Below are positions 1-64,000 of a stretch of DNA of 64,000 bases, piece after piece. The translations under genes were made by a program, and so were the position numbers. Location of the stretch: contig OY969706.1 in NCBI GenBank assembly GCA_963702095.1, positions 2,464,001 to 2,528,000 on the forward strand, written 5' to 3'. The notes beneath the pieces are model-generated. The model saw nothing but the letters and a program-made list of their open reading frames with translations. It did not search any database and was not told the DNA's origin. Each line of letters starts with the position of its first letter. Positions within the stretch are counted from its first letter, which is position 1. This stretch comes from Candidatus Bathyarchaeota archaeon (lineage in GTDB: Archaea; Thermoproteota; Bathyarchaeia; Bathyarchaeales; Bathycorpusculaceae).

Positions 1-344
1 ACAAGTCATTGTCTTCCGCACTGATTTGCAGATGGGTAAAGGCAAAATCGCCGCTCAAGCAGGCGCACGCGGCCATATCCGCCGCTCAAGACGCCTATGT
101 GCACCATAAGAAGTGGTGGGACGCATGGCTTTTTGAGGGGCAGAAGAAGGTGGCGCTTAAAGTGGCAACTGAGAAGGAGTTGTGTGAGTTGGAGGAGGCT
201 GCGGAGGATTTGGGGCTGCCCCACGCGTTGATTATTGACCGTGGTTTGACGCAGATTCCTGAAGGCTCCATCACCTGCCTGGGGATTGGTCCTGCCCCGT
301 CAGGAATGATCGACCGTTTAACCGGCCAATTGAAGCTGCTGTAG
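1..344 (+). CDS. pth2: Peptidyl-tRNA hydrolase Pth2 (5'-truncated by window edge; 1-nt frameshift near 64)
   Basis: Frame from nt 2 reads QVIVFRTDLQMGKGKIAAQAG and continues in the next frame as HAAISA...GQKKVALKV...IIDRGLTQIPEGSITCLGIGP...LTGQLKLL, the PTH2 motifs. Confidence 0.93.
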   Translation, partial: KSLSSALICRWVKAKSPLKQAHAAISAAQDAYVHHKKWWDAWLFEGQKKVALKVATEKELCELEEAAEDLGLPHALIIDRGLTQIPEGSITCLGIGPAPSGMIDRLTGQLKLL

Positions 345-352
345 GCGGTTGT

Positions 353-1708
353 TTGGCGGTTCCCACAGTTGACAAGTTGCTGGGCATGGACGCCTACGCC
401 ACCAAAACCGAGGGAATCGGCGGCGCCATCAAGCAGTCCGTGAACGATTTTATTGTCGAAGAAATTTTGGTTGACGGTTCCAAAGCAAGCATCAGCGGCG
501 CTGCCCCAAGCAGAGTAATTGGCTCCAAAGCACAGAAGCAGCGTTTTCTGTTGTGCCTGATGGTGAAGCGGAACTGGGACACTTTTATCGCGATAAAAAA
601 TGTTGCCAAGCCCTTGGGCATCGACCAAGCCTGCGTCCAGTTCGCAGGAATAAAAGACGCAAAAGCAGTCACCGCCCAACACATCACCATACAAAACGCC
701 GCTGTGGAAGACGCCGCCAAAATCGACGTCAAAGACCTAACAGTGGTCCCGATTGGCTATGTCCGCGAAATGCTCTCCCTCTTCTACCTTTTAGGCAACA
801 GTTTCACGATTACAATCCGAGACATCCAAACCCCAGAGCCAACCGTCACGGAGCAGATCAAGCAAACAATGAAGGAGATAGCGGCAGTCGGCGGCATCCC
901 CAACTACTATGGGCACCAACGCTTCGGCACCACCCGCCCCATCACCCACCTCGTCGGCAAAGCATTAATGCAGGGCAATTTTGAGGAGGCAGCGATGCTT
1001 TTTCTCTCTAAACCCAGTCCCCATGAGCACCCCACATCGAGGCAGGCTAGGCAGACCTTACAGGACACCCATGACTTCAAAGGGGCAGCCGAAAACTTTC
1101 CCAAGCAACTCCGTTTTGAACAGCTCATGCTCAGCCACTTAGCGCAGAACCCACAGGACTACGTGGGCGCTTTCCGACGGTTGCCGCTTAAGCTGCAGGC
1201 GCTTTTTGTTCAGGCACACCAATCCTACCTGTTCAACCGGTTCCTAAGTGAGCGTTTGAAGCGTGGTTTGCCCTTGAATTTGGCGGTGGAGGGTGATTTT
1301 GTGGTGGCGGTTGAGCGCTCAGGTTTGCCGTTGACGTCTGTGGTTAAGGCGGTGTCGGCGGCGACGCTTGAAGAAGTCAATCGGGGGGTTTTGGCGGGCA
1401 AGCTCCGTGTCGCCCTTCCCATTGTTGGGGCAAAGCAGAAGCACTCGGGCGGCGCCATGGGCGAAATTGTAGCTGAGGTGCTTGCCGCGGAGGGCGTCGG
1501 CGAAGAGCGGGGCTGGCTAAACGAGTTGTCTCGTGTAGGAGGCAGAGGAGGCTTACGCACAGCAGTCACACCTGTGAAAGATTTCAGGTTAAACAACGTT
1601 GAGGGCAATTCAGCACAGGTGACCTTTATGCTGCTAAGAGGCTGCTATGCCACTGTCCTACTCCGTGAATTGATGAAGCCCACTGACCCTGTGAAAGCCG
1701 GTTTTTAA
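353..1708 (+). CDS. truD: tRNA pseudouridine(13) synthase TruD
   Basis: DFIVEE, AGIKDAKAVTAQ (catalytic Asp), PNYYGHQRFG, QSYLFN, GCYATVLLRE motifs. Confidence 0.95.
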   Translation: MAVPTVDKLLGMDAYATKTEGIGGAIKQSVNDFIVEEILVDGSKASISGAAPSRVIGSKAQKQRFLLCLMVKRNWDTFIAIKNVAKPLGIDQACVQFAGIKDAKAVTAQHITIQNAAVEDAAKIDVKDLTVVPIGYVREMLSLFYLLGNSFTITIRDIQTPEPTVTEQIKQTMKEIAAVGGIPNYYGHQRFGTTRPITHLVGKALMQGNFEEAAMLFLSKPSPHEHPTSRQARQTLQDTHDFKGAAENFPKQLRFEQLMLSHLAQNPQDYVGAFRRLPLKLQALFVQAHQSYLFNRFLSERLKRGLPLNLAVEGDFVVAVERSGLPLTSVVKAVSAATLEEVNRGVLAGKLRVALPIVGAKQKHSGGAMGEIVAEVLAAEGVGEERGWLNELSRVGGRGGLRTAVTPVKDFRLNNVEGNSAQVTFMLLRGCYATVLLRELMKPTDPVKAGF

Positions 1709-1765
1709 TGCGTCGGTAAACTGATAAAGAAGTGCCTTCTTCATATGTAAAAGGAGCCGCATTTT

Positions 1766-2347
1766 ATGGAGCCACCAGCACCGCAACCCAAAGAGCAACC
1801 GCCTTACTGCGTAATCCCCGTTCACAGACCCAGCTGGAAAGAATACGCCTTCTTCTTCTCCTGCGGCATCTTAGTGAGCATACCCTTTACCCTCTTTTTT
1901 GGACAAGCCTACCCCTACTTCCCCACCGTCGTCGTGGTCGTGCTTCTCGCCCCTTTCATCGAAGAATTAGCCAAAGTGTTTCCACTGTTCTACCGCCACG
2001 GCGAAACCGAACGCAGCCTCGTCGTGCTGGGCATACTCATCGGCTTAGGGTTTGGCATCTCAGAATTCGTCCTCTACGTAGGCTTCATGGGAGTCGACCC
2101 CATCGTCCGAATCCCAGGAATAATTTTCCACGCTTCCAGCGCCGCCATAACTGCTTATGGTATCGCAAAAAAGAAGCCGCTGCCCTACTACCTCACAGCG
2201 GTTGGGCTGCATATGGCAAACAACTTTTTCGCGGTCACCGGCTACCCCATCATAGGCATCCTCGGCGATTTAGTAGTGCTAATTACAGCTTATTATCTGG
2301 CTTGGACATTCTACCATAAAGCTTCAAAGGATAAAATGGTAGTTTAG
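1766..2347 (+). CDS. PrsW-family intramembrane metalloprotease
   Basis: Multi-TM protein with APFIEELAK (EExxK), GLGFGISE, IFHAS and GLHMANN motifs. Confidence 0.8.
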   Translation: MEPPAPQPKEQPPYCVIPVHRPSWKEYAFFFSCGILVSIPFTLFFGQAYPYFPTVVVVVLLAPFIEELAKVFPLFYRHGETERSLVVLGILIGLGFGISEFVLYVGFMGVDPIVRIPGIIFHASSAAITAYGIAKKKPLPYYLTAVGLHMANNFFAVTGYPIIGILGDLVVLITAYYLAWTFYHKASKDKMVV

Positions 2348-2925
2348 GTTACCCGATCTGTGCGGGCTAAATCTCTGACGCGGTTCACGCCGTCGATTTC
2401 GTCTATGAAGTCGGCGACGGTTTTGGGTACGAGTTCGCGCCAGTTGTTGCCTTTAACCATTCTTTCACGGATAAGCGTAGACGTGTAGAGTTGCCTATCA
2501 AAAAGCGGCAGGTCCTTAACTGTGTAACCTGCCTCCGTAAACAGTCTCCGAGTCAAGGGCTCATTGGAGAACACTATGTCGAATTTAGGTGTGTAGCCTT
2601 CTACGGCGCTGACCCAGAGCATATGCAGGTGTACGTCGGGCACAGGCACAATCCACAGTTTGGCATAGTCAACTTTGGCTTCTTCGAGTGCACGGCGAAC
2701 CATCACCAACCGTTCCCCAGCCGTGAAGGGGTTGTGGTTGTTGTGGCTATACTGGGCGCTGCCGATGACAACCACCAGTTCATCTACGCTTTTGAGGGCG
2801 TATTTGATGGCGTCTTGGTGCCCAATGTGAAAAGGCTGGAACCTGCCAACGTAGAGGCCTCGAGTAACCACAGTGTATTCCCTGCTGTCTGGTTGCGCTC
2901 GGCTGCATTTATGATTTGCTATCAA
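2344..2925 (-). CDS. nadM: Nicotinamide-nucleotide adenylyltransferase (archaeal NadM); true start probably ~2874
   Basis: GRFQPFHIGH, IGSAQYSH..HNPFTAGER, SNEPL, TSTLIRERM motifs. Confidence 0.93.
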   Translation of the reverse strand: MIANHKCSRAQPDSREYTVVTRGLYVGRFQPFHIGHQDAIKYALKSVDELVVVIGSAQYSHNNHNPFTAGERLVMVRRALEEAKVDYAKLWIVPVPDVHLHMLWVSAVEGYTPKFDIVFSNEPLTRRLFTEAGYTVKDLPLFDRQLYTSTLIRERMVKGNNWRELVPKTVADFIDEIDGVNRVRDLARTDRVT

Positions 2926-2973
2926 AGGGTAAGCGCTAACCTTTTATGTAAAAAACGGTTTAAGGTCTTAACT

Positions 2974-3237
2974 ATGCCGCAAATCCGCAGCCCGCTTGGA
3001 TTAGCCCTCATTCTGATAGGAATCTTACTCATAATACCCGGCGCCATAAGCGTGTGGCTTGGAACAAACGGCATCGTAATCAACAGAACTGACCTTCATT
3101 TCGGCCCGACAACAACTGCTGAAATAACCTATGGGTGGGTTACGATTTCAATTGCGGTTGTGTTGTTTGTGGTTTTTGCTGTATTGTTTTTTACGAAAAG
3201 ATCCCTGCTAAGCAAGGAAGTTCCTCATTTTCCCTAA
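2974..3237 (+). CDS. Small two-TM membrane protein, unknown function
   Basis: ATG at 2974 after a TTTAAG box; 87 aa MPQIRSPLGLALILIG... with two hydrophobic segments. Confidence 0.6.
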   Translation: MPQIRSPLGLALILIGILLIIPGAISVWLGTNGIVINRTDLHFGPTTTAEITYGWVTISIAVVLFVVFAVLFFTKRSLLSKEVPHFP

Positions 3238-3252
3238 CAGACAACTTGTTTT

Positions 3253-3840
3253 TCAAGCGTACTTTTTTAGTACAAACTCCACTGGAAAAACCGCAAGCTC
3301 CCCGCCGTCGACTTTAACGGTTTTTGTTTCTGTGTAGCCCCGTTTTTCCCGATTAAGGAACCCCAATTTTACCCTCAAACCGCCTGCGCCGTAGCCGCCT
3401 AACCCCAAATCCGACTTTACCACACGATGGCAGGGCACAACTGGGGGGAAACGGTTGCATGCCATGGCGTTGCCGACTGCTCTGGCTCCTCCGCCCACGG
3501 CTTTGGCGATTGCTCCGTAGCTAGTGACGTAGCCAACTGGGATTGCGAGGGTGGCTTTGAGGACTTTTTTGGTGTATGCCGGCAACGTTTTGGTTGCTAA
3601 CGTCAATTTGACTTGGGGCTCTTTGCCGTCATAGATGTCTTTGAGAGCAGAAAGCACAGCTTTGGCTTGGGCTGTGGGTTCATGGAAAACTTGGAAGGGC
3701 ACACCAAACGGCAGATTCGAGAGTATGTTGCTTAGCGCTGTCTTTTGGTTGCTACTAAAAGTTGAGGCTACGAGTTCCTGTTTGTTTAGGGCGACTGCGA
3801 AGATGAGGTTGTCAAAGTTTTGACTGTAGACTTCTATCAA
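3253..3840 (-). CDS. ogt: Methylated-DNA--protein-cysteine methyltransferase
   Basis: IPVGYVTSYGAIA, ARAVGNAM, PCHRVV active site, GLGGYG. Confidence 0.93.
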   Translation of the reverse strand: MIEVYSQNFDNLIFAVALNKQELVASTFSSNQKTALSNILSNLPFGVPFQVFHEPTAQAKAVLSALKDIYDGKEPQVKLTLATKTLPAYTKKVLKATLAIPVGYVTSYGAIAKAVGGGARAVGNAMACNRFPPVVPCHRVVKSDLGLGGYGAGGLRVKLGFLNREKRGYTETKTVKVDGGELAVFPVEFVLKKYA

Positions 3841-3849
3841 GCCTAATCC

Positions 3850-4044
3850 TTAGAAGGGTATGGATAGGTTATTGTTAAGGTTTCTGCGGTAAAAACCTAC
3901 GTCCCCATGGCACTCCATGCAGGTTCCCACTAACCGCACATTATCCAAAGAGGGCTTAGACTGAAGCATGTTTCGAGCGGTTATGTCTATGTATCCGATG
4001 GGTTTTCCACATTTCTGGCATCGCAGGGGCTTATTTTCACTCAT
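3850..4044 (-). CDS. Small zinc-ribbon protein
   Basis: 64 aa with CQKC and CMEC pairs; co-oriented directly upstream of ogt. Confidence 0.6.
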   Translation of the reverse strand: MSENKPLRCQKCGKPIGYIDITARNMLQSKPSLDNVRLVGTCMECHGDVGFYRRNLNNNLSIPF

Positions 4045-4128
4045 AAACGCTCAACTCGCATGTGTAATAAAGTTATAAGTAAGCTTAATACATTGTCTTG
4101 TGTATTTAATCCGAAAAGGCGAAACTTT

Positions 4129-4839
4129 ATGGAAGGATATGGTCCACAACTCCCACAGTTACCTCAAATTCCACAAATTCCACTTATGCCGCAAGTGCAA
4201 GACCAACAGCAGCAATCGCAAAGCGGCAACCAAGCCCAGCAGGGGTACCCTTGGGTTCCAGGCGCAACCACCATCGGCGTCGTCTTCCAAGGCGGAGTCC
4301 TCCTTGCAGCTGAAAAACGCGTCACCTACGGCTACTTCATCGTGAGTAAAGGCGGCAAAAAGGTCTTCAAAATCACAGACCGCATCGGCGTCGCATGCGC
4401 CGGACTCGTCGGAGACATGCAGATCCTCGCCCGAGAAATGCAGGCGCAAGCCAACCTCTACAGCATGGACGTAGGCAGACCAATCACAGTTCGCAGCGCA
4501 TCTAAACTTTTGGCAAATGTGCTCTTTAACCGCCGCTATTCCCCACTTATCACACAGACCATTGTTGGCGGCTTAGACGAGGAAGGCGCATCAATCTACA
4601 TCTTAGACGTTTTGGGTTCACTTATCCCAGACAAGTACGCAGCGGTGGGTTCAGGCACAGAAATCGCCATCGGAGTCATTGAGGAAGGCTACAAAGACGA
4701 TTTATCCCTCGACGAAGCAAAGGAACTTGTTAGACGGGCAATCAAATCTGCCATCAGCCGTGATGCTATGAGCGGCGACGGCGTTGACTTTCTCATCATA
4801 ACCAAAGATGGCGTCACTGAAGAATCCGCAAAATTCTAA
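4129..4839 (+). CDS. psmB: Proteasome beta subunit with P/Q-rich N-terminal extension
   Basis: GATTIGVV..GVLLAAEKR, GLVGD, GSGTEIAIGVIE, RDAMSGDGVD; ATG at 4129. Confidence 0.93.
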   Translation: MEGYGPQLPQLPQIPQIPLMPQVQDQQQQSQSGNQAQQGYPWVPGATTIGVVFQGGVLLAAEKRVTYGYFIVSKGGKKVFKITDRIGVACAGLVGDMQILAREMQAQANLYSMDVGRPITVRSASKLLANVLFNRRYSPLITQTIVGGLDEEGASIYILDVLGSLIPDKYAAVGSGTEIAIGVIEEGYKDDLSLDEAKELVRRAIKSAISRDAMSGDGVDFLIITKDGVTEESAKF

Positions 4840-4912
4840 ACACCCTTTTCTCTTTTCAGTTTTGTTTATTCATGCAGCCACAAGATACTGCGTTGCTTAA
4901 GGAGGCAAAAAA

Positions 4913-5536
4913 TTGTCGTTTGAACTAATCCAGCAAGAAGGAGAATTCCTCGTTCATTTAGCCCGCCAAACCGTCAAGCGCTACTTAGAAAACGGCGGAA
5001 AAACTTCTCCGCCCAAAGACACACCGCAGAAACTGTTTACTAAATGCGGCGTCTTCGTAACCATAAACACCGTCAGGGAAGGCGAGAAGGCGCTTCGCGG
5101 CTGCATCGGCTACCCCTACCCCACCAATCCGCTGGTTGAAGCCGTCATCGACTCAGCCATAAACGCCTCCACCGAAGACCCCCGCTTCGACCCCCTTGAA
5201 CCCGTGGAGTTGGATAGGGTTGTGTTTGAAGTCAGCGTGTTAACGCCGCCTGAACTGGTTCAAACCGACAACCCCAAAGAGTACATCAGCAAAATCAAGG
5301 TCGGCGAAGACGGCTTAATCATCGAGAACGGCTGGCGTAAAGGGCTGCTTCTGCCTCAGGTACCCATAGAGTGGGGTTGGGGCGAAGAAGAATTCCTCTG
5401 TGAATGCTGCATGAAAGCAGGATTGCCCCCTGACAGCTGGCTAAACAAGAACACTAAACTCTACAAGTTCAAAGCCATCATATTCGAAGAAGAAGCACCC
5501 AACGGCGCAATCAAACGCTTAAACCTCAAAAAATAA
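4913..5536 (+). CDS. AMMECR1-domain protein
   Basis: GVFVT, LRGCIG, DPRF, EVSVLT, GLLLPQVP, CMKAGL motifs; GGAGG upstream. Confidence 0.9.
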   Translation: MSFELIQQEGEFLVHLARQTVKRYLENGGKTSPPKDTPQKLFTKCGVFVTINTVREGEKALRGCIGYPYPTNPLVEAVIDSAINASTEDPRFDPLEPVELDRVVFEVSVLTPPELVQTDNPKEYISKIKVGEDGLIIENGWRKGLLLPQVPIEWGWGEEEFLCECCMKAGLPPDSWLNKNTKLYKFKAIIFEEEAPNGAIKRLNLKK

Positions 5537-5537
5537 C

Positions 5538-6698
5538 TCAGTCGCCGATGCTCTCGATTATTTCTGTTGCTCGGTCTAAGCCGTTGTACTTGCCTGAAAA
5601 CTCAGATATGGCTTTTACGTTTTGAGTGTAGGTGTCGAGTTCAGACTCCATTTTGCCAACTGCTTTTTGGAGTTGCTTTGTGTTTTTGGCGATTATGCTG
5701 CAGTTCATCTTTTCGAGTTTAGCGGCGTTTCCCAACTGCTCGGGCTGCGTGGGAATGCAGATGCTTGGCTTCCCATATTTGATGACCTCAAAGCAGGTTG
5801 CGTGTCCGCCGCTGAAAATCACGTATTTGGCGTTGCGCATGGCTTCTTGGCGTTCCTCAGGTGTGAGCCAGGTGTGGAGTTCATAGTTGCCAATTTTGGC
5901 GGAGGCTTTCTTGCCTGGTGTACCCAAGCTGATGATGCATTTGCCCTTGTACTTCTCGAGTGCGGGCATCAGGGTTTTGAGGAGTTTGGCGCGGGTTCCA
6001 ACTGGTCCGCTGATGGGCGCAAAAATGTGTTCCTGCCTGCCCCTTACGGGTTTGGTGTCGACAAAGGACCCGACGTACTCAGTTCGGTCCGCCACCCCCA
6101 AATGGTTCAAGTCGCCGATGCTGTATTCGGAGACAGTGTAGGGCGGCGGGTTGTCGGGTATAACGACTTTTTTTGAGGCTTTGTAGTAGCGTTCGATGAA
6201 ACGTTCGCCGGGGCTCAGGAAAGACGAGAAACCGTAGCTTGGACGTATCATGTTCTCAACGTAGACCGATGGAATCCGCCATTTTAAGCCCAATCGGAGC
6301 GCGTTTATGTCCCCATCGGATACTATGGCGTCGGGGGCGATGCCGCGTATGTTTTCTCTAAGGTCGTAGTAGCGGTGAATTGTTTCCCAAGCGTTAGAAT
6401 TCTTCATTTCAAACTTGTTGAGCTCCATATTGAACAGAGGCAACGGAATAAACATGTTAAGAAGCGACGCGGAAGTCAAGATACCGTGGGCATTCTCATA
6501 CCATGAAATAGGGGTTACTTTATGCACGTTTGGGAATTCTGCTTTGAGCAACTCGTATGCTTTGCCGCCGCTGAAAAAAAACATTTCATGCCCATGCTCT
6601 TGAAGCCTTTTTCCCAGTGGTATAAGGCGTGAAACATGCCCCAACCCGAGTTCAGAACAACTAAGCAGCAATCGCATACGCTTCTCTAGTAAGTGCAT
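5538..6698 (-). CDS. GT-B glycosyltransferase (family 28/MJ1255-like)
   Basis: GLGHVSR N-terminal motif; FSGGHATCFE..YGKPSICIPTQPEQLGNA C-terminal motif. Confidence 0.8.
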   Translation of the reverse strand: MHLLEKRMRLLLSCSELGLGHVSRLIPLGKRLQEHGHEMFFFSGGKAYELLKAEFPNVHKVTPISWYENAHGILTSASLLNMFIPLPLFNMELNKFEMKNSNAWETIHRYYDLRENIRGIAPDAIVSDGDINALRLGLKWRIPSVYVENMIRPSYGFSSFLSPGERFIERYYKASKKVVIPDNPPPYTVSEYSIGDLNHLGVADRTEYVGSFVDTKPVRGRQEHIFAPISGPVGTRAKLLKTLMPALEKYKGKCIISLGTPGKKASAKIGNYELHTWLTPEERQEAMRNAKYVIFSGGHATCFEVIKYGKPSICIPTQPEQLGNAAKLEKMNCSIIAKNTKQLQKAVGKMESELDTYTQNVKAISEFSGKYNGLDRATEIIESIGD

Positions 6699-6774
6699 GA
6701 TTATATTTGAATTATAGCTTGGTTCAAACGAGTTACGGCAACTGTTTTAAACCTAATTAGCGTGATTAGAATGC

Positions 6775-7629
6775 ATGTTTATGCCAAGCCGAATCGTGGA
6801 GGAAAAGCTCAGGGCGCTCTTAGCTGACGACGTCGGAGAGGGCGATGTGACTGCAGCAGCCGTTATACCAACCGATTTGACGGTTAAAGCTGAAGTTATC
6901 GCTAAAGAAAACGGCATAGTCGCCGGAATCGAAGAAGCAGTTATCCTCGCCGAGTGTTTGGGGCTTAAAGCCACTGCAAAAGCCGCAGATGGAGACAGCG
7001 TCAAAAACAAACAGGTACTCCTCGAACTTTCAGGCAACGCCCAAACCATACTAACCGTCGAACGCACACTACTAAACGTCATGTCACGAATGAGTGGCAT
7101 AGCAACCAACACCCGCAGCCTCAAAGAACAGCTTGAAGCTGCTAAGGTTAAAACCAAAATTGCTGCCACACGCAAATCTGCGCCTGGACTCCTCTACTTC
7201 GACAAGAAAGCCGTAGCCATCGGAGGCGGCGACCCCCACCGACTCCACTTAGACGACATGGTTCTAATAAAAGACAACCACCTAGCAATCGTCGGTGGCG
7301 TTGAAGAAGCAGTGAAAAAAGCCAAAGCCAACACGTCTTTCACCAAGAAAATCGAGGTTGAAGTCACCACCCTCCAAGACGCCCTCAAAGCAGCTAAGGC
7401 TGGAGCCGACATTGTAATGCTGGATAATTTCTCGCCCCAAAAAGCCAAAGAAGCAGCAGACAAACTGCATAAGGCTGGGTTGGGCAGTGTTTTGCTCGAG
7501 GTCAGCGGCGGCATTACCCCCGAAAACCTCTTAGATTATGCAGCAGCACAAGTCGACGTCATCAGCATGGGTGCGTTAACAAACAGCGTAAAGGCGCTTG
7601 ATATTAGCTTGGAAATAGTCAAGGGTTAA
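6775..7629 (+). CDS. nadC: Nicotinate-nucleotide diphosphorylase (carboxylating)
   Basis: GDVT, ER..LN...MSGIAT, TRKSAPG, HRLHLDD.VLIKDNH, EVEV, MLDN, SGGI motifs. Confidence 0.95.
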   Translation: MFMPSRIVEEKLRALLADDVGEGDVTAAAVIPTDLTVKAEVIAKENGIVAGIEEAVILAECLGLKATAKAADGDSVKNKQVLLELSGNAQTILTVERTLLNVMSRMSGIATNTRSLKEQLEAAKVKTKIAATRKSAPGLLYFDKKAVAIGGGDPHRLHLDDMVLIKDNHLAIVGGVEEAVKKAKANTSFTKKIEVEVTTLQDALKAAKAGADIVMLDNFSPQKAKEAADKLHKAGLGSVLLEVSGGITPENLLDYAAAQVDVISMGALTNSVKALDISLEIVKG

Positions 7630-8210
7630 ATGTGGCCTGTTATCTGCCAAGCCTCCACAATAGCACCTATCGCCAACAGCACTGTGGAAGCAACGATGGA
7701 TACACCTGCCCACTCCAGTTCATTCCAGCGCCCCTGCAGCATTCTGCGGAAAAGCCAGATGCTCTGAGCCATAGCTATGGAGTAGGCAAAGAATTCCAGC
7801 CAGAAAACCGGTCCCGACATCAAATCCAAGACACCTAGAAGAGTGGATTGACCCTGAACCATGCTTATGGCGTTCAATCCCACACCCGTGTTATACAGTA
7901 CAAATAATCCGATTCCTGAGCCGAGCAGCGGCAGATACATCAGTAGGCAGAGGGTGAGGTTGTTGAAGTAGATATTTTGGACTAAATCATTGTTGGTTAT
8001 GGCTTGGGTTAGGGTCTGCCTGAGGCAGTCATGTAACGTTGTAGCAGCGCTGTAGCTGAGGGGGACTGAACTGCCGATTACTAAAACAATAACTGAGACA
8101 AGCAAAACCAGCAGTACAGAGTAGATACGCTTCTGTTTCGGTTGTGCATTGCGCCAAAAAGATAGATCGAGCTTCATAATTTTTGCCGTGACTTGAAAAA
8201 AGGAGTGCAT
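7626..8210 (-). CDS. SpoIIM/DUF95-like membrane protein (paralog 1)
   Basis: IYFNN..LCLLM..P, NTG, WLEFFAYSIA, LLAIGAIVE; similar along its length to the adjacent ORF. Confidence 0.7.
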   Translation of the reverse strand: MHSFFQVTAKIMKLDLSFWRNAQPKQKRIYSVLLVLLVSVIVLVIGSSVPLSYSAATTLHDCLRQTLTQAITNNDLVQNIYFNNLTLCLLMYLPLLGSGIGLFVLYNTGVGLNAISMVQGQSTLLGVLDLMSGPVFWLEFFAYSIAMAQSIWLFRRMLQGRWNELEWAGVSIVASTVLLAIGAIVEAWQITGHI

Positions 8211-8269
8211 GCCGCTTTAAAAAGTCTAGGCATAGTGTCAACCCATTGATAAGGAATACACGGGGTTGC

Positions 8270-8914
8270 TTAGGCCCCAACCGACAGTGCATAGGTCTCC
8301 ACAAAAGCGCCGATAACCAGCAGCAACGCGGCAACACCAATGAATATGAGGAGATACTTGACTTCTCGTCTTAACTCATTTTTTGCACGCCACTGCAGTA
8401 TCCTGCGGAACAGCCAAATGCTCTCAGTCATGGCAATAGTGTAGGATACGTATTCAAGCAGAAACACCGCTCCTATTAGGCCCAAAGTCAGGATTGCGGT
8501 TTCTGGCGAAATGCTCGGTAAAGGTGTGGGTGAGAGGGGTGGGATTGGCGTTGCAGAAACCCCTGGAACGGGCGTTGCACCGAAGCTGCCGGCTTGTATT
8601 TCAAAAACAGCCCTAAAAGCTTGCCCAGTAGTGAACAGGATGAATAAGCCAATGGCGGCTCCTGCAAGCGGGACAAACATGAGCAGGCAGAGGGAAAAGT
8701 TGTTTATGAAAATATCCTGAGGCAACGTACCGGCGGCGGTGCCCTGCGTGACAGTTTGGTTTAGCTGGTCACTTATCAGTCTTGCTTCTTCGGCGCTGAC
8801 TGGGATTGCCAGCCCAATCAAAGTAGCCGCCACCGCGATCAAAAACATAAAGACAAGTGAGTAGAACCTTTTCTGTTTAGGCGTAGCTTTGAGCCAAAAC
8901 TGTGGGTAATTCAT
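8270..8914 (-). CDS. SpoIIM/DUF95-like membrane protein (paralog 2, with Pro/Thr-rich loop)
   Basis: IFINN..LCLLMFVP, LLEYVSYTIA, LLVIGAFVE; tandem paralog of 7626-8210. Confidence 0.7.
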   Translation of the reverse strand: MNYPQFWLKATPKQKRFYSLVFMFLIAVAATLIGLAIPVSAEEARLISDQLNQTVTQGTAAGTLPQDIFINNFSLCLLMFVPLAGAAIGLFILFTTGQAFRAVFEIQAGSFGATPVPGVSATPIPPLSPTPLPSISPETAILTLGLIGAVFLLEYVSYTIAMTESIWLFRRILQWRAKNELRREVKYLLIFIGVAALLLVIGAFVETYALSVGA

Positions 8915-8928
8915 CTTTAATCATCCTT

Positions 8929-9630
8929 CTATGTCGACGTTATCTTGAGGGCACGAAAACCTCTTGCTACAGGGTTTAACGTTTCAGACAATTTAACCTT
9001 TTTTAAAAACCCTTCAGCGTCCACTGCGTAACTGTGAAGGTCATGCTCGCCAGCAATAAGCGACTGCACCCAAACCTGACCATCAATCACAGTTAAGCGG
9101 CAGTTCAGCGGTAACCCCAAAAGAATCTTCTCGTCCCCCTCGACAGCTCTTTGACAAGCAAAAACTGTTGCTTCAGCGGCTACGGTTAACTCTGCAATCC
9201 GCACAGGCACACTTTCTTTTCCGAGGGCAAGCATGTCAATACCGTGGAGACGCCTGATTTCAGCCGCGATTCTTCTTAATCGGGGCAGAATTTTTAGGAT
9301 GTTTTGCCGCCCAGTCCTCGACGCCCTCAAATTCGACAACTCCACAGGCGAGAGCTCCTCCAGTGAAACCCCGCCCAACGACATATCCAAGTGAACCACA
9401 TCTGCCTTCACCTTTGCGAGCAGACGCTGGCACAATTCGGCTTCATGAACGATGACTTCGAAGCCTGTGTCGACTTCTTTGAAGATGGGTTCAGCCAGGC
9501 GAAACGCTGATGGCTCACGGTATGGCGGCTCAACAAGCACGGCGGCAGACGCTACTAAATGGGTTGGCTGGTATTGGTCGTTTAGGATGGCTGCGCCTGA
9601 ATCCGCAGAGATAATTCGCAAGTTATGCAC
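8929..9630 (-). CDS. Conserved archaeal protein, DUF4152-like
   Basis: LRIISADSGAAIL...AAVLVEPPY, VVHLDMSLGG, GKESVPVRIAEL match my recollection of the DUF4152 family. Confidence 0.7.
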   Translation of the reverse strand: MHNLRIISADSGAAILNDQYQPTHLVASAAVLVEPPYREPSAFRLAEPIFKEVDTGFEVIVHEAELCQRLLAKVKADVVHLDMSLGGVSLEELSPVELSNLRASRTGRQNILKILPRLRRIAAEIRRLHGIDMLALGKESVPVRIAELTVAAEATVFACQRAVEGDEKILLGLPLNCRLTVIDGQVWVQSLIAGEHDLHSYAVDAEGFLKKVKLSETLNPVARGFRALKITST

Positions 9631-9659
9631 CTACAAAAGATGAGGCTAAGGTGGCAGAA

Positions 9660-10298
9660 TTAGCTTTCTGTCATAACGGGGACGCCTTTTAAGCCTAAGG
9701 CTAAGAGGTACATTTCGCTGCTTTTAGAGCGGCTGGCGGGAGGCTTGACGATTTTGACTTCTTCAAAGTTTTCTTTTAGTGTTTTGATGTAATCGTTGAG
9801 GAGACCGCCTTCGAAGACCTTGACGAAAAAGTTGCCGCCTGGTTTTAGGATTTGTTTGGCGATTTCGAGTGCTTTGACGGCGAGGTCGATTTGGCAGGCG
9901 TGGTCGACTTCCCAAACGCCAGTGACGTTTGGGGCAGCGTCGCATAAGACCACGTCGGGGTTGCGGGGCAGAAAAGAGAGGATTTGCTCTGCAATGTCAG
10001 GTTCGTTTAAGTCAGCGATGATGGTGCGTATGTACTCCTGAGTGAAGGGCTCAATGGGTTTGAGGTCTACACCTAAAACAAAGCCATGGCGACCGGTCAT
10101 TTTCCGTGCGGCTTGAACCCAGCCGCCTGGAGCAGCGCCTAAATCCACCACAACATCGCGGAGTTTTATAAAGCCATATTTGCTGTTGGCTTGGATAAGT
10201 TTATACGTGGAACGACTGCGGTAGTTTTCGGCTTTAGCTTTTTTGTAGTAAAGCTCGTTTTGTCGTTCACGTATCCACGCTTTCGGCGTCAGGATCAT
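9660..10298 (-). CDS. rlmE: 23S rRNA (uridine-2'-O)-methyltransferase RlmE/FtsJ
   Basis: YRSRSTYKL, VDLGAAPGGW, DAAPNVTG, VKVFEG, KPPASRSKSSE. Confidence 0.95.
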   Translation of the reverse strand: MILTPKAWIRERQNELYYKKAKAENYRSRSTYKLIQANSKYGFIKLRDVVVDLGAAPGGWVQAARKMTGRHGFVLGVDLKPIEPFTQEYIRTIIADLNEPDIAEQILSFLPRNPDVVLCDAAPNVTGVWEVDHACQIDLAVKALEIAKQILKPGGNFFVKVFEGGLLNDYIKTLKENFEEVKIVKPPASRSKSSEMYLLALGLKGVPVMTES

Positions 10299-10704
10299 CC
10301 TCTGGCATGTCTGGTTTGGCTACGGCGCTTGGAGCCTCCGGTGCTACTGGAGCTTCTTTTCCAAGGTTAAGTATCCACTCTGTTAGTCGTGTACAGTTTT
10401 TGGGGGAGATAGCTGTTGTGGGGTCACATCGGGCGTTGTCTGGGCAAAGCAGGCAGGGACAGTCGATGATGGTTTCTATTGAAGCTGGCAACCGTTTGGG
10501 GTAGAGACGGTAGGTCCATCTGCCCTCTTGAAGTTCTTTTTCTCTTCTGATAAGCCCCTTCTCTTCCAACTTTATGGATACACGGGAGCCTTCGCGGCTG
10601 CTTGCGCCTAGTTCCCGCCATAAATCTGATTGAAGCACACCCTGGTAGCCTGTACCGACAACGTAGTGAAGTGCTTTCTGTTCGAGGTCGTTACGCTTTG
10701 GCAT
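10267..10704 (-). CDS. tfeB: Transcription factor E beta subunit (RPC34/C39-like; wHTH plus [4Fe-4S] domain)
   Basis: wHTH GVLQSDLWRELG..SREGSRV..KLEEKGLIRRE, then PCLLCPDNARC...ISPKNC..LTEW, which parallels the RPC34/C39 C-terminal Fe-S motif. Confidence 0.85.
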   Translation of the reverse strand: MPKRNDLEQKALHYVVGTGYQGVLQSDLWRELGASSREGSRVSIKLEEKGLIRREKELQEGRWTYRLYPKRLPASIETIIDCPCLLCPDNARCDPTTAISPKNCTRLTEWILNLGKEAPVAPEAPSAVAKPDMPEDDPDAESVDT

Positions 10705-10786
10705 ATTAGTATCAATCTCAATAATACGTTATTATAAGCTTTGGCTTCACATAAAAATATGTATCCCCAAAAACAGTTGGAACCCT

Positions 10787-11812
10787 ATGAATAAAAATGA
10801 GCAAATTAACGCAGGCAAATACTGCTTAGGCATCGAATCATCAGCCGACGACTTCGGCATAGGCATCGCCGCCTTCGACGGACAGATTTTAGCTAATAAA
10901 TCAGACAGCTACATCCCAACAGAAGGAGGCATCCACCCGCGGGAAGCGGCAAGACACCACGCAGAAGTCGCAGACACAGTTTTAGGCGAAGCCCTCAAAG
11001 CCTCAGGCGTCAAAACCAAAGAGTTAACCTGCATCGCCTTCTCACAGGGACCCGGACTCGGCCCTTCACTGCGCACAGGCGCCACCGTCGCCCGAGCCTT
11101 AGCCTCCTACCTCACAATCCCCCTCGTCGGCGTCAACCACTCCGTCGCCCACATAGAAATCGGCAAACTCCAAACAGGCGCCAAAGACCCCGTCACCCTC
11201 TACGTGTCCGGCGGCAACACCATGGTCACCGCCTACGAGTCAGGACGCTACCGTGTCTTCGGCGAAACACTCGACATAGCTTTGGGCAACTGCCTCGACG
11301 TCTTCGCTAGGGGAGCAGGGCTAAAAAACAGAAAAGGGCTGCCGCTGGGCGCTGCCATCGAACAGTTGGCGTTGAAGGGCAATAAACTGGTTTCACTGCC
11401 GTATGTGGTGAAGGGAATGGACCTCTCCCTTAGCGGCTTGTTAACTGCGGCTTCAACGGCGCTTCAGAGGGGCGAGCGGATAGAAGACGTCTGCTACAGC
11501 CTGCAGGAGCATGCGTTCTCCATGGTTACGGAAGTCACGGAACGTGCGTTGGCGCATACCGAGAAAAAAGAGGTTTTGCTAACAGGCGGCGTCGCCGCGA
11601 ACAAACGGCTGCAATCCATGTTGGCGGTGATTGCACAGGAGCATGACGCTGAATTCAGCGTGGTTCCGCTCCAGTATGCCACAGACAACGGCGCCATGAT
11701 TGCTTGGACTGGCACGTTGGCGTATCGGTTTGGGTTGGTGACGCCGATTGATGAGAGTATGGTTAGGCTGCGTTGGCGGGTAGACAAGGTGGATGTGCCA
11801 TGGATACAATAG
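10787..11812 (+). CDS. kae1: KEOPS t6A synthase Kae1
   Basis: LGIESSAD, GGIHPREAARHH, SQGPGLGP, VNHSVAHIE, YVSGGNT, GGVAAN, TDNGAMIA. Confidence 0.96.
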   Translation: MNKNEQINAGKYCLGIESSADDFGIGIAAFDGQILANKSDSYIPTEGGIHPREAARHHAEVADTVLGEALKASGVKTKELTCIAFSQGPGLGPSLRTGATVARALASYLTIPLVGVNHSVAHIEIGKLQTGAKDPVTLYVSGGNTMVTAYESGRYRVFGETLDIALGNCLDVFARGAGLKNRKGLPLGAAIEQLALKGNKLVSLPYVVKGMDLSLSGLLTAASTALQRGERIEDVCYSLQEHAFSMVTEVTERALAHTEKKEVLLTGGVAANKRLQSMLAVIAQEHDAEFSVVPLQYATDNGAMIAWTGTLAYRFGLVTPIDESMVRLRWRVDKVDVPWIQ

Positions 11813-12468
11813 ATAAGGTGCCGCAGATGCGGCTGATAAAGAAGGGCGCGGAAGCCAGCCTCTTCCTCACCACTTGGCATGGCCGCAGAGCAGTCGTTAA
11901 AGTCCGCATCCCCAAACGGTACCGCCCCGAAACGTTGGATAAACAGATTCGCAATTACCGTACCGTACATGAATCACAGTTGATGCATGAAGCCAAATCC
12001 GCTGGGGTCCCGACGCCGCTGATTTACATGGTAAACGTCCCCGAATCAACCATCATAATGGAGCACATCGAGGGGCAACAGATCAAGCAGCTCCTCAACA
12101 AAACTGACAAAACCAGCCGCCATAAAATATGCATCCAAATCGGCGAATCCGTCGCCCACCTGCACCAACACGGCTTAATACACGGCGACTTAACAACCTC
12201 CAACATGATACGCGCAGAAGACGGCAGAATCTTTTTTGTCGACTTTGGGCTGGGCGAAAAAAACGTGGAGCTCGAAGCTCAGGGAGTTGATTTGCATTTG
12301 CTTAAGCGGGCGTTGCAGAGCACGCATTTTGGCTTCTGGGAGGAATGCTTCCAATCGGTTCTCTGCGGCTACACCTCCGTCTGCGGTGTCGGGGCGGCGG
12401 AAAAGGTTTATGAGAAAATCCGTGAGATAGAGAGGCGTGGGCGCTATGTCGAAGAACGCAAGCAATAA
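11800..12468 (+). CDS. bud32: KEOPS kinase/ATPase Bud32
   Basis: KKGAEA, KVRIPKRYR, HGDLTTSN, VDFGLG, VDL..L, C-terminal RRGRY; overlaps the kae1 end. Confidence 0.94.
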   Translation: MDTIDKVPQMRLIKKGAEASLFLTTWHGRRAVVKVRIPKRYRPETLDKQIRNYRTVHESQLMHEAKSAGVPTPLIYMVNVPESTIIMEHIEGQQIKQLLNKTDKTSRHKICIQIGESVAHLHQHGLIHGDLTTSNMIRAEDGRIFFVDFGLGEKNVELEAQGVDLHLLKRALQSTHFGFWEECFQSVLCGYTSVCGVGAAEKVYEKIREIERRGRYVEERKQ

Positions 12469-13060
12469 TTTCCCATTGAAGGGCAAAGTCGTGTTTTTCG
12501 CGACGGGCAACACTAGCAAGTTCAATGAGGCACGGAGCATCTTGGGCAGCCACGGAATCGCCGTCGGCATGCTGCGCCTCAAAGGCGACGAAGTGCAAAG
12601 CGAAAGCCTCCAAGAAATCGCAGAGAAAAGCGTACAGAACGCCTACCGCAAATCCCATCTGCCCATTTTCGTAGAAGACGCAGGCCTATTCATCGGGGCG
12701 CTGAGCGGTTTCCCCGGGCCATACGCGGCCTATGTGTATAAAACCATTCATAACGGAGGCATCCTCAAGTTGATGGAAGGCATTGAGGACCGCAGGGCAA
12801 CTTTTCAATCAGTCATCTCCTACTGCGACGACCAAAACACAGTCGACCCGCTGAGTTTCTACGGCGAATCCAAAGGAGAAATCACCACCGAGGAGCGCCG
12901 TGAACAGGGCAAATCAGGCTTCGGCTTCGACCCCATCTTCCAACCCGACGGCAGCAGCAAAACCTTCGCTGAAATGACTATTGCTGAGAAGAATGGGTAT
13001 TCGCATCGGGCGATGGCGATTCGCAAGTTTGCTGAATGGTACAGCAGCAAGCGGTCGTAA
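12446..13060 (+). CDS. rdgB: Non-canonical purine NTP pyrophosphatase (RdgB/HAM1)
   Basis: ATGNTSKFNE, VEDAGL, GFPGPY, GFGFDPIF, EKNGYSHR. Confidence 0.95.
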   Translation: MSKNASNNFPLKGKVVFFATGNTSKFNEARSILGSHGIAVGMLRLKGDEVQSESLQEIAEKSVQNAYRKSHLPIFVEDAGLFIGALSGFPGPYAAYVYKTIHNGGILKLMEGIEDRRATFQSVISYCDDQNTVDPLSFYGESKGEITTEERREQGKSGFGFDPIFQPDGSSKTFAEMTIAEKNGYSHRAMAIRKFAEWYSSKRS

Positions 13061-13087
13061 GTAAACATTATATGGGTAACAGCATCC

Positions 13088-13690
13088 ATGAGAGAGGAAG
13101 GGACCCTCTTGATCGCAAATAAAGCTGGAAGCATAAGTGTTACCAGTGCAATCGTAGCCATACTGGTCGTAGCGTTGGTTGGCGTTGGAAGTTTAATCTA
13201 CACGGTTTATTTGCCGCAGATTGACGAGCTCAACAGCCGAGTCGCTGACCAAAACCAACAGATAACCGGCCAAGAGCATCAAATAGCGGACTTAAACGCC
13301 ACCATCAACGACCTCAACAACCAAATAACCAATCTACAGGGCAACCTAAGCAAATACACCGCTCAACTAAACACTGCATTGGGCATCAAAGAATTAGTCG
13401 ACAACACTACATACGCCCACTACCTCTACATCCGAGGATCCGTAACTAACAACGGCGTAACCGAAGCCTACAACGCAGGCTTACACGTCGTCGGCTACGG
13501 AGCAAACCATGAAGTCCTAATCGACATGATCAGCTCAGTAGAAGGCGGAACATTCCAAAGCGGCTTCACTTCCGCACAGACCCTCTCCCAACTGTACCCC
13601 ACACAATCCGCAAGTACAATGTTAGCGATTTACCATCAGGGCACGGTGGTCGACTGGGATATAACGCCTGTATGGACCAATTCACTCTAG
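13088..13690 (+). CDS. Membrane-anchored coiled-coil protein with C-terminal Ig-like domain
   Basis: N-terminal TM, heptad N/Q-rich coil (LNSRVADQNQQI...LNNQITNL), beta-rich C-terminus (YIRGSVTNNG). Confidence 0.65.
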   Translation: MREEGTLLIANKAGSISVTSAIVAILVVALVGVGSLIYTVYLPQIDELNSRVADQNQQITGQEHQIADLNATINDLNNQITNLQGNLSKYTAQLNTALGIKELVDNTTYAHYLYIRGSVTNNGVTEAYNAGLHVVGYGANHEVLIDMISSVEGGTFQSGFTSAQTLSQLYPTQSASTMLAIYHQGTVVDWDITPVWTNSL

Positions 13691-13740
13691 CCTTTTTGGT
13701 GTTTTTTGGAGACAAAGTGTTAAATAGCTATGCCATAGAT

Positions 13741-14268
13741 ATGGAAACTTTGAAGGGCATGACTGAACACCACTATAAAGCCAATCCATGGCTTGAAGGC
13801 ATAATCACCGCAGTCGCCGTCGGCGGCTTCCTCATCATATTAGGCGGCGTGTTCGGGTTGACTCCGGGTATACCCCAGAAAACAGTGGATTTCTTTGGCG
13901 ACTTCACAGGGCAATCCTACCCCTTAGGCGGCGGAGCCATCATTCTGCCCGCGCCTGCTCACCCCGCAGCACACATGGATTTCTACACTGCGGTCTTCAA
14001 CTTTATGATAGGCATCGGTGTACTGCAGGTTGTCATCTTGGGGCTTCGCCTCTACGCCCACTCCAGGATTCACCGCATCGCCGAAACCGTGGGCAACATG
14101 ATCTTTTGGTTCTTTGGCGCAGCAGCCGCATACGTGTTTCTGCTATCGGGGACGCTTGCAGGCTGGTTCCAGTTCTGGGCGGCAATAATCATAATCGTCG
14201 GCATATCCCTAGTTGTACGGGGCATCATCCACTTTGCAACTTGGAGAAGACATGGGAACTGGCGGTAG
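13741..14268 (+). CDS. Hypothetical multi-TM membrane protein
   Basis: About four hydrophobic segments; ATG at 13741 (or 13759) after a TTAAAT box. Confidence 0.65.
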   Translation: METLKGMTEHHYKANPWLEGIITAVAVGGFLIILGGVFGLTPGIPQKTVDFFGDFTGQSYPLGGGAIILPAPAHPAAHMDFYTAVFNFMIGIGVLQVVILGLRLYAHSRIHRIAETVGNMIFWFFGAAAAYVFLLSGTLAGWFQFWAAIIIIVGISLVVRGIIHFATWRRHGNWR

Positions 14269-14358
14269 AAACGCCAAAAGCCCCTGTTTTTCTGTTTTTG
14301 TGTGGCTGCGACTAGTTACTTTTAAATATCTGTGCGGTGTGGTTTAGGTGCACAATAG

Positions 14359-14809
14359 GTGTCACGGATGCCAAAGCAAGAAAAAGGAAAATCACATTCA
14401 ACTCGCCCAGTCAGCAGGCGCCCACCAAGCTGGTGCAAGTACCAGCCTGAAGAAGTAGAAGCCTTCATTATAAAACTCGGCAAAGAAGGCCACAACATGA
14501 GCAGCATAGGCACGATTTTACGCGACCAATACGCTATCCCACTTGTTAAGCCAATCACTGGCAAAAGCATAAGCGACACCCTCAAATCCGCAAACCTCGC
14601 CCCAGCCATGCCTGAAGACCTCGCTAACCTCATGAAAAAAGCCCAAGCGCCTCGCCGTCCACATGGATAAAAACAAGAAAGACCTCCACAACAAACGCAA
14701 CATGCAAATCATCGAAGCCCAAATCCACAAGCTCAGCCGCTACTACAAACGCGAAGGCGTAATCGACAAGAAGTTCAAGTACGAAGCAAAAATCGCCTCA
14801 GTAACCTAA
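14359..14809 (+). CDS. rps15: 30S ribosomal protein uS15 (1-nt frameshift at ~14647)
   Basis: KGKSHSTRP, IGTILRDQYAIP, PEDLANLMKKA; removing one base continues RLAVHMDKNKKDLHNKRNMQIIEAQIHKLSRYYK to TAA at 14807-14809. Confidence 0.95.
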
Positions 14810-14900
14810 ACGGTTTCTTTCCACAAACAATTTTATTCTTTATTGTTAATGCGCCAGCTTTAAATCCAATCAGCCACACTCTTTGCAGAAGTGACCGGGC

Positions 14901-16364
14901 ATGGCGCAACCTGAAAATATCCAGAAATTCCTTGCACAAGCAAACGAAGCAGCGAAAGTCATCAAAGAAACCGCAGAGAAAGATGGTTTCATTAGCTGTT
15001 TCTCGCACCTCGACGCTGACGGAGTCGCCGCGGCAGGCGTCATAGGCAAAATGCTCAGTCGCCTTGGTGCACGGTTCCGCATTCGCGTTATGCAGTGGGT
15101 AGATGAGAAAATCATCGCGGAAGTCACCGCCGACAAGCCGCAGTTGGTTATCATGACGGATTTTGGCAGCGGCTACCTCGACTTGTTAAACCAGAAAATT
15201 CCTAATTACAAAATCGTTATCCTTGACCATCACCAGATCACCGGTAACGCAGCCAACTCCAATTATACCATGCTAAACCCCCATGTCTACGGCATCGACG
15301 GCGCAACGGATGTCAGCGGCTCAGGCGTAGCGTATTTTGCCGCTAAAGCCGTGAACCCCGCCAACGTCGACTTAGCTCCAATCGCTTTGGTCGGCGCTTT
15401 GGGTGACATGCAGGACAAGTATGAGCAGCGTAGCCTGCGTGGCTTAAATGAGCTCATCGTTAACGATGCAGTAGCTGCGGGATTGCTCAAAGTAGAAAAA
15501 GACCTCACTTTCTTCGGCAGAGAAACCCGCGCCATCCACAAGATGCTCGCGTCAACCACCAACCCATTCATCCCCGGTTTGAGTGGACAGGAAACCGAAT
15601 CCCTAAACTTCGTAACAAACCTCGGTTTCCCCCTTAAACAGGGAGACAAACTGCGCTCCCTCTGCGACTTAAACGCTGACGAACGCAAAACTCTGTGCTC
15701 GGCTTTGGCGGATTACCTGCTCTCGAAAGGCTTGCATATGGAAGTGGACAGCTTAATCGGCTACATCTATGTGCTGACCAAAGAGGAGCCAAACACGGCG
15801 TTGCGGGACGGCAGAGAGTTTTCGGTTTTGCTCAATTCGACGGGTCGCATGGACCGCCCCAGCTTGGGCATTGCCATCTGTATGGGCGACCGCAAAGCCG
15901 CCTTAGAAGACTCCAACAAGATTCTAGAAGATTACCGCAAAAACATCAACAAATACCTCACCTGGGTTAGCGAGAAACCAGAGCGCCTTCGCGAACTCCA
16001 AAACACCTACGTCATCAACGGCGAAAACTACATCAACGAAAAAATCATAGGCACCGTCTCAAGCATCCTCGTCTCCACCTTAGCCAACAGCCTAAAACCG
16101 CTGCTTGCCTTCGCCAACATCGAAGCTGAAAAAGCCGCGAAATTCTCAGGCAGAACCACCGAAGCCGCGCTGATGAAGGGCGTGAATCTCGGCGATGTGA
16201 TGAGGGTGGCTTCGGAAGCCAATGGCGGCAAAGGCGGGGGACACAACATTGCAGCTGGTGCGCAGGTGCCGTTGGACAAGATTGAAGCGTTTTTGAAGAT
16301 GGCGGATGAGTTGGTGGGTCGGCAACTTAAGGGTGAGAAGCTTGGAAGCAACAATAAAGCTTGA
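14901..16364 (+). CDS. recJ: DHH/DHHA1 RecJ-like nuclease
   Basis: SHLDADG, TDFGSG, LDHH, GALGDMQD, GGGHNIAAGA; conserved archaeal rps15-recJ-pcc1 synteny. Confidence 0.9.
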   Translation: MAQPENIQKFLAQANEAAKVIKETAEKDGFISCFSHLDADGVAAAGVIGKMLSRLGARFRIRVMQWVDEKIIAEVTADKPQLVIMTDFGSGYLDLLNQKIPNYKIVILDHHQITGNAANSNYTMLNPHVYGIDGATDVSGSGVAYFAAKAVNPANVDLAPIALVGALGDMQDKYEQRSLRGLNELIVNDAVAAGLLKVEKDLTFFGRETRAIHKMLASTTNPFIPGLSGQETESLNFVTNLGFPLKQGDKLRSLCDLNADERKTLCSALADYLLSKGLHMEVDSLIGYIYVLTKEEPNTALRDGREFSVLLNSTGRMDRPSLGIAICMGDRKAALEDSNKILEDYRKNINKYLTWVSEKPERLRELQNTYVINGENYINEKIIGTVSSILVSTLANSLKPLLAFANIEAEKAAKFSGRTTEAALMKGVNLGDVMRVASEANGGKGGGHNIAAGAQVPLDKIEAFLKMADELVGRQLKGEKLGSNNKA

Positions 16365-16593
16365 ATACAAAGATGAGAAAACAGCGCATGCCATCGCCAA
16401 AGCGGTGTCGCCAGACAACCTCAAAACTCCCGCTGGCTTAACGGTGGAGACCATAAGAGAAGGTTGCAGGGTAATCACACAGATTAAATGCGACGGTAAA
16501 CTTGCCACTTTCACCGCAACCATCGACGACCTATTATTTAGCGCGTCAACCGCGGAAAAAACTTTGGGCGCAATAAAAAATAGCAGTCTCTAA
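16333..16593 (+). CDS. pcc1: KEOPS subunit Pcc1
   Basis: A.AIAKAVSPDN...LATFTATIDDLL; position after recJ matches the known gene order. Confidence 0.8.
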   Translation: MRSLEATIKLEYKDEKTAHAIAKAVSPDNLKTPAGLTVETIREGCRVITQIKCDGKLATFTATIDDLLFSASTAEKTLGAIKNSSL

Positions 16594-16612
16594 AAGGGTA
16601 TCAAACAGAGGT

Positions 16613-16720
16613 TTAGAGCTTCTTTTTTAGTTTGCCCCATTCCTCTTGGGTTTTTCCTTCGGCTTCTTTGGCTTTGCCCTCAACCTGTTTTGATTTTCCC
16701 TTAAGTTCGTCTTTACTCAA
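16613..16720 (-). CDS. CsbD-like general stress microprotein (35 aa; not in ORF track)
   Basis: TTG start with GGAGGTG upstream; MSKDELKGKSKQVEGKAKEAEGKTQEEWGKLKKKL has the CsbD pattern (DxxKGKxKQxxGKxKE...EGKxQExxGK). Confidence 0.8.
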   Translation of the reverse strand: MSKDELKGKSKQVEGKAKEAEGKTQEEWGKLKKKL

Positions 16721-16775
16721 AAAAATACACCTCCAGAACTTTGATCCATCAAACAGTGAGAAGTAATTCAAAGGT

Positions 16776-16808
16776 TATTATTGATGCGTGACTGCAAACC
16801 GTAGCTAC
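16776..16808 (-). promoter_or_regulatory. Putative palindromic operator plus TATA-like box of the csbD-like gene
   Basis: Minus strand reads GTAGCT-N9-AGTCAC-N6-ATAATA. Confidence 0.55.
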
Positions 16809-16849
16809 AACTTATTTTTCAAGAAAAACGATGCCCCGTAAGGGGATAC

Positions 16850-18170
16850 TCAGAGTCGGCGATGTTTTCGTCTAACCATCAAGACAACCGTGAATATTGC
16901 CACCACGACGATGACTACAACGACGATGAGCAGAATGCTTTCTGTTGGCAACGCTATGGTTGATGCCGCGGAGGGGGTGCCGAACGCATAAACAACATGA
17001 TCCCACGAAGCCACATACACATTGCCATCTGCTATGGCAGGGGAAGAATTCGCATGGGCCAAAGCGGTATAACTCCATTTTTCAGCGCCGGAGGCTGCGT
17101 CGAGACAGTAAATGTTGTGGCGCCAATCGCCAATGTATAGTCAGGCCATCGGCTACTGCAGGAGAGCAATAGCTTGCGCCGCCCTGCATCGTGTAATTCC
17201 AGACTTTTTCACCTGTGCCAGCGTTTAGGCAATAGATGTTTGAGGGAATATCGTTTTGGTTTGCGTCTACGACGGTGCATCCGAAATAGACGTATCCGTT
17301 GGCTACGGCAGGTGAAGAATCAACCCAACCAGACGCTGAATAATTCCAGATTTGATTGCCGTTGGCTGCATCAAGACAGTACAGGTACATGTCCTCAGAT
17401 CCAATGTAGACTCGCCCGTCAACCACCGCTGGGGAAGACTGCACAAGGTTACCTGTACTGTAAACCCAGATTTCACTGCCGGAAGCGGCGTCTAAACAGT
17501 AAACTTTGCCGTCCACAGAACCCGCATATACTTTGCCATCCGCAACAGCGGGCGAGGATTCGACTTGGCTTCCAGTGGTGTAATTCCAGATTTTGTCGCC
17601 TGTCCTTGCGTTTAAGCAGTAGACGTTTCCATCCCAGGAACCTACATAGAGGTTGCCGTCAACAATTGCGGGGGACGACTCAACCGTGCCGTCCGTCGGA
17701 TAAGTCCAAACTTTAGCGCCACTGGATGCGTTTAGGCAGTAAACGTTCTGGTCATAGCATCCAAAGTACACGTAGCCCTCCCAAACCGCCATGGAGGAGC
17801 TTATCGCTGAAGCCTCTCCCCCATGAGCATCTACACTGTTAGTGTGAACCGTGTAATTCCATATTTGGGAACCATCCTCAGCATTTAAGCAGTAAGCAAC
17901 GCCACCGTCAGAGCCAATATAGAGGCGCCCATCCGCAACTGCTGGGGAAGCGGAAACTACACTGTTGGTTGTAAAGTTCCATAGCAAAGCTGCAGAAGTA
18001 GCCGTGGAGGTATCGGTTGTGTAGCCTGTGCGGTTTAAATCGTTGTGGAACATTGGCCAGTTGCTGCCGGAGCTTGCGGTGACAGTTGCGTTTAGTGCGA
18101 ACGTAGAGAATAGGATTATTGCGGCGAAAAGGGTTATTGATGCGGTTTTGGCTAAGCTATTTTTCTTCAT
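16850..18170 (-). CDS. Secreted PQQ/BamB-like beta-propeller repeat protein with C-terminal TM anchor (1-nt frameshift at ~17143)
   Basis: Signal peptide, WPMF..D..RTG, repeated SSPAVADGxxYxGSxDGxVYCLxAxxGxxIW units; removing one base joins ORF 17082-18170 to 16850-17062. Confidence 0.88.
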
Positions 18171-18235
18171 AGAGGTCAGCTTATGCCAATAAAGTAAAAC
18201 AGGGTAACATTAAGGCTTTATGATTATTGTGGTGT

Positions 18236-20002
18236 CTAAGAAAGAAACCGCCTCGGATCAGTATCAATATCTACTATAACAGGTTTTTTAGCTTGCAATG
18301 CCCCATCCACGGCTGATTCGAGATCCGCTGGCTCAGTAACTTTAATGCCCACTCCCCCTGAATGCTCCGCAAAATCGGCGAAACTGTAATCATGCAGCTC
18401 GGTTTGCCAGCGCTCGTAGCCCTCAACTTTCTGCTCCTGCAAAATCATGCCCAAATGCTTGTTGTTTACAACGAAGATTTTGATGGGCAACTCGTATTTG
18501 AGTGCAGTTAAGAAGTCGCCTAAAACCATTGTTAAGCCACCGTCGCCTGTTATGCAGATAATCTGGCGCTCTGGATAAGCCAAAGCCGCCGCCAACGCGC
18601 CGGGTAAACCGAACCCCATCGTTGCCAAGTTGCCGCTCATAACCAGTTTCTGCGTCCGCTTCATGTTGAAGTTTCGTCCAAACCACCAGCAGTTCTCGCC
18701 CACATCGAGCGAAATCACTGCGTCTGACGCGACCTTCCGGTTTAGCACTTTCATGATGTATGGGGCTCGGATGGGCTTTGCAGATGCGTCTGCTTCTCGT
18801 TCCAGCTGGTCCAACCATGCTTTTTTGAGGCGCTCTACTTCAGCAACGTAGTCAGCGTTGTTTTTCTGTGCCACTTTCTCGGTTAATTTAGGGATCAGAA
18901 CGGCGCTGTTACCCAACAACGACACTTCAGCAGGGAAACGCCGTGCAATCATCAATGGATTTATGTCGATTTGAACCATGCGTTTGTGGGGAATCTGCGA
19001 TAAATCCGAAAAAGACACGCCTATGGCTATGAGCAAATCGGTTCTCTCCATCAGTATGCCTGCAGCGGTGGAGCCGATGCCGCCGTGGCAGCCCACGTAG
19101 AGCGGTTCGTCCGCGTCGACGAAGCCTTTAGCTGGGAAAGTCGAGATAATCGGTGCCCCAAGCTTTGAAGCCAGCGCCGTCACTTTGGTGCCTTGACCTC
19201 GGCAGCCAAACCCAATCAAAACCACCGGTCGAACCGAGCCATCAACGGCTTTTGCGGCTTTCTCAACCACCCAATCTTCCTGCCCATACGCCAAATTAGG
19301 CATCCTGCCCTCAAAAGGCGAAACCGGCGCGTCATAGGGCAACTTTGCAACATCGTTTGGGATACCGATGTGGGCAACGCCTTGGTTGAGCAGGGCATGT
19401 TTAATCGCCAAAGTAGCCAATGTGGTGGTTTGGTCTTCTGTCATTAGGGTTTTGTTGTAGACGCTTATGGGCGCAAAGAAGGCTTGGTGGTCGATTTCCT
19501 GCAGGGAACCTCTGCCGATTAGTTTGCGTGGAACCATACCGGTCAAAGCCAACACGGGAGAATGGTCCAGTTGTGCGTCGTACAAGCCGGTGGCGAGGTT
19601 TGTTGTGCCTGGACCCGAAATGGAGAGGCAGGCGGCTATGTGCCCTGTGAGTTTGCCGTATGCTGAAGCCATAAAAGCGGCGGTTTCTTCATGGCGAACT
19701 TGGATGTATTGGATTTTGCCCGATTTGCGTATGGCTTCTATGATGCTTAGGGTGGAGGTGCCGGGGATGCTGAAAACGTATTTGACGCCCCAAGCTGCAA
19801 GTTGGTTGATGAGTACATCTGAGACGGTGCTTGCCGACTTTGGCTCTTGCTTCTTTCCCTCTTCCGTGGCTAAGAGGACAAATGCGGATTTAGGCGCACC
19901 ACAAATTGGGCAAACCCACTCTTTAGGCAAATCCACAAAACGGACTTTCTCTTTTGCGTCGTCATAAACCCAGTTGCAGACGGTACACCGGTACTTCGCC
20001 AT
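18236..20002 (-). CDS. Rubredoxin-fused thiamine-diphosphate enzyme (pyruvate oxidase/PoxB-like)
   Basis: N-terminal [11 protein letters not shown]...[13 protein letters not shown] rubredoxin; [21 protein letters not shown]...NN ThDP motif. Confidence 0.88.
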
Positions 20003-20091
20003 AAATAAGCCTCAAAACAAGAAAACTAAGAAGCTTCGCACTTATCAGCTTATTGGAAACAGAAAACTATCGCTGTATTTCTTTCAGATAG

Positions 20092-20418
20092 TTAGAGTTT
20101 AAGTGTTTCCTTGATTTTTTCGTTTATTTCTTTCTTAAGCTGGGGACCAATCTGCCCTAACTCCCCCATCACCAGCTTTTTTGATAAGGTTGCGATTTTT
20201 TCAATTTTTAGATATGAATCGGTTTTTAACCCTGTTAGTCCGAATTCTATATGGCTCTCTTGTATCAGCACATCATAAGCGGTTGCTTTACTTATTCTCG
20301 AAGAGACGAAGACTACCGTAACATCTTTTTCGGCCTCAAACAAAACAAGAGCGGGTCTAACTTTAGCCGCTGTTAAGTCAGTAAATGGAAAAACGATGAG
20401 AACTATTTTTCCTTTCAA
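20092..20418 (-). CDS. PemK/MazF-family toxin
   Basis: GKIVLIVFPFTD....KVRPALV, SSR, GLKTDS....KIATL. Confidence 0.88.
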   Translation of the reverse strand: MKGKIVLIVFPFTDLTAAKVRPALVLFEAEKDVTVVFVSSRISKATAYDVLIQESHIEFGLTGLKTDSYLKIEKIATLSKKLVMGELGQIGPQLKKEINEKIKETLKL

Positions 20419-20618
20419 TTACGACTAACCTTTTTCTTAATATCATTAACTGAGTACAAATCGGGCTCTTCTTCCAAGAATTCTTTTAGAGCCTGTTCCT
20501 CAAGAACCATAATCGCGTCTGTTTCTCTTTCCTCGAGAAGAGAATCAAGTTTCTTGTTGACTTCTGAGAGCAAAGATTTGATTTCTTTAAGCTCAACCTC
20601 GATTGTCATTATTTCCAC
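20415..20618 (-). CDS. Probable antitoxin of the MazF-type module
   Basis: Small acidic protein overlapping the toxin start by 4 nt; C-terminal FLEEEPDLYS. Confidence 0.65.
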   Translation of the reverse strand: MEIMTIEVELKEIKSLLSEVNKKLDSLLEERETDAIMVLEEQALKEFLEEEPDLYSVNDIKKKVSRN

Positions 20619-20719
20619 AAATGCCTTATTGGCTTAATCTAATATAATAATTGTTGCTCAAACGAAAGAAATCGAATAATTCATAAACCGCTTCAACCCA
20701 ATTATTCCCTAACAGAAGG

Positions 20720-21661
20720 ATGCCTGTCATGGAGAATTGGGATGTTATAATAGTGGGCGCTGGCTCAGCGGGATTAGCCGCAGCCATTTACGCAGTCCGC
20801 AGTGGACTCAAAACCCTAGTTTTGGACGAGAAATTCGCAGGCGGCACAATCACTGACGCCCCAACAATCGTAAACTACCCAGGTTTCGTCTCCATCAGTG
20901 GAGGCGATTTAGCACTGAAAATGGCTGATCACACTCGAGCCTTGGGCGCAACCATACATGATATCGAAGCCGTAACCGCCCTCAACCTCCAAGGCGAAAA
21001 CAAAACCGTAACCACCACCGCCACCACCTACGGCGCCAAAGCCGTCATTATCTCCACAGGTTCACATTACAAAGAAATCGGCGCCAAAGGCGAAAAAGAG
21101 TTCCGCGGCAAAGGCGTGAGCTACTGCGGCGTCTGCGATGGCCCCTTTTTCAAGGGCAAACGGGTCCTCGTTGTCGGCGGCGGCAACTCTGCTTGCATCA
21201 CCACCCTCTACCTATCAGGCTTAGCCGCACAGGTCACCGTCATACATAGACGCCAAATGTTCCGTGCTGAAGAATCCTTAGTCAACGACATAAACACAAA
21301 GGGTAACGTCAAAATCGTGTGGAACACTGAAATCCAAGAGATTAAAGGCGATAAACAGGTGCGCTCCGTAGCCTTAATCGACAACTCCACGGGGCAAACC
21401 AGCGAAATCCCCGTTGACGCCATTTTTGTGCAGGTGGGCGAAGCACCGAACAGTCAGATCGCACAAGCCAGCGGTGTAGAGGTGGACGAGCATGGCTATG
21501 TAAAAATTGACATCCGCCAACACACCAACCTCGAAGGCGTTTATGCTGCAGGCGACATCACTAACCACCCGGTGAAGCAGGTGGGAACAGCGGTTGGACA
21601 GGGAATAACGGCGGCGCTTGAAGCATACGCCTACATCAGACGACCATACTACAAAAAATAA
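20720..21661 (+). CDS. trxB: Thioredoxin-disulfide reductase
   Basis: GAGSAG, NYPG, GKGVSYCGVCDG (CxxC), VGGGNSA, YAAGDI. Confidence 0.94.
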   Translation: MPVMENWDVIIVGAGSAGLAAAIYAVRSGLKTLVLDEKFAGGTITDAPTIVNYPGFVSISGGDLALKMADHTRALGATIHDIEAVTALNLQGENKTVTTTATTYGAKAVIISTGSHYKEIGAKGEKEFRGKGVSYCGVCDGPFFKGKRVLVVGGGNSACITTLYLSGLAAQVTVIHRRQMFRAEESLVNDINTKGNVKIVWNTEIQEIKGDKQVRSVALIDNSTGQTSEIPVDAIFVQVGEAPNSQIAQASGVEVDEHGYVKIDIRQHTNLEGVYAAGDITNHPVKQVGTAVGQGITAALEAYAYIRRPYYKK

Positions 21662-22127
21662 TGGCGCTCCCCCGTCTGTTTCCACAACCATCCTGCAATC
21701 CATTTCCGATTTAAAACGCAAAAAACAGTCGCCAGCCAAGCCCCCAGAAGAAGATGAGCAAGGGCACCTCTGCCTTCATCTAACACTAGAAAAACAAAAA
21801 GCGAAATTTTGATCCACTGGTTTATAGGGAGGATAGTTGCTGAGCAACAGAACCTGCGCATACAACCAATAATGGCGCCATCAGGCGTAAAACTGGACAA
21901 TTGTTAACTGTTCTATCATGCAATCTTTTGTAAAGTACAGTGCTGTTTGGGTTGACTGAAAAACAGGCAAATAATACGTTTGTTAACATCTCGGTATATA
22001 TGGAGTTTTCATTATTTTGCGGGGGAAGGATTATATGATTCTTAAAACCTCTCTGTGCCTTCAAAGCGCTTTTAGCATGCACGCTAAAGCGTCGAGTTAA
22101 TGGCGGAAAAGCAAAAGAGGTTTACTA

Positions 22128-23349
22128 ATGAGTGAGAAATGTCTCGCTGCAGTTGAGATAAATCAAGACCTGTGCAGTAGATGTTATGTCTGCAAATCCA
22201 TCTGTCCCTATGAAGCCATAAAAGCTGACTCGACTGGGAAAGTTGAGATTAACATAGAGGATTGCCAAGTCTGTGGCATCTGCTACAGTGCCTGTCCAGC
22301 TTCAGCCATAAAAATGCAGTATTACACATACGATAACCTAACAGAATACCTAAAAAGCGCCCAGGCAAAAAGCGCCTAAAACCGAAACACTGGTTCTGAT
22401 GTGCAGAGGAAACTCGCCTAACAGCGGCGAAGTCAAAGACATCCTAAAAGAGCAAGGACTCAAAGTATCCGATTACCTCTCGTTGCGTTTGCCCTGTGCC
22501 GGCAGAGTCCCAACCGACTTTGTTTTCGAAGCCCTAAACTTAGGCATAAAAAACATCGTTTCCATCCAATGTGAAGACCCCTTCTGCCGCTACAAAGAAG
22601 GCACAAAAATCAACACACGCAGACTCGCATTGGCAAAAAATGTGCTCCAACAACTCGGCTACGACGAAAACGCCGTTCGAGTCATCAAGTACAGCCGCAA
22701 AGCAGTCTACGACGTGCTCGAATGTGTGGGCTGCGACAAATGCATATTCATCTGTCCCTACGGCGCATTAGAATTCGAATCCTTCGCAACACCAAAAGTA
22801 ATCGAAGAGAAATGTGTGGGTTGCGGTGCATGCCAGTTGGTTTGTCCACATCACGCCATACAAGTCAAAGGCTTCGAATTCGAAAATGTGCTTAACCGTT
22901 ACAACAGCGCTGCAGAAGCCATCAAAGCCAAAGGCAACAGCCCAGCAGTTCTCGCATTTATCTGTCAATGGTCAGAGTTCTCTGCTTTGGATAACCCTAA
23001 CAAAGCCTTTGAAGGCAAAAACGTGTTGGCGCTTGAAGTGCCCTGCTTCAAATCCCTCGACCCCGTCCACGTTGTCAACGCACTCAACTGCGGCTTTGAC
23101 GGCGTCATGGCAGTGGTTTGCTCCTCCAAGGACTGCAAGCTACAGGAGGGCAGAGACACAGCTGAACGCAACTTAGGCGTCATGCTTGATGTCCTCAAAA
23201 AAGAAGGCTTACTTGATAGGTTTACGCTCTACGAGGAGTCGCCTCGCTGCGACGGGGACTTCCAAGCCAAAGTAGACGAGTTCTACCAGAAAATAACCAA
23301 GTTATCTAAAACAGCTAAACTGGAGGCACTACAGCAATGTACAGAATAA
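22128..23349 (+). CDS. Tandem (2x[4Fe-4S] ferredoxin + MvhD/FlpD)x2 iron-sulfur protein (1-nt frameshift at 22377)
   Basis: Two CxxCxxCxxxCP pairs, then MvhD-like C...PCAGRV...QCEDPFCRY, two more ferredoxin motifs, then AFICQW...PCFKSLDP...GFDGV..VVCSSKDCK. Deleting T22377 fuses the two ORFs in frame. Confidence 0.8.
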
Positions 23350-24188
23350 TCAGCAAAACCGAGCTTGTGCCAAAAATCAAGCTCTTCGAAGTTGAAGCCC
23401 CAGATATCGCCGCAAAAGCCCACCCAGGCCAATTCTTAATAGTCATCCACGGCAAAAAGGGTGAGCGCATCCCCTTAACCATCTGTGGCTATGACACCGA
23501 AAAAGGCACGGTTTCGTTTGCGTTCCATGAAGTGGGCAAAAGCACCAAAGACCTCGGCAAACTAGGCGTCGGCGACGAAATCGACAATGTTACCGGACCA
23601 TTGGGTAATCCCTCTGAAATCAAGAACTATGGCAAGGTGCTGTGTGTCGGCGGCAGCGTTATGATTGCGCCGCTTCTGCTGCAGTCTAAAGCCATGAAGG
23701 AAGCCGGCAACAACGTCACAACAGTAATTGGCGCACGCACAGAACCCTTCATCATGATGGAGGAAGAGGCAAACGAGTACAGCGACAAAGTCTACCTCTC
23801 AACTGACGACGGCTCCAAAGGCTACCAAGGCTTAGACTTCCTCACTGAATTGCTCAAAGAAGAAAAGTTTGACCGATGCGTCGTTATGGGTCCAGTTATC
23901 CTGATGAAAGATGTTTCGGCAATCACCAAGCCCTATGGCATCCCAACCATAGTCACAACTACGCCGATTATGATTGACGGCATGGGCATGTGTGGGGTTT
24001 GCCGCGTGACGGTCGGGGGCAAAATGCTCTTCGGTTGCGTGGATGGACCTGAATTTGACGGTCACCAAGTTGATTTTGACGAGTTGATTCTGCGTCAACG
24101 CACGATGCTTCCTGAGGAACGGTTAAGCAGCGTGTTGGCAGAACTGCATGAACATGGAGGTTGCAAGTGTGGCAGAAACAAAGCCTAA
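23337..24188 (+). CDS. nfnA: NfnA/SudB subunit of ferredoxin:NADP+ oxidoreductase
   Basis: PGQF, GERIPLTI, GPLGNP, TDDGS, MIDGMGMCGVCRV, CVDGPEFDGH. Confidence 0.92.
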   Translation: MYRIISKTELVPKIKLFEVEAPDIAAKAHPGQFLIVIHGKKGERIPLTICGYDTEKGTVSFAFHEVGKSTKDLGKLGVGDEIDNVTGPLGNPSEIKNYGKVLCVGGSVMIAPLLLQSKAMKEAGNNVTTVIGARTEPFIMMEEEANEYSDKVYLSTDDGSKGYQGLDFLTELLKEEKFDRCVVMGPVILMKDVSAITKPYGIPTIVTTTPIMIDGMGMCGVCRVTVGGKMLFGCVDGPEFDGHQVDFDELILRQRTMLPEERLSSVLAELHEHGGCKCGRNKA

Positions 24189-25581
24189 ATTTAAACTAAA
24201 CAAGAAAGCAGTTGAAATGGCAAAGCAGGACCCCAAAGTCCGCGCTAAAAACTTCAGCGAAGTCGCACTGGGCTACACCGAAGCGGAAGCCCAAGAAGAA
24301 GCTAACCGGTGCCTACAGTGCCCCAACCCGATGTGCAGAGGCGGTTGTCCCGTTGAAGTCCCGATTCCACAGTTCATCAAAGCCATTAAAGAAAAGAAGT
24401 ACGCTGAAGGCATCCAAATCATTAAAACCAAAAATGCGTTGCCCGCTGTGTGCGGTCGTGTTTGTCCACAGGAATCGCAGTGCCAAGCCAAATGCGTCAT
24501 CGGCAGAATGGGCGAACCCGTCAGCATAGGACGCCTTGAACGGTTCTTGGCGGATTGGGAACGTGACAACGGTTCCCAGTTGCCCCCCAAAGCGGAGCCA
24601 ACAGGCAAAAAAGTTGCAGTCATCGGTGCAGGCCCCGCAGGCTTAACTGTCGCAGCAGACCTCGTCAAGCAAGGCCACGAAATCACCATCTTCGAAGCAT
24701 TACACGTCGGAGGCGGAGTGCTCTCTTATGGCATCCCCGAGTTCCGTCTGCCAAAAGCAATCGTGCAAAACGAGGTAGAATATGTGCAGAAACTCGGCGC
24801 CAACCTTAAACTTGGCAACTTAATCGGCAGAATCCACACCATCCCCGAACTCATGAAGCAAGGCGGCTACGACGCAGTCTTCATTGGCTCTGGTGCAGGT
24901 TTGCCTCAGTTCACAGGGTGCCCCGGCGAAAACTTAGGCGGCATCTACAGCGCCAACGAATTCCTCATCCGAGTCAACCTCATGAAGGCTTTCCAGTTCC
25001 CAGAATACGACACACCCATCAGAGTGGGCAAACACGTGGTGGTCATCGGCGGCGGCAACGTTGCGATGGACTGCGCAAGATGCAGCATGCGCTTGGGCGC
25101 TGATGTTTGCCTGCTGTATAGGCGTGGACGCGAAGAGTTACCGGCAAGGCACGAGGAAATTGAGAACGCTGAGGAAGAAGGGTTGGTTTGCAAGTTTTTG
25201 GCGGCGCCACTGGAGTTTTACGGTGACGGCAAGGGCTGGGTGAAAGCCATGAAATGCATTGCTATGGAACTCACGGAGCCAGATGCTAAAGGCAGACGAG
25301 GAGTCAAACCCATAGTGGGCTCAGAATTCGTCATGGACGTTGACACAGTCATAATCGCCATCGGACAAACCCCCAACCCCATCATCCAACGCACCACCGA
25401 CGGCTTACAAAGCGACCCAAGACACGGAACCATCACAGTCAACGAAGACGGCAAAACCAGCCTCGACGGAGTCTACGCAGGCGGAGACGTCGCCACAGGA
25501 GCAGCCACAGTCATCTCTGCGATGGGTGCCGGCAAACGCGCAGCCAAAGCCATGCACGAATACCTCATTAACAAAAAATGA
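24169..25581 (+). CDS. nfnB: NfnB/SudA (GltD-like) subunit
   Basis: RAKNFSEV, EANRCLQC..P.C..GCPV, CGRVCPQE.QC, GAGPAG, YGIPEFRLPK, GGGNVAMD, GGDVATGAATV; GGAGG before GTG at 24169. Confidence 0.92.
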   Translation: MAETKPKFKLNKKAVEMAKQDPKVRAKNFSEVALGYTEAEAQEEANRCLQCPNPMCRGGCPVEVPIPQFIKAIKEKKYAEGIQIIKTKNALPAVCGRVCPQESQCQAKCVIGRMGEPVSIGRLERFLADWERDNGSQLPPKAEPTGKKVAVIGAGPAGLTVAADLVKQGHEITIFEALHVGGGVLSYGIPEFRLPKAIVQNEVEYVQKLGANLKLGNLIGRIHTIPELMKQGGYDAVFIGSGAGLPQFTGCPGENLGGIYSANEFLIRVNLMKAFQFPEYDTPIRVGKHVVVIGGGNVAMDCARCSMRLGADVCLLYRRGREELPARHEEIENAEEEGLVCKFLAAPLEFYGDGKGWVKAMKCIAMELTEPDAKGRRGVKPIVGSEFVMDVDTVIIAIGQTPNPIIQRTTDGLQSDPRHGTITVNEDGKTSLDGVYAGGDVATGAATVISAMGAGKRAAKAMHEYLINKK

Positions 25582-25702
25582 CCCATCAGTTTTTTGAGGG
25601 CATATTTTTTAACGTTTATTGACTGCTCTTTTGTCCAGTAATGCCCTCCCCTCTATAGTTTCTGCAATGAATCTCTAATAGCCGCCAAATATGATGGCTA
25701 CA

Positions 25703-26611
25703 TTACCTTCTTCGACGCAGATAAACAACCACAAAAACCAACAACACCGCAATAACACCGAGCAATACAGCTATAGCAATCTCCACTGCGTTCAAGTTTA
25801 GAAACGTCGAGTAGCCAGATACAAGCTGGCCTGATGTGGCTGTTGGGTTCTGAGGGCAGGTTGACATTGGAGTCGGCGGTGTTGAAGGTTCAACCTGAGG
25901 AGTTGCAGTTGGAGTGGGTGCAACCGCTGAGGTGTGTGAAGAGGACACAAAAACTGAACCTGCAATCATTGTTATTGTTTGTGTGCTACTCCAATCGCTT
26001 TCTGCAGAGACGTCAAACGCGTTGCCGTCATAGAGAGGAAACATGTGGTCAGTATTCCAAAAAAACTTTTGGTAACCCACGAACGCTTTAACTTGAATAT
26101 CGATCTGGTCACCGTTCCGCATAGGCCAGATGCTTTGTCCTTTAACATAAGTTAAAATGGTGTACCCTGAGTTTGACGCTTGGATTTTTGTTGTTTGATA
26201 TTCAATAGGCCAAGGCACATATGAATCTGATGGACGAACCGCAGAAACTGACTGCTCCTGCCACTCAGTTCCAAAGTGCCCCTTAACACGCACGGTATAG
26301 TACAAACCATTGTCCGAGTTATTTCCAAGCGACTCTGAAGACAACGGCTGGTTCTTGATGGATAGCTCTATTGTTTTGTTTTCCACGTGGTATCCGCCGC
26401 TTCTATGGGTTACTTGCTGTCCGTTATAGGGGTCTGTTGTGGTAGTAATAACGAGCGGAACATCATATGAGTTATCTACATACTCAATTGTGAATTGGGG
26501 AACGGAAGGATTAGGTGCCGATGATTCAGCCTTCGCAATATCCAAATAACCGACTACTCCGCTAACCATCAACACAATCAGGAACGGTGTTAATAATTTC
26601 TTAGAGGCCAT
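25703..26611 (-). CDS. Secreted, membrane-anchored surface protein (paralog A)
   Basis: Signal peptide, PSVPQFT..YVDNSYDVP...DPYNG...HVENKTIELSIKNQP, S/T/P linker, C-terminal TM plus RRRR. Confidence 0.75.
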   Translation of the reverse strand: MASKKLLTPFLIVLMVSGVVGYLDIAKAESSAPNPSVPQFTIEYVDNSYDVPLVITTTTDPYNGQQVTHRSGGYHVENKTIELSIKNQPLSSESLGNNSDNGLYYTVRVKGHFGTEWQEQSVSAVRPSDSYVPWPIEYQTTKIQASNSGYTILTYVKGQSIWPMRNGDQIDIQVKAFVGYQKFFWNTDHMFPLYDGNAFDVSAESDWSSTQTITMIAGSVFVSSSHTSAVAPTPTATPQVEPSTPPTPMSTCPQNPTATSGQLVSGYSTFLNLNAVEIAIAVLLGVIAVLLVFVVVYLRRRR

Positions 26612-27443
26612 CTTGTTTTCTCTCCAAAACCCTGATTCTCCTACCTTGAAGAGCAATAACCACAACCAACAATGCAATCACTATGCTCACAACAACGAAG
26701 ACAACAACTTCTAACCAATCGAAATCAAACCCAAACAATGAAAAACTCTCCGCTGCTTGTTCAGGCGTTAATGTTGGGGTTTCAGAGGGTGTAGCAGTCG
26801 ATGAAACTGTTGAATGCGGCGATATTGACTGTGAAACCGTCGGGTTTGAGGTAGATGCGGAAACTGAAACTTCCGGTATGCTTATTGTCAGGGTGTCGCT
26901 CCATCCGCTGACTTCACCGTTAAAGGTGTAATAGTGTGTATCCATGAACTGCATAGGATAAAATATCTCGGTAAAGGTCCCAATTTGTGCTTGAACCCTA
27001 TAATCCATTTGCCCTTCGGCTGGAAGATTTGATAGAGAAATAACCGTATGCTCAGAGTCTGACTGCCTAGTGAACCAGCCCGTATTGCTGTCATAACCAA
27101 TGTAGCTCCACTTAGTTCCGTAATGGCCCTTATAGCTAACGTTATAATATAGACTGGCGTAACTGCCATCGCTTAGCATAGGCAAAGGTTGATTCTCAAT
27201 GGTAATTTCGACTGATTTATTCTCAGCATGGTATCCAGCTTGCTGCGTGACTGTTTTACCTGTATAGGGGTCGGTAGTAGTAATGGGTGCAACATTATAG
27301 GGATGTTCAACAAACTTTACAGTGAATTCTGGTACTGACGGTTTAGGTAGTATTGCCTGAGCTGATGTGGGAAGAGTTAATGGAGTGCTAACTGTCAATA
27401 CCAGCAGAATAGCCAATGAAGCAACTGTTCCCATTTTGTTCAT
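26601..27443 (-). CDS. Secreted, membrane-anchored surface protein (paralog B)
   Basis: PKPSVPEFTVKFV..PYNV...DPYTG...HAENKSVEITIENQP, YYNV..KGHYG, S/T linker, C-terminal TM; clear paralog of the adjacent gene. Confidence 0.75.
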   Translation of the reverse strand: MNKMGTVASLAILLVLTVSTPLTLPTSAQAILPKPSVPEFTVKFVEHPYNVAPITTTDPYTGKTVTQQAGYHAENKSVEITIENQPLPMLSDGSYASLYYNVSYKGHYGTKWSYIGYDSNTGWFTRQSDSEHTVISLSNLPAEGQMDYRVQAQIGTFTEIFYPMQFMDTHYYTFNGEVSGWSDTLTISIPEVSVSASTSNPTVSQSISPHSTVSSTATPSETPTLTPEQAAESFSLFGFDFDWLEVVVFVVVSIVIALLVVVIALQGRRIRVLERKQDGL

Positions 27444-27606
27444 GGATTCATCCTGGGTTGGTTTGCCAATTAACGGCTTCTTGTACAGGTTTCTTGACAA
27501 GGCTCAGTCCACATTCCTTGACTAACCACCGATTGCCTCCGAAGTGTTGAGGAATGGTTTAATTCTTATATGCAAGCAGCCATTACCCCCTTTGAGGGAA
27601 AACGGG

Positions 27607-28188
27607 TTGAGCAACCAAGAGTCACAAATAACGGTCTACACAATCGGCCATAGCACCCGATCAATAGAGGAATTCATTGAGCTCCTCCAAACCTACCACA
27701 TCACCCTACTCATCGACGTCCGCACCGCCCCCCATAGCCGCCACAACCCCCAATTCAACAAAGAAGCCCTCCCCACCACCCTAAAACACCAAAGCGTCAA
27801 ATACATCCACCTCCCCGAAATCGGAGGCTTACGCCACCCCAAACCCGACAGCATCAACCTCGCCCTAGAAAACGCCAGCTTCCGCGGCTACGCCGACTAC
27901 ATGCAAACCAAAGAATTCACCGACGCCCTCCTCAAAATCATGGCGTTGGCAAGGGAGAACTGTGTGGCGTTGATGTGCGCGGAGGCGCTGCCATGGAAAT
28001 GCCACCGATTCCTAATTAGCGATGCGTTGGTGGCGAGGCATGTTAGGGTGCTGCATATCATCGGCAAAGACAGCACAATCACCCATCAACTCAACGAGTT
28101 GGCACATGTGGAAGGCAGCCAAGTGACTTATCCACTGTATAGTAAAGAGACACCGCAGAGAAAGTTGGGTGATTTTGGGTCAGTTTGA
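27607..28188 (+). CDS. DUF488-family protein
   Basis: YTIGHSTR, LIDVR..PHSR.NPQFN, GGLR, ALMCAE..PWKCHR. Confidence 0.85.
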   Translation: MSNQESQITVYTIGHSTRSIEEFIELLQTYHITLLIDVRTAPHSRHNPQFNKEALPTTLKHQSVKYIHLPEIGGLRHPKPDSINLALENASFRGYADYMQTKEFTDALLKIMALARENCVALMCAEALPWKCHRFLISDALVARHVRVLHIIGKDSTITHQLNELAHVEGSQVTYPLYSKETPQRKLGDFGSV

Positions 28189-28228
28189 GTGGTCTTTTTG
28201 GGTATTGTTTTTGTTCGGCGGTTTGTTG

Positions 28229-28287
28229 TGTTAGGTAACTTTATAAGCCTAATGTTAGAAATATGTAACGTTAGAAATACATAACAA
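28229..28287 (+). promoter_or_regulatory. Repeated operator-like sites upstream of the membrane-protein/XRE operon
   Basis: GTTAGAAATATGTAAC and GTTAGAAATACATAAC in tandem (each GTTA-N8-TAAC), plus a TGTTAGG copy next to TTTATA. Confidence 0.6.
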
Positions 28288-28288
28288 T

Positions 28289-28561
28289 ATGAGCGAGAAC
28301 AAAATGCATACCAGTAAAATCCCCAATAGAAACGGCAAATACCAATGGACTCAAGGCTTCTACGGATTTTTAGGCTTTATCGGCTTTCAAGCGTTTATGG
28401 CATTCTCAACAGATAACCCGCTATACCTGTTCATGTTCAGCTGCTTTAGCCTCTTTTGGCTTTTCCGCTACTGGAAAGAAGAACTCAAATATCTAGGCTT
28501 TTTAGGTATTTTGGGCTTGATTGTTCCAGCACTCGGGGCCATAGGAGCATTCACACTTTAG
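28289..28561 (+). CDS. Small membrane protein, DUF3796-like
   Basis: Repeated GFLGFIGF / YLGFLGILG motifs. Confidence 0.6.
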   Translation: MSENKMHTSKIPNRNGKYQWTQGFYGFLGFIGFQAFMAFSTDNPLYLFMFSCFSLFWLFRYWKEELKYLGFLGILGLIVPALGAIGAFTL

Positions 28562-28572
28562 GAGATTTGTAG

Positions 28573-28917
28573 ATGCCAAAATTTAATGAACGCTACTTCG
28601 GCTTCTTAGGATTCCTCGGCTTTGCAGGATTCACAGAAGGCAACTCATTTTTCTACGTATTATTTATGCTGTTTTTCCTCTTTCTGTTTGCTAGACCCAA
28701 AACCAAGGAAGGGACAGTTCTAAGTGATGAACGGTGGAGCACAAACGTAACTAAGGCAGGTCGCAACGCATTCTTTGTCTTCCTAATCCCCTCCATGCTA
28801 AGCGTTGCCTACTTAACGGGCACTAACGTATTCATGTTGGCGTTTGAAGTGATTCCAATTGCAGCCCTGTTGTCATTCGTTGCTTTCTTCATATACTATG
28901 ATTGGACAGGAGACTAG
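28573..28917 (+). CDS. Small membrane protein, DUF3796/DUF2178-like
   Basis: [13 protein letters not shown]...N..KAGRNAF motif, three TM segments. Confidence 0.7.
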
Positions 28918-29126
28918 ACGCTATTCCTTTTAAGACTCGAATGAAGGAGCTGCGGGAAAAGCAGCACTTAACACAGGAGCAGCTGGCGCAGAAAGTAGGC
29001 GTGAGAAGAGAAACTATCCTTTTTCTCGAAAAAGGCAAATACAACCCGTCATTGCAGTTGGCGCATGACATAGCTAAAGAGCTAGGGGTAAGTATAGAAG
29101 AAGTGTTTATTTTTGGAGACGGATAA
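28902..29126 (+). CDS. XRE-family HTH transcriptional regulator
   Basis: MKELRE...[37 protein letters not shown]...IEEVF. Confidence 0.92.
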
Positions 29127-29131
29127 ACTGG

Positions 29132-29191
29132 TTAGGTTCCTTGTAGTTTTGCTATGAAGAAGCCGTTGCAGCCCTGGATGTATGGGTAGAG
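29132..29191 (-). repeat. Diverged copy of the last 20 codons of the RsmB/NOP methylase gene
   Basis: 47/60 nt identical (hand count, ungapped) to 29531-29590; translates LYPYIQGCNGFFIAKLQGT* versus LYPHIHHCNGFFIAKLKKE*. Confidence 0.8.
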
Positions 29192-29530
29192 CACAAGCAT
29201 CCTGTTTGAGGCACAGGGATCCTTGGCGATTTTTAGTTCAGTTAGCCTTGAATTCTTTGCTTACCTGAAGAACTATTATCAGTATAATGTTGGCTACGAT
29301 TATGCCGATGAGCGAGAACGCTGGCAGAAGGTAGTAGAAGTTGGTCGGCGGGCTAGCTACGACGAGAAGGAAGATTCCGCCGATTACTCCGGTTATGTTG
29401 GCGAGTAGGAAGATTAAGAGTTCGTCTTTAATGGTTGAGCCGCCTGTTTGCTTATAGAGTGGATGGTAGGCTTTTTAGGTTACTCTTCAAATGGGCAGAT
29501 TATCCTAAAAAGGGTCCCTTCCGAAGCTTC

Positions 29531-30877
29531 TTACTCTTTTTTGAGTTTGGCTATAAAGAAGCCGTTGCAGTGGTGGATGTGTGGGTAGAGGCGTTGACAC
29601 TGTGTGTAGCCGCCTAGTCCGGGCATGCCGATTTTGGGTTCAATCTCCACCAGCTTGAATTCTGGGTGCGCTACTAGGAACTGCTCGATTACGCCCTCGT
29701 TCTCCTCCAACGTCACGCTGCACGTGGAGTATGCGAGGATGCCGCCGGCTTTGACTTTGTCGGCGCAGTTGTTGATCATCTGCAACTGGATTTCGCTCAT
29801 GTTCGCTATAGATCGTGGGCTCAGCCGCCACTTCGCAGAGGGCTGCTTGGCGAACACGCCTGAACTGGTACAGGGCGGATCCAACACCAGCAGGTCTGCT
29901 TCTCCGACCAGAGGCACCGAAACGCGTGCGTCTGCAACAAGCGGTTCTGCGATTGTGGCTCCCATGCGAGCCGTTTCCTTCTGCCAGGTGTGCATGCGCT
30001 TCGCGGAGAAATCCACCGAGACGATGCTGCCTTGGTTCTGCATAAGTTGGGCTATGAAGGTGGTTTTGGCACCGGGCGCCGCACAAACGTCGAAGACGGT
30101 GCTGCCGGGCTGTGGGTTTGCGGCTTGGGTGGCGAAGCAGCTGGCTTTGTCCTGCACGTAGAACCAGCCGTCTTTGAGGCTTGGCGACGTGTTGAGGGGG
30201 GCTTTGAACTCCAGCACTTTGTAGGTGTACACTAAAGGCTCCACCCTTTCGAGTTTAACACCTTCACCGTGAAGCCTCTGCAGAATTTCCTCTTCCGACG
30301 CCGCTAAAGTGTTGAGGCGGATGTAGGTGGGCGGGGGATTGAGGCTGCCCTGCAAGAATGCGATTGCCTCGTCTTTGCCGAAAAGTTTGATGCAGTACTC
30401 CACAAACCACTTGGGATGGAAAGTTTCTAAGCCGATTGTCTCAGCTTCATTCGCCGTCTCCATGATGAATGATAACGGTTTAGTTAACAGGAAACCAAGG
30501 TATGGCTCGATTTCCCGCATGACTTCCCAGCCTAAGATGGCTCGGCCTAAACTTGCGATGGAACTTGCTTCTTTTAGATTATATTTCCCCCAGTTTTTGG
30601 CAACACGGGTCTGATAAACGTAGAGGCGCAGAAAAGATTGGATGCCAAGGTCGTATTCACCGATTTTTTTGGGGGCAACCACAGTATCGACCAGTTTGTC
30701 GATGAGATTCTTTCGCCGTGTGGTTTCTACGACTAAGCCGTATGCGTAGCGGATAGCGCTTGGGTCGTTGATACCCAGTTGCTTAACAGTCCTTGCTAAT
30801 GCTGAGCGCTCGTTGAGGCGGCGCATTTCTATCCAACTGAGAGTTTCTATGGCGATTGTCCAAGCTTCCCGCAACAA
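29531..30877 (-). CDS. RsmB/NOL1/NOP2 RNA (cytosine-C5)-methyltransferase
   Basis: QDKAS, DVCAAPGAKT, LDPPCTSSG, YSTCS...EENE, GFFIAKL. Confidence 0.93.
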   Translation of the reverse strand: MLREAWTIAIETLSWIEMRRLNERSALARTVKQLGINDPSAIRYAYGLVVETTRRKNLIDKLVDTVVAPKKIGEYDLGIQSFLRLYVYQTRVAKNWGKYNLKEASSIASLGRAILGWEVMREIEPYLGFLLTKPLSFIMETANEAETIGLETFHPKWFVEYCIKLFGKDEAIAFLQGSLNPPPTYIRLNTLAASEEEILQRLHGEGVKLERVEPLVYTYKVLEFKAPLNTSPSLKDGWFYVQDKASCFATQAANPQPGSTVFDVCAAPGAKTTFIAQLMQNQGSIVSVDFSAKRMHTWQKETARMGATIAEPLVADARVSVPLVGEADLLVLDPPCTSSGVFAKQPSAKWRLSPRSIANMSEIQLQMINNCADKVKAGGILAYSTCSVTLEENEGVIEQFLVAHPEFKLVEIEPKIGMPGLGGYTQCQRLYPHIHHCNGFFIAKLKKE

Positions 30878-30938
30878 AGATTTTCACAACACCAAACCAA
30901 ATGCATCGCCCTAAATAAGGGATTCAACGTGGGCTACT

Positions 30939-30972
30939 GTTACTGCATGGTATCAGCCACATATCTTTATCA
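30939..30972 (+). promoter_or_regulatory. Putative palindromic operator plus TATA-like box of the gsiB/KGG-like gene
   Basis: GTTACT-N10-AGCCAC-N6-TTATCA. Confidence 0.55.
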
Positions 30973-31037
30973 AGTTTTCATTTGTGCTATAGGTTCATTG
31001 TGTACTTTGGCAAGCTCCAACAATGGAGGTGACGTGT

Positions 31038-31172
31038 TTGTCGAAAAGGCGAAATGAAGACATGGAGAAGGGAAAGATGACAGTGCAGGAAGCAGGCAGA
31101 AAAGGCGGTGCAAAAGGCGGTCCCCGTGTCCGTGAACTCATCGAAGAAGGCAAAGAACACGAAGAAGAATAG
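31038..31172 (+). CDS. GsiB/KGG (Em/LEA-like) hydrophilic stress microprotein (44 aa; not in ORF track)
   Basis: GGAGGTGA upstream of TTG; MSKRRNEDMEKGKMTVQEAGRKGGAKGGPRVRELIEEGKEHEEE carries the MTVxEAGRKGG signature. Confidence 0.82.
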   Translation: MSKRRNEDMEKGKMTVQEAGRKGGAKGGPRVRELIEEGKEHEEE

Positions 31173-31248
31173 TGCGTAAGACAATAGTGCGCACACAGCA
31201 GTTTAAGCGTCTTTGCCCCTTTTTCTTGCTAACAGAGGTATATTGAAG

Positions 31249-31425
31249 GTGAGTCAAATAGTCAAGCGTAGAAGCACGCCCCAAACCCGTGCTGGACAAT
31301 ACATGTGCCCCCAATGCGGAAAAGTCTTTGACACCAAAACAGAAGTCGACAGTCACATACGCAAAAGCCACAAACCCAAAATAAAATCGGTGCACGACAG
31401 CCTAAGCGGCATCTACACCGAGTAG
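31249..31425 (+). CDS. Small C2H2 zinc-finger protein
   Basis: YMCPQCGKVFDTKTEVDSHIRKSH fits CxxC-x12-H-x4-H. Confidence 0.75.
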   Translation: MSQIVKRRSTPQTRAGQYMCPQCGKVFDTKTEVDSHIRKSHKPKIKSVHDSLSGIYTE

Positions 31426-31538
31426 AAAACCAGTAATTAAGCAGTTTTTGCTCTTTTAAGCCTCATTTGATCCTTTGGTTTTTTGTCACTAAACATTTTA
31501 GTCTCTATGCACCATACAGAGGCTAAGGTAGAGAAGGG

Positions 31539-34293
31539 ATGGCGAGCACACTTGACAAATGGTTTAGTCAACCAGCTAAACCTCCAAAGGTCTTAGCAGA
31601 GGCTAAAGCGCAAGCGCCACCCACAGTTCAACCCCAAGATGCGGCAGTCGCCCCAGCGACTAAACCTAAAATAAGAATACGCCAACCATACCCGCCCATA
31701 GCTCCACTAAACCTGCCCCCCTCATACTTTGTGTCCGCCACATACGATGGCAAACAGAGGAAGGCGGTCATTAAACTCTACGAACCTGAATTGGGACAGA
31801 TTTATTTCTGGTATGACAACACCGAGCACCTGCCATACTGCCTTACAAGCATCGCTAAAGAGGAACTGGAGCTTTTTGATCGGGTAATGAGTCACCCGGG
31901 CTTTGACCACTTTGAATCAGAGAAAAGATTGGACCCCCTAAACGATAAAGAAATTGAAATAACCAAAATCGTCTGCAAAGACCCCCTTGCCATCGGCGGC
32001 AGACCAGGCGGCACCATAAGAGACATCATTCCTGAAGATTTCCCCAAAGTCTTCGGCACAAACATCCAAGATGCAGGGGCAAAAATCTGGGAATCCAAAA
32101 TCAAGTATTACCAATCCTACATCTATGACCGCGGGCTTCTTCCAGGAATGATTTACGAGGTTAAAGACGGCAACCTGATGCCAGTTGTGGTGGATTCTGC
32201 GGCTGAGAACCTCACAAAAATCCGTGGCCTATTCAAAGACTGCACCGAAGAGGAGCGGGAATACGCGGAGATGTGGGCTCAACTGCTCGAGTACCCTGCG
32301 CCCCAGTTTCGCCGAGCAGCCATCGACATCGAAGTGTACTCGCCACTGGCTAACCGTGTGCCAGACGCACGCGAAGGCGCCTGCCCAGTCATCGCCTGCT
32401 CAATCTATGGCAGCGACGGCGACAAAAAAGTCTTGGTCCTCAAACGCGAAGGCATGATAGACGGCGACTCCCAGTTAACTAAGGATATTGAAGTGGAATA
32501 CTGCGACACAGAAGAGGAGTTGCTGCGCAAAATCTTCGACGTCCTAAACGATTACCCCTTCATCTTAACTTTTAACGGCGACGACTTTGACCTGCGCTAC
32601 CTCGCCCACCGCGCCTACAACCTTGGCTTAACCAAAAAAGACGTGCCCATAGAAATCGGCAAACGCGTCTGCCTTCTGCGCTACGGAATACATATCGACC
32701 TTTACAAGTTCTTTTTCAACCGCAGTGTGCAGATTTACGCTTACGGCGGAAAATACAAAGACGTTAGCCTTGACGACGTTGGCTGCGCGTTGATTGGCAC
32801 TCCGAAAATCCATTTGGAGAAGGATTTTGGCGACCTTAACTACAGTGAACTCGCGGCTTACTGCCTCCGAGACAGCGAAATCACCTATAAACTCACCAGC
32901 CACGACAACGACTCAGCGATGAAGTTGATTTTGGTGCTTGCCAGAATCGCCAGCATGCCCATGGAGGACGTGAGCCGACAGGGCGTAAGCCGATGGATAC
33001 GCAATTTCATGCACCGCGAACACCGCAAACGAGGCATGCTCATCCCAAACGCCGAGGACATCTTGACCAAGAAGGGCAAAACCAGCACAACCGCTGTCAT
33101 CAAGGGCAAAAAGTACAAGGGCGCCATAGTCGTCGAACCCATACCAGGCGTCCACTTCAACGTCGCCGTCATGGACTTTCCAAGCCTGTACCCAAGCATC
33201 ATCAAGGTCTGGAACCTCGGATACCAATCCATCTGCTGCAACCACCCGGGCTGCAAGAGCAAAAAACCCATCCCCGACACCCAGCACTGGGTTTGCACAG
33301 AGAAACGTGCGCTTGAAAGCCTCCTCATCGGTTCGCTACGGGATTTGCGTGTGCGGTGGTACAAGAGTCGAGCCAAAGACAAGACACTGCCTCCTGAGTT
33401 GCGCAGCTGGTACAGCATCACTCAGGGCGCACTCAAAGTTATCTTAAACGCCAGTTACGGCGTGTTTGGAGCCGACAGCTTTGACCTCTACTGCCCGCCC
33501 GTCGCCGAAGCCACAGCCGCCATACGCCGCTACAGCATCACCCAAATCCTCAAGCACGCCGAAGAAGTCGGCATCACAGTTCTCTACGGCGATACCGACA
33601 GCGTCTTCCTCAAAAACCCTACCAGAGAACAAATTGACGACGTTATCCACTACACCGAACACGAACTGGGCATGGGCATCGACATGGAGAAAACCTACCG
33701 CTATGCCGTTTTTAGCAGCCGAAAAAAGAACTACCTAGGCGTCCTCGAAGACGGCACCGTAGACGTTAAAGGGTTAACTGGAAAAAAGAAGCATATCCCA
33801 CTCTTCATCAAAGACGCTTTTAACCAGATGAAGGGGCGTCTCGCGCAGGTTAAGAACCCTGAGGACTTCCAGAAAGCCCGAAAAGACATCGCCAACATTG
33901 TCCGCGAACGCTACAACACGCTGAAGCGCCGGGAATGGACAGATAACAGCGCACTCGCCTTTCACATGGTATTGGGCGATGAGTTGGCAAGTTACACAAA
34001 GACTACTCCTCAACATGTAAAAGCAGCTAGAATCTTGCAGAGCAACGGAAAAGAAATCCGCGCGGGCGACCTTATCAGTTTCGTGAAAGTCATGAAGTCA
34101 GGGTCGTCACGGGGGGGTCCTGAAGATATTTCTGGCGTTAAACCTGTCGAGTTGGCTTCGCGCAACGAAATAGACGTTGAAAAATACGTTGCCTATCTGC
34201 AGGCAACCTTTGACCAAGTGCTGGACGCGTTAGGCTTGAGTTTCGAGGAAATCATCGGTTTAACCAGGCTCTGAAAGCTTCTTGGGTGCATAA
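31539..34293 (+). CDS. polB1: Family B DNA polymerase, PolB1 type (extra base at ~34272 truncates the last residues)
   Basis: DIEV exonuclease I, FNGDDFD, DFPSLYPS, KVILNASYGVFG, YGDTDS, KKNY; N-terminal YDGKQRKA..KLYEP and KDPLAIGG are PolB1-like. Removing one T gives TRLESFLGA*. Confidence 0.95.
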
Positions 34294-34627
34294 CGGCGCC
34301 AGTCTTACACGACATCAATCGCATGGAGACCAAATCGGCGTTTTGTTTTTTCTAGTTTAAGAAGAAGAGAAAGTCGCCCTTACTCATCATCTTCTTAGGG
34401 ACTTGGAAGGCGGTTGCTTTTTCGGTTTACGTGTTGGGGCATATTGCAAGCTGGTTGAGGCGTTTTCCACAAGCAGAACAATAAATTTAGGCTTTTTTGG
34501 AAAAGTTTTAGCAAGAAGAACGTAAAAACCCGACTGAAAGGTATGGTTGATTTAATGGTAGGAATTAAAGTTAAGGAAGAACTGAATCGACCATTCTGCT
34601 TATAGGTCAATCCAATCTTCAGCAGTT

Positions 34628-35413
34628 TTAGCCTTTTTTGATTATATTTTGGAATCGGGTGTTGCTTATTGGGTGGTGGCTGATGATTTTGCCGTCGTTG
34701 ATTATGCAGAAGGTTCCGAAAGCACATGGCGACTGCTGAGCCATCTGTGCGTCTTTCAAATCCACAAGGTTCACATCAAGCCCCATTTCTTTGGCTGTTT
34801 CGATGATTTCCTCAACGTTTTTGACTGAGTAGGGACATTGGGGAGAGCGAATAATGGTCAATCCTTCCCTGTAGCCATTGAGGGGTGGAATGGTGAATTT
34901 TGGGTTGGCGGCGTCTGGGTTGAATTTGAGGGCTAAAAGTTCAAAGTCCGGTTTAGCTGTGTCGACAACGGCAAAGCCTTTTTTGAGGAAAATCTCCTTT
35001 TTTGCCATGAAGGGGCCTTTTCGAGTGACTACGGCTACGCCCTGCATGCCTACGTCTTTAGCCTCTTTTATACATACATCAAGCATGGCTGAAGCGTAGC
35101 CTTTGCCTTTGAACTGGCTTTTGAAGCCTACGAATATGCAGTGAATGAACATGTAATCGTCCACTTGTACTGGGCGATGCGCGTACTTGCCGGGGATGTA
35201 TTCGAGCATGCCCTGGTAGCCGCCTGTTTTAGAAATAAGCGCCTTAATCCTAAGTCCCTTGGGATAATACTCTTTGAACCACTCTATTTTCCGCCTAAGC
35301 TCCAGATGCTTCTCTACATCCTTATACCCGCAGACGCCATAGTCAGCGATGTTTGCTGGAGTCAGGTCGATTATGGTTGTATCATTGTTCTCTGCCAAAA
35401 GCAACTTCCTCAC
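34628..35413 (-). CDS. GNAT acetyltransferase with YoaP-like C-terminal domain
   Basis: LEYIPG.YAHRPV, FIHCIFV, FKGKGY, SPQCPY, AQQSPCAFGTF.I..DGK. Confidence 0.82.
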   Translation of the reverse strand: MRKLLLAENNDTTIIDLTPANIADYGVCGYKDVEKHLELRRKIEWFKEYYPKGLRIKALISKTGGYQGMLEYIPGKYAHRPVQVDDYMFIHCIFVGFKSQFKGKGYASAMLDVCIKEAKDVGMQGVAVVTRKGPFMAKKEIFLKKGFAVVDTAKPDFELLALKFNPDAANPKFTIPPLNGYREGLTIIRSPQCPYSVKNVEEIIETAKEMGLDVNLVDLKDAQMAQQSPCAFGTFCIINDGKIISHHPISNTRFQNIIKKG

Positions 35414-35465
35414 TGGAATTAGTGGGACTTGCGTGTTTAAGCCTTTAGAGTATTAGGCACCGCTT

Positions 35466-36329
35466 CTAGGAGAACAGCTGAATAAGTAAACCCAGCAAAG
35501 TGAATAATGCCACTATACAGGAGATGATGATTACGACTCGGCGTTCAGTTAAGGGTCGATGGTAAACAATTGTTGTTACGAGGCTCTTGCGGCTATCCGA
35601 GCACAGTTTCTTTCCGTCGAATGTGACGGCGGCTTTTTTGCGGACAAAAAACACTGATAGCAAGATGATTGAGGAGTTGAATATGAAGGGTAACATCGAA
35701 AACAGCAGGTTCACTTTCATATCGGAGATAACGGCAAAGGAGGCTATGGTCATGCCGATGGCAAACGACCCCGTGTTGCCCACAAAGATTTTGCCGGACA
35801 CGTTTAAGGCTGCGAGCACCAGCCAGAACAGTAGGGGTCCCAGCATCAGTAGCCAGTTGGGTGAGAACACCATTAAGCCAGCGATGACTATGGCGGGGCA
35901 AACTGTTTCAAGCCCGTTTAATCCGCCGAGTTGATTTACCGTGTTAGTTACAATCATGACAATGAGCGGGATTATGATGTAGAAGTAGGCTATGCCGAAG
36001 TCTATAGCTCCTACAAACGGGAGCGTTATGGAAGTTCTTGCACCCACAGTCTGCGCATAATAGATTAGGGGTAACGCAGCGATTAGGGGCATGAAGGCTT
36101 TGTAACGCCATTTCAAATCGATCCAGTCATCCATCATACCCATGAAGCCGCCGAAGAGGATACATGCGGCTAAGGTAAAAGCTGCAGATACTGGTTCAGG
36201 GTTAGAATTTTTTTGTAAGAAATAGACTAAAAAGAGGTAGACGGTGGTGAATAGGACGTAAAAAACGCCTAAACCGTTGGGGATTAAAGGTTTGCCGACT
36301 TTGTGTTGGTCGGGAACCCTCGGGAACAC
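35466..36329 (-). CDS. aglH: UDP-GlcNAc:dolichyl-phosphate GlcNAc-1-phosphotransferase (AglH/MraY family)
   Basis: D.HK..KP..P..LG, GMMDD, NTVNQLGGLNGLE, KIFVGNTGS; directly downstream of aglB. Confidence 0.85.
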   Translation of the reverse strand: MFPRVPDQHKVGKPLIPNGLGVFYVLFTTVYLFLVYFLQKNSNPEPVSAAFTLAACILFGGFMGMMDDWIDLKWRYKAFMPLIAALPLIYYAQTVGARTSITLPFVGAIDFGIAYFYIIIPLIVMIVTNTVNQLGGLNGLETVCPAIVIAGLMVFSPNWLLMLGPLLFWLVLAALNVSGKIFVGNTGSFAIGMTIASFAVISDMKVNLLFSMLPFIFNSSIILLSVFFVRKKAAVTFDGKKLCSDSRKSLVTTIVYHRPLTERRVVIIISCIVALFTLLGLLIQLFS

Positions 36330-36342
36330 TGTAGCCGCTTCC

Positions 36343-38635
36343 TTATGAGGGCGGGGTTATTCCGTTGTCTGCGTCGTATGCTGCCCAGTCGATGGAGTAG
36401 ATGGCGACAATCGGTACTAGTCCGCCGTACTGTGTTGGCGATATGTTGAGACCTGCGAAGTATGCCATGTGGAAGTATGTTGGCACAGTGGCTTGTTCTG
36501 AGGGCTGGACTGTGTATGAACCTTGTTGTGTGATAACTGTGCTGTACAATACCAATGCATAGTTCAGTAGTTCTTCTACAGTGCAGTTTAAGCCACGGTC
36601 GTTCCATTGCCACTGGTTAGTCGAGGTACTAGTGGAGCCAAAGGATGTTTCATTATACCACATGTCGTCTGCGCTGATGAAGCCTTGGTTGATGAATCTT
36701 TGCCGGTCTTCGCCTGAAATCCTTGCCATCCACATCCACTTGCCCTCGTCTCCGTATCCAACGGGATACGCGGTAAATGTGTTGCTGCTGGTACTCGACT
36801 GTGACATTCCAATGACTAGGAAGACAGCCATGTATTTAACGCGGTCCTGTCCGTAGGTGGAGAGCATAGCTAAGGTTTGATTCTCAGTACCCATGAATGC
36901 GAAACCCAAGTTTTCTATTTGCGTACCGTTGACGGTGGTGTTGTCTGCGATGCTTGTGACGTTTCCTATGTCACTTAACCAGTTGCCGTAGTCCCACCAC
37001 ATTGCCACTACATCTGTTGATTGAGCGTTATCTCTTAGCCAGCCTAGGGCATCGGTCCATGCGGTGACCGGCGCGGTTAGGCTACTTCCGCCTAGCGGGA
37101 GGCTTGAGGCGCTGATTGCTGTGGGAGTGTAGGCTTGCGAGATGGTTCTCGGCATGCCTGTGCCTGTTTGAGGCGAAAACGCCAGGTTTGAAACCAAGAG
37201 TATGAATATGACTAGGATTGCGATTCCACTGAATTCTTTGCTGACCCGTGGCAGTTTTCGTTTTGATTTCGCCAGCGTCTTTGAAGACTCTCTTAGCAGG
37301 TTAAAGAAGGGTTTTGTTGTTGTGATTATGCCTATGGCCGCGATGATTGCGAATGCCGGAGCAAAGATGACTAGGCAACCGAACCATTGAGGTGGCGAAG
37401 TACAGTGAAGTTGCCCCGAAGAGTAGCAGGAATATGTTTCGGTTAGTCGGTTTTTTAATGGTGAAGTAGAGACCGACGAGGAAGAACAGGACGCTAATGC
37501 CTAATTCGATGTAGATGTTGCCCCAAGCAGATATTCTCTGTTCAGCCACTGAGTCAATTAGAGGCGAAGACGCCCTGATGAAGGGGTCTAAGACAGTGAT
37601 GAATTTTCCTGTCAGGTTTTCTAGTCGACCAGTTAATGCTAAGACACCAAAGCCGCCTGCCGCTGCAGCTAAGGCAACTATGCCTATTGTGAGTTTGCTT
37701 TTTGCTGAGATATTGTTTCTGAGCAGCTCCGCCACTATCAACACCAGAAATATACCGGCGACTGGAAGAATTGCGCCCGACGTGATGTAGTTGAGGGATA
37801 TGTAGGGCACCTGCATACCTATGAAGAGGGCTAACCCGAAGGTTATGCTGTAGCTAATGAGCATTCTTGGGTTGTATCTTTTGAGGAGAACCAAGACAAA
37901 CACGAAGAGGGCCGCTAAATCGATTATGTAGTATGCTGCACCCCAACCCGCGATAAAGTATGCTAAGGATAAACCGGCGCCAACGGCATATAAAATAGAT
38001 GCTCTAAGTGATCGGTTGCCATCTAAAGTGCGCATGAATAGGAAAATGAACAAGACTAAGCCCAAGATACCGGGGATTTCTGTGTCATAAAAGCCCAGTG
38101 AGCTTCTCTGCACAAAAGAAGGTGCTAACGCAAGGAATAAGGCTGCGAATAAGCCGACTGCTTTTCCGCCCATGTCTTTACCTACAAAGTAAAGGATCAA
38201 GCATGATAGAGCTGCGATGGCTGCGGGAAGAATAGCGCAGAAAGTCATCAAATCTACATGACCGAAGACTGAGACGATTGCGTAGATTGCTGCTCCCGTC
38301 ATAGGCAGCGCTGGAAGTGAAGTGGACATGTCCAATCCGTTCGGGAACCACTTCATTGTGTTAATCCAGTGTGTTGGATAGTAGGGTGAAAGCAACCCGT
38401 TGTTTATCATGTGTTGGGTGATGCTGTACTGGTAGTAGGGGTCAAACTCGTTAAGGTAGGAGGTGCCGGATGCAAGGTTTTCCCAGCGTAGAGGTAGAAT
38501 GCGAACGGTGAAGGCTACAAAGAGTATTAAAACCAAAGCCGAAATGGCAAGGATGGTGCCGTGGCTTATATTTATGCCGAACCTGTCGAATCCTGAGAAG
38601 CTCTTGCCTAGTCTCTCCTTGATTGTTTCCCCCAA
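36343..38635 (-). CDS. aglB: Oligosaccharyltransferase AglB/STT3 (1-nt frameshift at ~37375)
   Basis: EFDPY, RSSLGFYDTE, SVAEQ, WWDYG, ADNTT, DEGKWMWM; removing one base joins ORFs 37301-38635 and 36343-37197. Confidence 0.93.
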
Positions 38636-39246
38636 CTTAAGCCATCTCTCTTTCCAATGTATATTCAGATTGTACTATTTTACACATTAGGGGTTTATTT
38701 ATGGCTTTCCAAAACTTATCGGCAGTATCTCTAATGATCACTATAGTTTAGATATGCATTTTTGCTTGACAATTATTGATTTCAGTATTCCTTACAAGAG
38801 GATTTTCTTATTTCCCCCCAACTTGCCCTTATACAGCCCCCAAATTATCGTGAAAAGAACAAAACCTGCCCCAATATGCATACGCAGTTTAACCCTGTTT
38901 TGGACAGACACTGCAATACCCAAAACCCACTTTTTAAATTCAACGTTTGTTTGCGGGTTTAACTTCTACCTCAAGGGGCAACAATGACAGTTTCCTGCCA
39001 CACTTTGGGCATTTTCCGCCATGCTGCTGGATAATTTCATCCGGCGGCGCTAAGCTCCAAACCTTCATATAAAACAAAACTACAACCGTGACAAATGACT
39101 CGTTGCGGCACCCACTTATCCCCCGATACTTACACGGATATGGGCTATTTATTGGTTGCTAAAAGACCATAGGTTAACGTTTACTGCAGAGCGTCTGTAA
39201 AGCTTTTAATGAACAAAGGCTTCAGGATGAATAGGTTTGGAACCGA

Positions 39247-41322
39247 TTGGAAAAGTACACGCTGATAATAACTGAAAAACCCGATGCAGCCAACCGTATA
39301 GCCACTGCTCTGGACCAAGACGGCAAACCTCAGAAGCTAAACCGAAGCGGCGTCCCCTACTATGTGGCGCATCGAAACGGCTGCATAACGGTTGTTCCCG
39401 CAATCGGACACCTCTACACAATCACCAGCAAACAGAGGGCTAATCGGGATTACCCTGTTTTCGAGTACAAGTGGGTGCCACGCTATGCTGCTGAACGGGG
39501 AGCCTCAAGGATTCGCAGTTGGCTAAAAGTTATCTCTGAATTGGCAAGTGACGCTGAAGCATTTGTTGATGGCTGCGACTACGATATTGAAGGCAGCATC
39601 ATAGGCTACACCATCCTCAAATACGCCTGTAGCGAAAAACAAACCGTTGCTAAACGGATGAAATACTCCACCCTCACCACTGAGGAAATCCAAGAATCCT
39701 ACTCTAACTTGCTGCCGAAACTGGATTTTGCACTTGTCGAAGCCGGGTTAACCCGCCATGAAGTCGACTGGCTCTACGGCATAAACCTCTCCAGAGCCCT
39801 CACCCAAGCAGCAAAAGAGTGCAGTGGACAATACGCCACGCTTAGCACGGGCAGAGTGCAGGGTCCAACCCTTAGATTCTTAGAGGAACGAGAAAAAGAA
39901 ATCCAGACCTTCGTGCCCACACCGTATTGGAGCTTAACCGCAAAAATAAGCATAGGCGACACCGACTTCGATGTGGGTTACGAGAAAACGCTTGACACTT
40001 CAGCGGAGGCAACGGCGTTGCGTGAAGCCTGCAAGACCAAAACAGGCAAAATCGAAACCGTGGAAACCAGCGAGTTCACTGTGGCGCCGCCGGTGCCTTT
40101 TGATTTGGGCGCCTTGCAGAGTGAAGCCTACAGGCTCTTCCACTACACACCCATGCGCACCTCCAACCTACTCCAACACCTCTACCTTGCCGCTTTGATT
40201 TCTTATCCGAGGACCAGCAGCCAAAAACTGCCGCCCTCAATCGGCTACAAAACAATACTAAAAAAACTGGGCAAAGCCTCCGCCTACGCTAAATCCACCT
40301 TTGAACTGCTCTCAAAATCAGATTTAAAGCCCAATGAAGGCAAAAAAATCGATCCAGCTCACCCCGCCATCTACCCCACGGGCAATCTGCCCCAGAAACC
40401 CCTAGACACGGCAGAAAAGAACCTCTTTGACTTGGTGGTTAAACGGTTTTTATCAGTTTTCGGCGAGCCTGCGATACGTCAAAGCGTCAACGTTGCGGTC
40501 AGCCTCAACGGTTACCCCTTTAGGTTTAGCTTGGCGCGGACGCTTATGGAGGGATGGTTTAGGTATTACCGCCCCTATGTACAGGTGAAAGACGATGTTT
40601 TGCCGCCCCTCACGGAAGGAGCCCCAGTCAAAGTTAAGCGTGTCACTGTAAAGGAGCATTTTACTCAGCCATCCCCCAGATACAACCCTCGAAGTCTGCT
40701 CCTGAAAATGGAGAAGGAAGAAATCGGAACCAAAGCCACCCGAGCCTCAACCATCCAAACCCTCCAAGAACGCAAATACATAATGGGAACCGACAAAATA
40801 GTGGTCAGCGACATAGGCTTCGAAGTCACAGAAGTGCTTGAAAGGTACTGTCCAACGGTGGTTTCTTCGGAGATGACGCGGGCGCTGGAGGAAAAAATGG
40901 AGGCTATTCAGCAGGGTAGAGAAACAAAACAGGGCACCCTCCAAAACGCGCTCGAAACCCTAAAACTGGTGACTCAAGAGCTCAAAGCTAACGAGGGGGC
41001 GATTGGAACTCAGCTAACTTCCGCTCTTAGGGAGGCACGGTTGAGGGAGCGTTCGGTTGGGGTTTGCCAAAAATGTGGCAGTGGACAACTGGTTATTCTG
41101 CGCTCAAAAAAATCCGGGAAACGTTTTGTGGGCTGCACAAACTACTTTGGCGGTAAATGCAATGCGGCTTATCCATTGCCTCAAACTGGCATGGTTAAAC
41201 CGTTGGGTTCCGTCTGCAAAACCTGCGGTGCACCGCTCATAGCGGTTTATTCCAAGGGTCGGATGCCTTGGCGGTTCTGTCTAAACCCTGCCTGCCCCTC
41301 GAAAGGAGAGAAGAAAATTTGA
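39247..41322 (+). CDS. topA: Type IA DNA topoisomerase with C-terminal zinc ribbons
   Basis: ITEKP, GHL, DYDIEG, STGRVQGPTL, ISYPRT (catalytic Tyr), HPAIYPT, IGTKATR, CxxC ribbons. Confidence 0.95.
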   Translation: MEKYTLIITEKPDAANRIATALDQDGKPQKLNRSGVPYYVAHRNGCITVVPAIGHLYTITSKQRANRDYPVFEYKWVPRYAAERGASRIRSWLKVISELASDAEAFVDGCDYDIEGSIIGYTILKYACSEKQTVAKRMKYSTLTTEEIQESYSNLLPKLDFALVEAGLTRHEVDWLYGINLSRALTQAAKECSGQYATLSTGRVQGPTLRFLEEREKEIQTFVPTPYWSLTAKISIGDTDFDVGYEKTLDTSAEATALREACKTKTGKIETVETSEFTVAPPVPFDLGALQSEAYRLFHYTPMRTSNLLQHLYLAALISYPRTSSQKLPPSIGYKTILKKLGKASAYAKSTFELLSKSDLKPNEGKKIDPAHPAIYPTGNLPQKPLDTAEKNLFDLVVKRFLSVFGEPAIRQSVNVAVSLNGYPFRFSLARTLMEGWFRYYRPYVQVKDDVLPPLTEGAPVKVKRVTVKEHFTQPSPRYNPRSLLLKMEKEEIGTKATRASTIQTLQERKYIMGTDKIVVSDIGFEVTEVLERYCPTVVSSEMTRALEEKMEAIQQGRETKQGTLQNALETLKLVTQELKANEGAIGTQLTSALREARLRERSVGVCQKCGSGQLVILRSKKSGKRFVGCTNYFGGKCNAAYPLPQTGMVKPLGSVCKTCGAPLIAVYSKGRMPWRFCLNPACPSKGEKKI

Positions 41323-41549
41323 AATGCAAAATCTGTAGCCGTGAGGCACAACAAAACGGTTATTGTATACTTCACAATAGAGCTTACCAAAATATATTGG
41401 ATAAATATAAAACATGGCAGAAAGCATCTGGGGTTACGTGGAACCAGTATTTGGCTGCGGTTCAGAAAAATTCATTAACTGGAGAATGGGCTAAAGAAGT
41501 AGTAAATCAGGTAATTGAGGAAGAGAGCAAAAAATGTCAGGTAAAATAA
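41319..41549 (+). CDS. Small Zn-binding conserved hypothetical protein
   Basis: TTG overlapping the topA stop; CKIC...YCILH, TGEWAKEV. Confidence 0.7.
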   Translation: MKCKICSREAQQNGYCILHNRAYQNILDKYKTWQKASGVTWNQYLAAVQKNSLTGEWAKEVVNQVIEEESKKCQVK

Positions 41550-41956
41550 AGAAAAGCACAGAAGATATGTCCTTTTCGCTAAGCCGATGGTTCCGTAAAT
41601 TATCGACAAACGCACCCTCAACTTCCGTATTAACTGTGGTGCTAATTTCATATGCGATTTTCCTCTTCGGCGGAGGCTTATTCACCCTCATTAACCAGCC
41701 GCTTGCCTCAATCTACGTTAACAACAGATTCTACTTCCTCTACCCAGACATAAGCAACCAATTCGTAGCTGACACCATCATTTCAGCATTCCTTTATGCG
41801 TTGGGTTTTGTGGGTTTATTAGCTATCTATCAAAGCGCGAAGAGCGCCAATAAACCCCGACAGGCATATATGCTGCTAATAGTGGGCATAACTTTCCTGT
41901 TGCTCTCCTACATATTCCTCGAAGGCGCGATTCAGTTCAAAATTAACCCCAGTTAA
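41534..41956 (+). CDS. OSTC/DC2 (OST3/OST6-family) like membrane protein
   Basis: Three TMs; FLFGGGLFTLINQP...QFVADTIISAFLYALGFVGLLAIYQS resembles the eukaryotic DC2 pattern GG.IYD.I.EPP...QYIMEGL.SSFLF..GGLG. Confidence 0.7.
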   Translation: MSGKIKKSTEDMSFSLSRWFRKLSTNAPSTSVLTVVLISYAIFLFGGGLFTLINQPLASIYVNNRFYFLYPDISNQFVADTIISAFLYALGFVGLLAIYQSAKSANKPRQAYMLLIVGITFLLLSYIFLEGAIQFKINPS

Positions 41957-42016
41957 TCAAGCGGTTTTTTCTCCGCTAAAAAATCTTTTTGCTCTATTCT
42001 GTTGAAGATTTTTGTT

Positions 42017-42535
42017 TTACCAGGGATGTTTCTTCAATTTCAACTTGTACGCTAAGTAGTTAGTGAACAAGTGAATCGGCGGCGTAATCAACAGCGCAGT
42101 TAGAGCCACCGGCCAAGTTATACTCAGCAAACCCGTCACGGCTAGGGGAATTGAAAACACAACGGCGCCCACCACAAAGTCAATCTGGTCCACAACAGGC
42201 AGTAAACCGCCTGGGGCAATGTCGAGTCTACGTTTAATGAAGGCGCCTGTTAAGTCGCCGAGTAAGGCGCCCAGCGGAATCAACAAACTAAACAGCACAG
42301 GATAATTGTCGAAGCCGAAAACGAAGCCTTCCACAATGCCCACCAAGAAACCGACGCCCCAGCCGAAGAAGAAGCCGCGGAAAGTTTTGTTGTTGCCGAA
42401 GACACGTTTGCCGTCGATGAAGTTTCTGCCAAAATCCATTTTTGTGCCGCCTCCAGCCAAGACAGGGGTGCCGTTGGCGCAGTAGGCGGGAAAAATGAAT
42501 TTCAGGGCTTCAACTATTAGCAACGCGACATCCAT
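42017..42535 (-). CDS. carS: CDP-archaeol synthase
   Basis: PAYCANGTP, MDFG..F.DG.R.FG.NKTFRG, GALLGDL.GAFIKRR, DQIDF, KKHPW. Confidence 0.93.
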   Translation of the reverse strand: MDVALLIVEALKFIFPAYCANGTPVLAGGGTKMDFGRNFIDGKRVFGNNKTFRGFFFGWGVGFLVGIVEGFVFGFDNYPVLFSLLIPLGALLGDLTGAFIKRRLDIAPGGLLPVVDQIDFVVGAVVFSIPLAVTGLLSITWPVALTALLITPPIHLFTNYLAYKLKLKKHPW

Positions 42536-42548
42536 GGGGTTTCAACCG

Positions 42549-43253
42549 TTAGTTTGGGAATTGTGTATCTCTTATTCCAGTTTCCCCTATTTGTATGTAG
42601 CATACATTTTGCGTTGTTGGCGCGAGTGCTTTTTCGATTGTTGCCTTGATGGTTTGGGGTAACTCGGTGGGTTTGAGGGCGATGATGTTTTCAGCCCAGA
42701 ATTTAAGCACCCGTGTCGCGACCGGCCGTACGCCTGCGTTTTCTTCGCTTATTATGCTGCGGACTTGGCCGGTTAGAACCAGCGGGATCTTTTTGGTTTT
42801 GACTGTCTGCGCCAAAAGAGCTAATTGCCGGTTTAACTCTCGGTTTACGCTAAAAGCCTTGGAGGATTCAGCTGCTTTGGCACTGTAGAGAGAGGTAAAA
42901 GTGTCAATTACGATTAAGCCCACGTTTACAGTGTAATCTTGAATTTGATCGATAAGAGCGGTTTGCTCCCTGAAATCCTTCGGTTTCACCAACACTATTC
43001 GCTCTGCCACAAAATCGAAGCGGTTGCCACAGATTTGAGAGAGCCGTTTAGCAGAGAATGTGTTGTCGCAGTCAACGTAGAGGATTTTGCTGCCTTGAAG
43101 CGCACAGTTGGCGGCGCATTGCATAGCCAGTGTGGATTTACCCGTTTCGGGTTCACCATAGATTAAGGTAACAGTTTGCAGGTTGATGCCCCCACCTAAA
43201 GCTGCGTCGATACATTTGGAGCCCGTTGAGATTTCTGGCATGTTTTCACTCAA
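42549..43253 (-). CDS. radB: DNA repair protein RadB
   Basis: ISTGSKCIDAALGGG, Walker A GEPETGKS, YVD, IVIDT; short RecA core without the RadA N-domain. Confidence 0.85.
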   Translation of the reverse strand: MSENMPEISTGSKCIDAALGGGINLQTVTLIYGEPETGKSTLAMQCAANCALQGSKILYVDCDNTFSAKRLSQICGNRFDFVAERIVLVKPKDFREQTALIDQIQDYTVNVGLIVIDTFTSLYSAKAAESSKAFSVNRELNRQLALLAQTVKTKKIPLVLTGQVRSIISEENAGVRPVATRVLKFWAENIIALKPTELPQTIKATIEKALAPTTQNVCYIQIGETGIRDTQFPN

Positions 43254-43313
43254 GGATTATTAACTTGATGATAGATATTGTGTTTTGCACTTAAACGTTT
43301 AAGGATTGATTTA

Positions 43314-43973
43314 TTGAAAGAAAAAGTTGCAGTTGCAACAGTGCAGGGCAAAGCCTACTTTCTCATAGTCAATATGCTAAGAGAATGCGACATCCCCTTT
43401 GTCAGTGTGGTTCCAGGTGAACCCGTTTCATCCAAGGTTAAGCTTGCCATCACCACTCCAGAGGAACAGCCCAAAGTGGCGTTTGAGAGGGTTCTGGTGT
43501 TTAATGGACAGGAATCGGAGCTGGAGGGGTTAGCGGACGAAGTCAAAAAGCAACTGCTGGGCAAGGAAGCATATGAAAAAGTCGTCATCGGCGTCGACCC
43601 AGGCGCAGCCATAGGATTAGCAGTTATTGCCGACGGCAAAATCATCGAAGAAAACAACTGCTACAGCAGCCACGAATTAATCACCAGCATCCAAAAATGT
43701 CTAAAACTCATCAATTTCCAAATCACCTCGGTAACCGTGAAAATTGGCAACGGCACCCCAGTTTACCATGAATTGCTCGAAGATTTAGATTACGCGTTGC
43801 CGGCGGAAGTAGTTTTGGAGGTAGTTGGAGAAGCTGGAACCAACCGTCCCTTAAAAGAAAATCGACATAGCCGCAAAATTAGACATATTTCTTCAGCTAT
43901 ACATATAGCTGGGCGAGTGGGAAGTTGTGTGCATAGGAGAAAAGCGATTGCGGCAAACAGTCCAACCCAATAA
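43314..43973 (+). CDS. Conserved hypothetical protein with RNase H-like (YqgF/RuvC-type) domain
   Basis: VVIGVDPG..IGLAVIADG, VKIGNG, VVGEAGT, SAIHIA. Confidence 0.65.
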   Translation: MKEKVAVATVQGKAYFLIVNMLRECDIPFVSVVPGEPVSSKVKLAITTPEEQPKVAFERVLVFNGQESELEGLADEVKKQLLGKEAYEKVVIGVDPGAAIGLAVIADGKIIEENNCYSSHELITSIQKCLKLINFQITSVTVKIGNGTPVYHELLEDLDYALPAEVVLEVVGEAGTNRPLKENRHSRKIRHISSAIHIAGRVGSCVHRRKAIAANSPTQ

Positions 43974-45033
43974 GACCTTGCTAGTGGATGGCCCAGCTTC
44001 AGTTGAGTTGGTTTCTGGAAAGGTAGAAGTGTTCGCTAACCCCCTAAAAGAAAATCAGCGGATTTTAGTTCGAGAGGGCAAGCGGTTGCCGTTCTATGCC
44101 GTAGAGTCGTCGGTGCTTGAGGTTTTGTTGGGCGCCAATGCATCTGTTAAGGAGGTTGAGGGCAGCACGGTTCCTGAGTCTTGGATGAAACCCGTCCAGA
44201 CAGTGTTGGGATTGACTAAGCGCCCCGTGGTCATAATGGTTTTGGGTGCGGCTGATTCGGGTAAAAGCAGCTTCTGTACCTACATGGTTAACAAGTTGGT
44301 TGAAGCCAAAGGCAAGGTCGCCATTTTGGATGGGGACTTGGGGCAATCTGACATAGGACCCTCTGGAAGCGTGGGTTACGCAGTTGCCTCCAGGCCGATA
44401 ACTGAACTGTATAATATGAGGCTGCAGAACGGATACTTTGTCGGTGTGACTTCGCCGGTGAGAGCTATTGACCAATCTGTTAAAGGCTTGCATGATATGA
44501 TGAATGAAGCTCAGCAGCAGGTTGATTGTATCTTAGTTAACACAGATGGCTTTGTCAGCGGAGAATTAGCCATCAACTACAAGCTTACGATAATTAAAGA
44601 CCTTAAACCCGACGTGGTCGTGGGCGTGCAGGCAAAAGATGAGTTGGAGACTTTAATGTCCTATTTAGGCGGAGGCGGAGTAATGACCGTTGAACCCTCA
44701 ACCGCTTTGAGCCCCCGCAGCGAGGAAAAACGTCGAATCCTCCGAGAAATGACCTACAGCAAATACCTCAAAAAATCCAAACTCCAAAGCTACCCCCTAA
44801 GCCAAATCACCGTTGAACCCCGAAACGCAGTGCCCAAAAAACAGGAGCCTGACAAAGGAGTCCTCGTCGGCTTATACGGGCGCGGCACCAAGTTTTTAGG
44901 CATCGGCGTCCTTCGGGCAATAAACTCTGAAAGGAAAACCCTGAAGGTTGAGACTTCTGTTTCAGCAAAACCTCTGCGAGTGGTTATTGGCAAAGTGCTT
45001 TTGAACCGTAAGCTGCAGGAAGCTCAGGATTGA
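43948..45033 (+). CDS. Clp1/Nol9(Grc3)-family polynucleotide 5'-kinase
   Basis: GAADSGKS, DGDLGQSDIGP, VNTDGFV, RS.EKRR.LRE lid; N-terminal beta domain (LLVDGPASVELVSG). Confidence 0.88.
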   Translation: MRQTVQPNKTLLVDGPASVELVSGKVEVFANPLKENQRILVREGKRLPFYAVESSVLEVLLGANASVKEVEGSTVPESWMKPVQTVLGLTKRPVVIMVLGAADSGKSSFCTYMVNKLVEAKGKVAILDGDLGQSDIGPSGSVGYAVASRPITELYNMRLQNGYFVGVTSPVRAIDQSVKGLHDMMNEAQQQVDCILVNTDGFVSGELAINYKLTIIKDLKPDVVVGVQAKDELETLMSYLGGGGVMTVEPSTALSPRSEEKRRILREMTYSKYLKKSKLQSYPLSQITVEPRNAVPKKQEPDKGVLVGLYGRGTKFLGIGVLRAINSERKTLKVETSVSAKPLRVVIGKVLLNRKLQEAQD

Positions 45034-46988
45034 TTGGTAAAAAAATTGCGGACCGCCTGAGCTAAGACGCCTGGCTTGTTTTCTAGGGACTTCATTGCGC
45101 TTGTTATCCATGTTGGCAGGAAGCCTTTGCAGTAGGCGGTTCCAAAGCGGTAATCCAAGAATATTATGGCTCCTTTATCGTCGAGGGTACGTATGGGTCT
45201 GCCTGCTGCCTGCGACGCCTTCTTCATAGCCGGCAAAACATAGCCGTATTCGCGCCCGTGTCCCGGGAAGCAATGTTCGTAGTAGTCGATTTGCGCTTTA
45301 ACTCGGGGCGTGGGCTCAGCATAGGGGACACCGACCACGACAACCGAGTTCATTTGGTTGCCCGGGAAATCCACACCCTCGGAGGTCCGCCCGCCCTGCA
45401 CGCCCAAGAAAACTGCGCCGCCTCGCTCGCCGCATGCCTTGAAATCCTGCACTATCTTCTCGTTGACTTTGGAGGTCATGCCGCTTTTCTCGTGGTAAAG
45501 CGGTTTTAGCAGGTGCTGTTCAAGTCCCTCGGCGAGCAATGCGTTTAGGACTTGGAAGCTCGCAGCGAAGATGCCTGTGTTGGTTGGGGTGCTGTTGACG
45601 ACTTCGTTTATGCGGTCAATCATTATCTGGTACATTTGGGGGGTGCGCTTCTCCATCGACGTGGTGACGCCTAAGACGACGGCGGAGAAAACATGTTCTC
45701 TGGGAAACGGTGAAGGCGCGAGATAATGCACGGTGCTCTGGGGGAGCTTGGTGATGCGTGCGTAGGCTTCCAATGGCTGCAGAGTGCCAGACATGATTAC
45801 GTTGGCGTAGGTGGCTGAGAAGACTGGTTCAGTGATTTTAGCGGGATCCAAAGCGACGATTTCTAGTTTACCGGTTTTGCTGTTTTCTTTGTTGAAGTAT
45901 TTGCTTGCAACGTTAATGTAGGAGTCGTCTTCTACTGTGTCAATCCATTTCTGGAGGTACTCGCCCACGGCGTTGACGTAGCTGCGGGGGTTTTTGCCCT
46001 CAGAAAGCATTGCTTTTTTGATGGCAACGCCTGCCTCGTGGATGTGCGTGAAGAATTCTCGGGGTTTAGTGATGTTGCCTTGTTTCTCGATGATTTCGGT
46101 GATTCGGCTGGGGGAGATGACTTCTTCTTTGCGGATTTGGTCGGTTAACTTGTCGAGTTCTGTTCGGAAGAAGCGGGTGAAGCCTTCGATGTCTCGGTAC
46201 CCGTATCTGTCTGCTTCCATCTCCGCCTGTTTGAGCACAAAAAGCGTCAGTTGACTGCTTGAAATGTCTATGGCGGTTTCAGGCAGGTTGTGGGCTTCGT
46301 CAACCACTAAAATAATCTTTGACAGGTCAGTTTCGAGGTTCTTAAGAAACATAGTGCGGATAACAGGGTCAAAAACATAGAGGTAGCTCAGCGCTATGAC
46401 TCGTGCGTCTGAGATGGCGCCTTTGACCAGTTCGTAGGCACAGAGTTCTTTTTTCTTGCAGGCACGCAGAATTTCGGAGCCCATGTAGGGGCGCCTTGCG
46501 ACTTCCTGCTGCATCGACAGGTACTCATAGGTCCGATTTTCCACGTTGGCGTAGTAGGGGCAGCGGCTTTTGGCTTTTAGGAGTTCACAGACTTCCATGA
46601 GTGATTTGGAGTCAAACGCGCCTTTGGAGGCGGAGAGGTTGAGGCACATTTCGTTGCGTCCGCGGATGGAAACGCCAGTGACTGGGCGGCGCTTGTAGAC
46701 GGCGCGGAGTTCTTCTATGACACGGTCGTGTTGGCGGTGGGTTCGGGCAACGTAGAGGATTTTGAGGTTTTTCTTCATAGCCACCGGCAGGCATGCGGAG
46801 AGGGCCGAGATGGTTTTGCCTAAGCCGTTGGCGCCTTCTATGAGGACGCTTTTGCGGTCGTTGACGGCTTGGTTAACAGTGGTTATGAAACCGTCTTGGT
46901 GGGGACGGGGGCTACCATAGGGGAAGTATTCGAGGACTTCAGCAGGCAGCTTTAGCCCAGTAGAGTTCGCAGTCGCGTTGGTACTCAT
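45024..46988 (-). CDS. xpd: XPD/Rad3-family Fe-S DNA helicase
   Basis: RPHQ Q-motif, GLGKT, Fe-S cysteines (GRNEMC, C, CAY), DEAH, SGTL, SEGVDF, QAAGRPIR. Confidence 0.92.
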   Translation of the reverse strand: MSTNATANSTGLKLPAEVLEYFPYGSPRPHQDGFITTVNQAVNDRKSVLIEGANGLGKTISALSACLPVAMKKNLKILYVARTHRQHDRVIEELRAVYKRRPVTGVSIRGRNEMCLNLSASKGAFDSKSLMEVCELLKAKSRCPYYANVENRTYEYLSMQQEVARRPYMGSEILRACKKKELCAYELVKGAISDARVIALSYLYVFDPVIRTMFLKNLETDLSKIILVVDEAHNLPETAIDISSSQLTLFVLKQAEMEADRYGYRDIEGFTRFFRTELDKLTDQIRKEEVISPSRITEIIEKQGNITKPREFFTHIHEAGVAIKKAMLSEGKNPRSYVNAVGEYLQKWIDTVEDDSYINVASKYFNKENSKTGKLEIVALDPAKITEPVFSATYANVIMSGTLQPLEAYARITKLPQSTVHYLAPSPFPREHVFSAVVLGVTTSMEKRTPQMYQIMIDRINEVVNSTPTNTGIFAASFQVLNALLAEGLEQHLLKPLYHEKSGMTSKVNEKIVQDFKACGERGGAVFLGVQGGRTSEGVDFPGNQMNSVVVVGVPYAEPTPRVKAQIDYYEHCFPGHGREYGYVLPAMKKASQAAGRPIRTLDDKGAIIFLDYRFGTAYCKGFLPTWITSAMKSLENKPGVLAQAVRNFFTNQS

Positions 46989-47710
46989 GCTGAAACCCCC
47001 TTAGATGGGCAGAGGCTGTTCACTGGGCAACTTTGGCAGAGGGTTTTTTGGGCTCTGCAGTACTTGCGTCCCAACGCAATCAACAACAAATGCACCGAAA
47101 GGTAATCCTTAGGGTCAAAAAACGATTGCAAACTAACCCGTACAGTCTCATAATCGCCCCTTGCAGGCGCCAGTCCAAGCCGCTTCGAAACCCGATTCAC
47201 ATGCGTATCCACCGGCACCGTGGGCTTGTTTGCACAGAAAAGCAGCACCACATCGGCGGTTTTAGGACCGACGCCCTGCATTGCCATAAGTGCCTTGCGA
47301 GCTTCCTCCACTGGCAGAGCTATTACTGTGTCGAGTGTTCCCCCGTAAGTTTCAAGGATGACTTTGGCGGCGTTCTGGATTGCCCTAGCCTTACTTTGCC
47401 ACAACCCGCCGATTCGGATGCACTCTTCAATCTGGCTTATCGGCGCAGACTCGAGGGCTTGGGGGGTTATCGGATACTTTTCTTGGAGTTTATGGAAGGC
47501 GCGTTCGGTGTTGGTGTCGGCAGTGTTCTGGGAAATAATTGTGACAACTAAGGTTTCAAACGGGTCCGCGCAGGCTTTGACGAGGCGGGGCAGCTTTAGC
47601 GTTTCTTTCAAGGTTGCCAGAATTGCCGCTGAGTTGAGTTGTGTTTCCGTTTCCCTTCGCCCCGACTTTGGAATACAGCCAATATTGCTTGTTCTGGCTA
47701 TAAATACCAT
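46985..47710 (-). CDS. nth: Endonuclease III
   Basis: PFETLV.TIISQ, GVGPKTA, VDTHV.R, C-terminal CxxxxxxCxxCxxxxxC. Confidence 0.93.
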   Translation of the reverse strand: MVFIARTSNIGCIPKSGRRETETQLNSAAILATLKETLKLPRLVKACADPFETLVVTIISQNTADTNTERAFHKLQEKYPITPQALESAPISQIEECIRIGGLWQSKARAIQNAAKVILETYGGTLDTVIALPVEEARKALMAMQGVGPKTADVVLLFCANKPTVPVDTHVNRVSKRLGLAPARGDYETVRVSLQSFFDPKDYLSVHLLLIALGRKYCRAQKTLCQSCPVNSLCPSKGVSA

Positions 47711-47759
47711 CTTAACAGGAAAAAGGAAAACTCGATTAGAATATTTAAGTAAAAGCCTG

Positions 47760-48170
47760 CTATGGAGCTTCCTTTCTGGCGTTGAAGTAGCTGAATAGGA
47801 ATAAAGCGGTTAGTACACATTGAATCACCAAGCTCGGCATGACGGATTGGAATGGAATCAACTCCGTTGCGGCTGCGTAAACGTTGTTTGCAGCCAAACC
47901 GAAAATCACAGGGAAGACGGTTAAGAGCAGTATGCCTTTGCGTTCGAGGGGTTTTCTGTCAGCCCAAACCAGCAGCCCAGTCCAAGCCCACATCAACGCG
48001 CTCGCTATTACGAGTGCAAAGTTGAGTGTGGCGTTGGGAATGTAGCCGGTTAAGCCGTTGAAGTATGCCCAGAAATCTGGCAGAAGAAGCTGAATAGCAA
48101 CCACTCCGTCTATGACAGCGCCAAGCCAGAAGCTAACCCGTAGAAGGAGGATGCGTTGCCGCCTGTTCAT
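47760..48170 (-). CDS. Hypothetical four-TM membrane protein
   Basis: GAVIDG, ASALMWAWT.LL.WADRKP.ER; hydrophobic; overlaps the upstream gene by 4 nt. Confidence 0.7.
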   Translation of the reverse strand: MNRRQRILLLRVSFWLGAVIDGVVAIQLLLPDFWAYFNGLTGYIPNATLNFALVIASALMWAWTGLLVWADRKPLERKGILLLTVFPVIFGLAANNVYAAATELIPFQSVMPSLVIQCVLTALFLFSYFNARKEAP

Positions 48171-48430
48171 GCTCTTGGCTCTGCTGCGAATCTGCTTGTG
48201 AAAGCGTCCTTAACCGTGTAGGTCAGGTTGTTTTTTAGGTCTTGGTAGCAGAAGCTTAAGCGTTTTGCGTCCTCTCTGGACATGCCTGCAGCCTGCATCT
48301 GCTTCTCAAACGCACGCCGTGTCTTGCGCACTCTGGTGCCCAACGTCAGGTATGCCCAGAGCAGGCTGAGCACCAGAAGCGAAATATGAGGAGTCGCCTT
48401 AACCAGCGACTTCACGAATGGGGCGCTCAT
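48167..48430 (-). CDS. Hypothetical membrane-anchored protein
   Basis: N-terminal TM then RKTRRAFEKQM..AGMSREDAKRL; GGGTGA upstream. Confidence 0.65.
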   Translation of the reverse strand: MSAPFVKSLVKATPHISLLVLSLLWAYLTLGTRVRKTRRAFEKQMQAAGMSREDAKRLSFCYQDLKNNLTYTVKDAFTSRFAAEPRA

Positions 48431-48461
48431 TGCGGTTCACCCTAAGGATACAGGAGAAGGT

Positions 48462-48824
48462 TTACTCCTGTTCCTCTTCTTTTTCTTTGATTTTTTGGTG
48501 GATGCGTTCTTTTATGTGGTCGCTGAAGTCGTCGCCGTGTCCGAAGCCGCCTCTGCCCATGTTTCGCATCATGTCGCCTAAGCTAGTGAAGGTCCGCATG
48601 TACTCTTCAGTGAGTTTCACTGCTACCGCGTCTGGTAAGCCGCCGTTTTTGAGTTCAGTGTAGTAGGCTGCTGCTGCTTTGCCCATGTTGCGTCCTGCTT
48701 CCTCACTGAAAATCGAGGAGAGAATGCTTTTTATCATGGAGGGAATTTCGGTGGAGACTACTCCGAGGATTTCTTTGATGGTTTCTGCATCCATTTCTTT
48801 GTCCATTTTTCCGTTGTGTGCCAT
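48462..48824 (-). CDS. Conserved hypothetical helical protein
   Basis: GAGGTGA upstream of ATG 48824; EAGRNMGKAAAAYYTELK.GGLP. Confidence 0.7.
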   Translation of the reverse strand: MAHNGKMDKEMDAETIKEILGVVSTEIPSMIKSILSSIFSEEAGRNMGKAAAAYYTELKNGGLPDAVAVKLTEEYMRTFTSLGDMMRNMGRGGFGHGDDFSDHIKERIHQKIKEKEEEQE

Positions 48825-48853
48825 TTTCAGTTCACCTCTAAATCCATTAGGGG

Positions 48854-48904
48854 TGGTCACTGTAGTTAGGGGTTCTGTGCAAAAGTGACCAGCCGACTGG
48901 TCAG
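48854..48904. promoter_or_regulatory. Operator-like element, copy 1
   Basis: TGGTCACT-N22-AGTGACCA perfect inverted repeat followed by GGTCAG; duplicated at 49474-49523. Confidence 0.6.
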
Positions 48905-48918
48905 CGAAACACCAAAAA

Positions 48919-49437
48919 TCAACAGATGGCGAAGGTGTAGGTGTATTTTCCCTTCACCTTCAAGCAAAACAAGCCTGAGTCGGTCACTTTGGAGAGGATT
49001 TCGTCTTCTCCGAAATGGTGATCGCTAAAAGACAGCATGCCGGTAGGTTTGAGGACTCGGTGAATTTCCTTTAAAACACCGTTCTGATCTTTCAAGCCGT
49101 GGAAGACATCGTAGAGCAACACGGCGTCCAACTCTGCGTTGCCAAGGAGAATGCCGCCCCCGCTTGAGAGGATTGTTTCGACGTTTTTGAGGTTGTGTTT
49201 AGCGATGATTTTGTTGACCATTTCGATGGCGGCGGGGTTGATGTCTAATGCATAGAGTTTGCCCGTGACACCTATAGCCTCTGAAGTGACAAACACATAG
49301 CCGCCGGGTCCGCACCCGAAATCCAGCACATGAAAGCCGCTTTTCAGCCCTACTTCGTCGATTATTTCTTTTCTAGGCTTTAAAGCGTCTCGAACTTTAA
49401 AACCCAAAGCCATCGTTTTAAACCCAATGCTTGACAT
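48919..49437 (-). CDS. Class I SAM-dependent methyltransferase
   Basis: VLDFGCGPG, YALDIN, LYDVFH, EIHRVLKP.G. Confidence 0.88.
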   Translation of the reverse strand: MSSIGFKTMALGFKVRDALKPRKEIIDEVGLKSGFHVLDFGCGPGGYVFVTSEAIGVTGKLYALDINPAAIEMVNKIIAKHNLKNVETILSSGGGILLGNAELDAVLLYDVFHGLKDQNGVLKEIHRVLKPTGMLSFSDHHFGEDEILSKVTDSGLFCLKVKGKYTYTFAIC

Positions 49438-49473
49438 AACTCACACATCACATTGCTCTACAGTATTATAGGC

Positions 49474-49523
49474 TGGTCACTGCTTTTGGGTTTTTTGAGC
49501 AAAAGTGGTCAGCGGCGGGTCAG
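49474..49523. promoter_or_regulatory. Operator-like element, copy 2
   Basis: TGGTCACT-N22-AGTGGTCA then GGTCAG, same spacing as copy 1, next to a TATAAT box on the minus strand. Confidence 0.6.
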
Positions 49524-49963
49524 GTCTTCTTGTATAAACCCGTCAGTTCCGCTTCAGCCAACAGATGACCCGCCAATGCTTTCTCGAGATCTTTTCTGCC
49601 CTTATTAGCATCAAGCGTTAACATGGCGTCAAGCGCGTATATTTTGAAGCGGTACTTGTGGGTGCCAAACGGCGGTTTAGGTCCCAAGTAAACGTGTTTA
49701 CCAAACCCGTTCTTGCCCAAGACGCCGACGTGGGTGTCTTCATCGATGTGGTCTGTGGGCGGTATGTTCCAAACCACCCAATGCGTACCCAGCCCCATAG
49801 GAATGCTTAAGTCGACAAGGGTTAACGCTAAACTTCGAGCGTTGGATGGCAAACCTTCAATGTGCAGTGGCGGGTTAACTTCGTCGCCGTCTCCGCTGTA
49901 CTTTTTAGGTATGAGGCCGCCGTTTTCGAAGGCGGGACTGCTAAGAGTTAGGGGTTTACTCAT
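49520..49963 (-). CDS. YbhB/YbcL (PEBP) family protein
   Basis: SSPAF..GG.IP.KY..DG..VNPPL, HWVVWNIP, Y.GPKPP.GTHKYRF.IYALD. Confidence 0.9.
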   Translation of the reverse strand: MSKPLTLSSPAFENGGLIPKKYSGDGDEVNPPLHIEGLPSNARSLALTLVDLSIPMGLGTHWVVWNIPPTDHIDEDTHVGVLGKNGFGKHVYLGPKPPFGTHKYRFKIYALDAMLTLDANKGRKDLEKALAGHLLAEAELTGLYKKT

Positions 49964-49974
49964 TTTTGGGCACT

Positions 49975-50436
49975 TCACTTTTTGTCGGTTGATTCGCCGG
50001 ACGTTTTCTGTGCTAAATCGTAAGTAGACGGGTTGGTCTCTGTCTTTTGCAGGACGCCTTGGTCGTGGAGTTTGACGATTCTTTCGCGGATGATGCGTCG
50101 GCTGGCTTTGCCCCTCATCGCGATGACTTGGCGGGTTATGGCGGAGATGTTTAGGGGTCCTTTGACGGCTAAGGCTTGGATTATGCAGCGGATGATTTCG
50201 TCTTGGGAGAGCTGTTTTTGTTCGAGGAAGGTTTGGGCTTTTTTGAGACGGCTGGCGACTTTGAGGGGTTCGCCGTACATGCCTATGCCTGCTCGGGTGA
50301 GTTTGAGAGCGGCGGTGAAGCCTTCGTATTCGGGTTTTTCCACGATAAGGTTTTCAAGCAGGTCTAGGCGTCGCAGGATTTGGTCTAGTTTTTTGCTAAG
50401 TTGCTCATAGGCTATCGCCTGAATCAGATGTCGCAC
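49975..50436 (-). CDS. Winged-helix transcriptional regulator (start uncertain)
   Basis: DEIIRCIIQAL..KGPLNISAITRQV...RGKASRRIIRERIVKL...GVL wHTH-like C-terminus. Confidence 0.7.
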   Translation of the reverse strand: MRHLIQAIAYEQLSKKLDQILRRLDLLENLIVEKPEYEGFTAALKLTRAGIGMYGEPLKVASRLKKAQTFLEQKQLSQDEIIRCIIQALAVKGPLNISAITRQVIAMRGKASRRIIRERIVKLHDQGVLQKTETNPSTYDLAQKTSGESTDKK

Positions 50437-50542
50437 TCAAGGGGTTCCCTGCTTGGACAGTGTGGATTTGTCGTTGTTCATTATTAAGCTTAAACACTAT
50501 AGAAAGAGCACTCTAAATAGTTAGGCACAGATTAGACTACAT

Positions 50543-52438
50543 TTAGGTCTTCTGTTTGTTCCTACGGCTAAACGAAAGCACCATTACCGCGAGGACGAAG
50601 CCCAACACCGCCACAATAGCGACCAGTATCAGTTCGTTGCCCAACGGCTGTGTTTGGGAGTCAGAGGTTAAATGCATGCTTATCTGGTGGGTGCTGTGGG
50701 AATAGCTGAAGTAGTACACCCACGAGTCATCTGTAGCGGTTAAGGTGTATTCGAGTTGTTTTCCGTCGAGGAAGGTTTGGAGTTTTTCGCCGTCTGCCAG
50801 TAGGCTCTTGGCGATTGTTGCCCTAACAAACCCCGTTGTGCCCGATGGTCCCGTGACGTTGAAGGTTAGGGTGGAGGTTTCGTTGTTGAAGGCTAATGCG
50901 GTGATAGTGCTGTTGGATTCAAAGACAAAAGCCTGCTGGTTCTCTGCGGTCAGAAAGCTCAGGGTGGTGGTGTTACTGGCTCCTGTGCATGTGGAGTCTC
51001 CACTCCACTGTGTTTTTAGAGTGAAGGTTCCCGAGGCACTGTTAATCCATTGGAAACTGTATTTTCCCTGAGTGTCGGTTTGGCAGGAGCTGATGGGAAC
51101 CCACGAGTTTAACCCGGGAAAAGTGTATGATAGGATGATTGTTCGGTTTTGCAGAGGCACCCCCGCTGAGTCGGTTAAGGCGCCTGTTATGTCTACTGTT
51201 GAACCGATTTTTGGCGTGCATTGAGCGAAAATCGAGATGCTTGAGGTTTTGTGGTTATCAGTTGAAACCAAGACGTTTCTAAATGAGCAGCTACAGGGTT
51301 GGTATCCCCATATGCCGAATGCTAAGTATTCGATGTCTTCGAACTTGAAGTCTAAATCCGACGTGGAGTAGGAGCCGAGGCAGACATTGTTTTCGTCATA
51401 CACCGACTCCGTAATCAGGCAGGGGGCTTGAGAAACACTCATCACCATAGTATACCAAACATGTTCTTGACCTTTAGCGATTTCATTGGTTTGCCAACCG
51501 CTAAAGTTTCTAGACATCAAAAAAACCTCAGAAGTATGTTGACCAAATTCAAAGATTACACCATCGTTAACACCTATTATTGGCAAATTTCGTCTCAAGG
51601 CCAAACAGCAGCTTTCCAAGCTGTCTGCGTTGACTTGTAGAGAGAACGTAAAGTTTCCAGTGGGCTTATAGTGGCGGTAGAAAAAAAGTGAGGGATAATC
51701 AATTAGAGGGTAGCTGCCGCCGCCTGGGCTTGAAAAATTCAATACATCGCTTGATTGGGTGAAGGTGGAGTTTATGTTTTCCACTTGCCAATCGTCAAAC
51801 GCTGATGGCTGTGGCTGGCAGACTGTTGGGTCATGAATGTTGCGGAAGGTGTAGTCTGCTGACCTGCCCCAGACGCTTATGCCTATGTATTTTATGTCTT
51901 CGAAATTGAAGTCGTAGATGTCTGGTGTTGAGATGGCGCCTATTTGGGTTCCGTTTTCATCAAGGATTGCTGCGTCAATAAGGAATGGGGAGCGGTGAAC
52001 AGTTAACTTCATCGTGTACCAAACGTTTGGTTCTCCGTATCCAAGTAGGATTGATGTCCAATCGGTAAAGTTTCTAGATAAGTGGAAATTGCCCATTCCG
52101 TAGTAGCCGAATTCGAGGTTAAAGCCGTCAAAGCTGCCTGCTGCAGGCAAACTGCCCCTAACACATAACCCGCATGCTTGAAGCTGAGCGGCGTTTACTT
52201 CTGCAGAAAACGTGAAATCATCAGTGGGCGGGTATTCTTTGAAGATTGTGACTGCTAAGTCATTGCCGGTGTCGTCGGTCCATAGCCTCAAAGCATCGCC
52301 CAACCGTGAAACGTATCCGTGGTCGCTTTCAAGCTGCCAATCCTCAAAGGTTGAATACTCAAAACTGCATAGACTCAACGGAATCAGCGATAGAAACAGT
52401 ACCACAATAATGGTGGCTCCGAAGATTTTCTTTAACAT
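50543..52438 (-). CDS. Large secreted, membrane-anchored protein with two tandem beta-sandwich repeats plus Ig-like domains
   Basis: Signal peptide; two ~180-aa repeats (FxDWQxE...FTFSxxVNA...SRNFxxW...VWYTM...FEDIxYxxxxxWG); Ig-like region; ESNSTI...GPSGTTG...YSHSTH; C-terminal TM. Confidence 0.75.
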   Translation of the reverse strand: MLKKIFGATIIVVLFLSLIPLSLCSFEYSTFEDWQLESDHGYVSRLGDALRLWTDDTGNDLAVTIFKEYPPTDDFTFSAEVNAAQLQACGLCVRGSLPAAGSFDGFNLEFGYYGMGNFHLSRNFTDWTSILLGYGEPNVWYTMKLTVHRSPFLIDAAILDENGTQIGAISTPDIYDFNFEDIKYIGISVWGRSADYTFRNIHDPTVCQPQPSAFDDWQVENINSTFTQSSDVLNFSSPGGGSYPLIDYPSLFFYRHYKPTGNFTFSLQVNADSLESCCLALRRNLPIIGVNDGVIFEFGQHTSEVFLMSRNFSGWQTNEIAKGQEHVWYTMVMSVSQAPCLITESVYDENNVCLGSYSTSDLDFKFEDIEYLAFGIWGYQPCSCSFRNVLVSTDNHKTSSISIFAQCTPKIGSTVDITGALTDSAGVPLQNRTIILSYTFPGLNSWVPISSCQTDTQGKYSFQWINSASGTFTLKTQWSGDSTCTGASNTTTLSFLTAENQQAFVFESNSTITALAFNNETSTLTFNVTGPSGTTGFVRATIAKSLLADGEKLQTFLDGKQLEYTLTATDDSWVYYFSYSHSTHQISMHLTSDSQTQPLGNELILVAIVAVLGFVLAVMVLSFSRRNKQKT

Positions 52439-52619
52439 ACATACCCTTCCAGCGTAGCTTGGGCAGCATTGCCAGGGTTCATTCGAGTAATAGGTGCATA
52501 TGAGCTTTTTCGTCAAGGTCCCTTGACTAACTACTGGAAGCCACACAAAAGTGCTTAAAAGCCAAACCCACTAAACTTATTAATTATACCCTTACAGCAT
52601 AGAGTAAAGGCGAAAACCA

Positions 52620-52967
52620 GTGTCCCTTTCCGCTAAACTCAAAAACACCAGCCGCCCCAGACGGGCAACCATAGCATTCTACGGGGTTTCAGGCATACTG
52701 CTGCTGGCGTTTTTGCCGCTGAGTGGGTTTCCGCCCCACCTTGGGTTTCTGGGTATACTGGGCCTCATAACCGCCTACTGCCTGTTCACCAGAAGAGATT
52801 GGACGCCATGGCTTGTTTTTATTTTGTTGGTTGCAAACTCAGCGTTTGCCCTCTACACATTGTCTTCGATAGGCTTTAGCAACGTGCTGGTTGCGTTGAG
52901 CATGGTTGTGTTTGCCGTGCTCACTTGGGCGGCTACGGTGCTGGTGCTGTTTAAGAAGAAACTCTAA
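52620..52967 (+). CDS. Hypothetical four-TM membrane protein
   Basis: Hydrophobic 115 aa with FPPHL motif; TATTAA box upstream. Confidence 0.65.
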   Translation: MSLSAKLKNTSRPRRATIAFYGVSGILLLAFLPLSGFPPHLGFLGILGLITAYCLFTRRDWTPWLVFILLVANSAFALYTLSSIGFSNVLVALSMVVFAVLTWAATVLVLFKKKL

Positions 52968-54154
52968 GCTCTGCCAGCGGACCCGCGGAGAAGCTGAACC
53001 GTAACCTCTTGGTCCACATCGACGAACTGCTCGTTTTGGGCTATCTCCACAAACCCATCCGCCTCCGCCAAAGCAGAAACAGCCCCCGTGGATTCGACGG
53101 GTTCAGCGATTAAGCGGCAGTTTTCGTCAAGCATCAGCTTTACCAAAGCAAAGGTTCGGCTGCCCTTTGCGCCAAACATTTTAGAACCAGCATACGCCGA
53201 CACCGCCCTCAAAGCAGAGACTGGTCGCCCACCCAACCGCTGCACCAGTGACCGCGCCAACACCTGATACATCAGCAGTGCCGCAGAGGGATTGTTAGGC
53301 AGTATGAAGAGGGGTTTTTGGTCGATGAAGGCTATGGCGGTTTGTTTGCCAGGTTTCGCCGCAATGCCGTTAACCACAACGCCAGGTTTACCTAAAGAAT
53401 CGGCAGTCTCCACTGCGTCGCCTCCACATGCAACCACCAGGTCGGTGGAAGCCACCGCAACCCTCAAAAGCCGGGCAATCTGAGCTTTGTCGTCTGGGAC
53501 GACACCGAAGTAAACGGGTTTGGCACCGCACTCCATGATGGCTGTGCAGAGGCTATAGGCGTTTCCGAGTTCGGCGACGTTGCCGCCGATTGAAAGCACC
53601 GCAACCATGGGGATTTTTTGGACCTTTGCCTGCGCGAATCCTAAAGCGGCTAAGACACCGATTTCTGAGGGTCCCAGCACCTGTCCCTTCTTGAGTGCAA
53701 CCGCGCCTTTTCGGATGTCAGAGCCCTGCCTGTTGAGGTTTTCGCATTCGACAGCGGAACTGTAAACCAAAAGCAAGTCATCCTCGCGGGCGGCATCTTC
53801 AGAAGCAATCACTGCGTCTGCGCCTTCGGGGAGAACGGAGCCAGCGGCGACTTCAACTGCTTCGCCCTTTGCCAACGCCGCCTTAGCTTGCTCGCCTACG
53901 CCCACTATACCCACGACTTTGAGTTGGGCGGGTTCGTCTTCGCTTGCAACCACCGTATCCTCAGCATGTACAGCGTAACCGTTGACCCTCGAAGTGTCAA
54001 AGCAGGGAATGTCGATGGGCGATTCTACGTCGGCGCTTAATACGCGGTTGTAGGCTTCCAGCAAAACCGCTTCCTCCTCACCGAGGAATTGGGGCTTGAA
54101 GCTGGCTTCGACTACGCGTTTGGCTTCTTCAAAGGTTAAGAGTTTACTTGACAC
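52964..54154 (-). CDS. moeA: Molybdopterin molybdotransferase MoeA-like (degenerate motifs)
   Basis: RVLSADV.SPID.P.FD.S..NGYAV, LPEGADAVI, GSDI..G, KPGK, LPNNP, ADGFVEI. Confidence 0.85.
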   Translation of the reverse strand: MSSKLLTFEEAKRVVEASFKPQFLGEEEAVLLEAYNRVLSADVESPIDIPCFDTSRVNGYAVHAEDTVVASEDEPAQLKVVGIVGVGEQAKAALAKGEAVEVAAGSVLPEGADAVIASEDAAREDDLLLVYSSAVECENLNRQGSDIRKGAVALKKGQVLGPSEIGVLAALGFAQAKVQKIPMVAVLSIGGNVAELGNAYSLCTAIMECGAKPVYFGVVPDDKAQIARLLRVAVASTDLVVACGGDAVETADSLGKPGVVVNGIAAKPGKQTAIAFIDQKPLFILPNNPSAALLMYQVLARSLVQRLGGRPVSALRAVSAYAGSKMFGAKGSRTFALVKLMLDENCRLIAEPVESTGAVSALAEADGFVEIAQNEQFVDVDQEVTVQLLRGSAGRA

Positions 54155-54237
54155 CTAAGACTCACACAGAAGCAGACACTGACTGAACGTAAAAATGTAT
54201 CGAAGTTGCAGTAGGAGGTGAGGTAAGAAGAGAAAGC

Positions 54238-54753
54238 TTATTGTTTGGTTTTTTGAGCAGCCATCTTTTTGACGAATGCTTTAAGGTCTTCTGGTTGTCC
54301 ATAAACCACCAGTTTGCCATCATCTTGCGATTTAACTTGAAGGCTATGTTCCTGCGCAAACTGGAGGATTTTTTCTTTGGTCCATTCGCCTATGGGTTCG
54401 ACTCGGACCCATTTTTGGTCACGGGGCACACCCGTCACGAACTTGTCTTCCGCCCGGCGGGGTTCAGCGCAGACTTCAACGTTAGCTTCCTCAATTTGCC
54501 TGAGCCACCCATCCACTTTTTCTTCGCCAAACACGCTCTGTCCTTCGGTCATGATGTAGGCTTCGACGTTGGCGAGATATTCTTCGGCTTTCTGGATGGC
54601 GTCTCCGTGGCTGCCCTCTGTACAGGACAACTCAAGCAGGGATTTTGTGGTTCGCAGGTCCTCAACAACTTTTGGGGGGATAGCGGTGCCTGCTTTTTTG
54701 AGTTCAAGCATCATGTCTTCGAGGAGTTTCCAACTTGCCATATTACGAGCCAT
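54238..54753 (-). CDS. Conserved archaeal protein, DUF2096-like
   Basis: W..LE.MM.ELKK.G..IP..V.EDLR..K, F..GVPR...WVR, LVVYG....LK..VK.M. Confidence 0.7.
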   Translation of the reverse strand: MARNMASWKLLEDMMLELKKAGTAIPPKVVEDLRTTKSLLELSCTEGSHGDAIQKAEEYLANVEAYIMTEGQSVFGEEKVDGWLRQIEEANVEVCAEPRRAEDKFVTGVPRDQKWVRVEPIGEWTKEKILQFAQEHSLQVKSQDDGKLVVYGQPEDLKAFVKKMAAQKTKQ

Positions 54754-55100
54754 AACGTGTGCCTCTTACTAATTGTAGGTGACCAGCCATATTAAGGGTT
54801 AACTTTTTGTTCCCTTTCAACATGCAGTTTTTAACGATTGTCCAACATGCACCCACACCCACACGGCGGCGACTTCAACATGGAGCCATGCAGGGCATGT
54901 GGAGAAAAACCCATATCCCACACCATAACAGTCGCTGAAAAACGTTACAAAAACAAAAAGCATTTGCCCTCCAACACCTTCTTCTTATGGAACCCCACAA
55001 ACCGCCACACCCACACAAAGAGACCGCTTGACTTTCGGAAAGAAATAAATCCGTATCCAACCTGTAGTTTACTGAGGAATATTTTTTGTCCCAGTCAAGT

Positions 55101-55514
55101 ATGCAATTCGACTTCGGCAACTTAACCCAATCAATCCTAAACCCCCTCCTAAACACAGTGCCCATAGAAATCACCTTCATCGACCACACCGACACCGTCC
55201 GCTACTTCAACAACCCACCCAAAATGATTTTCCTCCGCACCAAAGGCGTCATAGGTATGAAAGTGCAGAATTGCCACCCAGCCAAAAGCCTAGACACAGT
55301 AAACAGGATAACTGAGTCGTTTAGGTCAGGCAACAAAGACGTCGCTGAATTCTGGATAAACTTGCACGGGCGCATGATTTACATTCGCTTTTTCGCAGTG
55401 CGGGATGCTGAGGGCAAGTATTTGGGTACGGTAGAAGTTGTGCAAGACGTTACTGAAATTCAGGGGTTGAAGGGTGAGAGGCGGCTTCTGGATTGGAAAG
55501 GTTTAGGCGTTTAG
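55101..55514 (+). CDS. Stand-alone PAS-domain protein (DUF438/PAS_10 type)
   Basis: P.EITFID..D.VRYFN, IF.RT..VIG..VQNCHP.KS, AEFWI, YIRFFAVRD..G.YLG.VEV.QD. Confidence 0.85.
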   Translation: MQFDFGNLTQSILNPLLNTVPIEITFIDHTDTVRYFNNPPKMIFLRTKGVIGMKVQNCHPAKSLDTVNRITESFRSGNKDVAEFWINLHGRMIYIRFFAVRDAEGKYLGTVEVVQDVTEIQGLKGERRLLDWKGLGV

Positions 55515-56927
55515 ATGAAGATTGAAACTGTCAAGTCTGAGGGGTTAGCCCACAACAGCTACTACCTCCAAAGCAAAGGCGAAGCCGCCGTAGTTGACCC
55601 ACGCCGCGACTGCAAAGTCTACACGGAACTCGCCGCAAGGGGCTGCTCAGAAATCAAGTACATCCTTGAAACCCACAGAAACGAAGACTACGTCATAGGC
55701 TCGCTGGAACTGCAGAATATGACTGAAGCCGAGATTGGGCACAGCAAAGAATTACCCTTCAAGTATGGCGAACATAACTTAACAGACGAAGACACCTTAA
55801 ACGTGGGCAACGCAAGAATCAAGGCACTCTACACCCCTGGGCACACAAACGAGTCACTCTGCTACATCCTATTCGAGCGAGAAGAAGCGCAGGCGGTGTT
55901 TACAGGCGACACCTTGTTTGCGGGATCAGTTGGACGCACCGACCTCTACGGAAGAGAAGCGCAGCCAACTCAAGCCAGAAAACTCTACAACAGCCTACAC
56001 GATAAGCTGCTGCAGTTAGGTGATGGCGTAATGGTTTATCCTGCTCATGGCGCAGGCAGCGTCTGCGGCAGCCAAATCAGCGGCCAAACACCCACCACCA
56101 TCGGCTACGAAAAACACGTCAACCCCTACCTAAAACTGGCAATGGAAGCTTTCGTCTCAAAAACGAGTAATGAAGGCTTGGTTGTGCCCCGCTACTTCAA
56201 GCGGATGGAAGATTACAACCTCAACGGGCCGCCGCTACTCAAGGACCTTGCTGACCCAAAACCATTGTTGCTTAAGACATTTGAAGAGGAAATGCAACAG
56301 CAAAACATTGTCGTCATCGACACCCGAAAACCCCATGCCTTTGCAGGGTCACATATCCCCAACGCACTTAGCCTCTGGCTGGAAGGAGCCAGCGTTTACC
56401 CAGGCTGGATCCTAGACACCAAACAATACATCGTCTTCGTACTTGAACGCCCAGATGACGTCGGCACCGTCACAGCTGTTTTCCGCAGATTGGGCTTTGA
56501 TAACATGTGCGGTTATCTCTGTGGCGGCATGGGCACTTGGCAGGAAGCAGGCAAACCCATCCGCAGCTTCGGCACCATAGGCGCTACCGAGCTTAGGGAT
56601 AAGCTGGGCAAGGACGAAGTTTTCCTGTTGGATGTGCGGGAACCCCATGAGTGGAGTGAAGACGGCTGCATCGAAGCGGCAACACGGATACCCTTCATGG
56701 ACCTTCCCGAGCAAACCGCTTCGTTGCCCAAAGATAAGCATGTTGCAGTCACCTGTTCAGTGGGTAACAGAAGCAGCATCGCACTGAGCATCCTTGAAAG
56801 AGCAGGCTTCAAAGACATATCCAACGTGCTGGGCGGCGTGACCGCTTGGAAAGCCCTCGGCTACCCCACAAAAAAAGAAACTAACTCCGAGCCCCAGTTT
56901 CCCTCATCGTTTTTGCCAAACGTGTAG
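55515..56927 (+). CDS. MBL-fold hydrolase with two rhodanese domains (persulfide dioxygenase/CstB-like)
   Basis: VVDPRRD, ETHRNED, TPGHT, FTGDTLF.GSVGRTDL, YPAHGAGSVCG, rhodanese DTR/DVREP and C-terminal CSVGNRS. Confidence 0.88.
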   Translation: MKIETVKSEGLAHNSYYLQSKGEAAVVDPRRDCKVYTELAARGCSEIKYILETHRNEDYVIGSLELQNMTEAEIGHSKELPFKYGEHNLTDEDTLNVGNARIKALYTPGHTNESLCYILFEREEAQAVFTGDTLFAGSVGRTDLYGREAQPTQARKLYNSLHDKLLQLGDGVMVYPAHGAGSVCGSQISGQTPTTIGYEKHVNPYLKLAMEAFVSKTSNEGLVVPRYFKRMEDYNLNGPPLLKDLADPKPLLLKTFEEEMQQQNIVVIDTRKPHAFAGSHIPNALSLWLEGASVYPGWILDTKQYIVFVLERPDDVGTVTAVFRRLGFDNMCGYLCGGMGTWQEAGKPIRSFGTIGATELRDKLGKDEVFLLDVREPHEWSEDGCIEAATRIPFMDLPEQTASLPKDKHVAVTCSVGNRSSIALSILERAGFKDISNVLGGVTAWKALGYPTKKETNSEPQFPSSFLPNV

Positions 56928-57608
56928 CCTTGCCATCCTTGGGCTCCAACAGTTCCTTGACAAGGGGATATTGGCGCTGGTAGATGTGGCAGTTTTTGCT
57001 GTGGAAAACCAGTTTACCAGTTTTAAGCGAGAGGTTACCGCGTTCGTTGATTTCTGAAACGAAAGCTTCGTTGAAAAGCTGCAGCCCGCGATGTTGGCGG
57101 GTAAGCCTCCGTAGGCGTCCCAGCTGCGGAAGTAGCAGGTTAGGTGCATTTGGCCGTCGAGGATTTCGGTGTCGATTAAGCTGAGGCAGGGCGGCTCGCT
57201 TTTGTTGCCTTTAGAATCAAACTTTGCTATGTCATCTGGGCGACGGATAACCATGGTGACTTGACGGTCCCGTTGCTCCTCCACATACCGTTTGACAGCT
57301 TCCTCCACCTGATTTATTGGGTCGTTTAGGCGGCTGCCGTAAGTGTAGGTTTCATCCTCTTTTTTTTCGCCACACCACAGGTACTCCAAAGCGTAGCCCT
57401 GCACGTACTTGAAGTCGCAGGGGGCTTTGTCGCTGACAAGCGGCCTGTTCTCGGGATGCGCAATCTCAATTGTCAAGTTAAGCTTTTTTGTTTCAGTCTC
57501 CTCAGAACCAAACCCAACTTTGTAGACGTCGCCTTCACGCCAAATCGCATTTAAGGCTTTGAACCATGCGTCAGGGCAGTCGAACGATGAGATTTTCACG
57601 TGCTTCAT
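56881..57608 (-). CDS. thyA: Thymidylate synthase, archaeal ThyA type (1-nt frameshift at ~57085)
   Basis: YTYGSRL, PPCL, FRSWDAYGGLPANIAG; the shifted frame continues LQLFNE...FHSKNCHIY...to TAG at 56883-56881. Confidence 0.88.
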
Positions 57609-57757
57609 ACTGTTCTCCCAATCATTGTCTACTCTATCCCTTAAAGCTTAATTATTTTTGGGCTTGGAAGGGTTTGGGCTAACTATTGTGGATACATAGT
57701 TTACAGTCATAAGTCATATCAGACAACGACCCCATAGAAAGGGCAGGTAGTGACAAC

Positions 57758-57985
57758 TTGGCGAAAACCGTAGAAGCCTCAGGCATCATAATTACTACAC
57801 GGATTAAAATAGAGAGTGAACTCAAAAAGAATAAGGCGTTCAATGAAGAATCCGCCTCCACATTCGAAGAATTCGGCACGGTCCTAGACATCATGCAGAG
57901 AAGCGGCTTAATCGCCAAAACAGCCGACGGCAAATATTTCATGACTGAGAAGGGTCAAGACCAGCAGATACGCGGCTTCTCATAA
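57758..57985 (+). CDS. Small hypothetical protein (possible wHTH fragment)
   Basis: 75 aa; GLIAKTADGKYFMTEKG wing-like motif. Confidence 0.5.
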   Translation: MAKTVEASGIIITTRIKIESELKKNKAFNEESASTFEEFGTVLDIMQRSGLIAKTADGKYFMTEKGQDQQIRGFS

Positions 57986-58065
57986 AGACTTCGCCGTATA
58001 GAATCAAGAGATTTCAAGAAACAAATAATCTGTTTAAGAACATAAAGAGAAAAGAAAGGGTTTGG

Positions 58066-59730
58066 TTAGTAGGGCATTCCGCCCATACCGCCCATGCCAC
58101 CCATACCTCCCATTCCACCCATTCCTCCTGGGGGCATCGGAGGCATCTTTCCGCCGCCTTTGACGCTGATTAAATCGTCGATTTTCAGTATCATGTTGGT
58201 GGCTTCGGTGGCTGATTTGATGGCTTGCTGCTTCACGCGCAGAGGCTCCACAATCATTTTGGGGCACATGTCAACGATTTTGCCTGTGGTAACGTCGATG
58301 CCGAAGGTTTTGCTATTTGGTTTCTCGTGTTGTGCGCGGAGTGCAACCATGATGTCTATGGGGTCTAAGCCTGCGTTCTCAGCGAGTGTCAATGGGATTT
58401 CTTCGACTGCTTCTGCGAAGGCTTCCACTGCGAGTTGTTCCCGTCCGCCCACTTGGACTGCGAAGGCTTTCAGGCCTTTTGCAAGTTCAGCTTCGGGTGC
58501 GCCGCCGCCTGCAACGATTTTGCCGTCTTCGATGACGTTACGGACAACGCATAAGCCGTCGTGTAAGCTGCGTTCTGCTTCATCGATAACATGGTTGGAT
58601 GCGCCTCGGATGACGATGGTTACGGCTTTGGGGTTCTTGCAATCGCGTATGTAGAGGAGTTTGTCGTCGCCGATTTTGACTTCTTCAACACGTTTCGCTT
58701 TACCCAACACTTCTGGAGCTAATTCTTTGACTGATGCAACAATCATGGCGCCTGTGGCTTTGCTGAGTTTCTCCATGTCGCTGCTGCTCACGCTTTTAAC
58801 TGCGATGACCCCGGCTTTTCCTAAGAAGTGAAGTGCCATGTCGTCGATGCCTTTCTCGCAGAACACAACGTTTGCACCTGACTTCGTGATTGAAGTAACC
58901 ATGTCTTTTATCATGCGTTCTTCTTCGTCTAGGAACAACTTCATCTGGTCAGGGCTTTCAATGTTGATTTTTGCGTCAAACTCGGTTTTCTCGATTTCGA
59001 GTTTTGCATTGAGAAGAGCAATTTTTGCGCCGTCAACCAGTTTGGGCATGCCGCTGCTGGCGATTTCTTTGTCAAGAACCATGCCTTTGACGAGTTCGGT
59101 TTCGTCGAGGCTTTTACCGTGTTTCTTCACAATTTTCACCAAGTCGATATCGGCGACGTATTTGTCGTCAACTTTCTCAGAGACTTGCCGGACTGATTCG
59201 ACGATGATTTTTGCGAAGTGGTCTTCTGCGACGTTGATGCTTTTGCTGGAAATCGAGGTTATAGCGACTTCTTTTAGGGTTTTATCATCGTTGAAAGCAA
59301 CTGGCAAAGCGATAGCCTGCAGGATTTTCTGTGCCTCTTCGCTTGCTTTCTTGTAGCCTTCAATGATAACGGTTGGATGAATGTTTTTGTCGAGTAATCC
59401 TTCGGCTTTTGCGAGTAGTTCGCCTGCTAGGATAACGGCGGTTGTAGTTCCGTCGCCGACTTCGTTGTCCTGTGCTTTGGCGACTTCAACAAGCATCTTT
59501 GCCGCTGGATGTTGAACGTCGAGTTCTTTCATGATGGTTGCGCCGTCGTTGGTTATGGCAACGTCGCCCATGCCGCTGACCAGCATCTTATCCATGCCGC
59601 AGGGACCGAGCGTGCTTTTTACGGCTTCAGCAACGATTTTAGCAGCCATAATGTTGTTTCGTTGTGCTTCGCGGCCAGTACTTCTACCTGTGCCTTCCTT
59701 TAATACTATGAACGGGGATGTTTCCTCCAC
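58066..59730 (-). CDS. ths: Thermosome (group II chaperonin) subunit
   Basis: STLGP.GMDKML, TNDGATI, GDGTTT, AGGGAPE, ENAG, C-terminal GGM repeats. Confidence 0.97.
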
Positions 59731-59864
59731 CTTGAGACATAATTTCACCAGATTCTGTAGATTTTAATTTTAATTATAAACTGGAATTCAACAATAAAAA
59801 ATTGAAATATAAGTTTTTCCTAAGGTTAACGCTGATAATCAACCAAAACAAGTGACTTCAACCC

Positions 59865-60023
59865 TTAGGTTTCAGTTTCACCCTTCTCACTTCGAGTCTT
59901 ATTTACCGTTGCTGCCGCGATACGTTCAGCATCCTCTTCGGATGCACCGCGTTTGAGCTCAGATTCTTTTATGTGCTCGTATTGCCGTTTACGCTTTGGA
60001 TTTTCAACGCCTCTTGGAGGCAA
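59865..60023 (-). CDS. 52-aa charged microprotein of the 'RQYEHIKES...IAAxTVNK' family (not in ORF track)
   Basis: GGTGA upstream of TTG; MPPRGVENPKRKRQYEHIKESELKRGASEEDAERIAAATVNKTRSEKGETET resembles a bacterial small-protein family often auto-annotated 'plasmid stabilization protein'. Confidence 0.75.
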   Translation of the reverse strand: MPPRGVENPKRKRQYEHIKESELKRGASEEDAERIAAATVNKTRSEKGETET

Positions 60024-60095
60024 ACAATCACCGTCCCAAAAATGGAGTTACTAAAAAACGAGTAATGTACAAAAAGTGTAGAGAGGAAACAGCGG

Positions 60096-60572
60096 TTACA
60101 TCTTTGGCATATTTGCCATCTTTTCATTCATGAACTGCTTGGCTATTTCCCGTTCGTCATCATCTGAGAGGACATGTCTAGCTTTCTTGAAGAGGTCGTC
60201 TTCTTCCTCTTTAATGTGCATATCAACGGTTTCGCTTAGGACTTTGATTTTAGCGTATTTTACATCATCATCGCTTGAGTTATCGACATCATTGATTACC
60301 TTTTTAGCAACATCATGCTCCTCATAAGCTTCAAGTGTCAGCGTCCTTGTTTCAGGGTTGTTTTCAAGCCGCGGATAGAAAAGCTTCTCTTCACCCGCCA
60401 TGTGTAACTGCAATGCCATCTTAATCTGAGAGAAAACATCGTCCTGATAGCGTTCTCCATCGACAATTTGTTTGAAAAGTCTCTTAACATCCTTATGTTC
60501 TATCTTCAAAATATCATAGATCGGGGCGTCATCTTGAATTTTCTCCTGTTCTTTCCTAACTTCTTCTTGCAT
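60096..60572 (-). CDS. Hemerythrin/HHE cation-binding domain protein
   Basis: LKIEH..VK.LF, HMAGEE.LFYP, AYEEH, HIKEEE..LF; GGAGGTGA upstream. Confidence 0.88.
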   Translation of the reverse strand: MQEEVRKEQEKIQDDAPIYDILKIEHKDVKRLFKQIVDGERYQDDVFSQIKMALQLHMAGEEKLFYPRLENNPETRTLTLEAYEEHDVAKKVINDVDNSSDDDVKYAKIKVLSETVDMHIKEEEDDLFKKARHVLSDDDEREIAKQFMNEKMANMPKM

Positions 60573-60625
60573 ATATTCACCTCCCAATTACTTGGAGGAA
60601 AAATTGTTAGCACCCACCAATCTTG

Positions 60626-61180
60626 TTACCTCGCCATTTCACGGCATGACTCCGCACAGCGTCTACAAACGCTTGCACATTCCTTCATGAAGTCCTCGTC
60701 AAAGCGGTCAAAGTTGTCGGCGCATTCATCGCATATGTCAGCACATATGCCGCAGGTCTGGGGGTAATAGGTAGAGTTTCTCAGCATGAAATCAGCGTTG
60801 GTATTGCAGATTTTTGCGCAGTCCATAATGAGGTTGATGTGCTCGGCTTCTGCATGTTTGCCGCCTATGCTGAGGCAACGCAGAATGGTTTCGCTGCAGG
60901 TTTGATAACATTCCATGGAATCTTTGAGGCATTCGCGGACTTCTTCACTAGTCATGTTTTCAGAGTTTTGAATGCGTTCAAGTTCGTCCATGGTTCCAGA
61001 CATTCTGCCCGTCAATGGCAATTGATTTTTTTCTGCCCAACCTTCAGCGATGTCTTCTTGGGTTTGGGCGCCGTCAGAGTTTTCCTCGGAATAGCGGTTA
61101 ATGTCCCGTGAAGTGAATTCCTGTATAAAATCAGGTTTTTCCTTATTGGTAGTTAAGTCACGTTCAAGGGGTTTTGACAT
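60626..61180 (-). CDS. Cys-rich four-helix-bundle copper-storage protein (Csp3/DUF326-like) with acidic N-terminal extension
   Basis: ECLKDSMECYQTCSE...CL, DCAKIC, CGICADICDECA, ECASVCRRCAESCREMA; GGAGGTGA upstream. Confidence 0.85.
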   Translation of the reverse strand: MSKPLERDLTTNKEKPDFIQEFTSRDINRYSEENSDGAQTQEDIAEGWAEKNQLPLTGRMSGTMDELERIQNSENMTSEEVRECLKDSMECYQTCSETILRCLSIGGKHAEAEHINLIMDCAKICNTNADFMLRNSTYYPQTCGICADICDECADNFDRFDEDFMKECASVCRRCAESCREMAR

Positions 61181-61294
61181 GTCTTCACCTCCCCTATCAA
61201 CAGCCATTGATTGGCAAAAATTAGCAAGCGTTTTTTTGAAGCCCTAAGCTATGACTTTCGATAGGTTTTCATGATTAATTTCATGTAGGCGACC

Positions 61295-61327
61295 ATTTAA
61301 GATTATGTGACTACAATTCCAAGCCAA
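61295..61327 (-). promoter_or_regulatory. Putative palindromic operator plus TATA box of the csp-hemerythrin-microprotein operon
   Basis: Minus strand reads TTGGCT-N9-AGTCAC-N6-TTAAAT. Confidence 0.55.
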
Positions 61328-61396
61328 CATCAAACTACTTGGAATCCGAAGCAAAAAAGGGGGTGCTTAAGAGAAATCTTGAGCGTCATATTTACC

Positions 61397-62290
61397 CTAT
61401 TTTCTGGGAAGCAACTCGTTTAACTCAAAGCTCGCACCGCACAGCACCGTGTCTGCTCCGCCATAGTAAACGATGACTTGATCATCGATCTGCACGTTGC
61501 CACAGCTGAAAACCACGTTTGGTACGTCGCCGATGCATTCATAGCCTTCACAAGGTGTAAGGATGGGTTTGTCTGAGCGATAGAGCACTTTCTCAGGGTT
61601 AGCCTTATCCAGCAATGCCACGCCAAGAGAATAGTTTTTCTTTTCATCAACGCCGTGGTAAATGAATAGGTAGCCTTCGTTGAGTTCGATGGGTGTTCCG
61701 GCTGCACCGATTTTGACGCTGTCCCACATTTTGTCTCGGGGTTCCATGACGGATTTGAAGCCATGCCATTTCTTGAGATCCGCAGAGTAGGAAACGCAGA
61801 TGCTGGGTTCGATTCGGTGAAACATCATGTATTGGTCGTCAACTTTGCCGGGCAGGATAAAGGCGTCCTTGTTACGTACGTTGGGAAATGGCAGGATGCG
61901 TTCTTTCCAGTTCCAATTGCGATTTACAAAGTCTTGGAGGTTTATGGAGGTTAACGATATTTGGTAGATTACGGGGAAATCGTGGTTTCGATAAGCCGTG
62001 TACGCCATGATGAGTTGGTCGCCTATTTGGGTTAAGCGTGGGTCTTCACAGCCACTGTGTTCTGCATGTTGAACTGGGGTAAAAATTGGGGTGTCGAAAC
62101 GTTCTTTAATAGTGTAGCCGTCGCTTGAAGTTGCCAAGCCAAGCCGGGAAACGTTGTCGTCTCCCATGGCTCGGTATACAATGTGGACTAAGCCGCCGCT
62201 GTACACCGCCGCCGCGTTGAAAACAGACCTTGACTCCCAGTAATTCCTCTTTATTGGTTCTAATATGGGGTTATGTGCAAAGCGTTTCAT
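61397..62290 (-). CDS. GH130-family glycosidase/phosphorylase
   Basis: NPILEP, VFNAAA, YRA, SRLGLATS.DG, GCEDPR, NKD, KIGAAGTP, YHGV, GDVPNVVFSCG, YYGGAD. Confidence 0.88.
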   Translation of the reverse strand: MKRFAHNPILEPIKRNYWESRSVFNAAAVYSGGLVHIVYRAMGDDNVSRLGLATSSDGYTIKERFDTPIFTPVQHAEHSGCEDPRLTQIGDQLIMAYTAYRNHDFPVIYQISLTSINLQDFVNRNWNWKERILPFPNVRNKDAFILPGKVDDQYMMFHRIEPSICVSYSADLKKWHGFKSVMEPRDKMWDSVKIGAAGTPIELNEGYLFIYHGVDEKKNYSLGVALLDKANPEKVLYRSDKPILTPCEGYECIGDVPNVVFSCGNVQIDDQVIVYYGGADTVLCGASFELNELLPRK

Positions 62291-62370
62291 ATGCCCCTCT
62301 CCCTTCCACTAAAGGTTCTACACAGGCAAAATATAAACCTGCATGGAACTTTATGTCGAAATCGCCCTTT

Positions 62371-62404
62371 GTGACTGTTCTTATACAATCACATGTGCTT
62401 AAAC
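62371..62404 (+). promoter_or_regulatory. Putative palindromic operator plus TATA box between the divergent GH130 and GT4 genes
   Basis: GTGACT-N10-AATCAC-N6-TTAAAC. Confidence 0.55.
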
Positions 62405-62438
62405 ACGGCTCTACCTTCCTATATGGCGTGAGTTGTAG

Positions 62439-63647
62439 TTGGCAAACTTTGTTCTAGGCACCCCTACCCAAACGAGGGTTAAAGAGGTTGCTTATGTTAG
62501 TACTTTTCCACCCAGAAAATGCGGTATAGCCACCTTCACAGCTGATTTAGTTAACTCTATTAGCCTGTATAATCGGCTAAAAGAGCAAAAAGTCATCTCC
62601 ATAGACGGCCGCCGACTCTTTAAGCCTTCATATGAGGGTATAGAACATAAAATCGGCCGCGACTTCCTTGAAGATTACCTGTTAATGGCGGATTTTCTTA
62701 ACCAATCCACCGTTAACGTCGTTAATATCCAGCATGAATTCGGAATTTTCGGCGGAGAATCTGGAGAATATATAGGTTCTTTCCTTGAAAAACTCAAGGT
62801 ACCCGTCGCCACAACTTTGCACACGGTTTTACCAAACTTTGAAGGAAAACAAAAAGAAGTATTCGACACAATTGTCGACAAAAGCGCAGCAATAGTAGTT
62901 TTGAATAAAATAACCCAATCATTAGTAGAGCAATATGGGGTGCCAATGCGAAAAGTCAGGTTAATTCCCCATGGCTGCCCAGACTTGCCTCTACTGTCTA
63001 CCTCGAAAGTCAAGCCGAAACTGGGCTTAAAAGACAGGGTTGTGCTCTCTACGTTTGGGCTGCTGAGCCGCGGCAAGGGTATTGAACATGTCATCGAGGC
63101 TTTGCCTGAAATCATCAAACATGAGCCCAGAATAGTCTACTACGTACTGGGTGTAACGCATCCTGAGGTGAAGAAGGTCGAGGGAGAATCCTACCGCAAC
63201 ACACTTCATCGCATGGCTAAAGACCTTGGGTTACGGGGGCACGTACGGTTCTTAAACCGGTTCCTGTCTAAACCCGAACTGTACAGGTATTTGTTGGCAA
63301 CCGACGTTTACATTACGCCTTACCATTCCCCGAATCAAGTGAGCAGCGGCACCCTATCCTACGCCCTAGCTGCGGGCAAAGCAGTGGTTTCCACACCGTA
63401 CCTGCATGCAAAAGAGGCGCTCGGTGAGGGCCGCGGCGTATTCTGTGAATTCAACGATTCCCAATCTATCGCACAGCGTGTAACGGAAGTCATAGAGAAC
63501 CCGGAGCTGAGGGCTTCGCTTGGAGAGAAAGCTTACCGCTATAGTCGACACTTCACTTGGCCTTTGGTTGCAAAGAAATACCTTAGCCTCTTCGACGAGT
63601 TAGCGGGGCAACGCGTGGAGGAATTGCCATCAAGCTGCCTCCACTAA
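62439..63647 (+). CDS. GT4-family glycosyltransferase
   Basis: STFPPRKCGIATFT, QHEFGIFGG, TLHTV, IPHG, FGLLSRGKGIE, SSGTLSYA..AGKAVVSTPY. Confidence 0.9.
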   Translation: MANFVLGTPTQTRVKEVAYVSTFPPRKCGIATFTADLVNSISLYNRLKEQKVISIDGRRLFKPSYEGIEHKIGRDFLEDYLLMADFLNQSTVNVVNIQHEFGIFGGESGEYIGSFLEKLKVPVATTLHTVLPNFEGKQKEVFDTIVDKSAAIVVLNKITQSLVEQYGVPMRKVRLIPHGCPDLPLLSTSKVKPKLGLKDRVVLSTFGLLSRGKGIEHVIEALPEIIKHEPRIVYYVLGVTHPEVKKVEGESYRNTLHRMAKDLGLRGHVRFLNRFLSKPELYRYLLATDVYITPYHSPNQVSSGTLSYALAAGKAVVSTPYLHAKEALGEGRGVFCEFNDSQSIAQRVTEVIENPELRASLGEKAYRYSRHFTWPLVAKKYLSLFDELAGQRVEELPSSCLH

Positions 63648-63649
63648 AA

Positions 63650-64000
63650 ATGGATCACCTTGAAGCCCTAACGGATGACACAGGCGTTTTTCAACACGCA
63701 AAATTCTGTATTCCAAGGCGCAGCGAGGGCTACACAACCGACGACAACGCCCGCGCCTTAGTCGTCGCCGCCAAATACCACCGCCTAAAAAAAGACCCCA
63801 AAATGAAGCATCTCGCACAGGTTTACTTGGCGTTTCTAAATCACATGCAGAAGCCCGACGGCAACTTCCATAACTACCTAAGCTATGAACGCACCTTCCT
63901 CGACGTCGACGGTTCAGAAGACAGTGCAGGACGCACCATGTGGGGTTGCGGCACCGCCATAAACTCTGCTCTCCCAGAGGATATGCGTTTTGTCGCCAAA
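63650..64000 (+). CDS. Six-hairpin glycosidase-like domain normally fused to this GT4 family (3'-truncated by window edge; possibly one gene with the upstream GT4 via a frameshift near 63628)
   Basis: Open frame reads (IKLPPLK)MDHLEALTDDTGVFQHAKFCIPRRSEGYTTDDNARAL...DGNFHNYLSY...SEDSAGR to the window end. Confidence 0.8.
   Translation, partial: MDHLEALTDDTGVFQHAKFCIPRRSEGYTTDDNARALVVAAKYHRLKKDPKMKHLAQVYLAFLNHMQKPDGNFHNYLSYERTFLDVDGSEDSAGRTMWGCGTAINSALPEDMRFVAK

Follow-up and report, generated by a model that had tools for sequence, protein, structure and literature searches.

Four unlinked promoter regions in a 64,000-nucleotide stretch of a Bathyarchaeota genome (the window) seem to carry the same imperfect inverted repeat next to a TATA-like box, raising the question of whether a single regulatory element joins these genes, which factor reads it, and what kind of response it serves.

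Sequence and spacing of the promoter palindrome

The four strings reported by the first-pass annotation are all present as written, at the coordinates and on the strands given there. Re-aligned, each site consists of two inverted 8-bp arms and, 5 nt further on, a TATA-like hexamer, and under the palindrome-plus-TATA model these four are the only matches of at least 18 bits in the window (Table 1). The consensus of the promoter element is TGTKRYTG-N8-CARYMACA, then 5 nt, then TATA; the palindrome is 24 bp long, with two 8-bp half-sites (proximal, CAGTCACA; distal, TGTTGCTG) lying 16 bp apart from centre to centre. The spacer had been described as 9 or 10 nt, a variation that is partly an alignment effect, since site 3, whose distal half is weak, can be aligned at the canonical spacing; the spacer of site 1, however, is truly one base shorter, as in 12 of 113 genome-wide matches.

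Table 1. Palindromes, TATA boxes and neighboring genes, in window coordinates.
Feature	Position	Strand	Description
Site 1 TATA-like box	16776-16781	-	ATAATA; from sequence
Site 1 palindrome	16787-16809	-	TGTAGCTA-CGGTTTG-CAGTCACG (N7 variant); 23.4 bits
CsbD-like protein, 35 aa	16613-16720	-	Behind site 1; Pfam CsbD E 8e-4, below family cut-off
Site 2 palindrome	30938-30961	+	TGTTACTG-CATGGTAT-CAGCCACA (N8); 28.1 bits; exact IUPAC match
Site 2 TATA-like box	30967-30972	+	TTATCA; from sequence
KGG-type small protein, 44 aa	31038-31172	+	Translation contains EAGRKGGAKGG; phmmer to KGG paralogs E 3e-5
Small C2H2 zinc-finger protein	31213-31425	+	Directly 3' of KGG-type gene; Pfam zf-C2H2 E 1.1e-5
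ORF, 52 aa	59865-60023	-	Third in site 3 cluster; ORF call, no Pfam match
Hemerythrin-domain protein	60096-60572	-	Second in site 3 cluster; Pfam Hemerythrin E 3.4e-14
Cys-rich DUF326-type protein ("csp" of the first-pass annotation)	60626-61207	-	First behind site 3; Pfam DUF326 E 3.6e-4, 20.8 bits (cut-off 20.4)
Site 3 TATA box	61295-61300	-	TTAAAT; from sequence
Site 3 palindrome	61306-61329	-	TGTTGGCT-TGGAATTG-TAGTCACA (N8); 26.1 bits, of which the weak distal half contributes 3.5
GH130 gene	61397-62290	-	Between sites 3 and 4, divergent from GT4; Pfam Glyco_hydro_130 E 4.5e-60
Site 4 palindrome	62370-62393	+	TGTGACTG-TTCTTATA-CAATCACA (N8); 33.1 bits; upstream of GT4
Site 4 TATA-like box	62399-62404	+	TTAAAC; 5 nt past palindrome
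Glycosyltransferase, Glycos_transf_1 / GT4-type	62439-63647	+	Target of site 4; Pfam E 2.9e-21
Next gene after GT4, 342 aa in genome	63650-64000	+	Gene call, runs off window; weak GH127-like Pfam match E 2.5e-7

Using PWMs trained on the same genome as was scanned, together with home-made gene calls, the palindrome-plus-TATA model found 98 sites of at least 21 bits compared with 0.1 in shuffled non-coding DNA, and the palindrome-only PWM found 105 non-coding and 11 coding matches of at least 16 bits compared with 1.6 ± 1.3 in Markov-shuffled non-coding DNA. Unique non-coding palindromes at the latter threshold number 72. The four window sites belong to a set of about 70-100 promoters with a TATA-locked palindrome, which bears out, far above the near-zero level of the shuffles, the earlier claim that several promoters share one inverted repeat; that the element is real we regard as virtually certain. 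The exact IUPAC pattern occurs at 15 sites in the whole genome with an N8 spacer and at none with N6, N7, N9 or N10. The proximal half with TATA has 38 matches genome-wide, 29 of them non-coding, and TGT is found at -17/-16 in 19 of these 29. Conservation is confined to the half-sites and the TATA box, with spacers and flanks varying freely.

Relative to the palindrome start, TATA-like hexamers peak genome-wide only at +27 to +29 and at the mirror position; 49 of the 72 unique non-coding palindromes have a TATA at that distance on at least one side, and some sites are usable in either orientation. No palindrome was observed to cover the TATA box or to follow it. The general promoter of this genome consists of a BRE "AA" followed by TTAWAW, and the proximal half-site extends with its last three bases into positions -8 to -6 from TATA, which are informative in the general BRE. 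BRE-region scores do not differ between motif promoters and general promoters (p 0.88), leaving the argument that a weak BRE needs an activator unsupported. The bare CAC-N6-TATA pattern, also pointed out earlier, is not a general promoter feature: CAC stands at this offset before 38 of 2888 TATA-like hexamers, compared with about 29 at other offsets.

Genes behind the palindrome and conservation in relatives

Genome-wide, the Pfam families behind the motif include KGG, CsbD-like, DUF2795, HSP20, C2H2 fingers, hemerythrin, PRC, BrkB and GH63/GT4, and the median target is 103 aa long compared with 206 aa for promoter-bearing genes overall. The targets are dominated by small stress-type proteins, in agreement with the earlier claim that bacterial-type stress genes share the element. 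Several unlinked paralog pairs have the motif before both members; two motif promoters are followed by clusters of KGG paralogs, and two further KGG-type genes (at window site 2 and at genome position 833569) each have their own. The 44-aa KGG-type protein of the window has no Pfam match when taken alone, and a longer KGG paralog matches Pfam KGG at E 5e-9. The C2H2 gene possibly shares the KGG-type transcript, and the GT4 gene and its downstream neighbor are possibly co-transcribed, given the 2-nt gap between them. On the GH130 side of the site 4 palindrome, no TATA is present at the canonical distance.

Among 63 targets compared with Pfam there is no ribosomal, RNA-polymerase or replication protein, the nearest to these being a TFS paralog and a Tag glycosylase. 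For about one in three credible targets no family is known, and the stress reading therefore draws on the annotated part. The sites are very probably operators of a single regulon, as judged from the shared element, and the gene content makes a role in stress or dormancy fairly likely, pointing to a previously undescribed archaeal stress regulon.

The pattern is found in 22 of 24 other genomes of the genus, where a reversed control pattern gives one match in one genome. Its distribution within the family is patchy (27 of 121 genomes, 15 of these with at least five sites), and outside the family it occurs as a single site in one of 284 genomes. In keeping with the first-pass proposal, the palindrome is retained at orthologous promoters, including those of the Sso10a-like gene described below: upstream of GT4 the site is kept at -69 to -78 in 8 of 8 promoters with the spacer free, at the DUF326 gene of site 3 the motif is kept in 8 of 9, where the half-sites stay and the spacer drifts, and at target #2 the footprint is seen in 21 of 25. 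In genomes G013, G020 and G061 the motif precedes members of the same gene families, a CsbD-like gene among them in G020.

Candidate regulators and the sign of regulation

Because the site is palindromic, the factor binding the 24-bp repeat would be dimeric. In the proposed mechanism it would sit directly upstream of BRE/TATA and partly overlap it, at a fixed distance, at some 70-100 promoters of this Bathy-6-type Bathyarchaeia genome, would contact or recruit TFB/TBP, and would thereby induce a set of proteins of stress or dormancy type, most of them small. As the site always lies upstream of TATA at one rigid spacing, activation appears the most likely outcome, and we lean towards an activator. 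A single regulon of stress genes under a dimeric, TATA-adjacent activator offers, taken as a whole, the best explanation of the data, and one that we hold with moderate confidence.

The best candidate for this factor, as its presence tracks the motif, is a 561-aa protein (genome 1505929-1507614) with a TrmB wHTH, a Regulator_TrmB domain and two C-terminal CBS domains, here termed TrmB-CBS, which has sequence homology to TrmBL2. Counting related, and so non-independent, genomes, its orthologs are present within the genus in 19 of 20 genomes with at least five sites versus one of five with two or fewer, and in the family sample in 10 of 15 genomes with at least five sites versus 2 of 106 others, these two showing only 44% identity. 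The match holds inside genera, with G116 positive and G050 negative, and G069 positive and G126 and G152 negative. No ortholog was found in motif-bearing G063 (19 sites), G060, G119, G058 and G049, nor in G021 (65% complete), and the TrmB-CBS gene is not itself preceded by a palindrome. Target #2 has a similar phylogenetic profile, such as any gene of an accessory module would give. The motifs of the TrmB family, in the available part of PMC4158304, are palindromes, among them one with a long spacer, TACT-N7-8-GAGTA. On this evidence TrmB-CBS is a possible, if doubtful, binder of the palindrome; its CBS domains might respond to adenylate levels or ionic conditions. Only tentatively do we put forward the full scheme, in which a CBS-sensing TrmB-family activator would drive a general stress/dormancy regulon of about 100 promoters in Bathy-6 through the BRE/TATA-locked palindrome, as an accessory module gained and lost with its operator sites even within one genus.

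The same element and regulon might instead be governed by a repressor at the distal BRE edge that blocks TFB/TBP and is released by stress. The overlap of the proximal half-site with distal BRE positions is an arrangement also used by repressors, normal BRE-region scores mean that the motif promoters could fire unaided, and TrmB itself represses from a site overlapping BRE/TATA (PMC4158304, available part). However, a repressor needs overlap and not a fixed phase, whereas TATA is confined to +27 to +29 over dozens of promoters; no palindrome lies over or downstream of the TATA box; and in TrmB-family logic, as far as the same source describes it, sites upstream of BRE/TATA go with activation. 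Repression is on balance unlikely, though to be taken seriously.

As for the identity of the dimeric factor, a second regulator candidate and constant target of the element is an Sso10a-like winged-helix protein, type A (genome 1186664-1186948), with its relative type B, which would act as an autoregulated factor. The available text of PMC4941522 describes the Sso10a dimer as an antiparallel coiled coil with one head at each end and gives no head-to-head distance; two DNA-binding heads so placed would suit half-sites 16 bp apart. Pfam HTH_45 is matched by type A (E 4e-21) and by type B (E 2.5e-8), and type A also shows homology to the Sso10a structures 1r7j (E 5e-7) and 4hw0. The palindrome precedes 38 of 39 type A orthologs and all 7 type B genes. 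Within the genus the two types complement each other, and neither was found outside motif-bearing genomes; among motif-less genus members, no HTH_45 match was obtained in G120 (family search) or in G006 and G018 (type A query). Against this assignment, searches that included an A+B profile found neither type in G016, G020 and G022 (94-95% complete; 25, 15 and 11 sites), neither was found in G049, G058 and G119, and most recognition-helix residues differ between types A and B. In the literature excerpts available, Sso10a is a chromatin protein for which a specific DNA site is not known, and the Sso10a-like protein may simply be one of the regulon's targets, a nucleoid protein induced by stress. 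We consider it an improbable binder.

Besides a dimeric activator, the first-pass annotation had envisaged an alternative TFB complex. On such a reading a specialised paralog of TFB (or of TBP) would recognise the element as an extended promoter, giving a promoter class comparable to those of sigma factors. The element does adjoin the BRE, and G000 has 10 TFIIB-repeat matches, or about five TFBs. However, the motif-rich genomes G005, G007, G008, G015, G017 and G019 have four such matches (about two TFBs), as do motif-less families, and dyad symmetry with sites in both orientations fits a dimer rather than a single TFB HTH. Of the two parts of the earlier proposal, the dimeric factor is supported by the palindrome, with TrmB-CBS as a candidate regulator whose presence tracks it, and the extra TFB, having no link to the motif in the TFIIB-repeat counts, is very unlikely. 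Chance similarity, a dispersed repeat or a mobile element, conceivable when only four sites had been found by eye, two with weak distal halves, is ruled out for practical purposes by the free spacers and flanks around conserved half-sites and TATA, by sites kept at orthologous promoters across species and genera, and by the near-zero counts in shuffles and at other spacings.

Comparison with known regulatory systems

The TrmB-family regulons of TrmBL1/Tgr in Pyrococcus and Thermococcus and of VNG1451C in Halobacterium likewise place a palindromic operator at dozens of promoters, its position relative to BRE/TATA deciding the outcome (PMC4158304, available part). A shared palindrome at a defined position upstream of BRE/TATA is found here as well, and the candidate factor combines a TrmB wHTH with TrmBL2-like domains. 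The haloarchaeal TACT motif given in that source resembles the inner part of the present half-sites, ACTG-N8-CAGT, in its long spacer, however its sequence and spacing are unlike the present element, and the Thermococcales glycolytic motif (TGM), TATCAC-N5-GTGATA, differs in half-site orientation, sequence and spacer alike. Whereas TrmB regulons serve sugar metabolism, the palindrome precedes genes for small stress-type proteins; every site is upstream of TATA at one fixed distance, with none downstream, and the present candidate, whose binding is only predicted, carries a CBS pair.

The GvpE UAS of haloarchaea is an activator site just upstream of BRE/TATA. Ptr2 of M. jannaschii and TFB-RF1 of P. 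furiosus are activators that bind in the same place (PMC4158304; for TFB-RF1, PMC5937170; available parts). The placement directly upstream of the BRE and, as the proposed mechanism, recruitment of TBP or TFB are common to all three and the present element, however those systems control few promoters, whereas about 70-100 are involved here, with a strict 5-nt gap to TATA and no sign of a weak BRE. Sso10a of Sulfolobus is homologous to the type A and B regulon members; it is without a known specific site, whereas the type A and B genes here are nearly always preceded by the palindrome.

CsbD-like, KGG/GsiB-type, HSP20, PRC-barrel, BrkB/YihY-type and SDR proteins belong to bacterial general stress regulons, and this gene content is shared between the SigB regulon of Bacillus and the set described here, which is also of similar size, around 100 promoters. 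Both the GsiB/KGG type and CsbD are represented, KGG at E 5e-9 and a CsbD-like protein whose match (E 8e-4) falls short of the family cut-off. The SigB regulon uses an alternative sigma factor, whereas the promoters here are archaeal BRE/TATA promoters with no extra TFB tied to the motif, and control would run through an operator adjoining BRE/TATA. The system as proposed would be a functional counterpart of the bacterial general stress regulon; if the proposal is correct, these archaea would have their own equivalent of that response, drawing on many of the small protein families that bacteria use.

A 24-bp palindrome at a fixed distance from the TATA box

All four palindromes that the first-pass annotation had read in promoters of the window, those of a CsbD-like gene (site 1), a KGG gene (site 2), a DUF326/hemerythrin cluster (site 3) and a GT4 gene (site 4), are present where it had placed them. 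The source genome, G000, is a single contig of 2,937,366 bp with a GC content of 46.8%, in which a purpose-written gene caller made 3261 calls, together spanning 83% of the sequence. In an EM motif search of 1678 upstream regions, the ordinary promoter of the organism emerged as TTAWAW preceded by a BRE with A at -5/-4, and this standard BRE is not carried by sites 1 to 4. A regular expression for the proximal half-site and a TATA-like box matched 38 times genome-wide, 29 times in non-coding DNA, and 19 of these 29 have a TGT upstream of the proximal half, at a distance of exactly 17 or 16 nt. The distal half is real, because this TGT recurs though the expression demanded the proximal half and the TATA-like box only. 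Iterative refinement gave the consensus TGTKRYTG-N8-CARYMACA-(T/A)A-N3-TTAWAW with a 24-bp dyad, in which the TATA-proximal half-site is nearer CAGTCACA, the distal one is nearer TGTTGCTG, and the 8-nt spacer holds zero information.

The combined model of palindrome and TATA box gave 113 hits of at least 18 bits, nine of them mostly within called genes. At 21 bits or more there were 98 hits vs 0.1 in ten Markov shuffles of non-coding DNA, and a palindrome-only matrix (PWM) without the TATA columns, at 16 bits or more, hit non-coding DNA 105 times, coding DNA 11 times and shuffled DNA 1.6 times, both ratios to shuffled DNA being generous as the matrices were trained on G000 itself. The comparison with shuffled DNA had been proposed along with the initial reading, and motif hits are nearly absent there. 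Independent of matrix training are the spacing control, the contrast between coding and non-coding DNA, and the cross-genome data; the exact pattern, TGTKRYTG-N8-CARYMACA, occurs at 15 sites in G000 and at none with spacers of 6, 7, 9 or 10 nt. The 105 non-coding hits correspond to 72 unique palindromes, near which strong TATA-like hexamers are confined to +27 to +29 and the mirror position; 49 of the 72 have a TATA box there on one side or both, three of them on both. About a dozen palindromes genome-wide score in both directions between divergent genes (two examples are tabulated), where a single operator may serve two divergent promoters.

Sites 4, 2, 3 and 1, scoring 33.1, 28.1, 26.1 and 23.4 bits respectively, are the sole model hits of at least 18 bits in the window. 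The KGG gene there is followed by a C2H2 finger gene and then by a family B DNA polymerase gene, at whose own promoter the model gives no hit. Rfam and tRNA scans of the whole window returned no matches.

Features discussed, with positions on contig C1 of G000 or, where so marked, in the window
Feature	Position	Strand	Observation
KGG-repeat/DUF2795 cluster	150153-152216	minus	Tight cluster of KGG-repeat ORFs and a DUF2795 ORF behind two motif promoters
Stress island	241357-248555		Six motif promoters within 7 kb; PRC-barrel, fasciclin, two unnamed small proteins, membrane protein
TrmB-like gene	243208-244059		Mid-island
Cytochrome b5-like/CDGSH	774.9 kb		Palindrome scoring both ways
Symmetric palindrome	785623-785646		TGTGATTG-N8-CAATCACA, fully symmetric; about 1 kb upstream of the KatG-type gene
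KatG-type catalase-peroxidase gene	786688-788754
Target #2	927053-927355		100 aa, single copy
TFS (Zn_ribbon_TFIIS) paralog	1467469-1467819		Motif promoter of 26.9 bits at a long distance (184 nt)
SDR	1624.4 kb		Palindrome scoring both ways
Family B DNA polymerase gene	31539-34274 (window)		Just downstream of the KGG/C2H2 pair

Genes downstream of the element

For each of the 98 promoters of at least 21 bits, the downstream gene was taken as the best ORF beginning 24-260 nt past the TATA box; a credible ORF was present for 79, and the 19 promoters lacking one were left out of the gene-content and length counts. The median target is 103 aa long, and the median among 2280 promoter-bearing genes is 206 aa (Mann-Whitney p 7e-7). 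Pfam scans, which covered 63 targets, identified small stress-type proteins (KGG, a sub-threshold CsbD-like protein, two DUF2795, HSP20, PRC barrel and BrkB/YihY), redox and metal-linked proteins (SDR, cupin, cytochrome b5-like, CDGSH iron-sulfur, F420-type oxidoreductase and DUF326, with hemerythrin as the second gene behind site 3), as well as enzymes and transporters (3-methyladenine glycosylase, GT4, an MGH1/GH63-type hydrolase, pyruvate phosphate dikinase, an MFS protein, an ABC ATPase and two P-type ATPases). Other targets include two fasciclins, several C2H2 fingers, a TFS paralog, three stand-alone Lrp/AsnC ligand-binding domains and two HTH_45 proteins; G000 also has two full-length Lrp/AsnC genes and stand-alone RAM-domain proteins. 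Many small targets have no Pfam family, and no ribosomal, RNA-polymerase or replication genes are among the 63 scanned. The TFS paralog, if stress-regulated, would be a transcript-cleavage factor of interest. No credible ORF directly follows the fully symmetric palindrome near the KatG-type gene.

Unlinked paralogs have motifs of their own, in both members of four pairs and in two of three members of two families, and KGG paralogs are grouped behind two motif promoters. The minus-strand KGG-repeat/DUF2795 cluster resembles an operon-like array of stress proteins. In three other genomes, G013, G020 and G061, exact sites are again followed by genes for KGG, CsbD-like, fasciclin, C2H2, HSP20, PRC, Tag and P-type ATPase proteins and for the same unnamed small proteins.

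A regulon of stress genes was proposed in the first-pass annotation, and the target content is stress-like (KGG, CsbD-like, HSP20 and PRC proteins). We take this content to resemble bacterial general stress regulons, and the label 'stress' is used because of that resemblance, its sole basis. Among sequencing runs matched to window positions 59800-63700, two DNA runs with small shares were listed and no RNA run. A desert-methanogen paper discusses KGG-like proteins and advises caution over the names LEA or KGG (PMC12904285), and the same caution applies to the annotations relied on here.

Taxonomic range and candidate regulators

Of 24 other congeneric species, 22 carry the exact pattern, at 1-25 sites each, vs one hit in one genome for a reversed control pattern. 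Within a sample of 121 genomes of the family it occurs in 27, 15 of which have at least five sites, and its presence is patchy within genera (e.g., 37, 2 and 0 sites in three congeneric species). It was found in one of 16 genomes from other families of the order, and in one of 284 from the phylum sample outside the family, at one site. Orthologs of GT4 (66-91% identical) carry the element in 8/8 promoters, at -69 to -78 and with unrelated spacers, vs 0/12 GT4 paralog loci scanned (21 of 27 loci were taken, six partial or contig-end loci being omitted), and 8/9 DUF326 orthologs retain it, down to the weak distal half seen at site 3. Absence of the palindrome from orthologous promoters had been named at the outset as grounds for rejecting the regulon; as the element is kept at those of GT4 and at 8/9 of DUF326, the regulon is not rejected on this ground.

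The leading candidate regulator, TrmB-CBS, emerged when TrmB-domain hits, 21 in G000, were compared with those in three motif-bearing and two motif-less genomes. This 561-aa protein combines a TrmB winged helix-turn-helix with TrmBL2-like and Regulator_TrmB domains and a pair of CBS domains. Of the 20 genus genomes with at least five sites, 19 encode an ortholog (59-96% identical), the exception being G021, which is 65% complete; of the five with two sites or fewer, one does (G011, fragmented with an in-frame stop). Across the family sample it is found in 10/15 genomes with at least five sites vs 2/106 others, where it is 44% identical only; its presence tracks the motif within two genera, and it was not found in motif-bearing G063, G060, G119, G058 and G049. 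Target #2, a single-copy gene with a near-invariant promoter (ACAGTCACA-caacc-TTAAAAAA), has a similar profile, being present in 20/20 genus genomes with at least five sites and 0/5 with two or fewer. Judged by this likeness in gene distribution, the profile of TrmB-CBS shows membership of the same accessory module, not binding. Target #2 has no Pfam family; its best PDB match is a weak, non-significant one to uL23 (E 0.17), and its atlas matches are below 0.8.

A minor candidate is the type A protein, a putative regulator with matches to Pfam HTH_45 (4e-21) and Sso10a (1r7j, 5e-7). In the Sso10a dimer the winged-helix heads stand at the two ends of an antiparallel coiled coil, and the protein has no known specific DNA site (PMC4941522); by analogy, such heads could fit half-sites 16 bp apart. 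The palindrome stands at a fixed upstream position in 38/39 type A orthologs from public genomes, and the related type B (74-78 aa), which takes the place of type A in seven further congeneric species, has a palindrome-like site and TATA in 7/7. Two of the 39 type A loci lie in bins labelled Methanocella sp. and Limnocylindrales bacterium, and are probably mis-binned contigs or transfers. Neither type was found in motif-bearing G016, G020 and G022 (25, 15 and 11 sites), and types A and B differ in their recognition helices; type A is therefore treated as a constant target of the motif, perhaps a stress-induced nucleoid protein. The TrmB-like gene of the stress island was rejected as a general regulator, with close orthologs only in G069, G116, G049 and G013 among 33 genomes searched. 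An extra or alternative TFB, the other initial suggestion, is not supported, as the number of TFIIB-repeat hits does not follow the motif: six motif-rich genomes have only four (about two TFBs), equal to motif-less families.

Three motif-less members of the genus, G006, G018 and G120, have smaller genomes (1.5-2.0 Mb, 88-96% complete). The TrmB-like protein query found no match in any of them, and HTH_45 was found neither in G120 (family search) nor in G006 and G018 (type A protein query), vs many TrmB-like and HTH_45 matches in other family members, which suggests wholesale loss of regulators in this reduced sublineage.

Proposed mode of action and relation to known systems

A putative dimeric activator would bind the dyad and, so bound, contact TFB/TBP. 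A repressor at the same dyad would suit the 3-bp overlap of the element with the distal BRE, and an activator finds no help in weak BREs, since the two promoter classes, 688 general and 74 with the motif, show no difference in BRE-region score (p 0.88); a comparison of TATA boxes was discarded because selection of the general set had biased it. The activator is preferred because the sites keep a strict phase across dozens of promoters and lie upstream only.

Because Bathyarchaeia have scarcely been grown in culture, next to nothing is known, to our knowledge, about how they regulate their genes, and the literature sampled on Bathyarchaeia regulons, Bathycorpusculum and broader topics yielded no published account of the motif. 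The element provides a sharply defined operator with a clear taxonomic range, a set of about 80 credible targets in which unannotated small proteins are numerous, and two candidate regulators open to expression and in vitro tests with no need for a culture, and it could serve as a ready marker in metatranscriptomes. If this is a general stress or dormancy regulon, it would show how archaea abundant in soil, peat and gut live through bad periods, with bacteria-like stress proteins wired into archaeal BRE/TATA promoters.

The TrmB family uses palindromic operators, one with a long spacer, and a site upstream of BRE/TATA leads to activation and one downstream to repression (PMC4158304). Set against this logic, every motif site in G000 lies upstream of BRE/TATA. 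A transcription-factor operator regulon beside BRE/TATA is of an already known kind; what is new is the motif, the size and gene content of the proposed regulon, its modular distribution restricted to one lineage, and the TrmB-CBS candidate.

Follow-up and report, generated by a model that had tools for sequence, protein, structure and literature searches.

A tandem ferredoxin–MvhD protein encoded with nfnAB in Bathyarchaeia, a candidate adaptor between NfnAB and a hydrogenase

Directly upstream of nfnAB in Candidatus Bathyarchaeota archaeon (GCA_963702095.1), we identified the gene of a ~406-aa protein that, read through a break in its frame, has the order 2×[4Fe-4S], MvhD, 2×[4Fe-4S], MvhD (hereafter FMFM). 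With modest confidence, we favor the reading that FMFM is an accessory third subunit, an MvhD-type adaptor connecting a canonical NfnAB to a hydrogenase, and that the split in its gene is an assembly error. An Hdr module is a less likely partner than a hydrogenase. The stretch analyzed, here called the window, comprises 64,000 nucleotides (C1:2,464,001-2,528,000).

Layout of the locus and the break in FMFM

All genes of the locus lie on the plus strand. A gene for a thioredoxin-reductase-like flavoprotein (20720..21661, 313 aa; TIGR01292 333 bits against a cut-off of 343, with a Pfam Pyr_redox_2 match) precedes FMFM, and 72/80 relatives' loci carry a same-strand homologue upstream. Piece 1 of FMFM (ORF1, 22128..22379, 83 aa) contains the first 2×[4Fe-4S] ferredoxin domain at residues 9-63 (Pfam Fer4, Fer4_7) and a linker, and terminates at a stop made by the frameshift. 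A Shine-Dalgarno-like GAGG, read from the sequence at 22117..22120, stands 7 nt 5' of its start codon. Piece 2 (22381..23349) matches Pfam FlpD/MvhD in two stretches with Fer4 in between; the match on its ORF2 (22399-23349, 316 aa, in a frame open from 22354) scored 121.9 bits against a cut-off of 22.3. It comprises MvhD-like domain 1 (about 22384-22683), the second 2×[4Fe-4S] domain (about 22702-22869) and MvhD-like domain 2 (about 22942-23304), followed by a C-terminal tail and the stop. This stop (23347-23349) overlaps the start of nfnA (ATG at 23337), as an earlier note on this DNA had stated, and the overlap amounts to 13 nt. The nfnA gene (23337..24188, NfnS-type small subunit, 283 aa) in turn overlaps nfnB (24148..25581, NfnL-type large subunit, 477 aa) by 41 nt; relatives start nfnB at what is its third codon here, 24154.

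The earlier note had taken the two ORFs for one protein of ~406 aa, and the relatives, which encode it as a single ORF, confirm this: 115 of the 120 best FMFM matches are 399-422 aa long, and 59 uninterrupted ORFs from loci L004-L063 cover both pieces. The base to be removed was misplaced in that note. It is not T22377, because blastn against the best-matching relatives places the single 1-base gap at 22364..22371, in GG (22364-65) or the A5 run (22367-71), and the conserved APKTETLVL is already read in the downstream frame before position 22377. Every contig crossing the site in four public runs has one letter fewer at 22364 or 22366; relatives, rather than this strain, are the source of these contigs, and at most 0.11 of the sampled words were found in any public run.

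The split is most likely a one-base homopolymer assembly error, because two-frame breaks with stops in both frames occur at 7 of 47 sampled gene places of this genome, mostly (6/7) beside a run of at least four identical bases, and one of them interrupts the gene of ribosomal protein S15 (window 14359-14809), no possible pseudogene. The alternative, a real frameshift that has freshly inactivated or split a gene in the course of being lost while the strain relies on its second, FMFM-less nfnAB (C1:1.647 Mb), seems to us quite improbable. The NfnB tree implies several losses of FMFM, no full-length match was obtained in four of the five other genomes sampled from this genus, and the reads examined came from relatives, which leaves room for such a loss. 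However, the gene is otherwise intact, with all 24 cysteines kept, 93-96% identity to P0003 (96% for piece 1, against residues 1-83) and no further stops. Moreover, the ATG at 22399, in front of which sequence inspection found no motif like GAGG, would start a protein one residue before a putative cluster-ligand cysteine. A programmed +1 frameshift at A-AAA-A, where a slip on the A5 run is conceivable, was rejected, since the extra base is absent in all aligned relatives and similar breaks abound in this genome. In practice, the break in FMFM is best treated as an assembly artefact, in a genome with many homopolymer errors of this kind.

Domains of FMFM and cofactor motifs of NfnAB

In the genome search, the two MvhD-like domains of FMFM scored 76.5 and 49.7 bits, exceeding the PF02662 gathering score. 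Across 46 family members (31-92% identity), 24 cysteines are invariant, arranged as 8+4+8+4. They include the four cysteines that the earlier note had seen in each MvhD-like unit (C92/C123/C148/C153 and C279/C306/C331/C336), which line up with cysteines in MvhD structures. FMFM is predicted to contain four [4Fe-4S] and two [2Fe-2S] clusters. The AlphaFold2 model (pLDDT 85, pTM 0.83) was compared with solved structures using Foldseek. MvhD domain 2 matched the solved MvhD fold (5odc_D, TMt 0.77; 8rvu_F, TMt 0.81; rmsd about 2.5 Å), one domain's worth of chain being aligned (124-130 columns), and no PDB structure was found to match the whole chain (TMq ≤ 0.32).

The two halves of FMFM are homologous to each other (E 8e-16), and each aligns to positions 573-774 of the 777-position HdrA2 NCBIfam model NF040770 (E 8.4e-52, two stretches), which correspond to the C-terminal ferredoxin domain and MvhD. 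In the PDB, piece 1 found its match in HdrA, at the C-terminal ferredoxin domain (8rvu_a, 5odc_A), and the genome's own HdrA2 shares 27-31% identity with FMFM over residues 589-762. Judged from these alignments, FMFM is a tandem duplication of the HdrA2-tail module. We ruled out that it is a fragment of an HdrA::MvhD fusion: it forms a complete, conserved ORF of ~400 aa with its own start, and its HdrA2 score is 176 bits against a cut-off of 1100, from positions 573-774 only. The Pfam search gave no Pyr_redox family match on either piece.

The nfnA product matched P. furiosus and T. maritima NfnS-type chains in the PDB (5jca_S, 1.8e-76; 4ylf_A, 1.2e-74). It keeps the [2Fe-2S] motif D-x4-C-x2-C-x11-C, with D214, C219, C222 and C234 invariant in alignment A5, and its DGMGMCGVCRV...GCVDGPEF lines up with the corresponding motif of P. 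furiosus NfnS; the aspartate and three cysteines of a PyrK-type small subunit are all present. The nfnB product (4ylf_B, 2.2e-165; 5jca_L, 6e-152) is of the GltD type and retains both [4Fe-4S] motifs (RCLQCP..C..GCP and VCGRVCPQE.QC...C), including the Glu position in CPQE (alignment A6). Asp and Glu serve as cluster ligands in Nfn, according to PMC9503767. On these motifs, the window encodes a canonical NfnSL pair. The operon consists of FMFM, NfnA and NfnB only and lacks the NuoF/HydB-like subunit of NfnABC/Stn (Bfu family) and its HydA-like subunit with an NfnB-like domain; the Bfu-type chains 9n5u_A and 8oh5_C matched through their NfnB-like part only (1e-83 to 1e-92).

Gene neighbors of FMFM in related genomes

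The survey of relatives established that orthologs of FMFM do adjoin nfnAB. The order FMFM-nfnA-nfnB on one strand was found in 77 of 80 Bathyarchaeia loci, a count that largely reflects shared ancestry as close relatives are not independent; the remaining three loci stop at a contig edge. In all 17 sampled Bathyarchaeia genomes with an FMFM of at least 45% identity, nfnB lies about 0.8 kb downstream. Nine metagenome loci, from a scan with the 6-sequence alignment A3, have nfnA directly downstream of an FMFM of 43-54% identity. In contigs of relatives from RNA-library runs, FMFM is joined to nfnA, and nfnA is joined to nfnB; as such libraries may contain DNA, they are a weak hint of co-transcription. 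A complex prediction for the pair of NfnB (A6) and FMFM (A7) from the intact relative L008 gave a score of 0.00 (mark 0.32), which speaks neither for nor against binding.

On the NfnB tree, the sequences adjacent to FMFM are scattered, with 9 changes, at least 6 of them forced. Because of this scatter, and because this genome holds a second nfnAB without FMFM, FMFM is an accessory that does not define this Nfn lineage, and it is dispensable.

The window contains no hdrA or mvhAG, as the earlier note had said. Elsewhere, the genome encodes [NiFe] hydrogenases at C1 0.58, 0.61 and 1.44 Mb, an hdrC-hdrB-mvhG-mvhA-hycI cluster without a separate mvhD, an HdrA2::MvhD and a polyferredoxin. The one MvhD domain found outside FMFM belongs to the HdrA2-type gene (C1:1.80 Mb), 680 kb from FMFM. 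The earlier note had left the partner as Hdr-like or other. Among relatives, the commonest third party was an Mvh-type [NiFe] hydrogenase, with HdrA::MvhD second. Two families of Bathyarchaeia have mvhG-mvhA-hycI immediately 5' of FMFM: G006 has a contiguous mvhG-mvhA-hycI-FMFM-nfnA-nfnB, and G012 the same up to nfnA, with a divergent nfnB nearby. By coordinates, mvhA also adjoins FMFM in G070, G096 and G084, and a (broken) mvhGA stands in front of FMFM in L028. In total, mvhGA immediately adjoins the Nfn-type FMFM in 5/21 sampled genomes and in 1/80 close loci. A close MvhA (at least 65% identity) is encoded in 19 of the 21 genomes with Nfn-type FMFM. The sole MvhA of G037 is 42% identical, and G020, which is 100% complete and has FMFM-nfnAB, gave no MvhA at E ≤ 1e-80. 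In G011, nfnA-nfnB-mvhG-mvhA are contiguous without FMFM or MvhD, so these enzymes may do without an adaptor.

More distant paralogues of FMFM lie directly upstream of MetV, in 7 of 9 loci examined, and of MetF, often behind Mvh [NiFe]-hydrogenase genes. MvhA was found in 20 of 80 metagenome loci, upstream of the paralogue, and all 20 are of the non-nfnAB type. No hdrBC was seen in the MetV-type loci examined. This distribution suggests that the FMFM family is a modular adaptor whose deeper branches stand next to MetV/MetF rather than NfnAB. The dedicated Fe-S wire for NfnAB proposed in the earlier note holds in part: the fused protein and its tight, wide linkage to nfnAB with overlapping frames fit a dedicated Fe-S subunit, a picture that the deeper branches refine.

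Proposed role and comparison with known systems

From gene integrity in relatives, conserved domains and cysteines, synteny and the NfnAB cofactor motifs, we infer a complex, its docking site, its partner and its reaction as follows. FMFM would be co-made with NfnAB from the overlapping frames and join it as a third, accessory subunit. Electrons would run through FMFM between the distal [4Fe-4S] of NfnB, its low-potential ferredoxin port, and an MvhD-docking module with genes of its own, most likely the Mvh-type [NiFe] hydrogenase MvhAG. Such an ensemble may link H2 to the pools of NADPH and NADH with no need of free ferredoxin, by H2 + NADH + 2 NADP+ ↔ 2 NADPH + NAD+ + H+, or in reverse, releasing H2 from NADPH.

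It is also conceivable, though in our view unlikely, that FMFM ties NfnAB to a heterodisulfide- or thiol-reducing module of the HdrA/HdrBC type, with electrons of NAD(P)H passing through the MvhD domains to or from the Hdr bifurcation site. HdrA::MvhD genes (ORFs of about 700-800 aa) do adjoin nfnAB in G077 and, by coordinates, in G136, G100, G135 and G108, but FMFM is absent there, so that they look like alternatives to it rather than partners. The homology of FMFM units to the HdrA2 tail, the thioredoxin-reductase-like gene conserved upstream and the HdrA2::MvhD, polyferredoxin and hdrCB of this genome could suit an Hdr partner, as could the known HdrA proteins with an inserted NfnB/GltD domain (ANME-1, Moorella; PMC9012536, PMC9430772). 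However, no hdrA, hdrB or hdrC homologue was found within 6 kb of FMFM in the 80 close loci, where HdrA2 matches are FMFM itself, and the genome's HdrA2 gene is remote. We give somewhat less credence to FMFM being a soluble, polyferredoxin-like carrier or electron buffer that is co-expressed with NfnAB in place of ordinary ferredoxin, the built-in low-potential acceptor of the earlier note. Linkage fits a subunit and a cognate carrier alike, its repeated loss is what a replaceable carrier would lead one to expect, and the enzyme served by this one protein family can be NfnAB or MetVF. Yet in all the solved complexes that were matched (5odc, 7bkb, 8rvu), the MvhD fold sits bound between two enzyme modules as their adaptor, the overlap of the FMFM stop with the nfnA start points to stoichiometric synthesis of both proteins, and hydrogenase genes lie directly upstream in two families.

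Going beyond the adaptor reading that we favor, and with more doubt than belief, MvhAG-FMFM-NfnAB might constitute an undescribed hydrogenase class of Bathyarchaeia and other FMFM lineages, in which NfnSL takes the place of HdrABC as partner of the Mvh hydrogenase and H2 is linked directly to NADP+/NAD+ by flavin-based bifurcation or confurcation, no free ferredoxin being involved. A sister MvhAG-FMFM-MetVF would serve H2-dependent reduction of methylene-tetrahydrofolate (or methylene-H4MPT), making FMFM a "universal plug" that swaps MvhD-docking modules between flavoenzymes. In the literature, NfnSL is treated as a two-subunit enzyme whose only partner is soluble ferredoxin. If the proposed role is correct, abundant uncultured archaea of sediments and soils would have the balance of NADPH and NADH wired firmly to H2 or Hdr-type chemistry. 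Metabolic reconstructions of Bathyarchaeia would then change in how they treat H2 cycling, acetogenesis and the part that "Hdr/Mvh" genes play outside methanogens, and biochemists would gain a new, compact bifurcating assembly. The parallel branch beside MetV is relevant to which electron donor MetVF-type methylene-THF reductases use. In the openly readable literature that was searched, including passages of PMC6405883, PMC6085437, PMC11631310, PMC7886697, PMC9723716 and PMC5736913, no Nfn with an MvhD-type subunit is mentioned.

Both MvhD-like domains of FMFM match the family of MvhD/VhuD (PF02662 FlpD; MvhAGD-HdrABC, FdhAB-MvhD-HdrABC; 5ODC, 7BKB, 8RVU), with domain 2 sharing the fold, and FMFM is likewise found beside mvhGA. 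However, MvhD is a stand-alone, small [2Fe-2S] subunit of ~140 aa that bridges HdrA to a hydrogenase or formate dehydrogenase, whereas FMFM fuses two copies, each behind 2×[4Fe-4S]. The first and third cysteines of the N-terminal C-C-x-W-C motif of MvhD are replaced in FMFM, and the flavoenzyme partner of MvhD is HdrABC, in contrast to the NfnAB or MetVF beside FMFM. The NfnAB/NfnSL enzymes of T. maritima (4YLF) and P. furiosus (NfnI, 5JCA) are close homologues with the same cluster motifs, but these are heterodimers that use free ferredoxin, whereas a third Fe-S gene is co-encoded here. Polyferredoxins (MvhB/FwdF) are chains of Fer4 only, and those in the PDB match only the two Fer4 units of FMFM, which has two MvhD domains in addition. 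In FlxABCD-HdrABC of Desulfovibrio, an NfnA-like FAD/[2Fe-2S] subunit feeds Fe-S subunits and the MvhD-like FlxD, which connects to HdrABC; Flx is not known to include an NfnB, and it has HydB-like Fe-S subunits and only one MvhD.

In the HdrA2-type HdrA::MvhD fusion (NF040770; Methanosarcina HdrA2), the tail of C-terminal ferredoxin and MvhD resembles each half of FMFM, but FMFM lacks the thioredoxin-reductase-like FAD domain, the N-terminal cluster domain and the inserted ferredoxin domain. The Hdr-type methylene-THF reductase MetFV-HdrABC-MvhD of Moorella and Sporomusa recalls the distant FMFM paralogues beside MetV/MetF, and MvhD interacts with MetF and Hdr subunits in S. ovata pull-downs (PMC9430772). 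In the paralogue loci, the doubled Fd-MvhD replaces or adds to the single MvhD, often after mvhGA. The HdrA proteins with an inserted NfnB/GltD domain (HdrA9-11 of ANME-1, HdrA of Moorella) likewise join an NfnB-type NADPH flavoprotein to Hdr/MvhD electron transfer. There, the link is made by fusion within HdrA, whereas here a separate NfnAB pair is accompanied by a separate adaptor.

A single gene ahead of nfnAB

On the forward strand, an 83-aa ORF encoding a 2x[4Fe-4S] ferredoxin unit (ORF1, 22128–22379) is followed by a 316-aa ORF one frame on (ORF2, 22399–23349, open from 22354), an nfnA-like gene (23337–24188, 283 aa) and an nfnB-like gene (24148–25581, 477 aa). ORF2 matched FlpD/MvhD in two stretches with 121.9 bits against a cut-off of 22.3, and a second 2x[4Fe-4S] unit lies in between. 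A GAGG motif is located 7 nt upstream of the start codon at 22128; reading the sequence directly, we found no comparable motif ahead of ATG 22399, and a start there would fall one residue ahead of a conserved cysteine. Read through, ORF1 and ORF2 yield a protein of 406 aa with the order 2x[4Fe-4S], MvhD, 2x[4Fe-4S], MvhD (hereafter FMFM). A search with ORF2 returned 1375 relatives, mostly from Bathyarchaeota/Bathyarchaeia and named 'hydrogenase iron-sulfur subunit' or 'F420-reducing hydrogenase delta subunit' at source. Among the best 120, 115 are single ORFs of 399–422 aa, four of 340–345 aa are gene calls beginning at M63, and the remaining hit is ORF2 itself (316 aa). These lengths bear out the earlier note's proposal of one fused protein of ~406 aa. 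Its reading that the FMFM stop overlaps the nfnA start was also correct, the overlap with the nfnA ATG being 13 nt; nfnB in turn starts within the last 41 nt of nfnA.

The surplus base, which the earlier note had put at T22377, lies elsewhere. DNA alignments showed one 1-base gap in each of the best-matching relatives, at 22364–22371 (GG or A5 run). In orthologues, '...AQAK(S/A)PKTETLVLMC...' runs uninterrupted over the break, and 'KAPKTETLVL' is already present in the ORF2 frame upstream of 22377. The gap in relatives and the conserved ORF2 frame before 22377 thus place the surplus base at 22364–22371; the protein length is unchanged whichever base is removed. In four public sequencing runs, which cover relatives only (0.11 of sampled words in the best run), all contigs crossing the break site were one letter short at 22364 or 22366.

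A survey of sampled gene places suggested the origin of the break. Matching 581 ORFs (≥150 aa) taken from relatives' loci (L004–L063) to 47 genome places at ≥60% identity revealed two adjacent matches in different frames at 10 places. At seven of these, stops in both frames of this genome located the break in this genome; two others were breaks in the relative, and one was ambiguous. Six of the seven junctions carried a run of at least four identical bases (A5, A5, A5, A6, G4 and G4/C4-type). Among the seven is a break within the window, beside an A6 run, which splits the ribosomal protein S15 gene (14359–14809) into ORF 14359–14670, matching Ribosomal_S13_N, and ORF 14663–14809, matching positions 36–77 of the Ribosomal_S15 model. 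To our knowledge, a broken S15 gene is impossible in a free-living archaeon; this split is therefore clearly an indel introduced in assembly, one instance of a pattern seen across the genome, and the same most likely holds for the break in FMFM. The completeness score of only 90% for a genome in a single 2.94-Mb contig fits with such errors. Elsewhere, FMFM lies in two ORFs on another public contig (L157, 4989–6179) and mvhG/mvhA are in pieces in L028 (3395–5606), probably through sequencing errors of the same kind.

Domain architecture of FMFM and identity of the downstream genes

Across 46 family members (31–92% identity), 24 cysteines of FMFM are invariant, eight in each ferredoxin unit (Fd1 and Fd2) and four in each MvhD unit (C92/C123/C148/C153 in MvhD1 and C279/C306/C331/C336 in MvhD2). 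The earlier claim that each MvhD-like unit keeps four cysteines is thereby confirmed. The two halves of FMFM are homologous to each other (23% identity, E 8e-16). The top NCBIfam match was to the HdrA2 model (777 positions), hit in two stretches at positions 573–774 (E 8.4e-52), a region corresponding to the C-terminal ferredoxin domain and fused MvhD. In a PDB search, Fd1 resembled the HdrA C-terminal ferredoxin domain (8rvu_a residues 587–652, 5odc_A residues 578–638) and MvhD2 matched MvhD chains. Because the halves are homologous and each matches this HdrA2 region, FMFM is, as judged from sequence, the HdrA2 tail module duplicated in tandem, and it should carry four [4Fe-4S] and two [2Fe-2S] clusters. 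Querying Foldseek with an AlphaFold2 model (46-row alignment, pLDDT 85, pTM 0.83) recovered MvhD (5odc_D, TMt 0.77; 8rvu_F, 0.81) and no chain resembling the whole of FMFM (TMq ≤ 0.32). Family searches of both pieces found no FAD domain. FMFM is thus a whole protein, and the alternative that it is a fragment of an HdrA::MvhD fusion was rejected.

The two genes behind FMFM are true nfnAB. NfnB matched Thermotoga maritima NfnB (4ylf_B, 2.2e-165) and Pyrococcus furiosus NfnI-L (6e-152) and NfnII (2.4e-149), and NfnA matched 5jca_S (1.8e-76) and 4ylf_A (1.2e-74). Alignments show that the Asp+3Cys [2Fe-2S] motif and the two [4Fe-4S] motifs, 'CPQE' included, are conserved; passages of PMC9503767 describe such ligands other than cysteine and the route to ferredoxin over the proximal and distal clusters in Nfn.

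Genomic linkage of FMFM

A one-genome-per-species scan yielded 138 relatives. We examined the best 80, which were Bathyarchaeia MAGs in almost every case (65–95% identity). FMFM, nfnA and nfnB stand in this order and share a strand in 77 of them, and the other three reach a contig edge. Full-length FMFM occurs in 27 of 151 sampled Bathyarchaeia genomes; copies at least 45% identical have nfnB ~0.8 kb downstream in 17/17 genomes. Four genomes of family f15 carry FMFM at 43% identity: in G012, whose sequence was fetched, nfnA follows FMFM and nfnB is ~5 kb off on the opposite strand, the spacing in G070 and G096 is the same by coordinates, and G084 is spread over contigs. On metagenome contigs at 43–54% identity, nfnA is directly downstream in nine loci, with nfnB too in five, and one contig (L149, 53%) ends just past FMFM; 70 loci at 33–44% identity, some on short contigs, had no nfnA match. 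In six genomes, copies at 34–36% identity are unlinked. FMFM is a real, conserved feature.

NfnB is far commoner than FMFM (92/151 genomes at E ≤ 1e-90). On a 45-row NfnB tree, FMFM-adjacent rows are scattered: their distribution takes 9 changes, of which well-supported branches impose at least 6, against a mean of 13.9 after shuffling. Outside the window, this genome has a second nfnA-nfnB pair at 1.647 Mb (G000:C1:1646975–1649238; L172 4975–7238) with no FMFM gene upstream. Its NfnB and NfnA are 61% and 48% identical to the window's, and its NfnB groups with FMFM-less copies of genus-mates. Given the scattered rows and this second pair, FMFM is an accessory that has repeatedly been lost or gained in an Nfn lineage that is ordinary in other respects.

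Hydrogenase genes recur beside FMFM. Genome G006 has mvhG-mvhA-hycI-FMFM-nfnA-nfnB contiguous on a single strand, and in G012 the run is mvhG-mvhA-hycI-FMFM-nfnA, nfnB being divergent close by. Coordinates also place mvhA next to FMFM in G070, G096 and G084, and mvhG-mvhA (broken) precedes FMFM in L028. Of 21 genomes carrying Nfn-type FMFM, 19 have a close MvhA; in G020 no match reached E ≤ 1e-80, and the only copy in G037 is 42% identical. In G011 (L219, C1:192767–197533), nfnA-nfnB-mvhG-mvhA forms an unbroken same-strand run that includes neither FMFM nor an MvhD gene. In G077 (L220, C32), the gene directly ahead of nfnA-nfnB encodes 712 aa and has MvhD as its C-terminal domain (HdrA::MvhD), and the opposite strand beside them carries mvhG-mvhA, an 806-aa HdrA::MvhD-like gene (hdrA2) and an hdrB-like gene. 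A glutamate dehydrogenase gene lies near nfnAB in G077 and beside nfnB in G012.

The distant FMFM branch has other neighbours. MetV (PF12225) follows in 7/9 loci examined, MetF also follows in L085, and L086 reads MvhA-FMFM-MetV-MetF. Two distant loci encode a ~530-aa version, behind which come genes for a ~1000-aa double HdrA-like protein and for MvhD. In 20/80 metagenome loci, this branch is preceded by Mvh-type hydrogenase genes. Doubled Fd-MvhD paralogues ahead of MetV (L085, also with MetF, L086, L100, L105, L128, L139, L160 and L162) often stand behind mvhGA, a single MvhD, an HdrA/NfnB-like flavoprotein, FdhA or FrhB; these loci look like a candidate H2-linked MetVF methylene-THF reductase. 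A genome search found no MetV in the present genome.

Within the window, a thioredoxin-reductase-like gene (TrxR-like, 20720–21661, forward strand) lies upstream of FMFM, as in 72 of the best 80 relatives' loci. A divergent gene for a 588-aa rubredoxin domain fused to a pyruvate-oxidase-like TPP/FAD enzyme (Rd-TPP, 18236–20002, reverse strand) lies upstream of TrxR-FMFM-nfnAB in 52 of those 80, and the enzyme could be an electron source for the cluster. Between them, at 20092–20618 on the reverse strand, are a 107-aa PemK/MazF-like toxin ORF (Pfam 6.6e-12) and a 67-aa upstream partner matching no family. Since only ~120 nt separates the Rd-TPP and TrxR-like genes in relatives, this looks like an inserted toxin-antitoxin pair. 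Downstream of nfnB, two paralogous reverse-strand ORFs (324 and 299 aa, 25703–27500) have Thr/Pro-rich stretches and hydrophobic C-terminal ends; the first matched no Pfam family, and they are kept beside the operon in 1 of the 80 loci.

Possible electron path and comparison with known systems

MvhD is a [2Fe-2S] adaptor passing electrons from MvhG or Fdh to the HdrA C-terminal ferredoxin domain (passages of PMC9012536 and PMC6085437), and the ferredoxin port of NfnSL is the distal [4Fe-4S] of the large subunit (a passage of PMC9503767). We propose that FMFM may form a six-cluster chain, one end of which would stand in for ferredoxin at NfnB while the MvhD domains would dock a module that donates or accepts electrons, MvhAG being the likeliest. 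Such an arrangement would allow H2-linked NADP+/NAD+ chemistry without free ferredoxin. In the present genome, hdrC-hdrB-mvhG-mvhA-hycI comes with no separate mvhD; an HdrA2::MvhD gene accompanied by a polyferredoxin and a Hox-type hydrogenase are also encoded. With Hdr genes also present, an Hdr-linked module rather than a hydrogenase could be the partner of FMFM-NfnAB, which we consider unlikely; that FMFM is a soluble dedicated carrier appears a little less likely still.

No account of an Nfn carrying an MvhD-type subunit emerged from full-text literature searches, and passages of the Nfn distribution review (PMC6405883), of a bifurcation survey (PMC6085437) and of several Bathyarchaeia papers do not mention one. 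Precedent for FMFM-NfnAB exists at the domain level, in HdrA with an inserted NfnB/GltD domain and in MetFV-HdrABC-MvhD.
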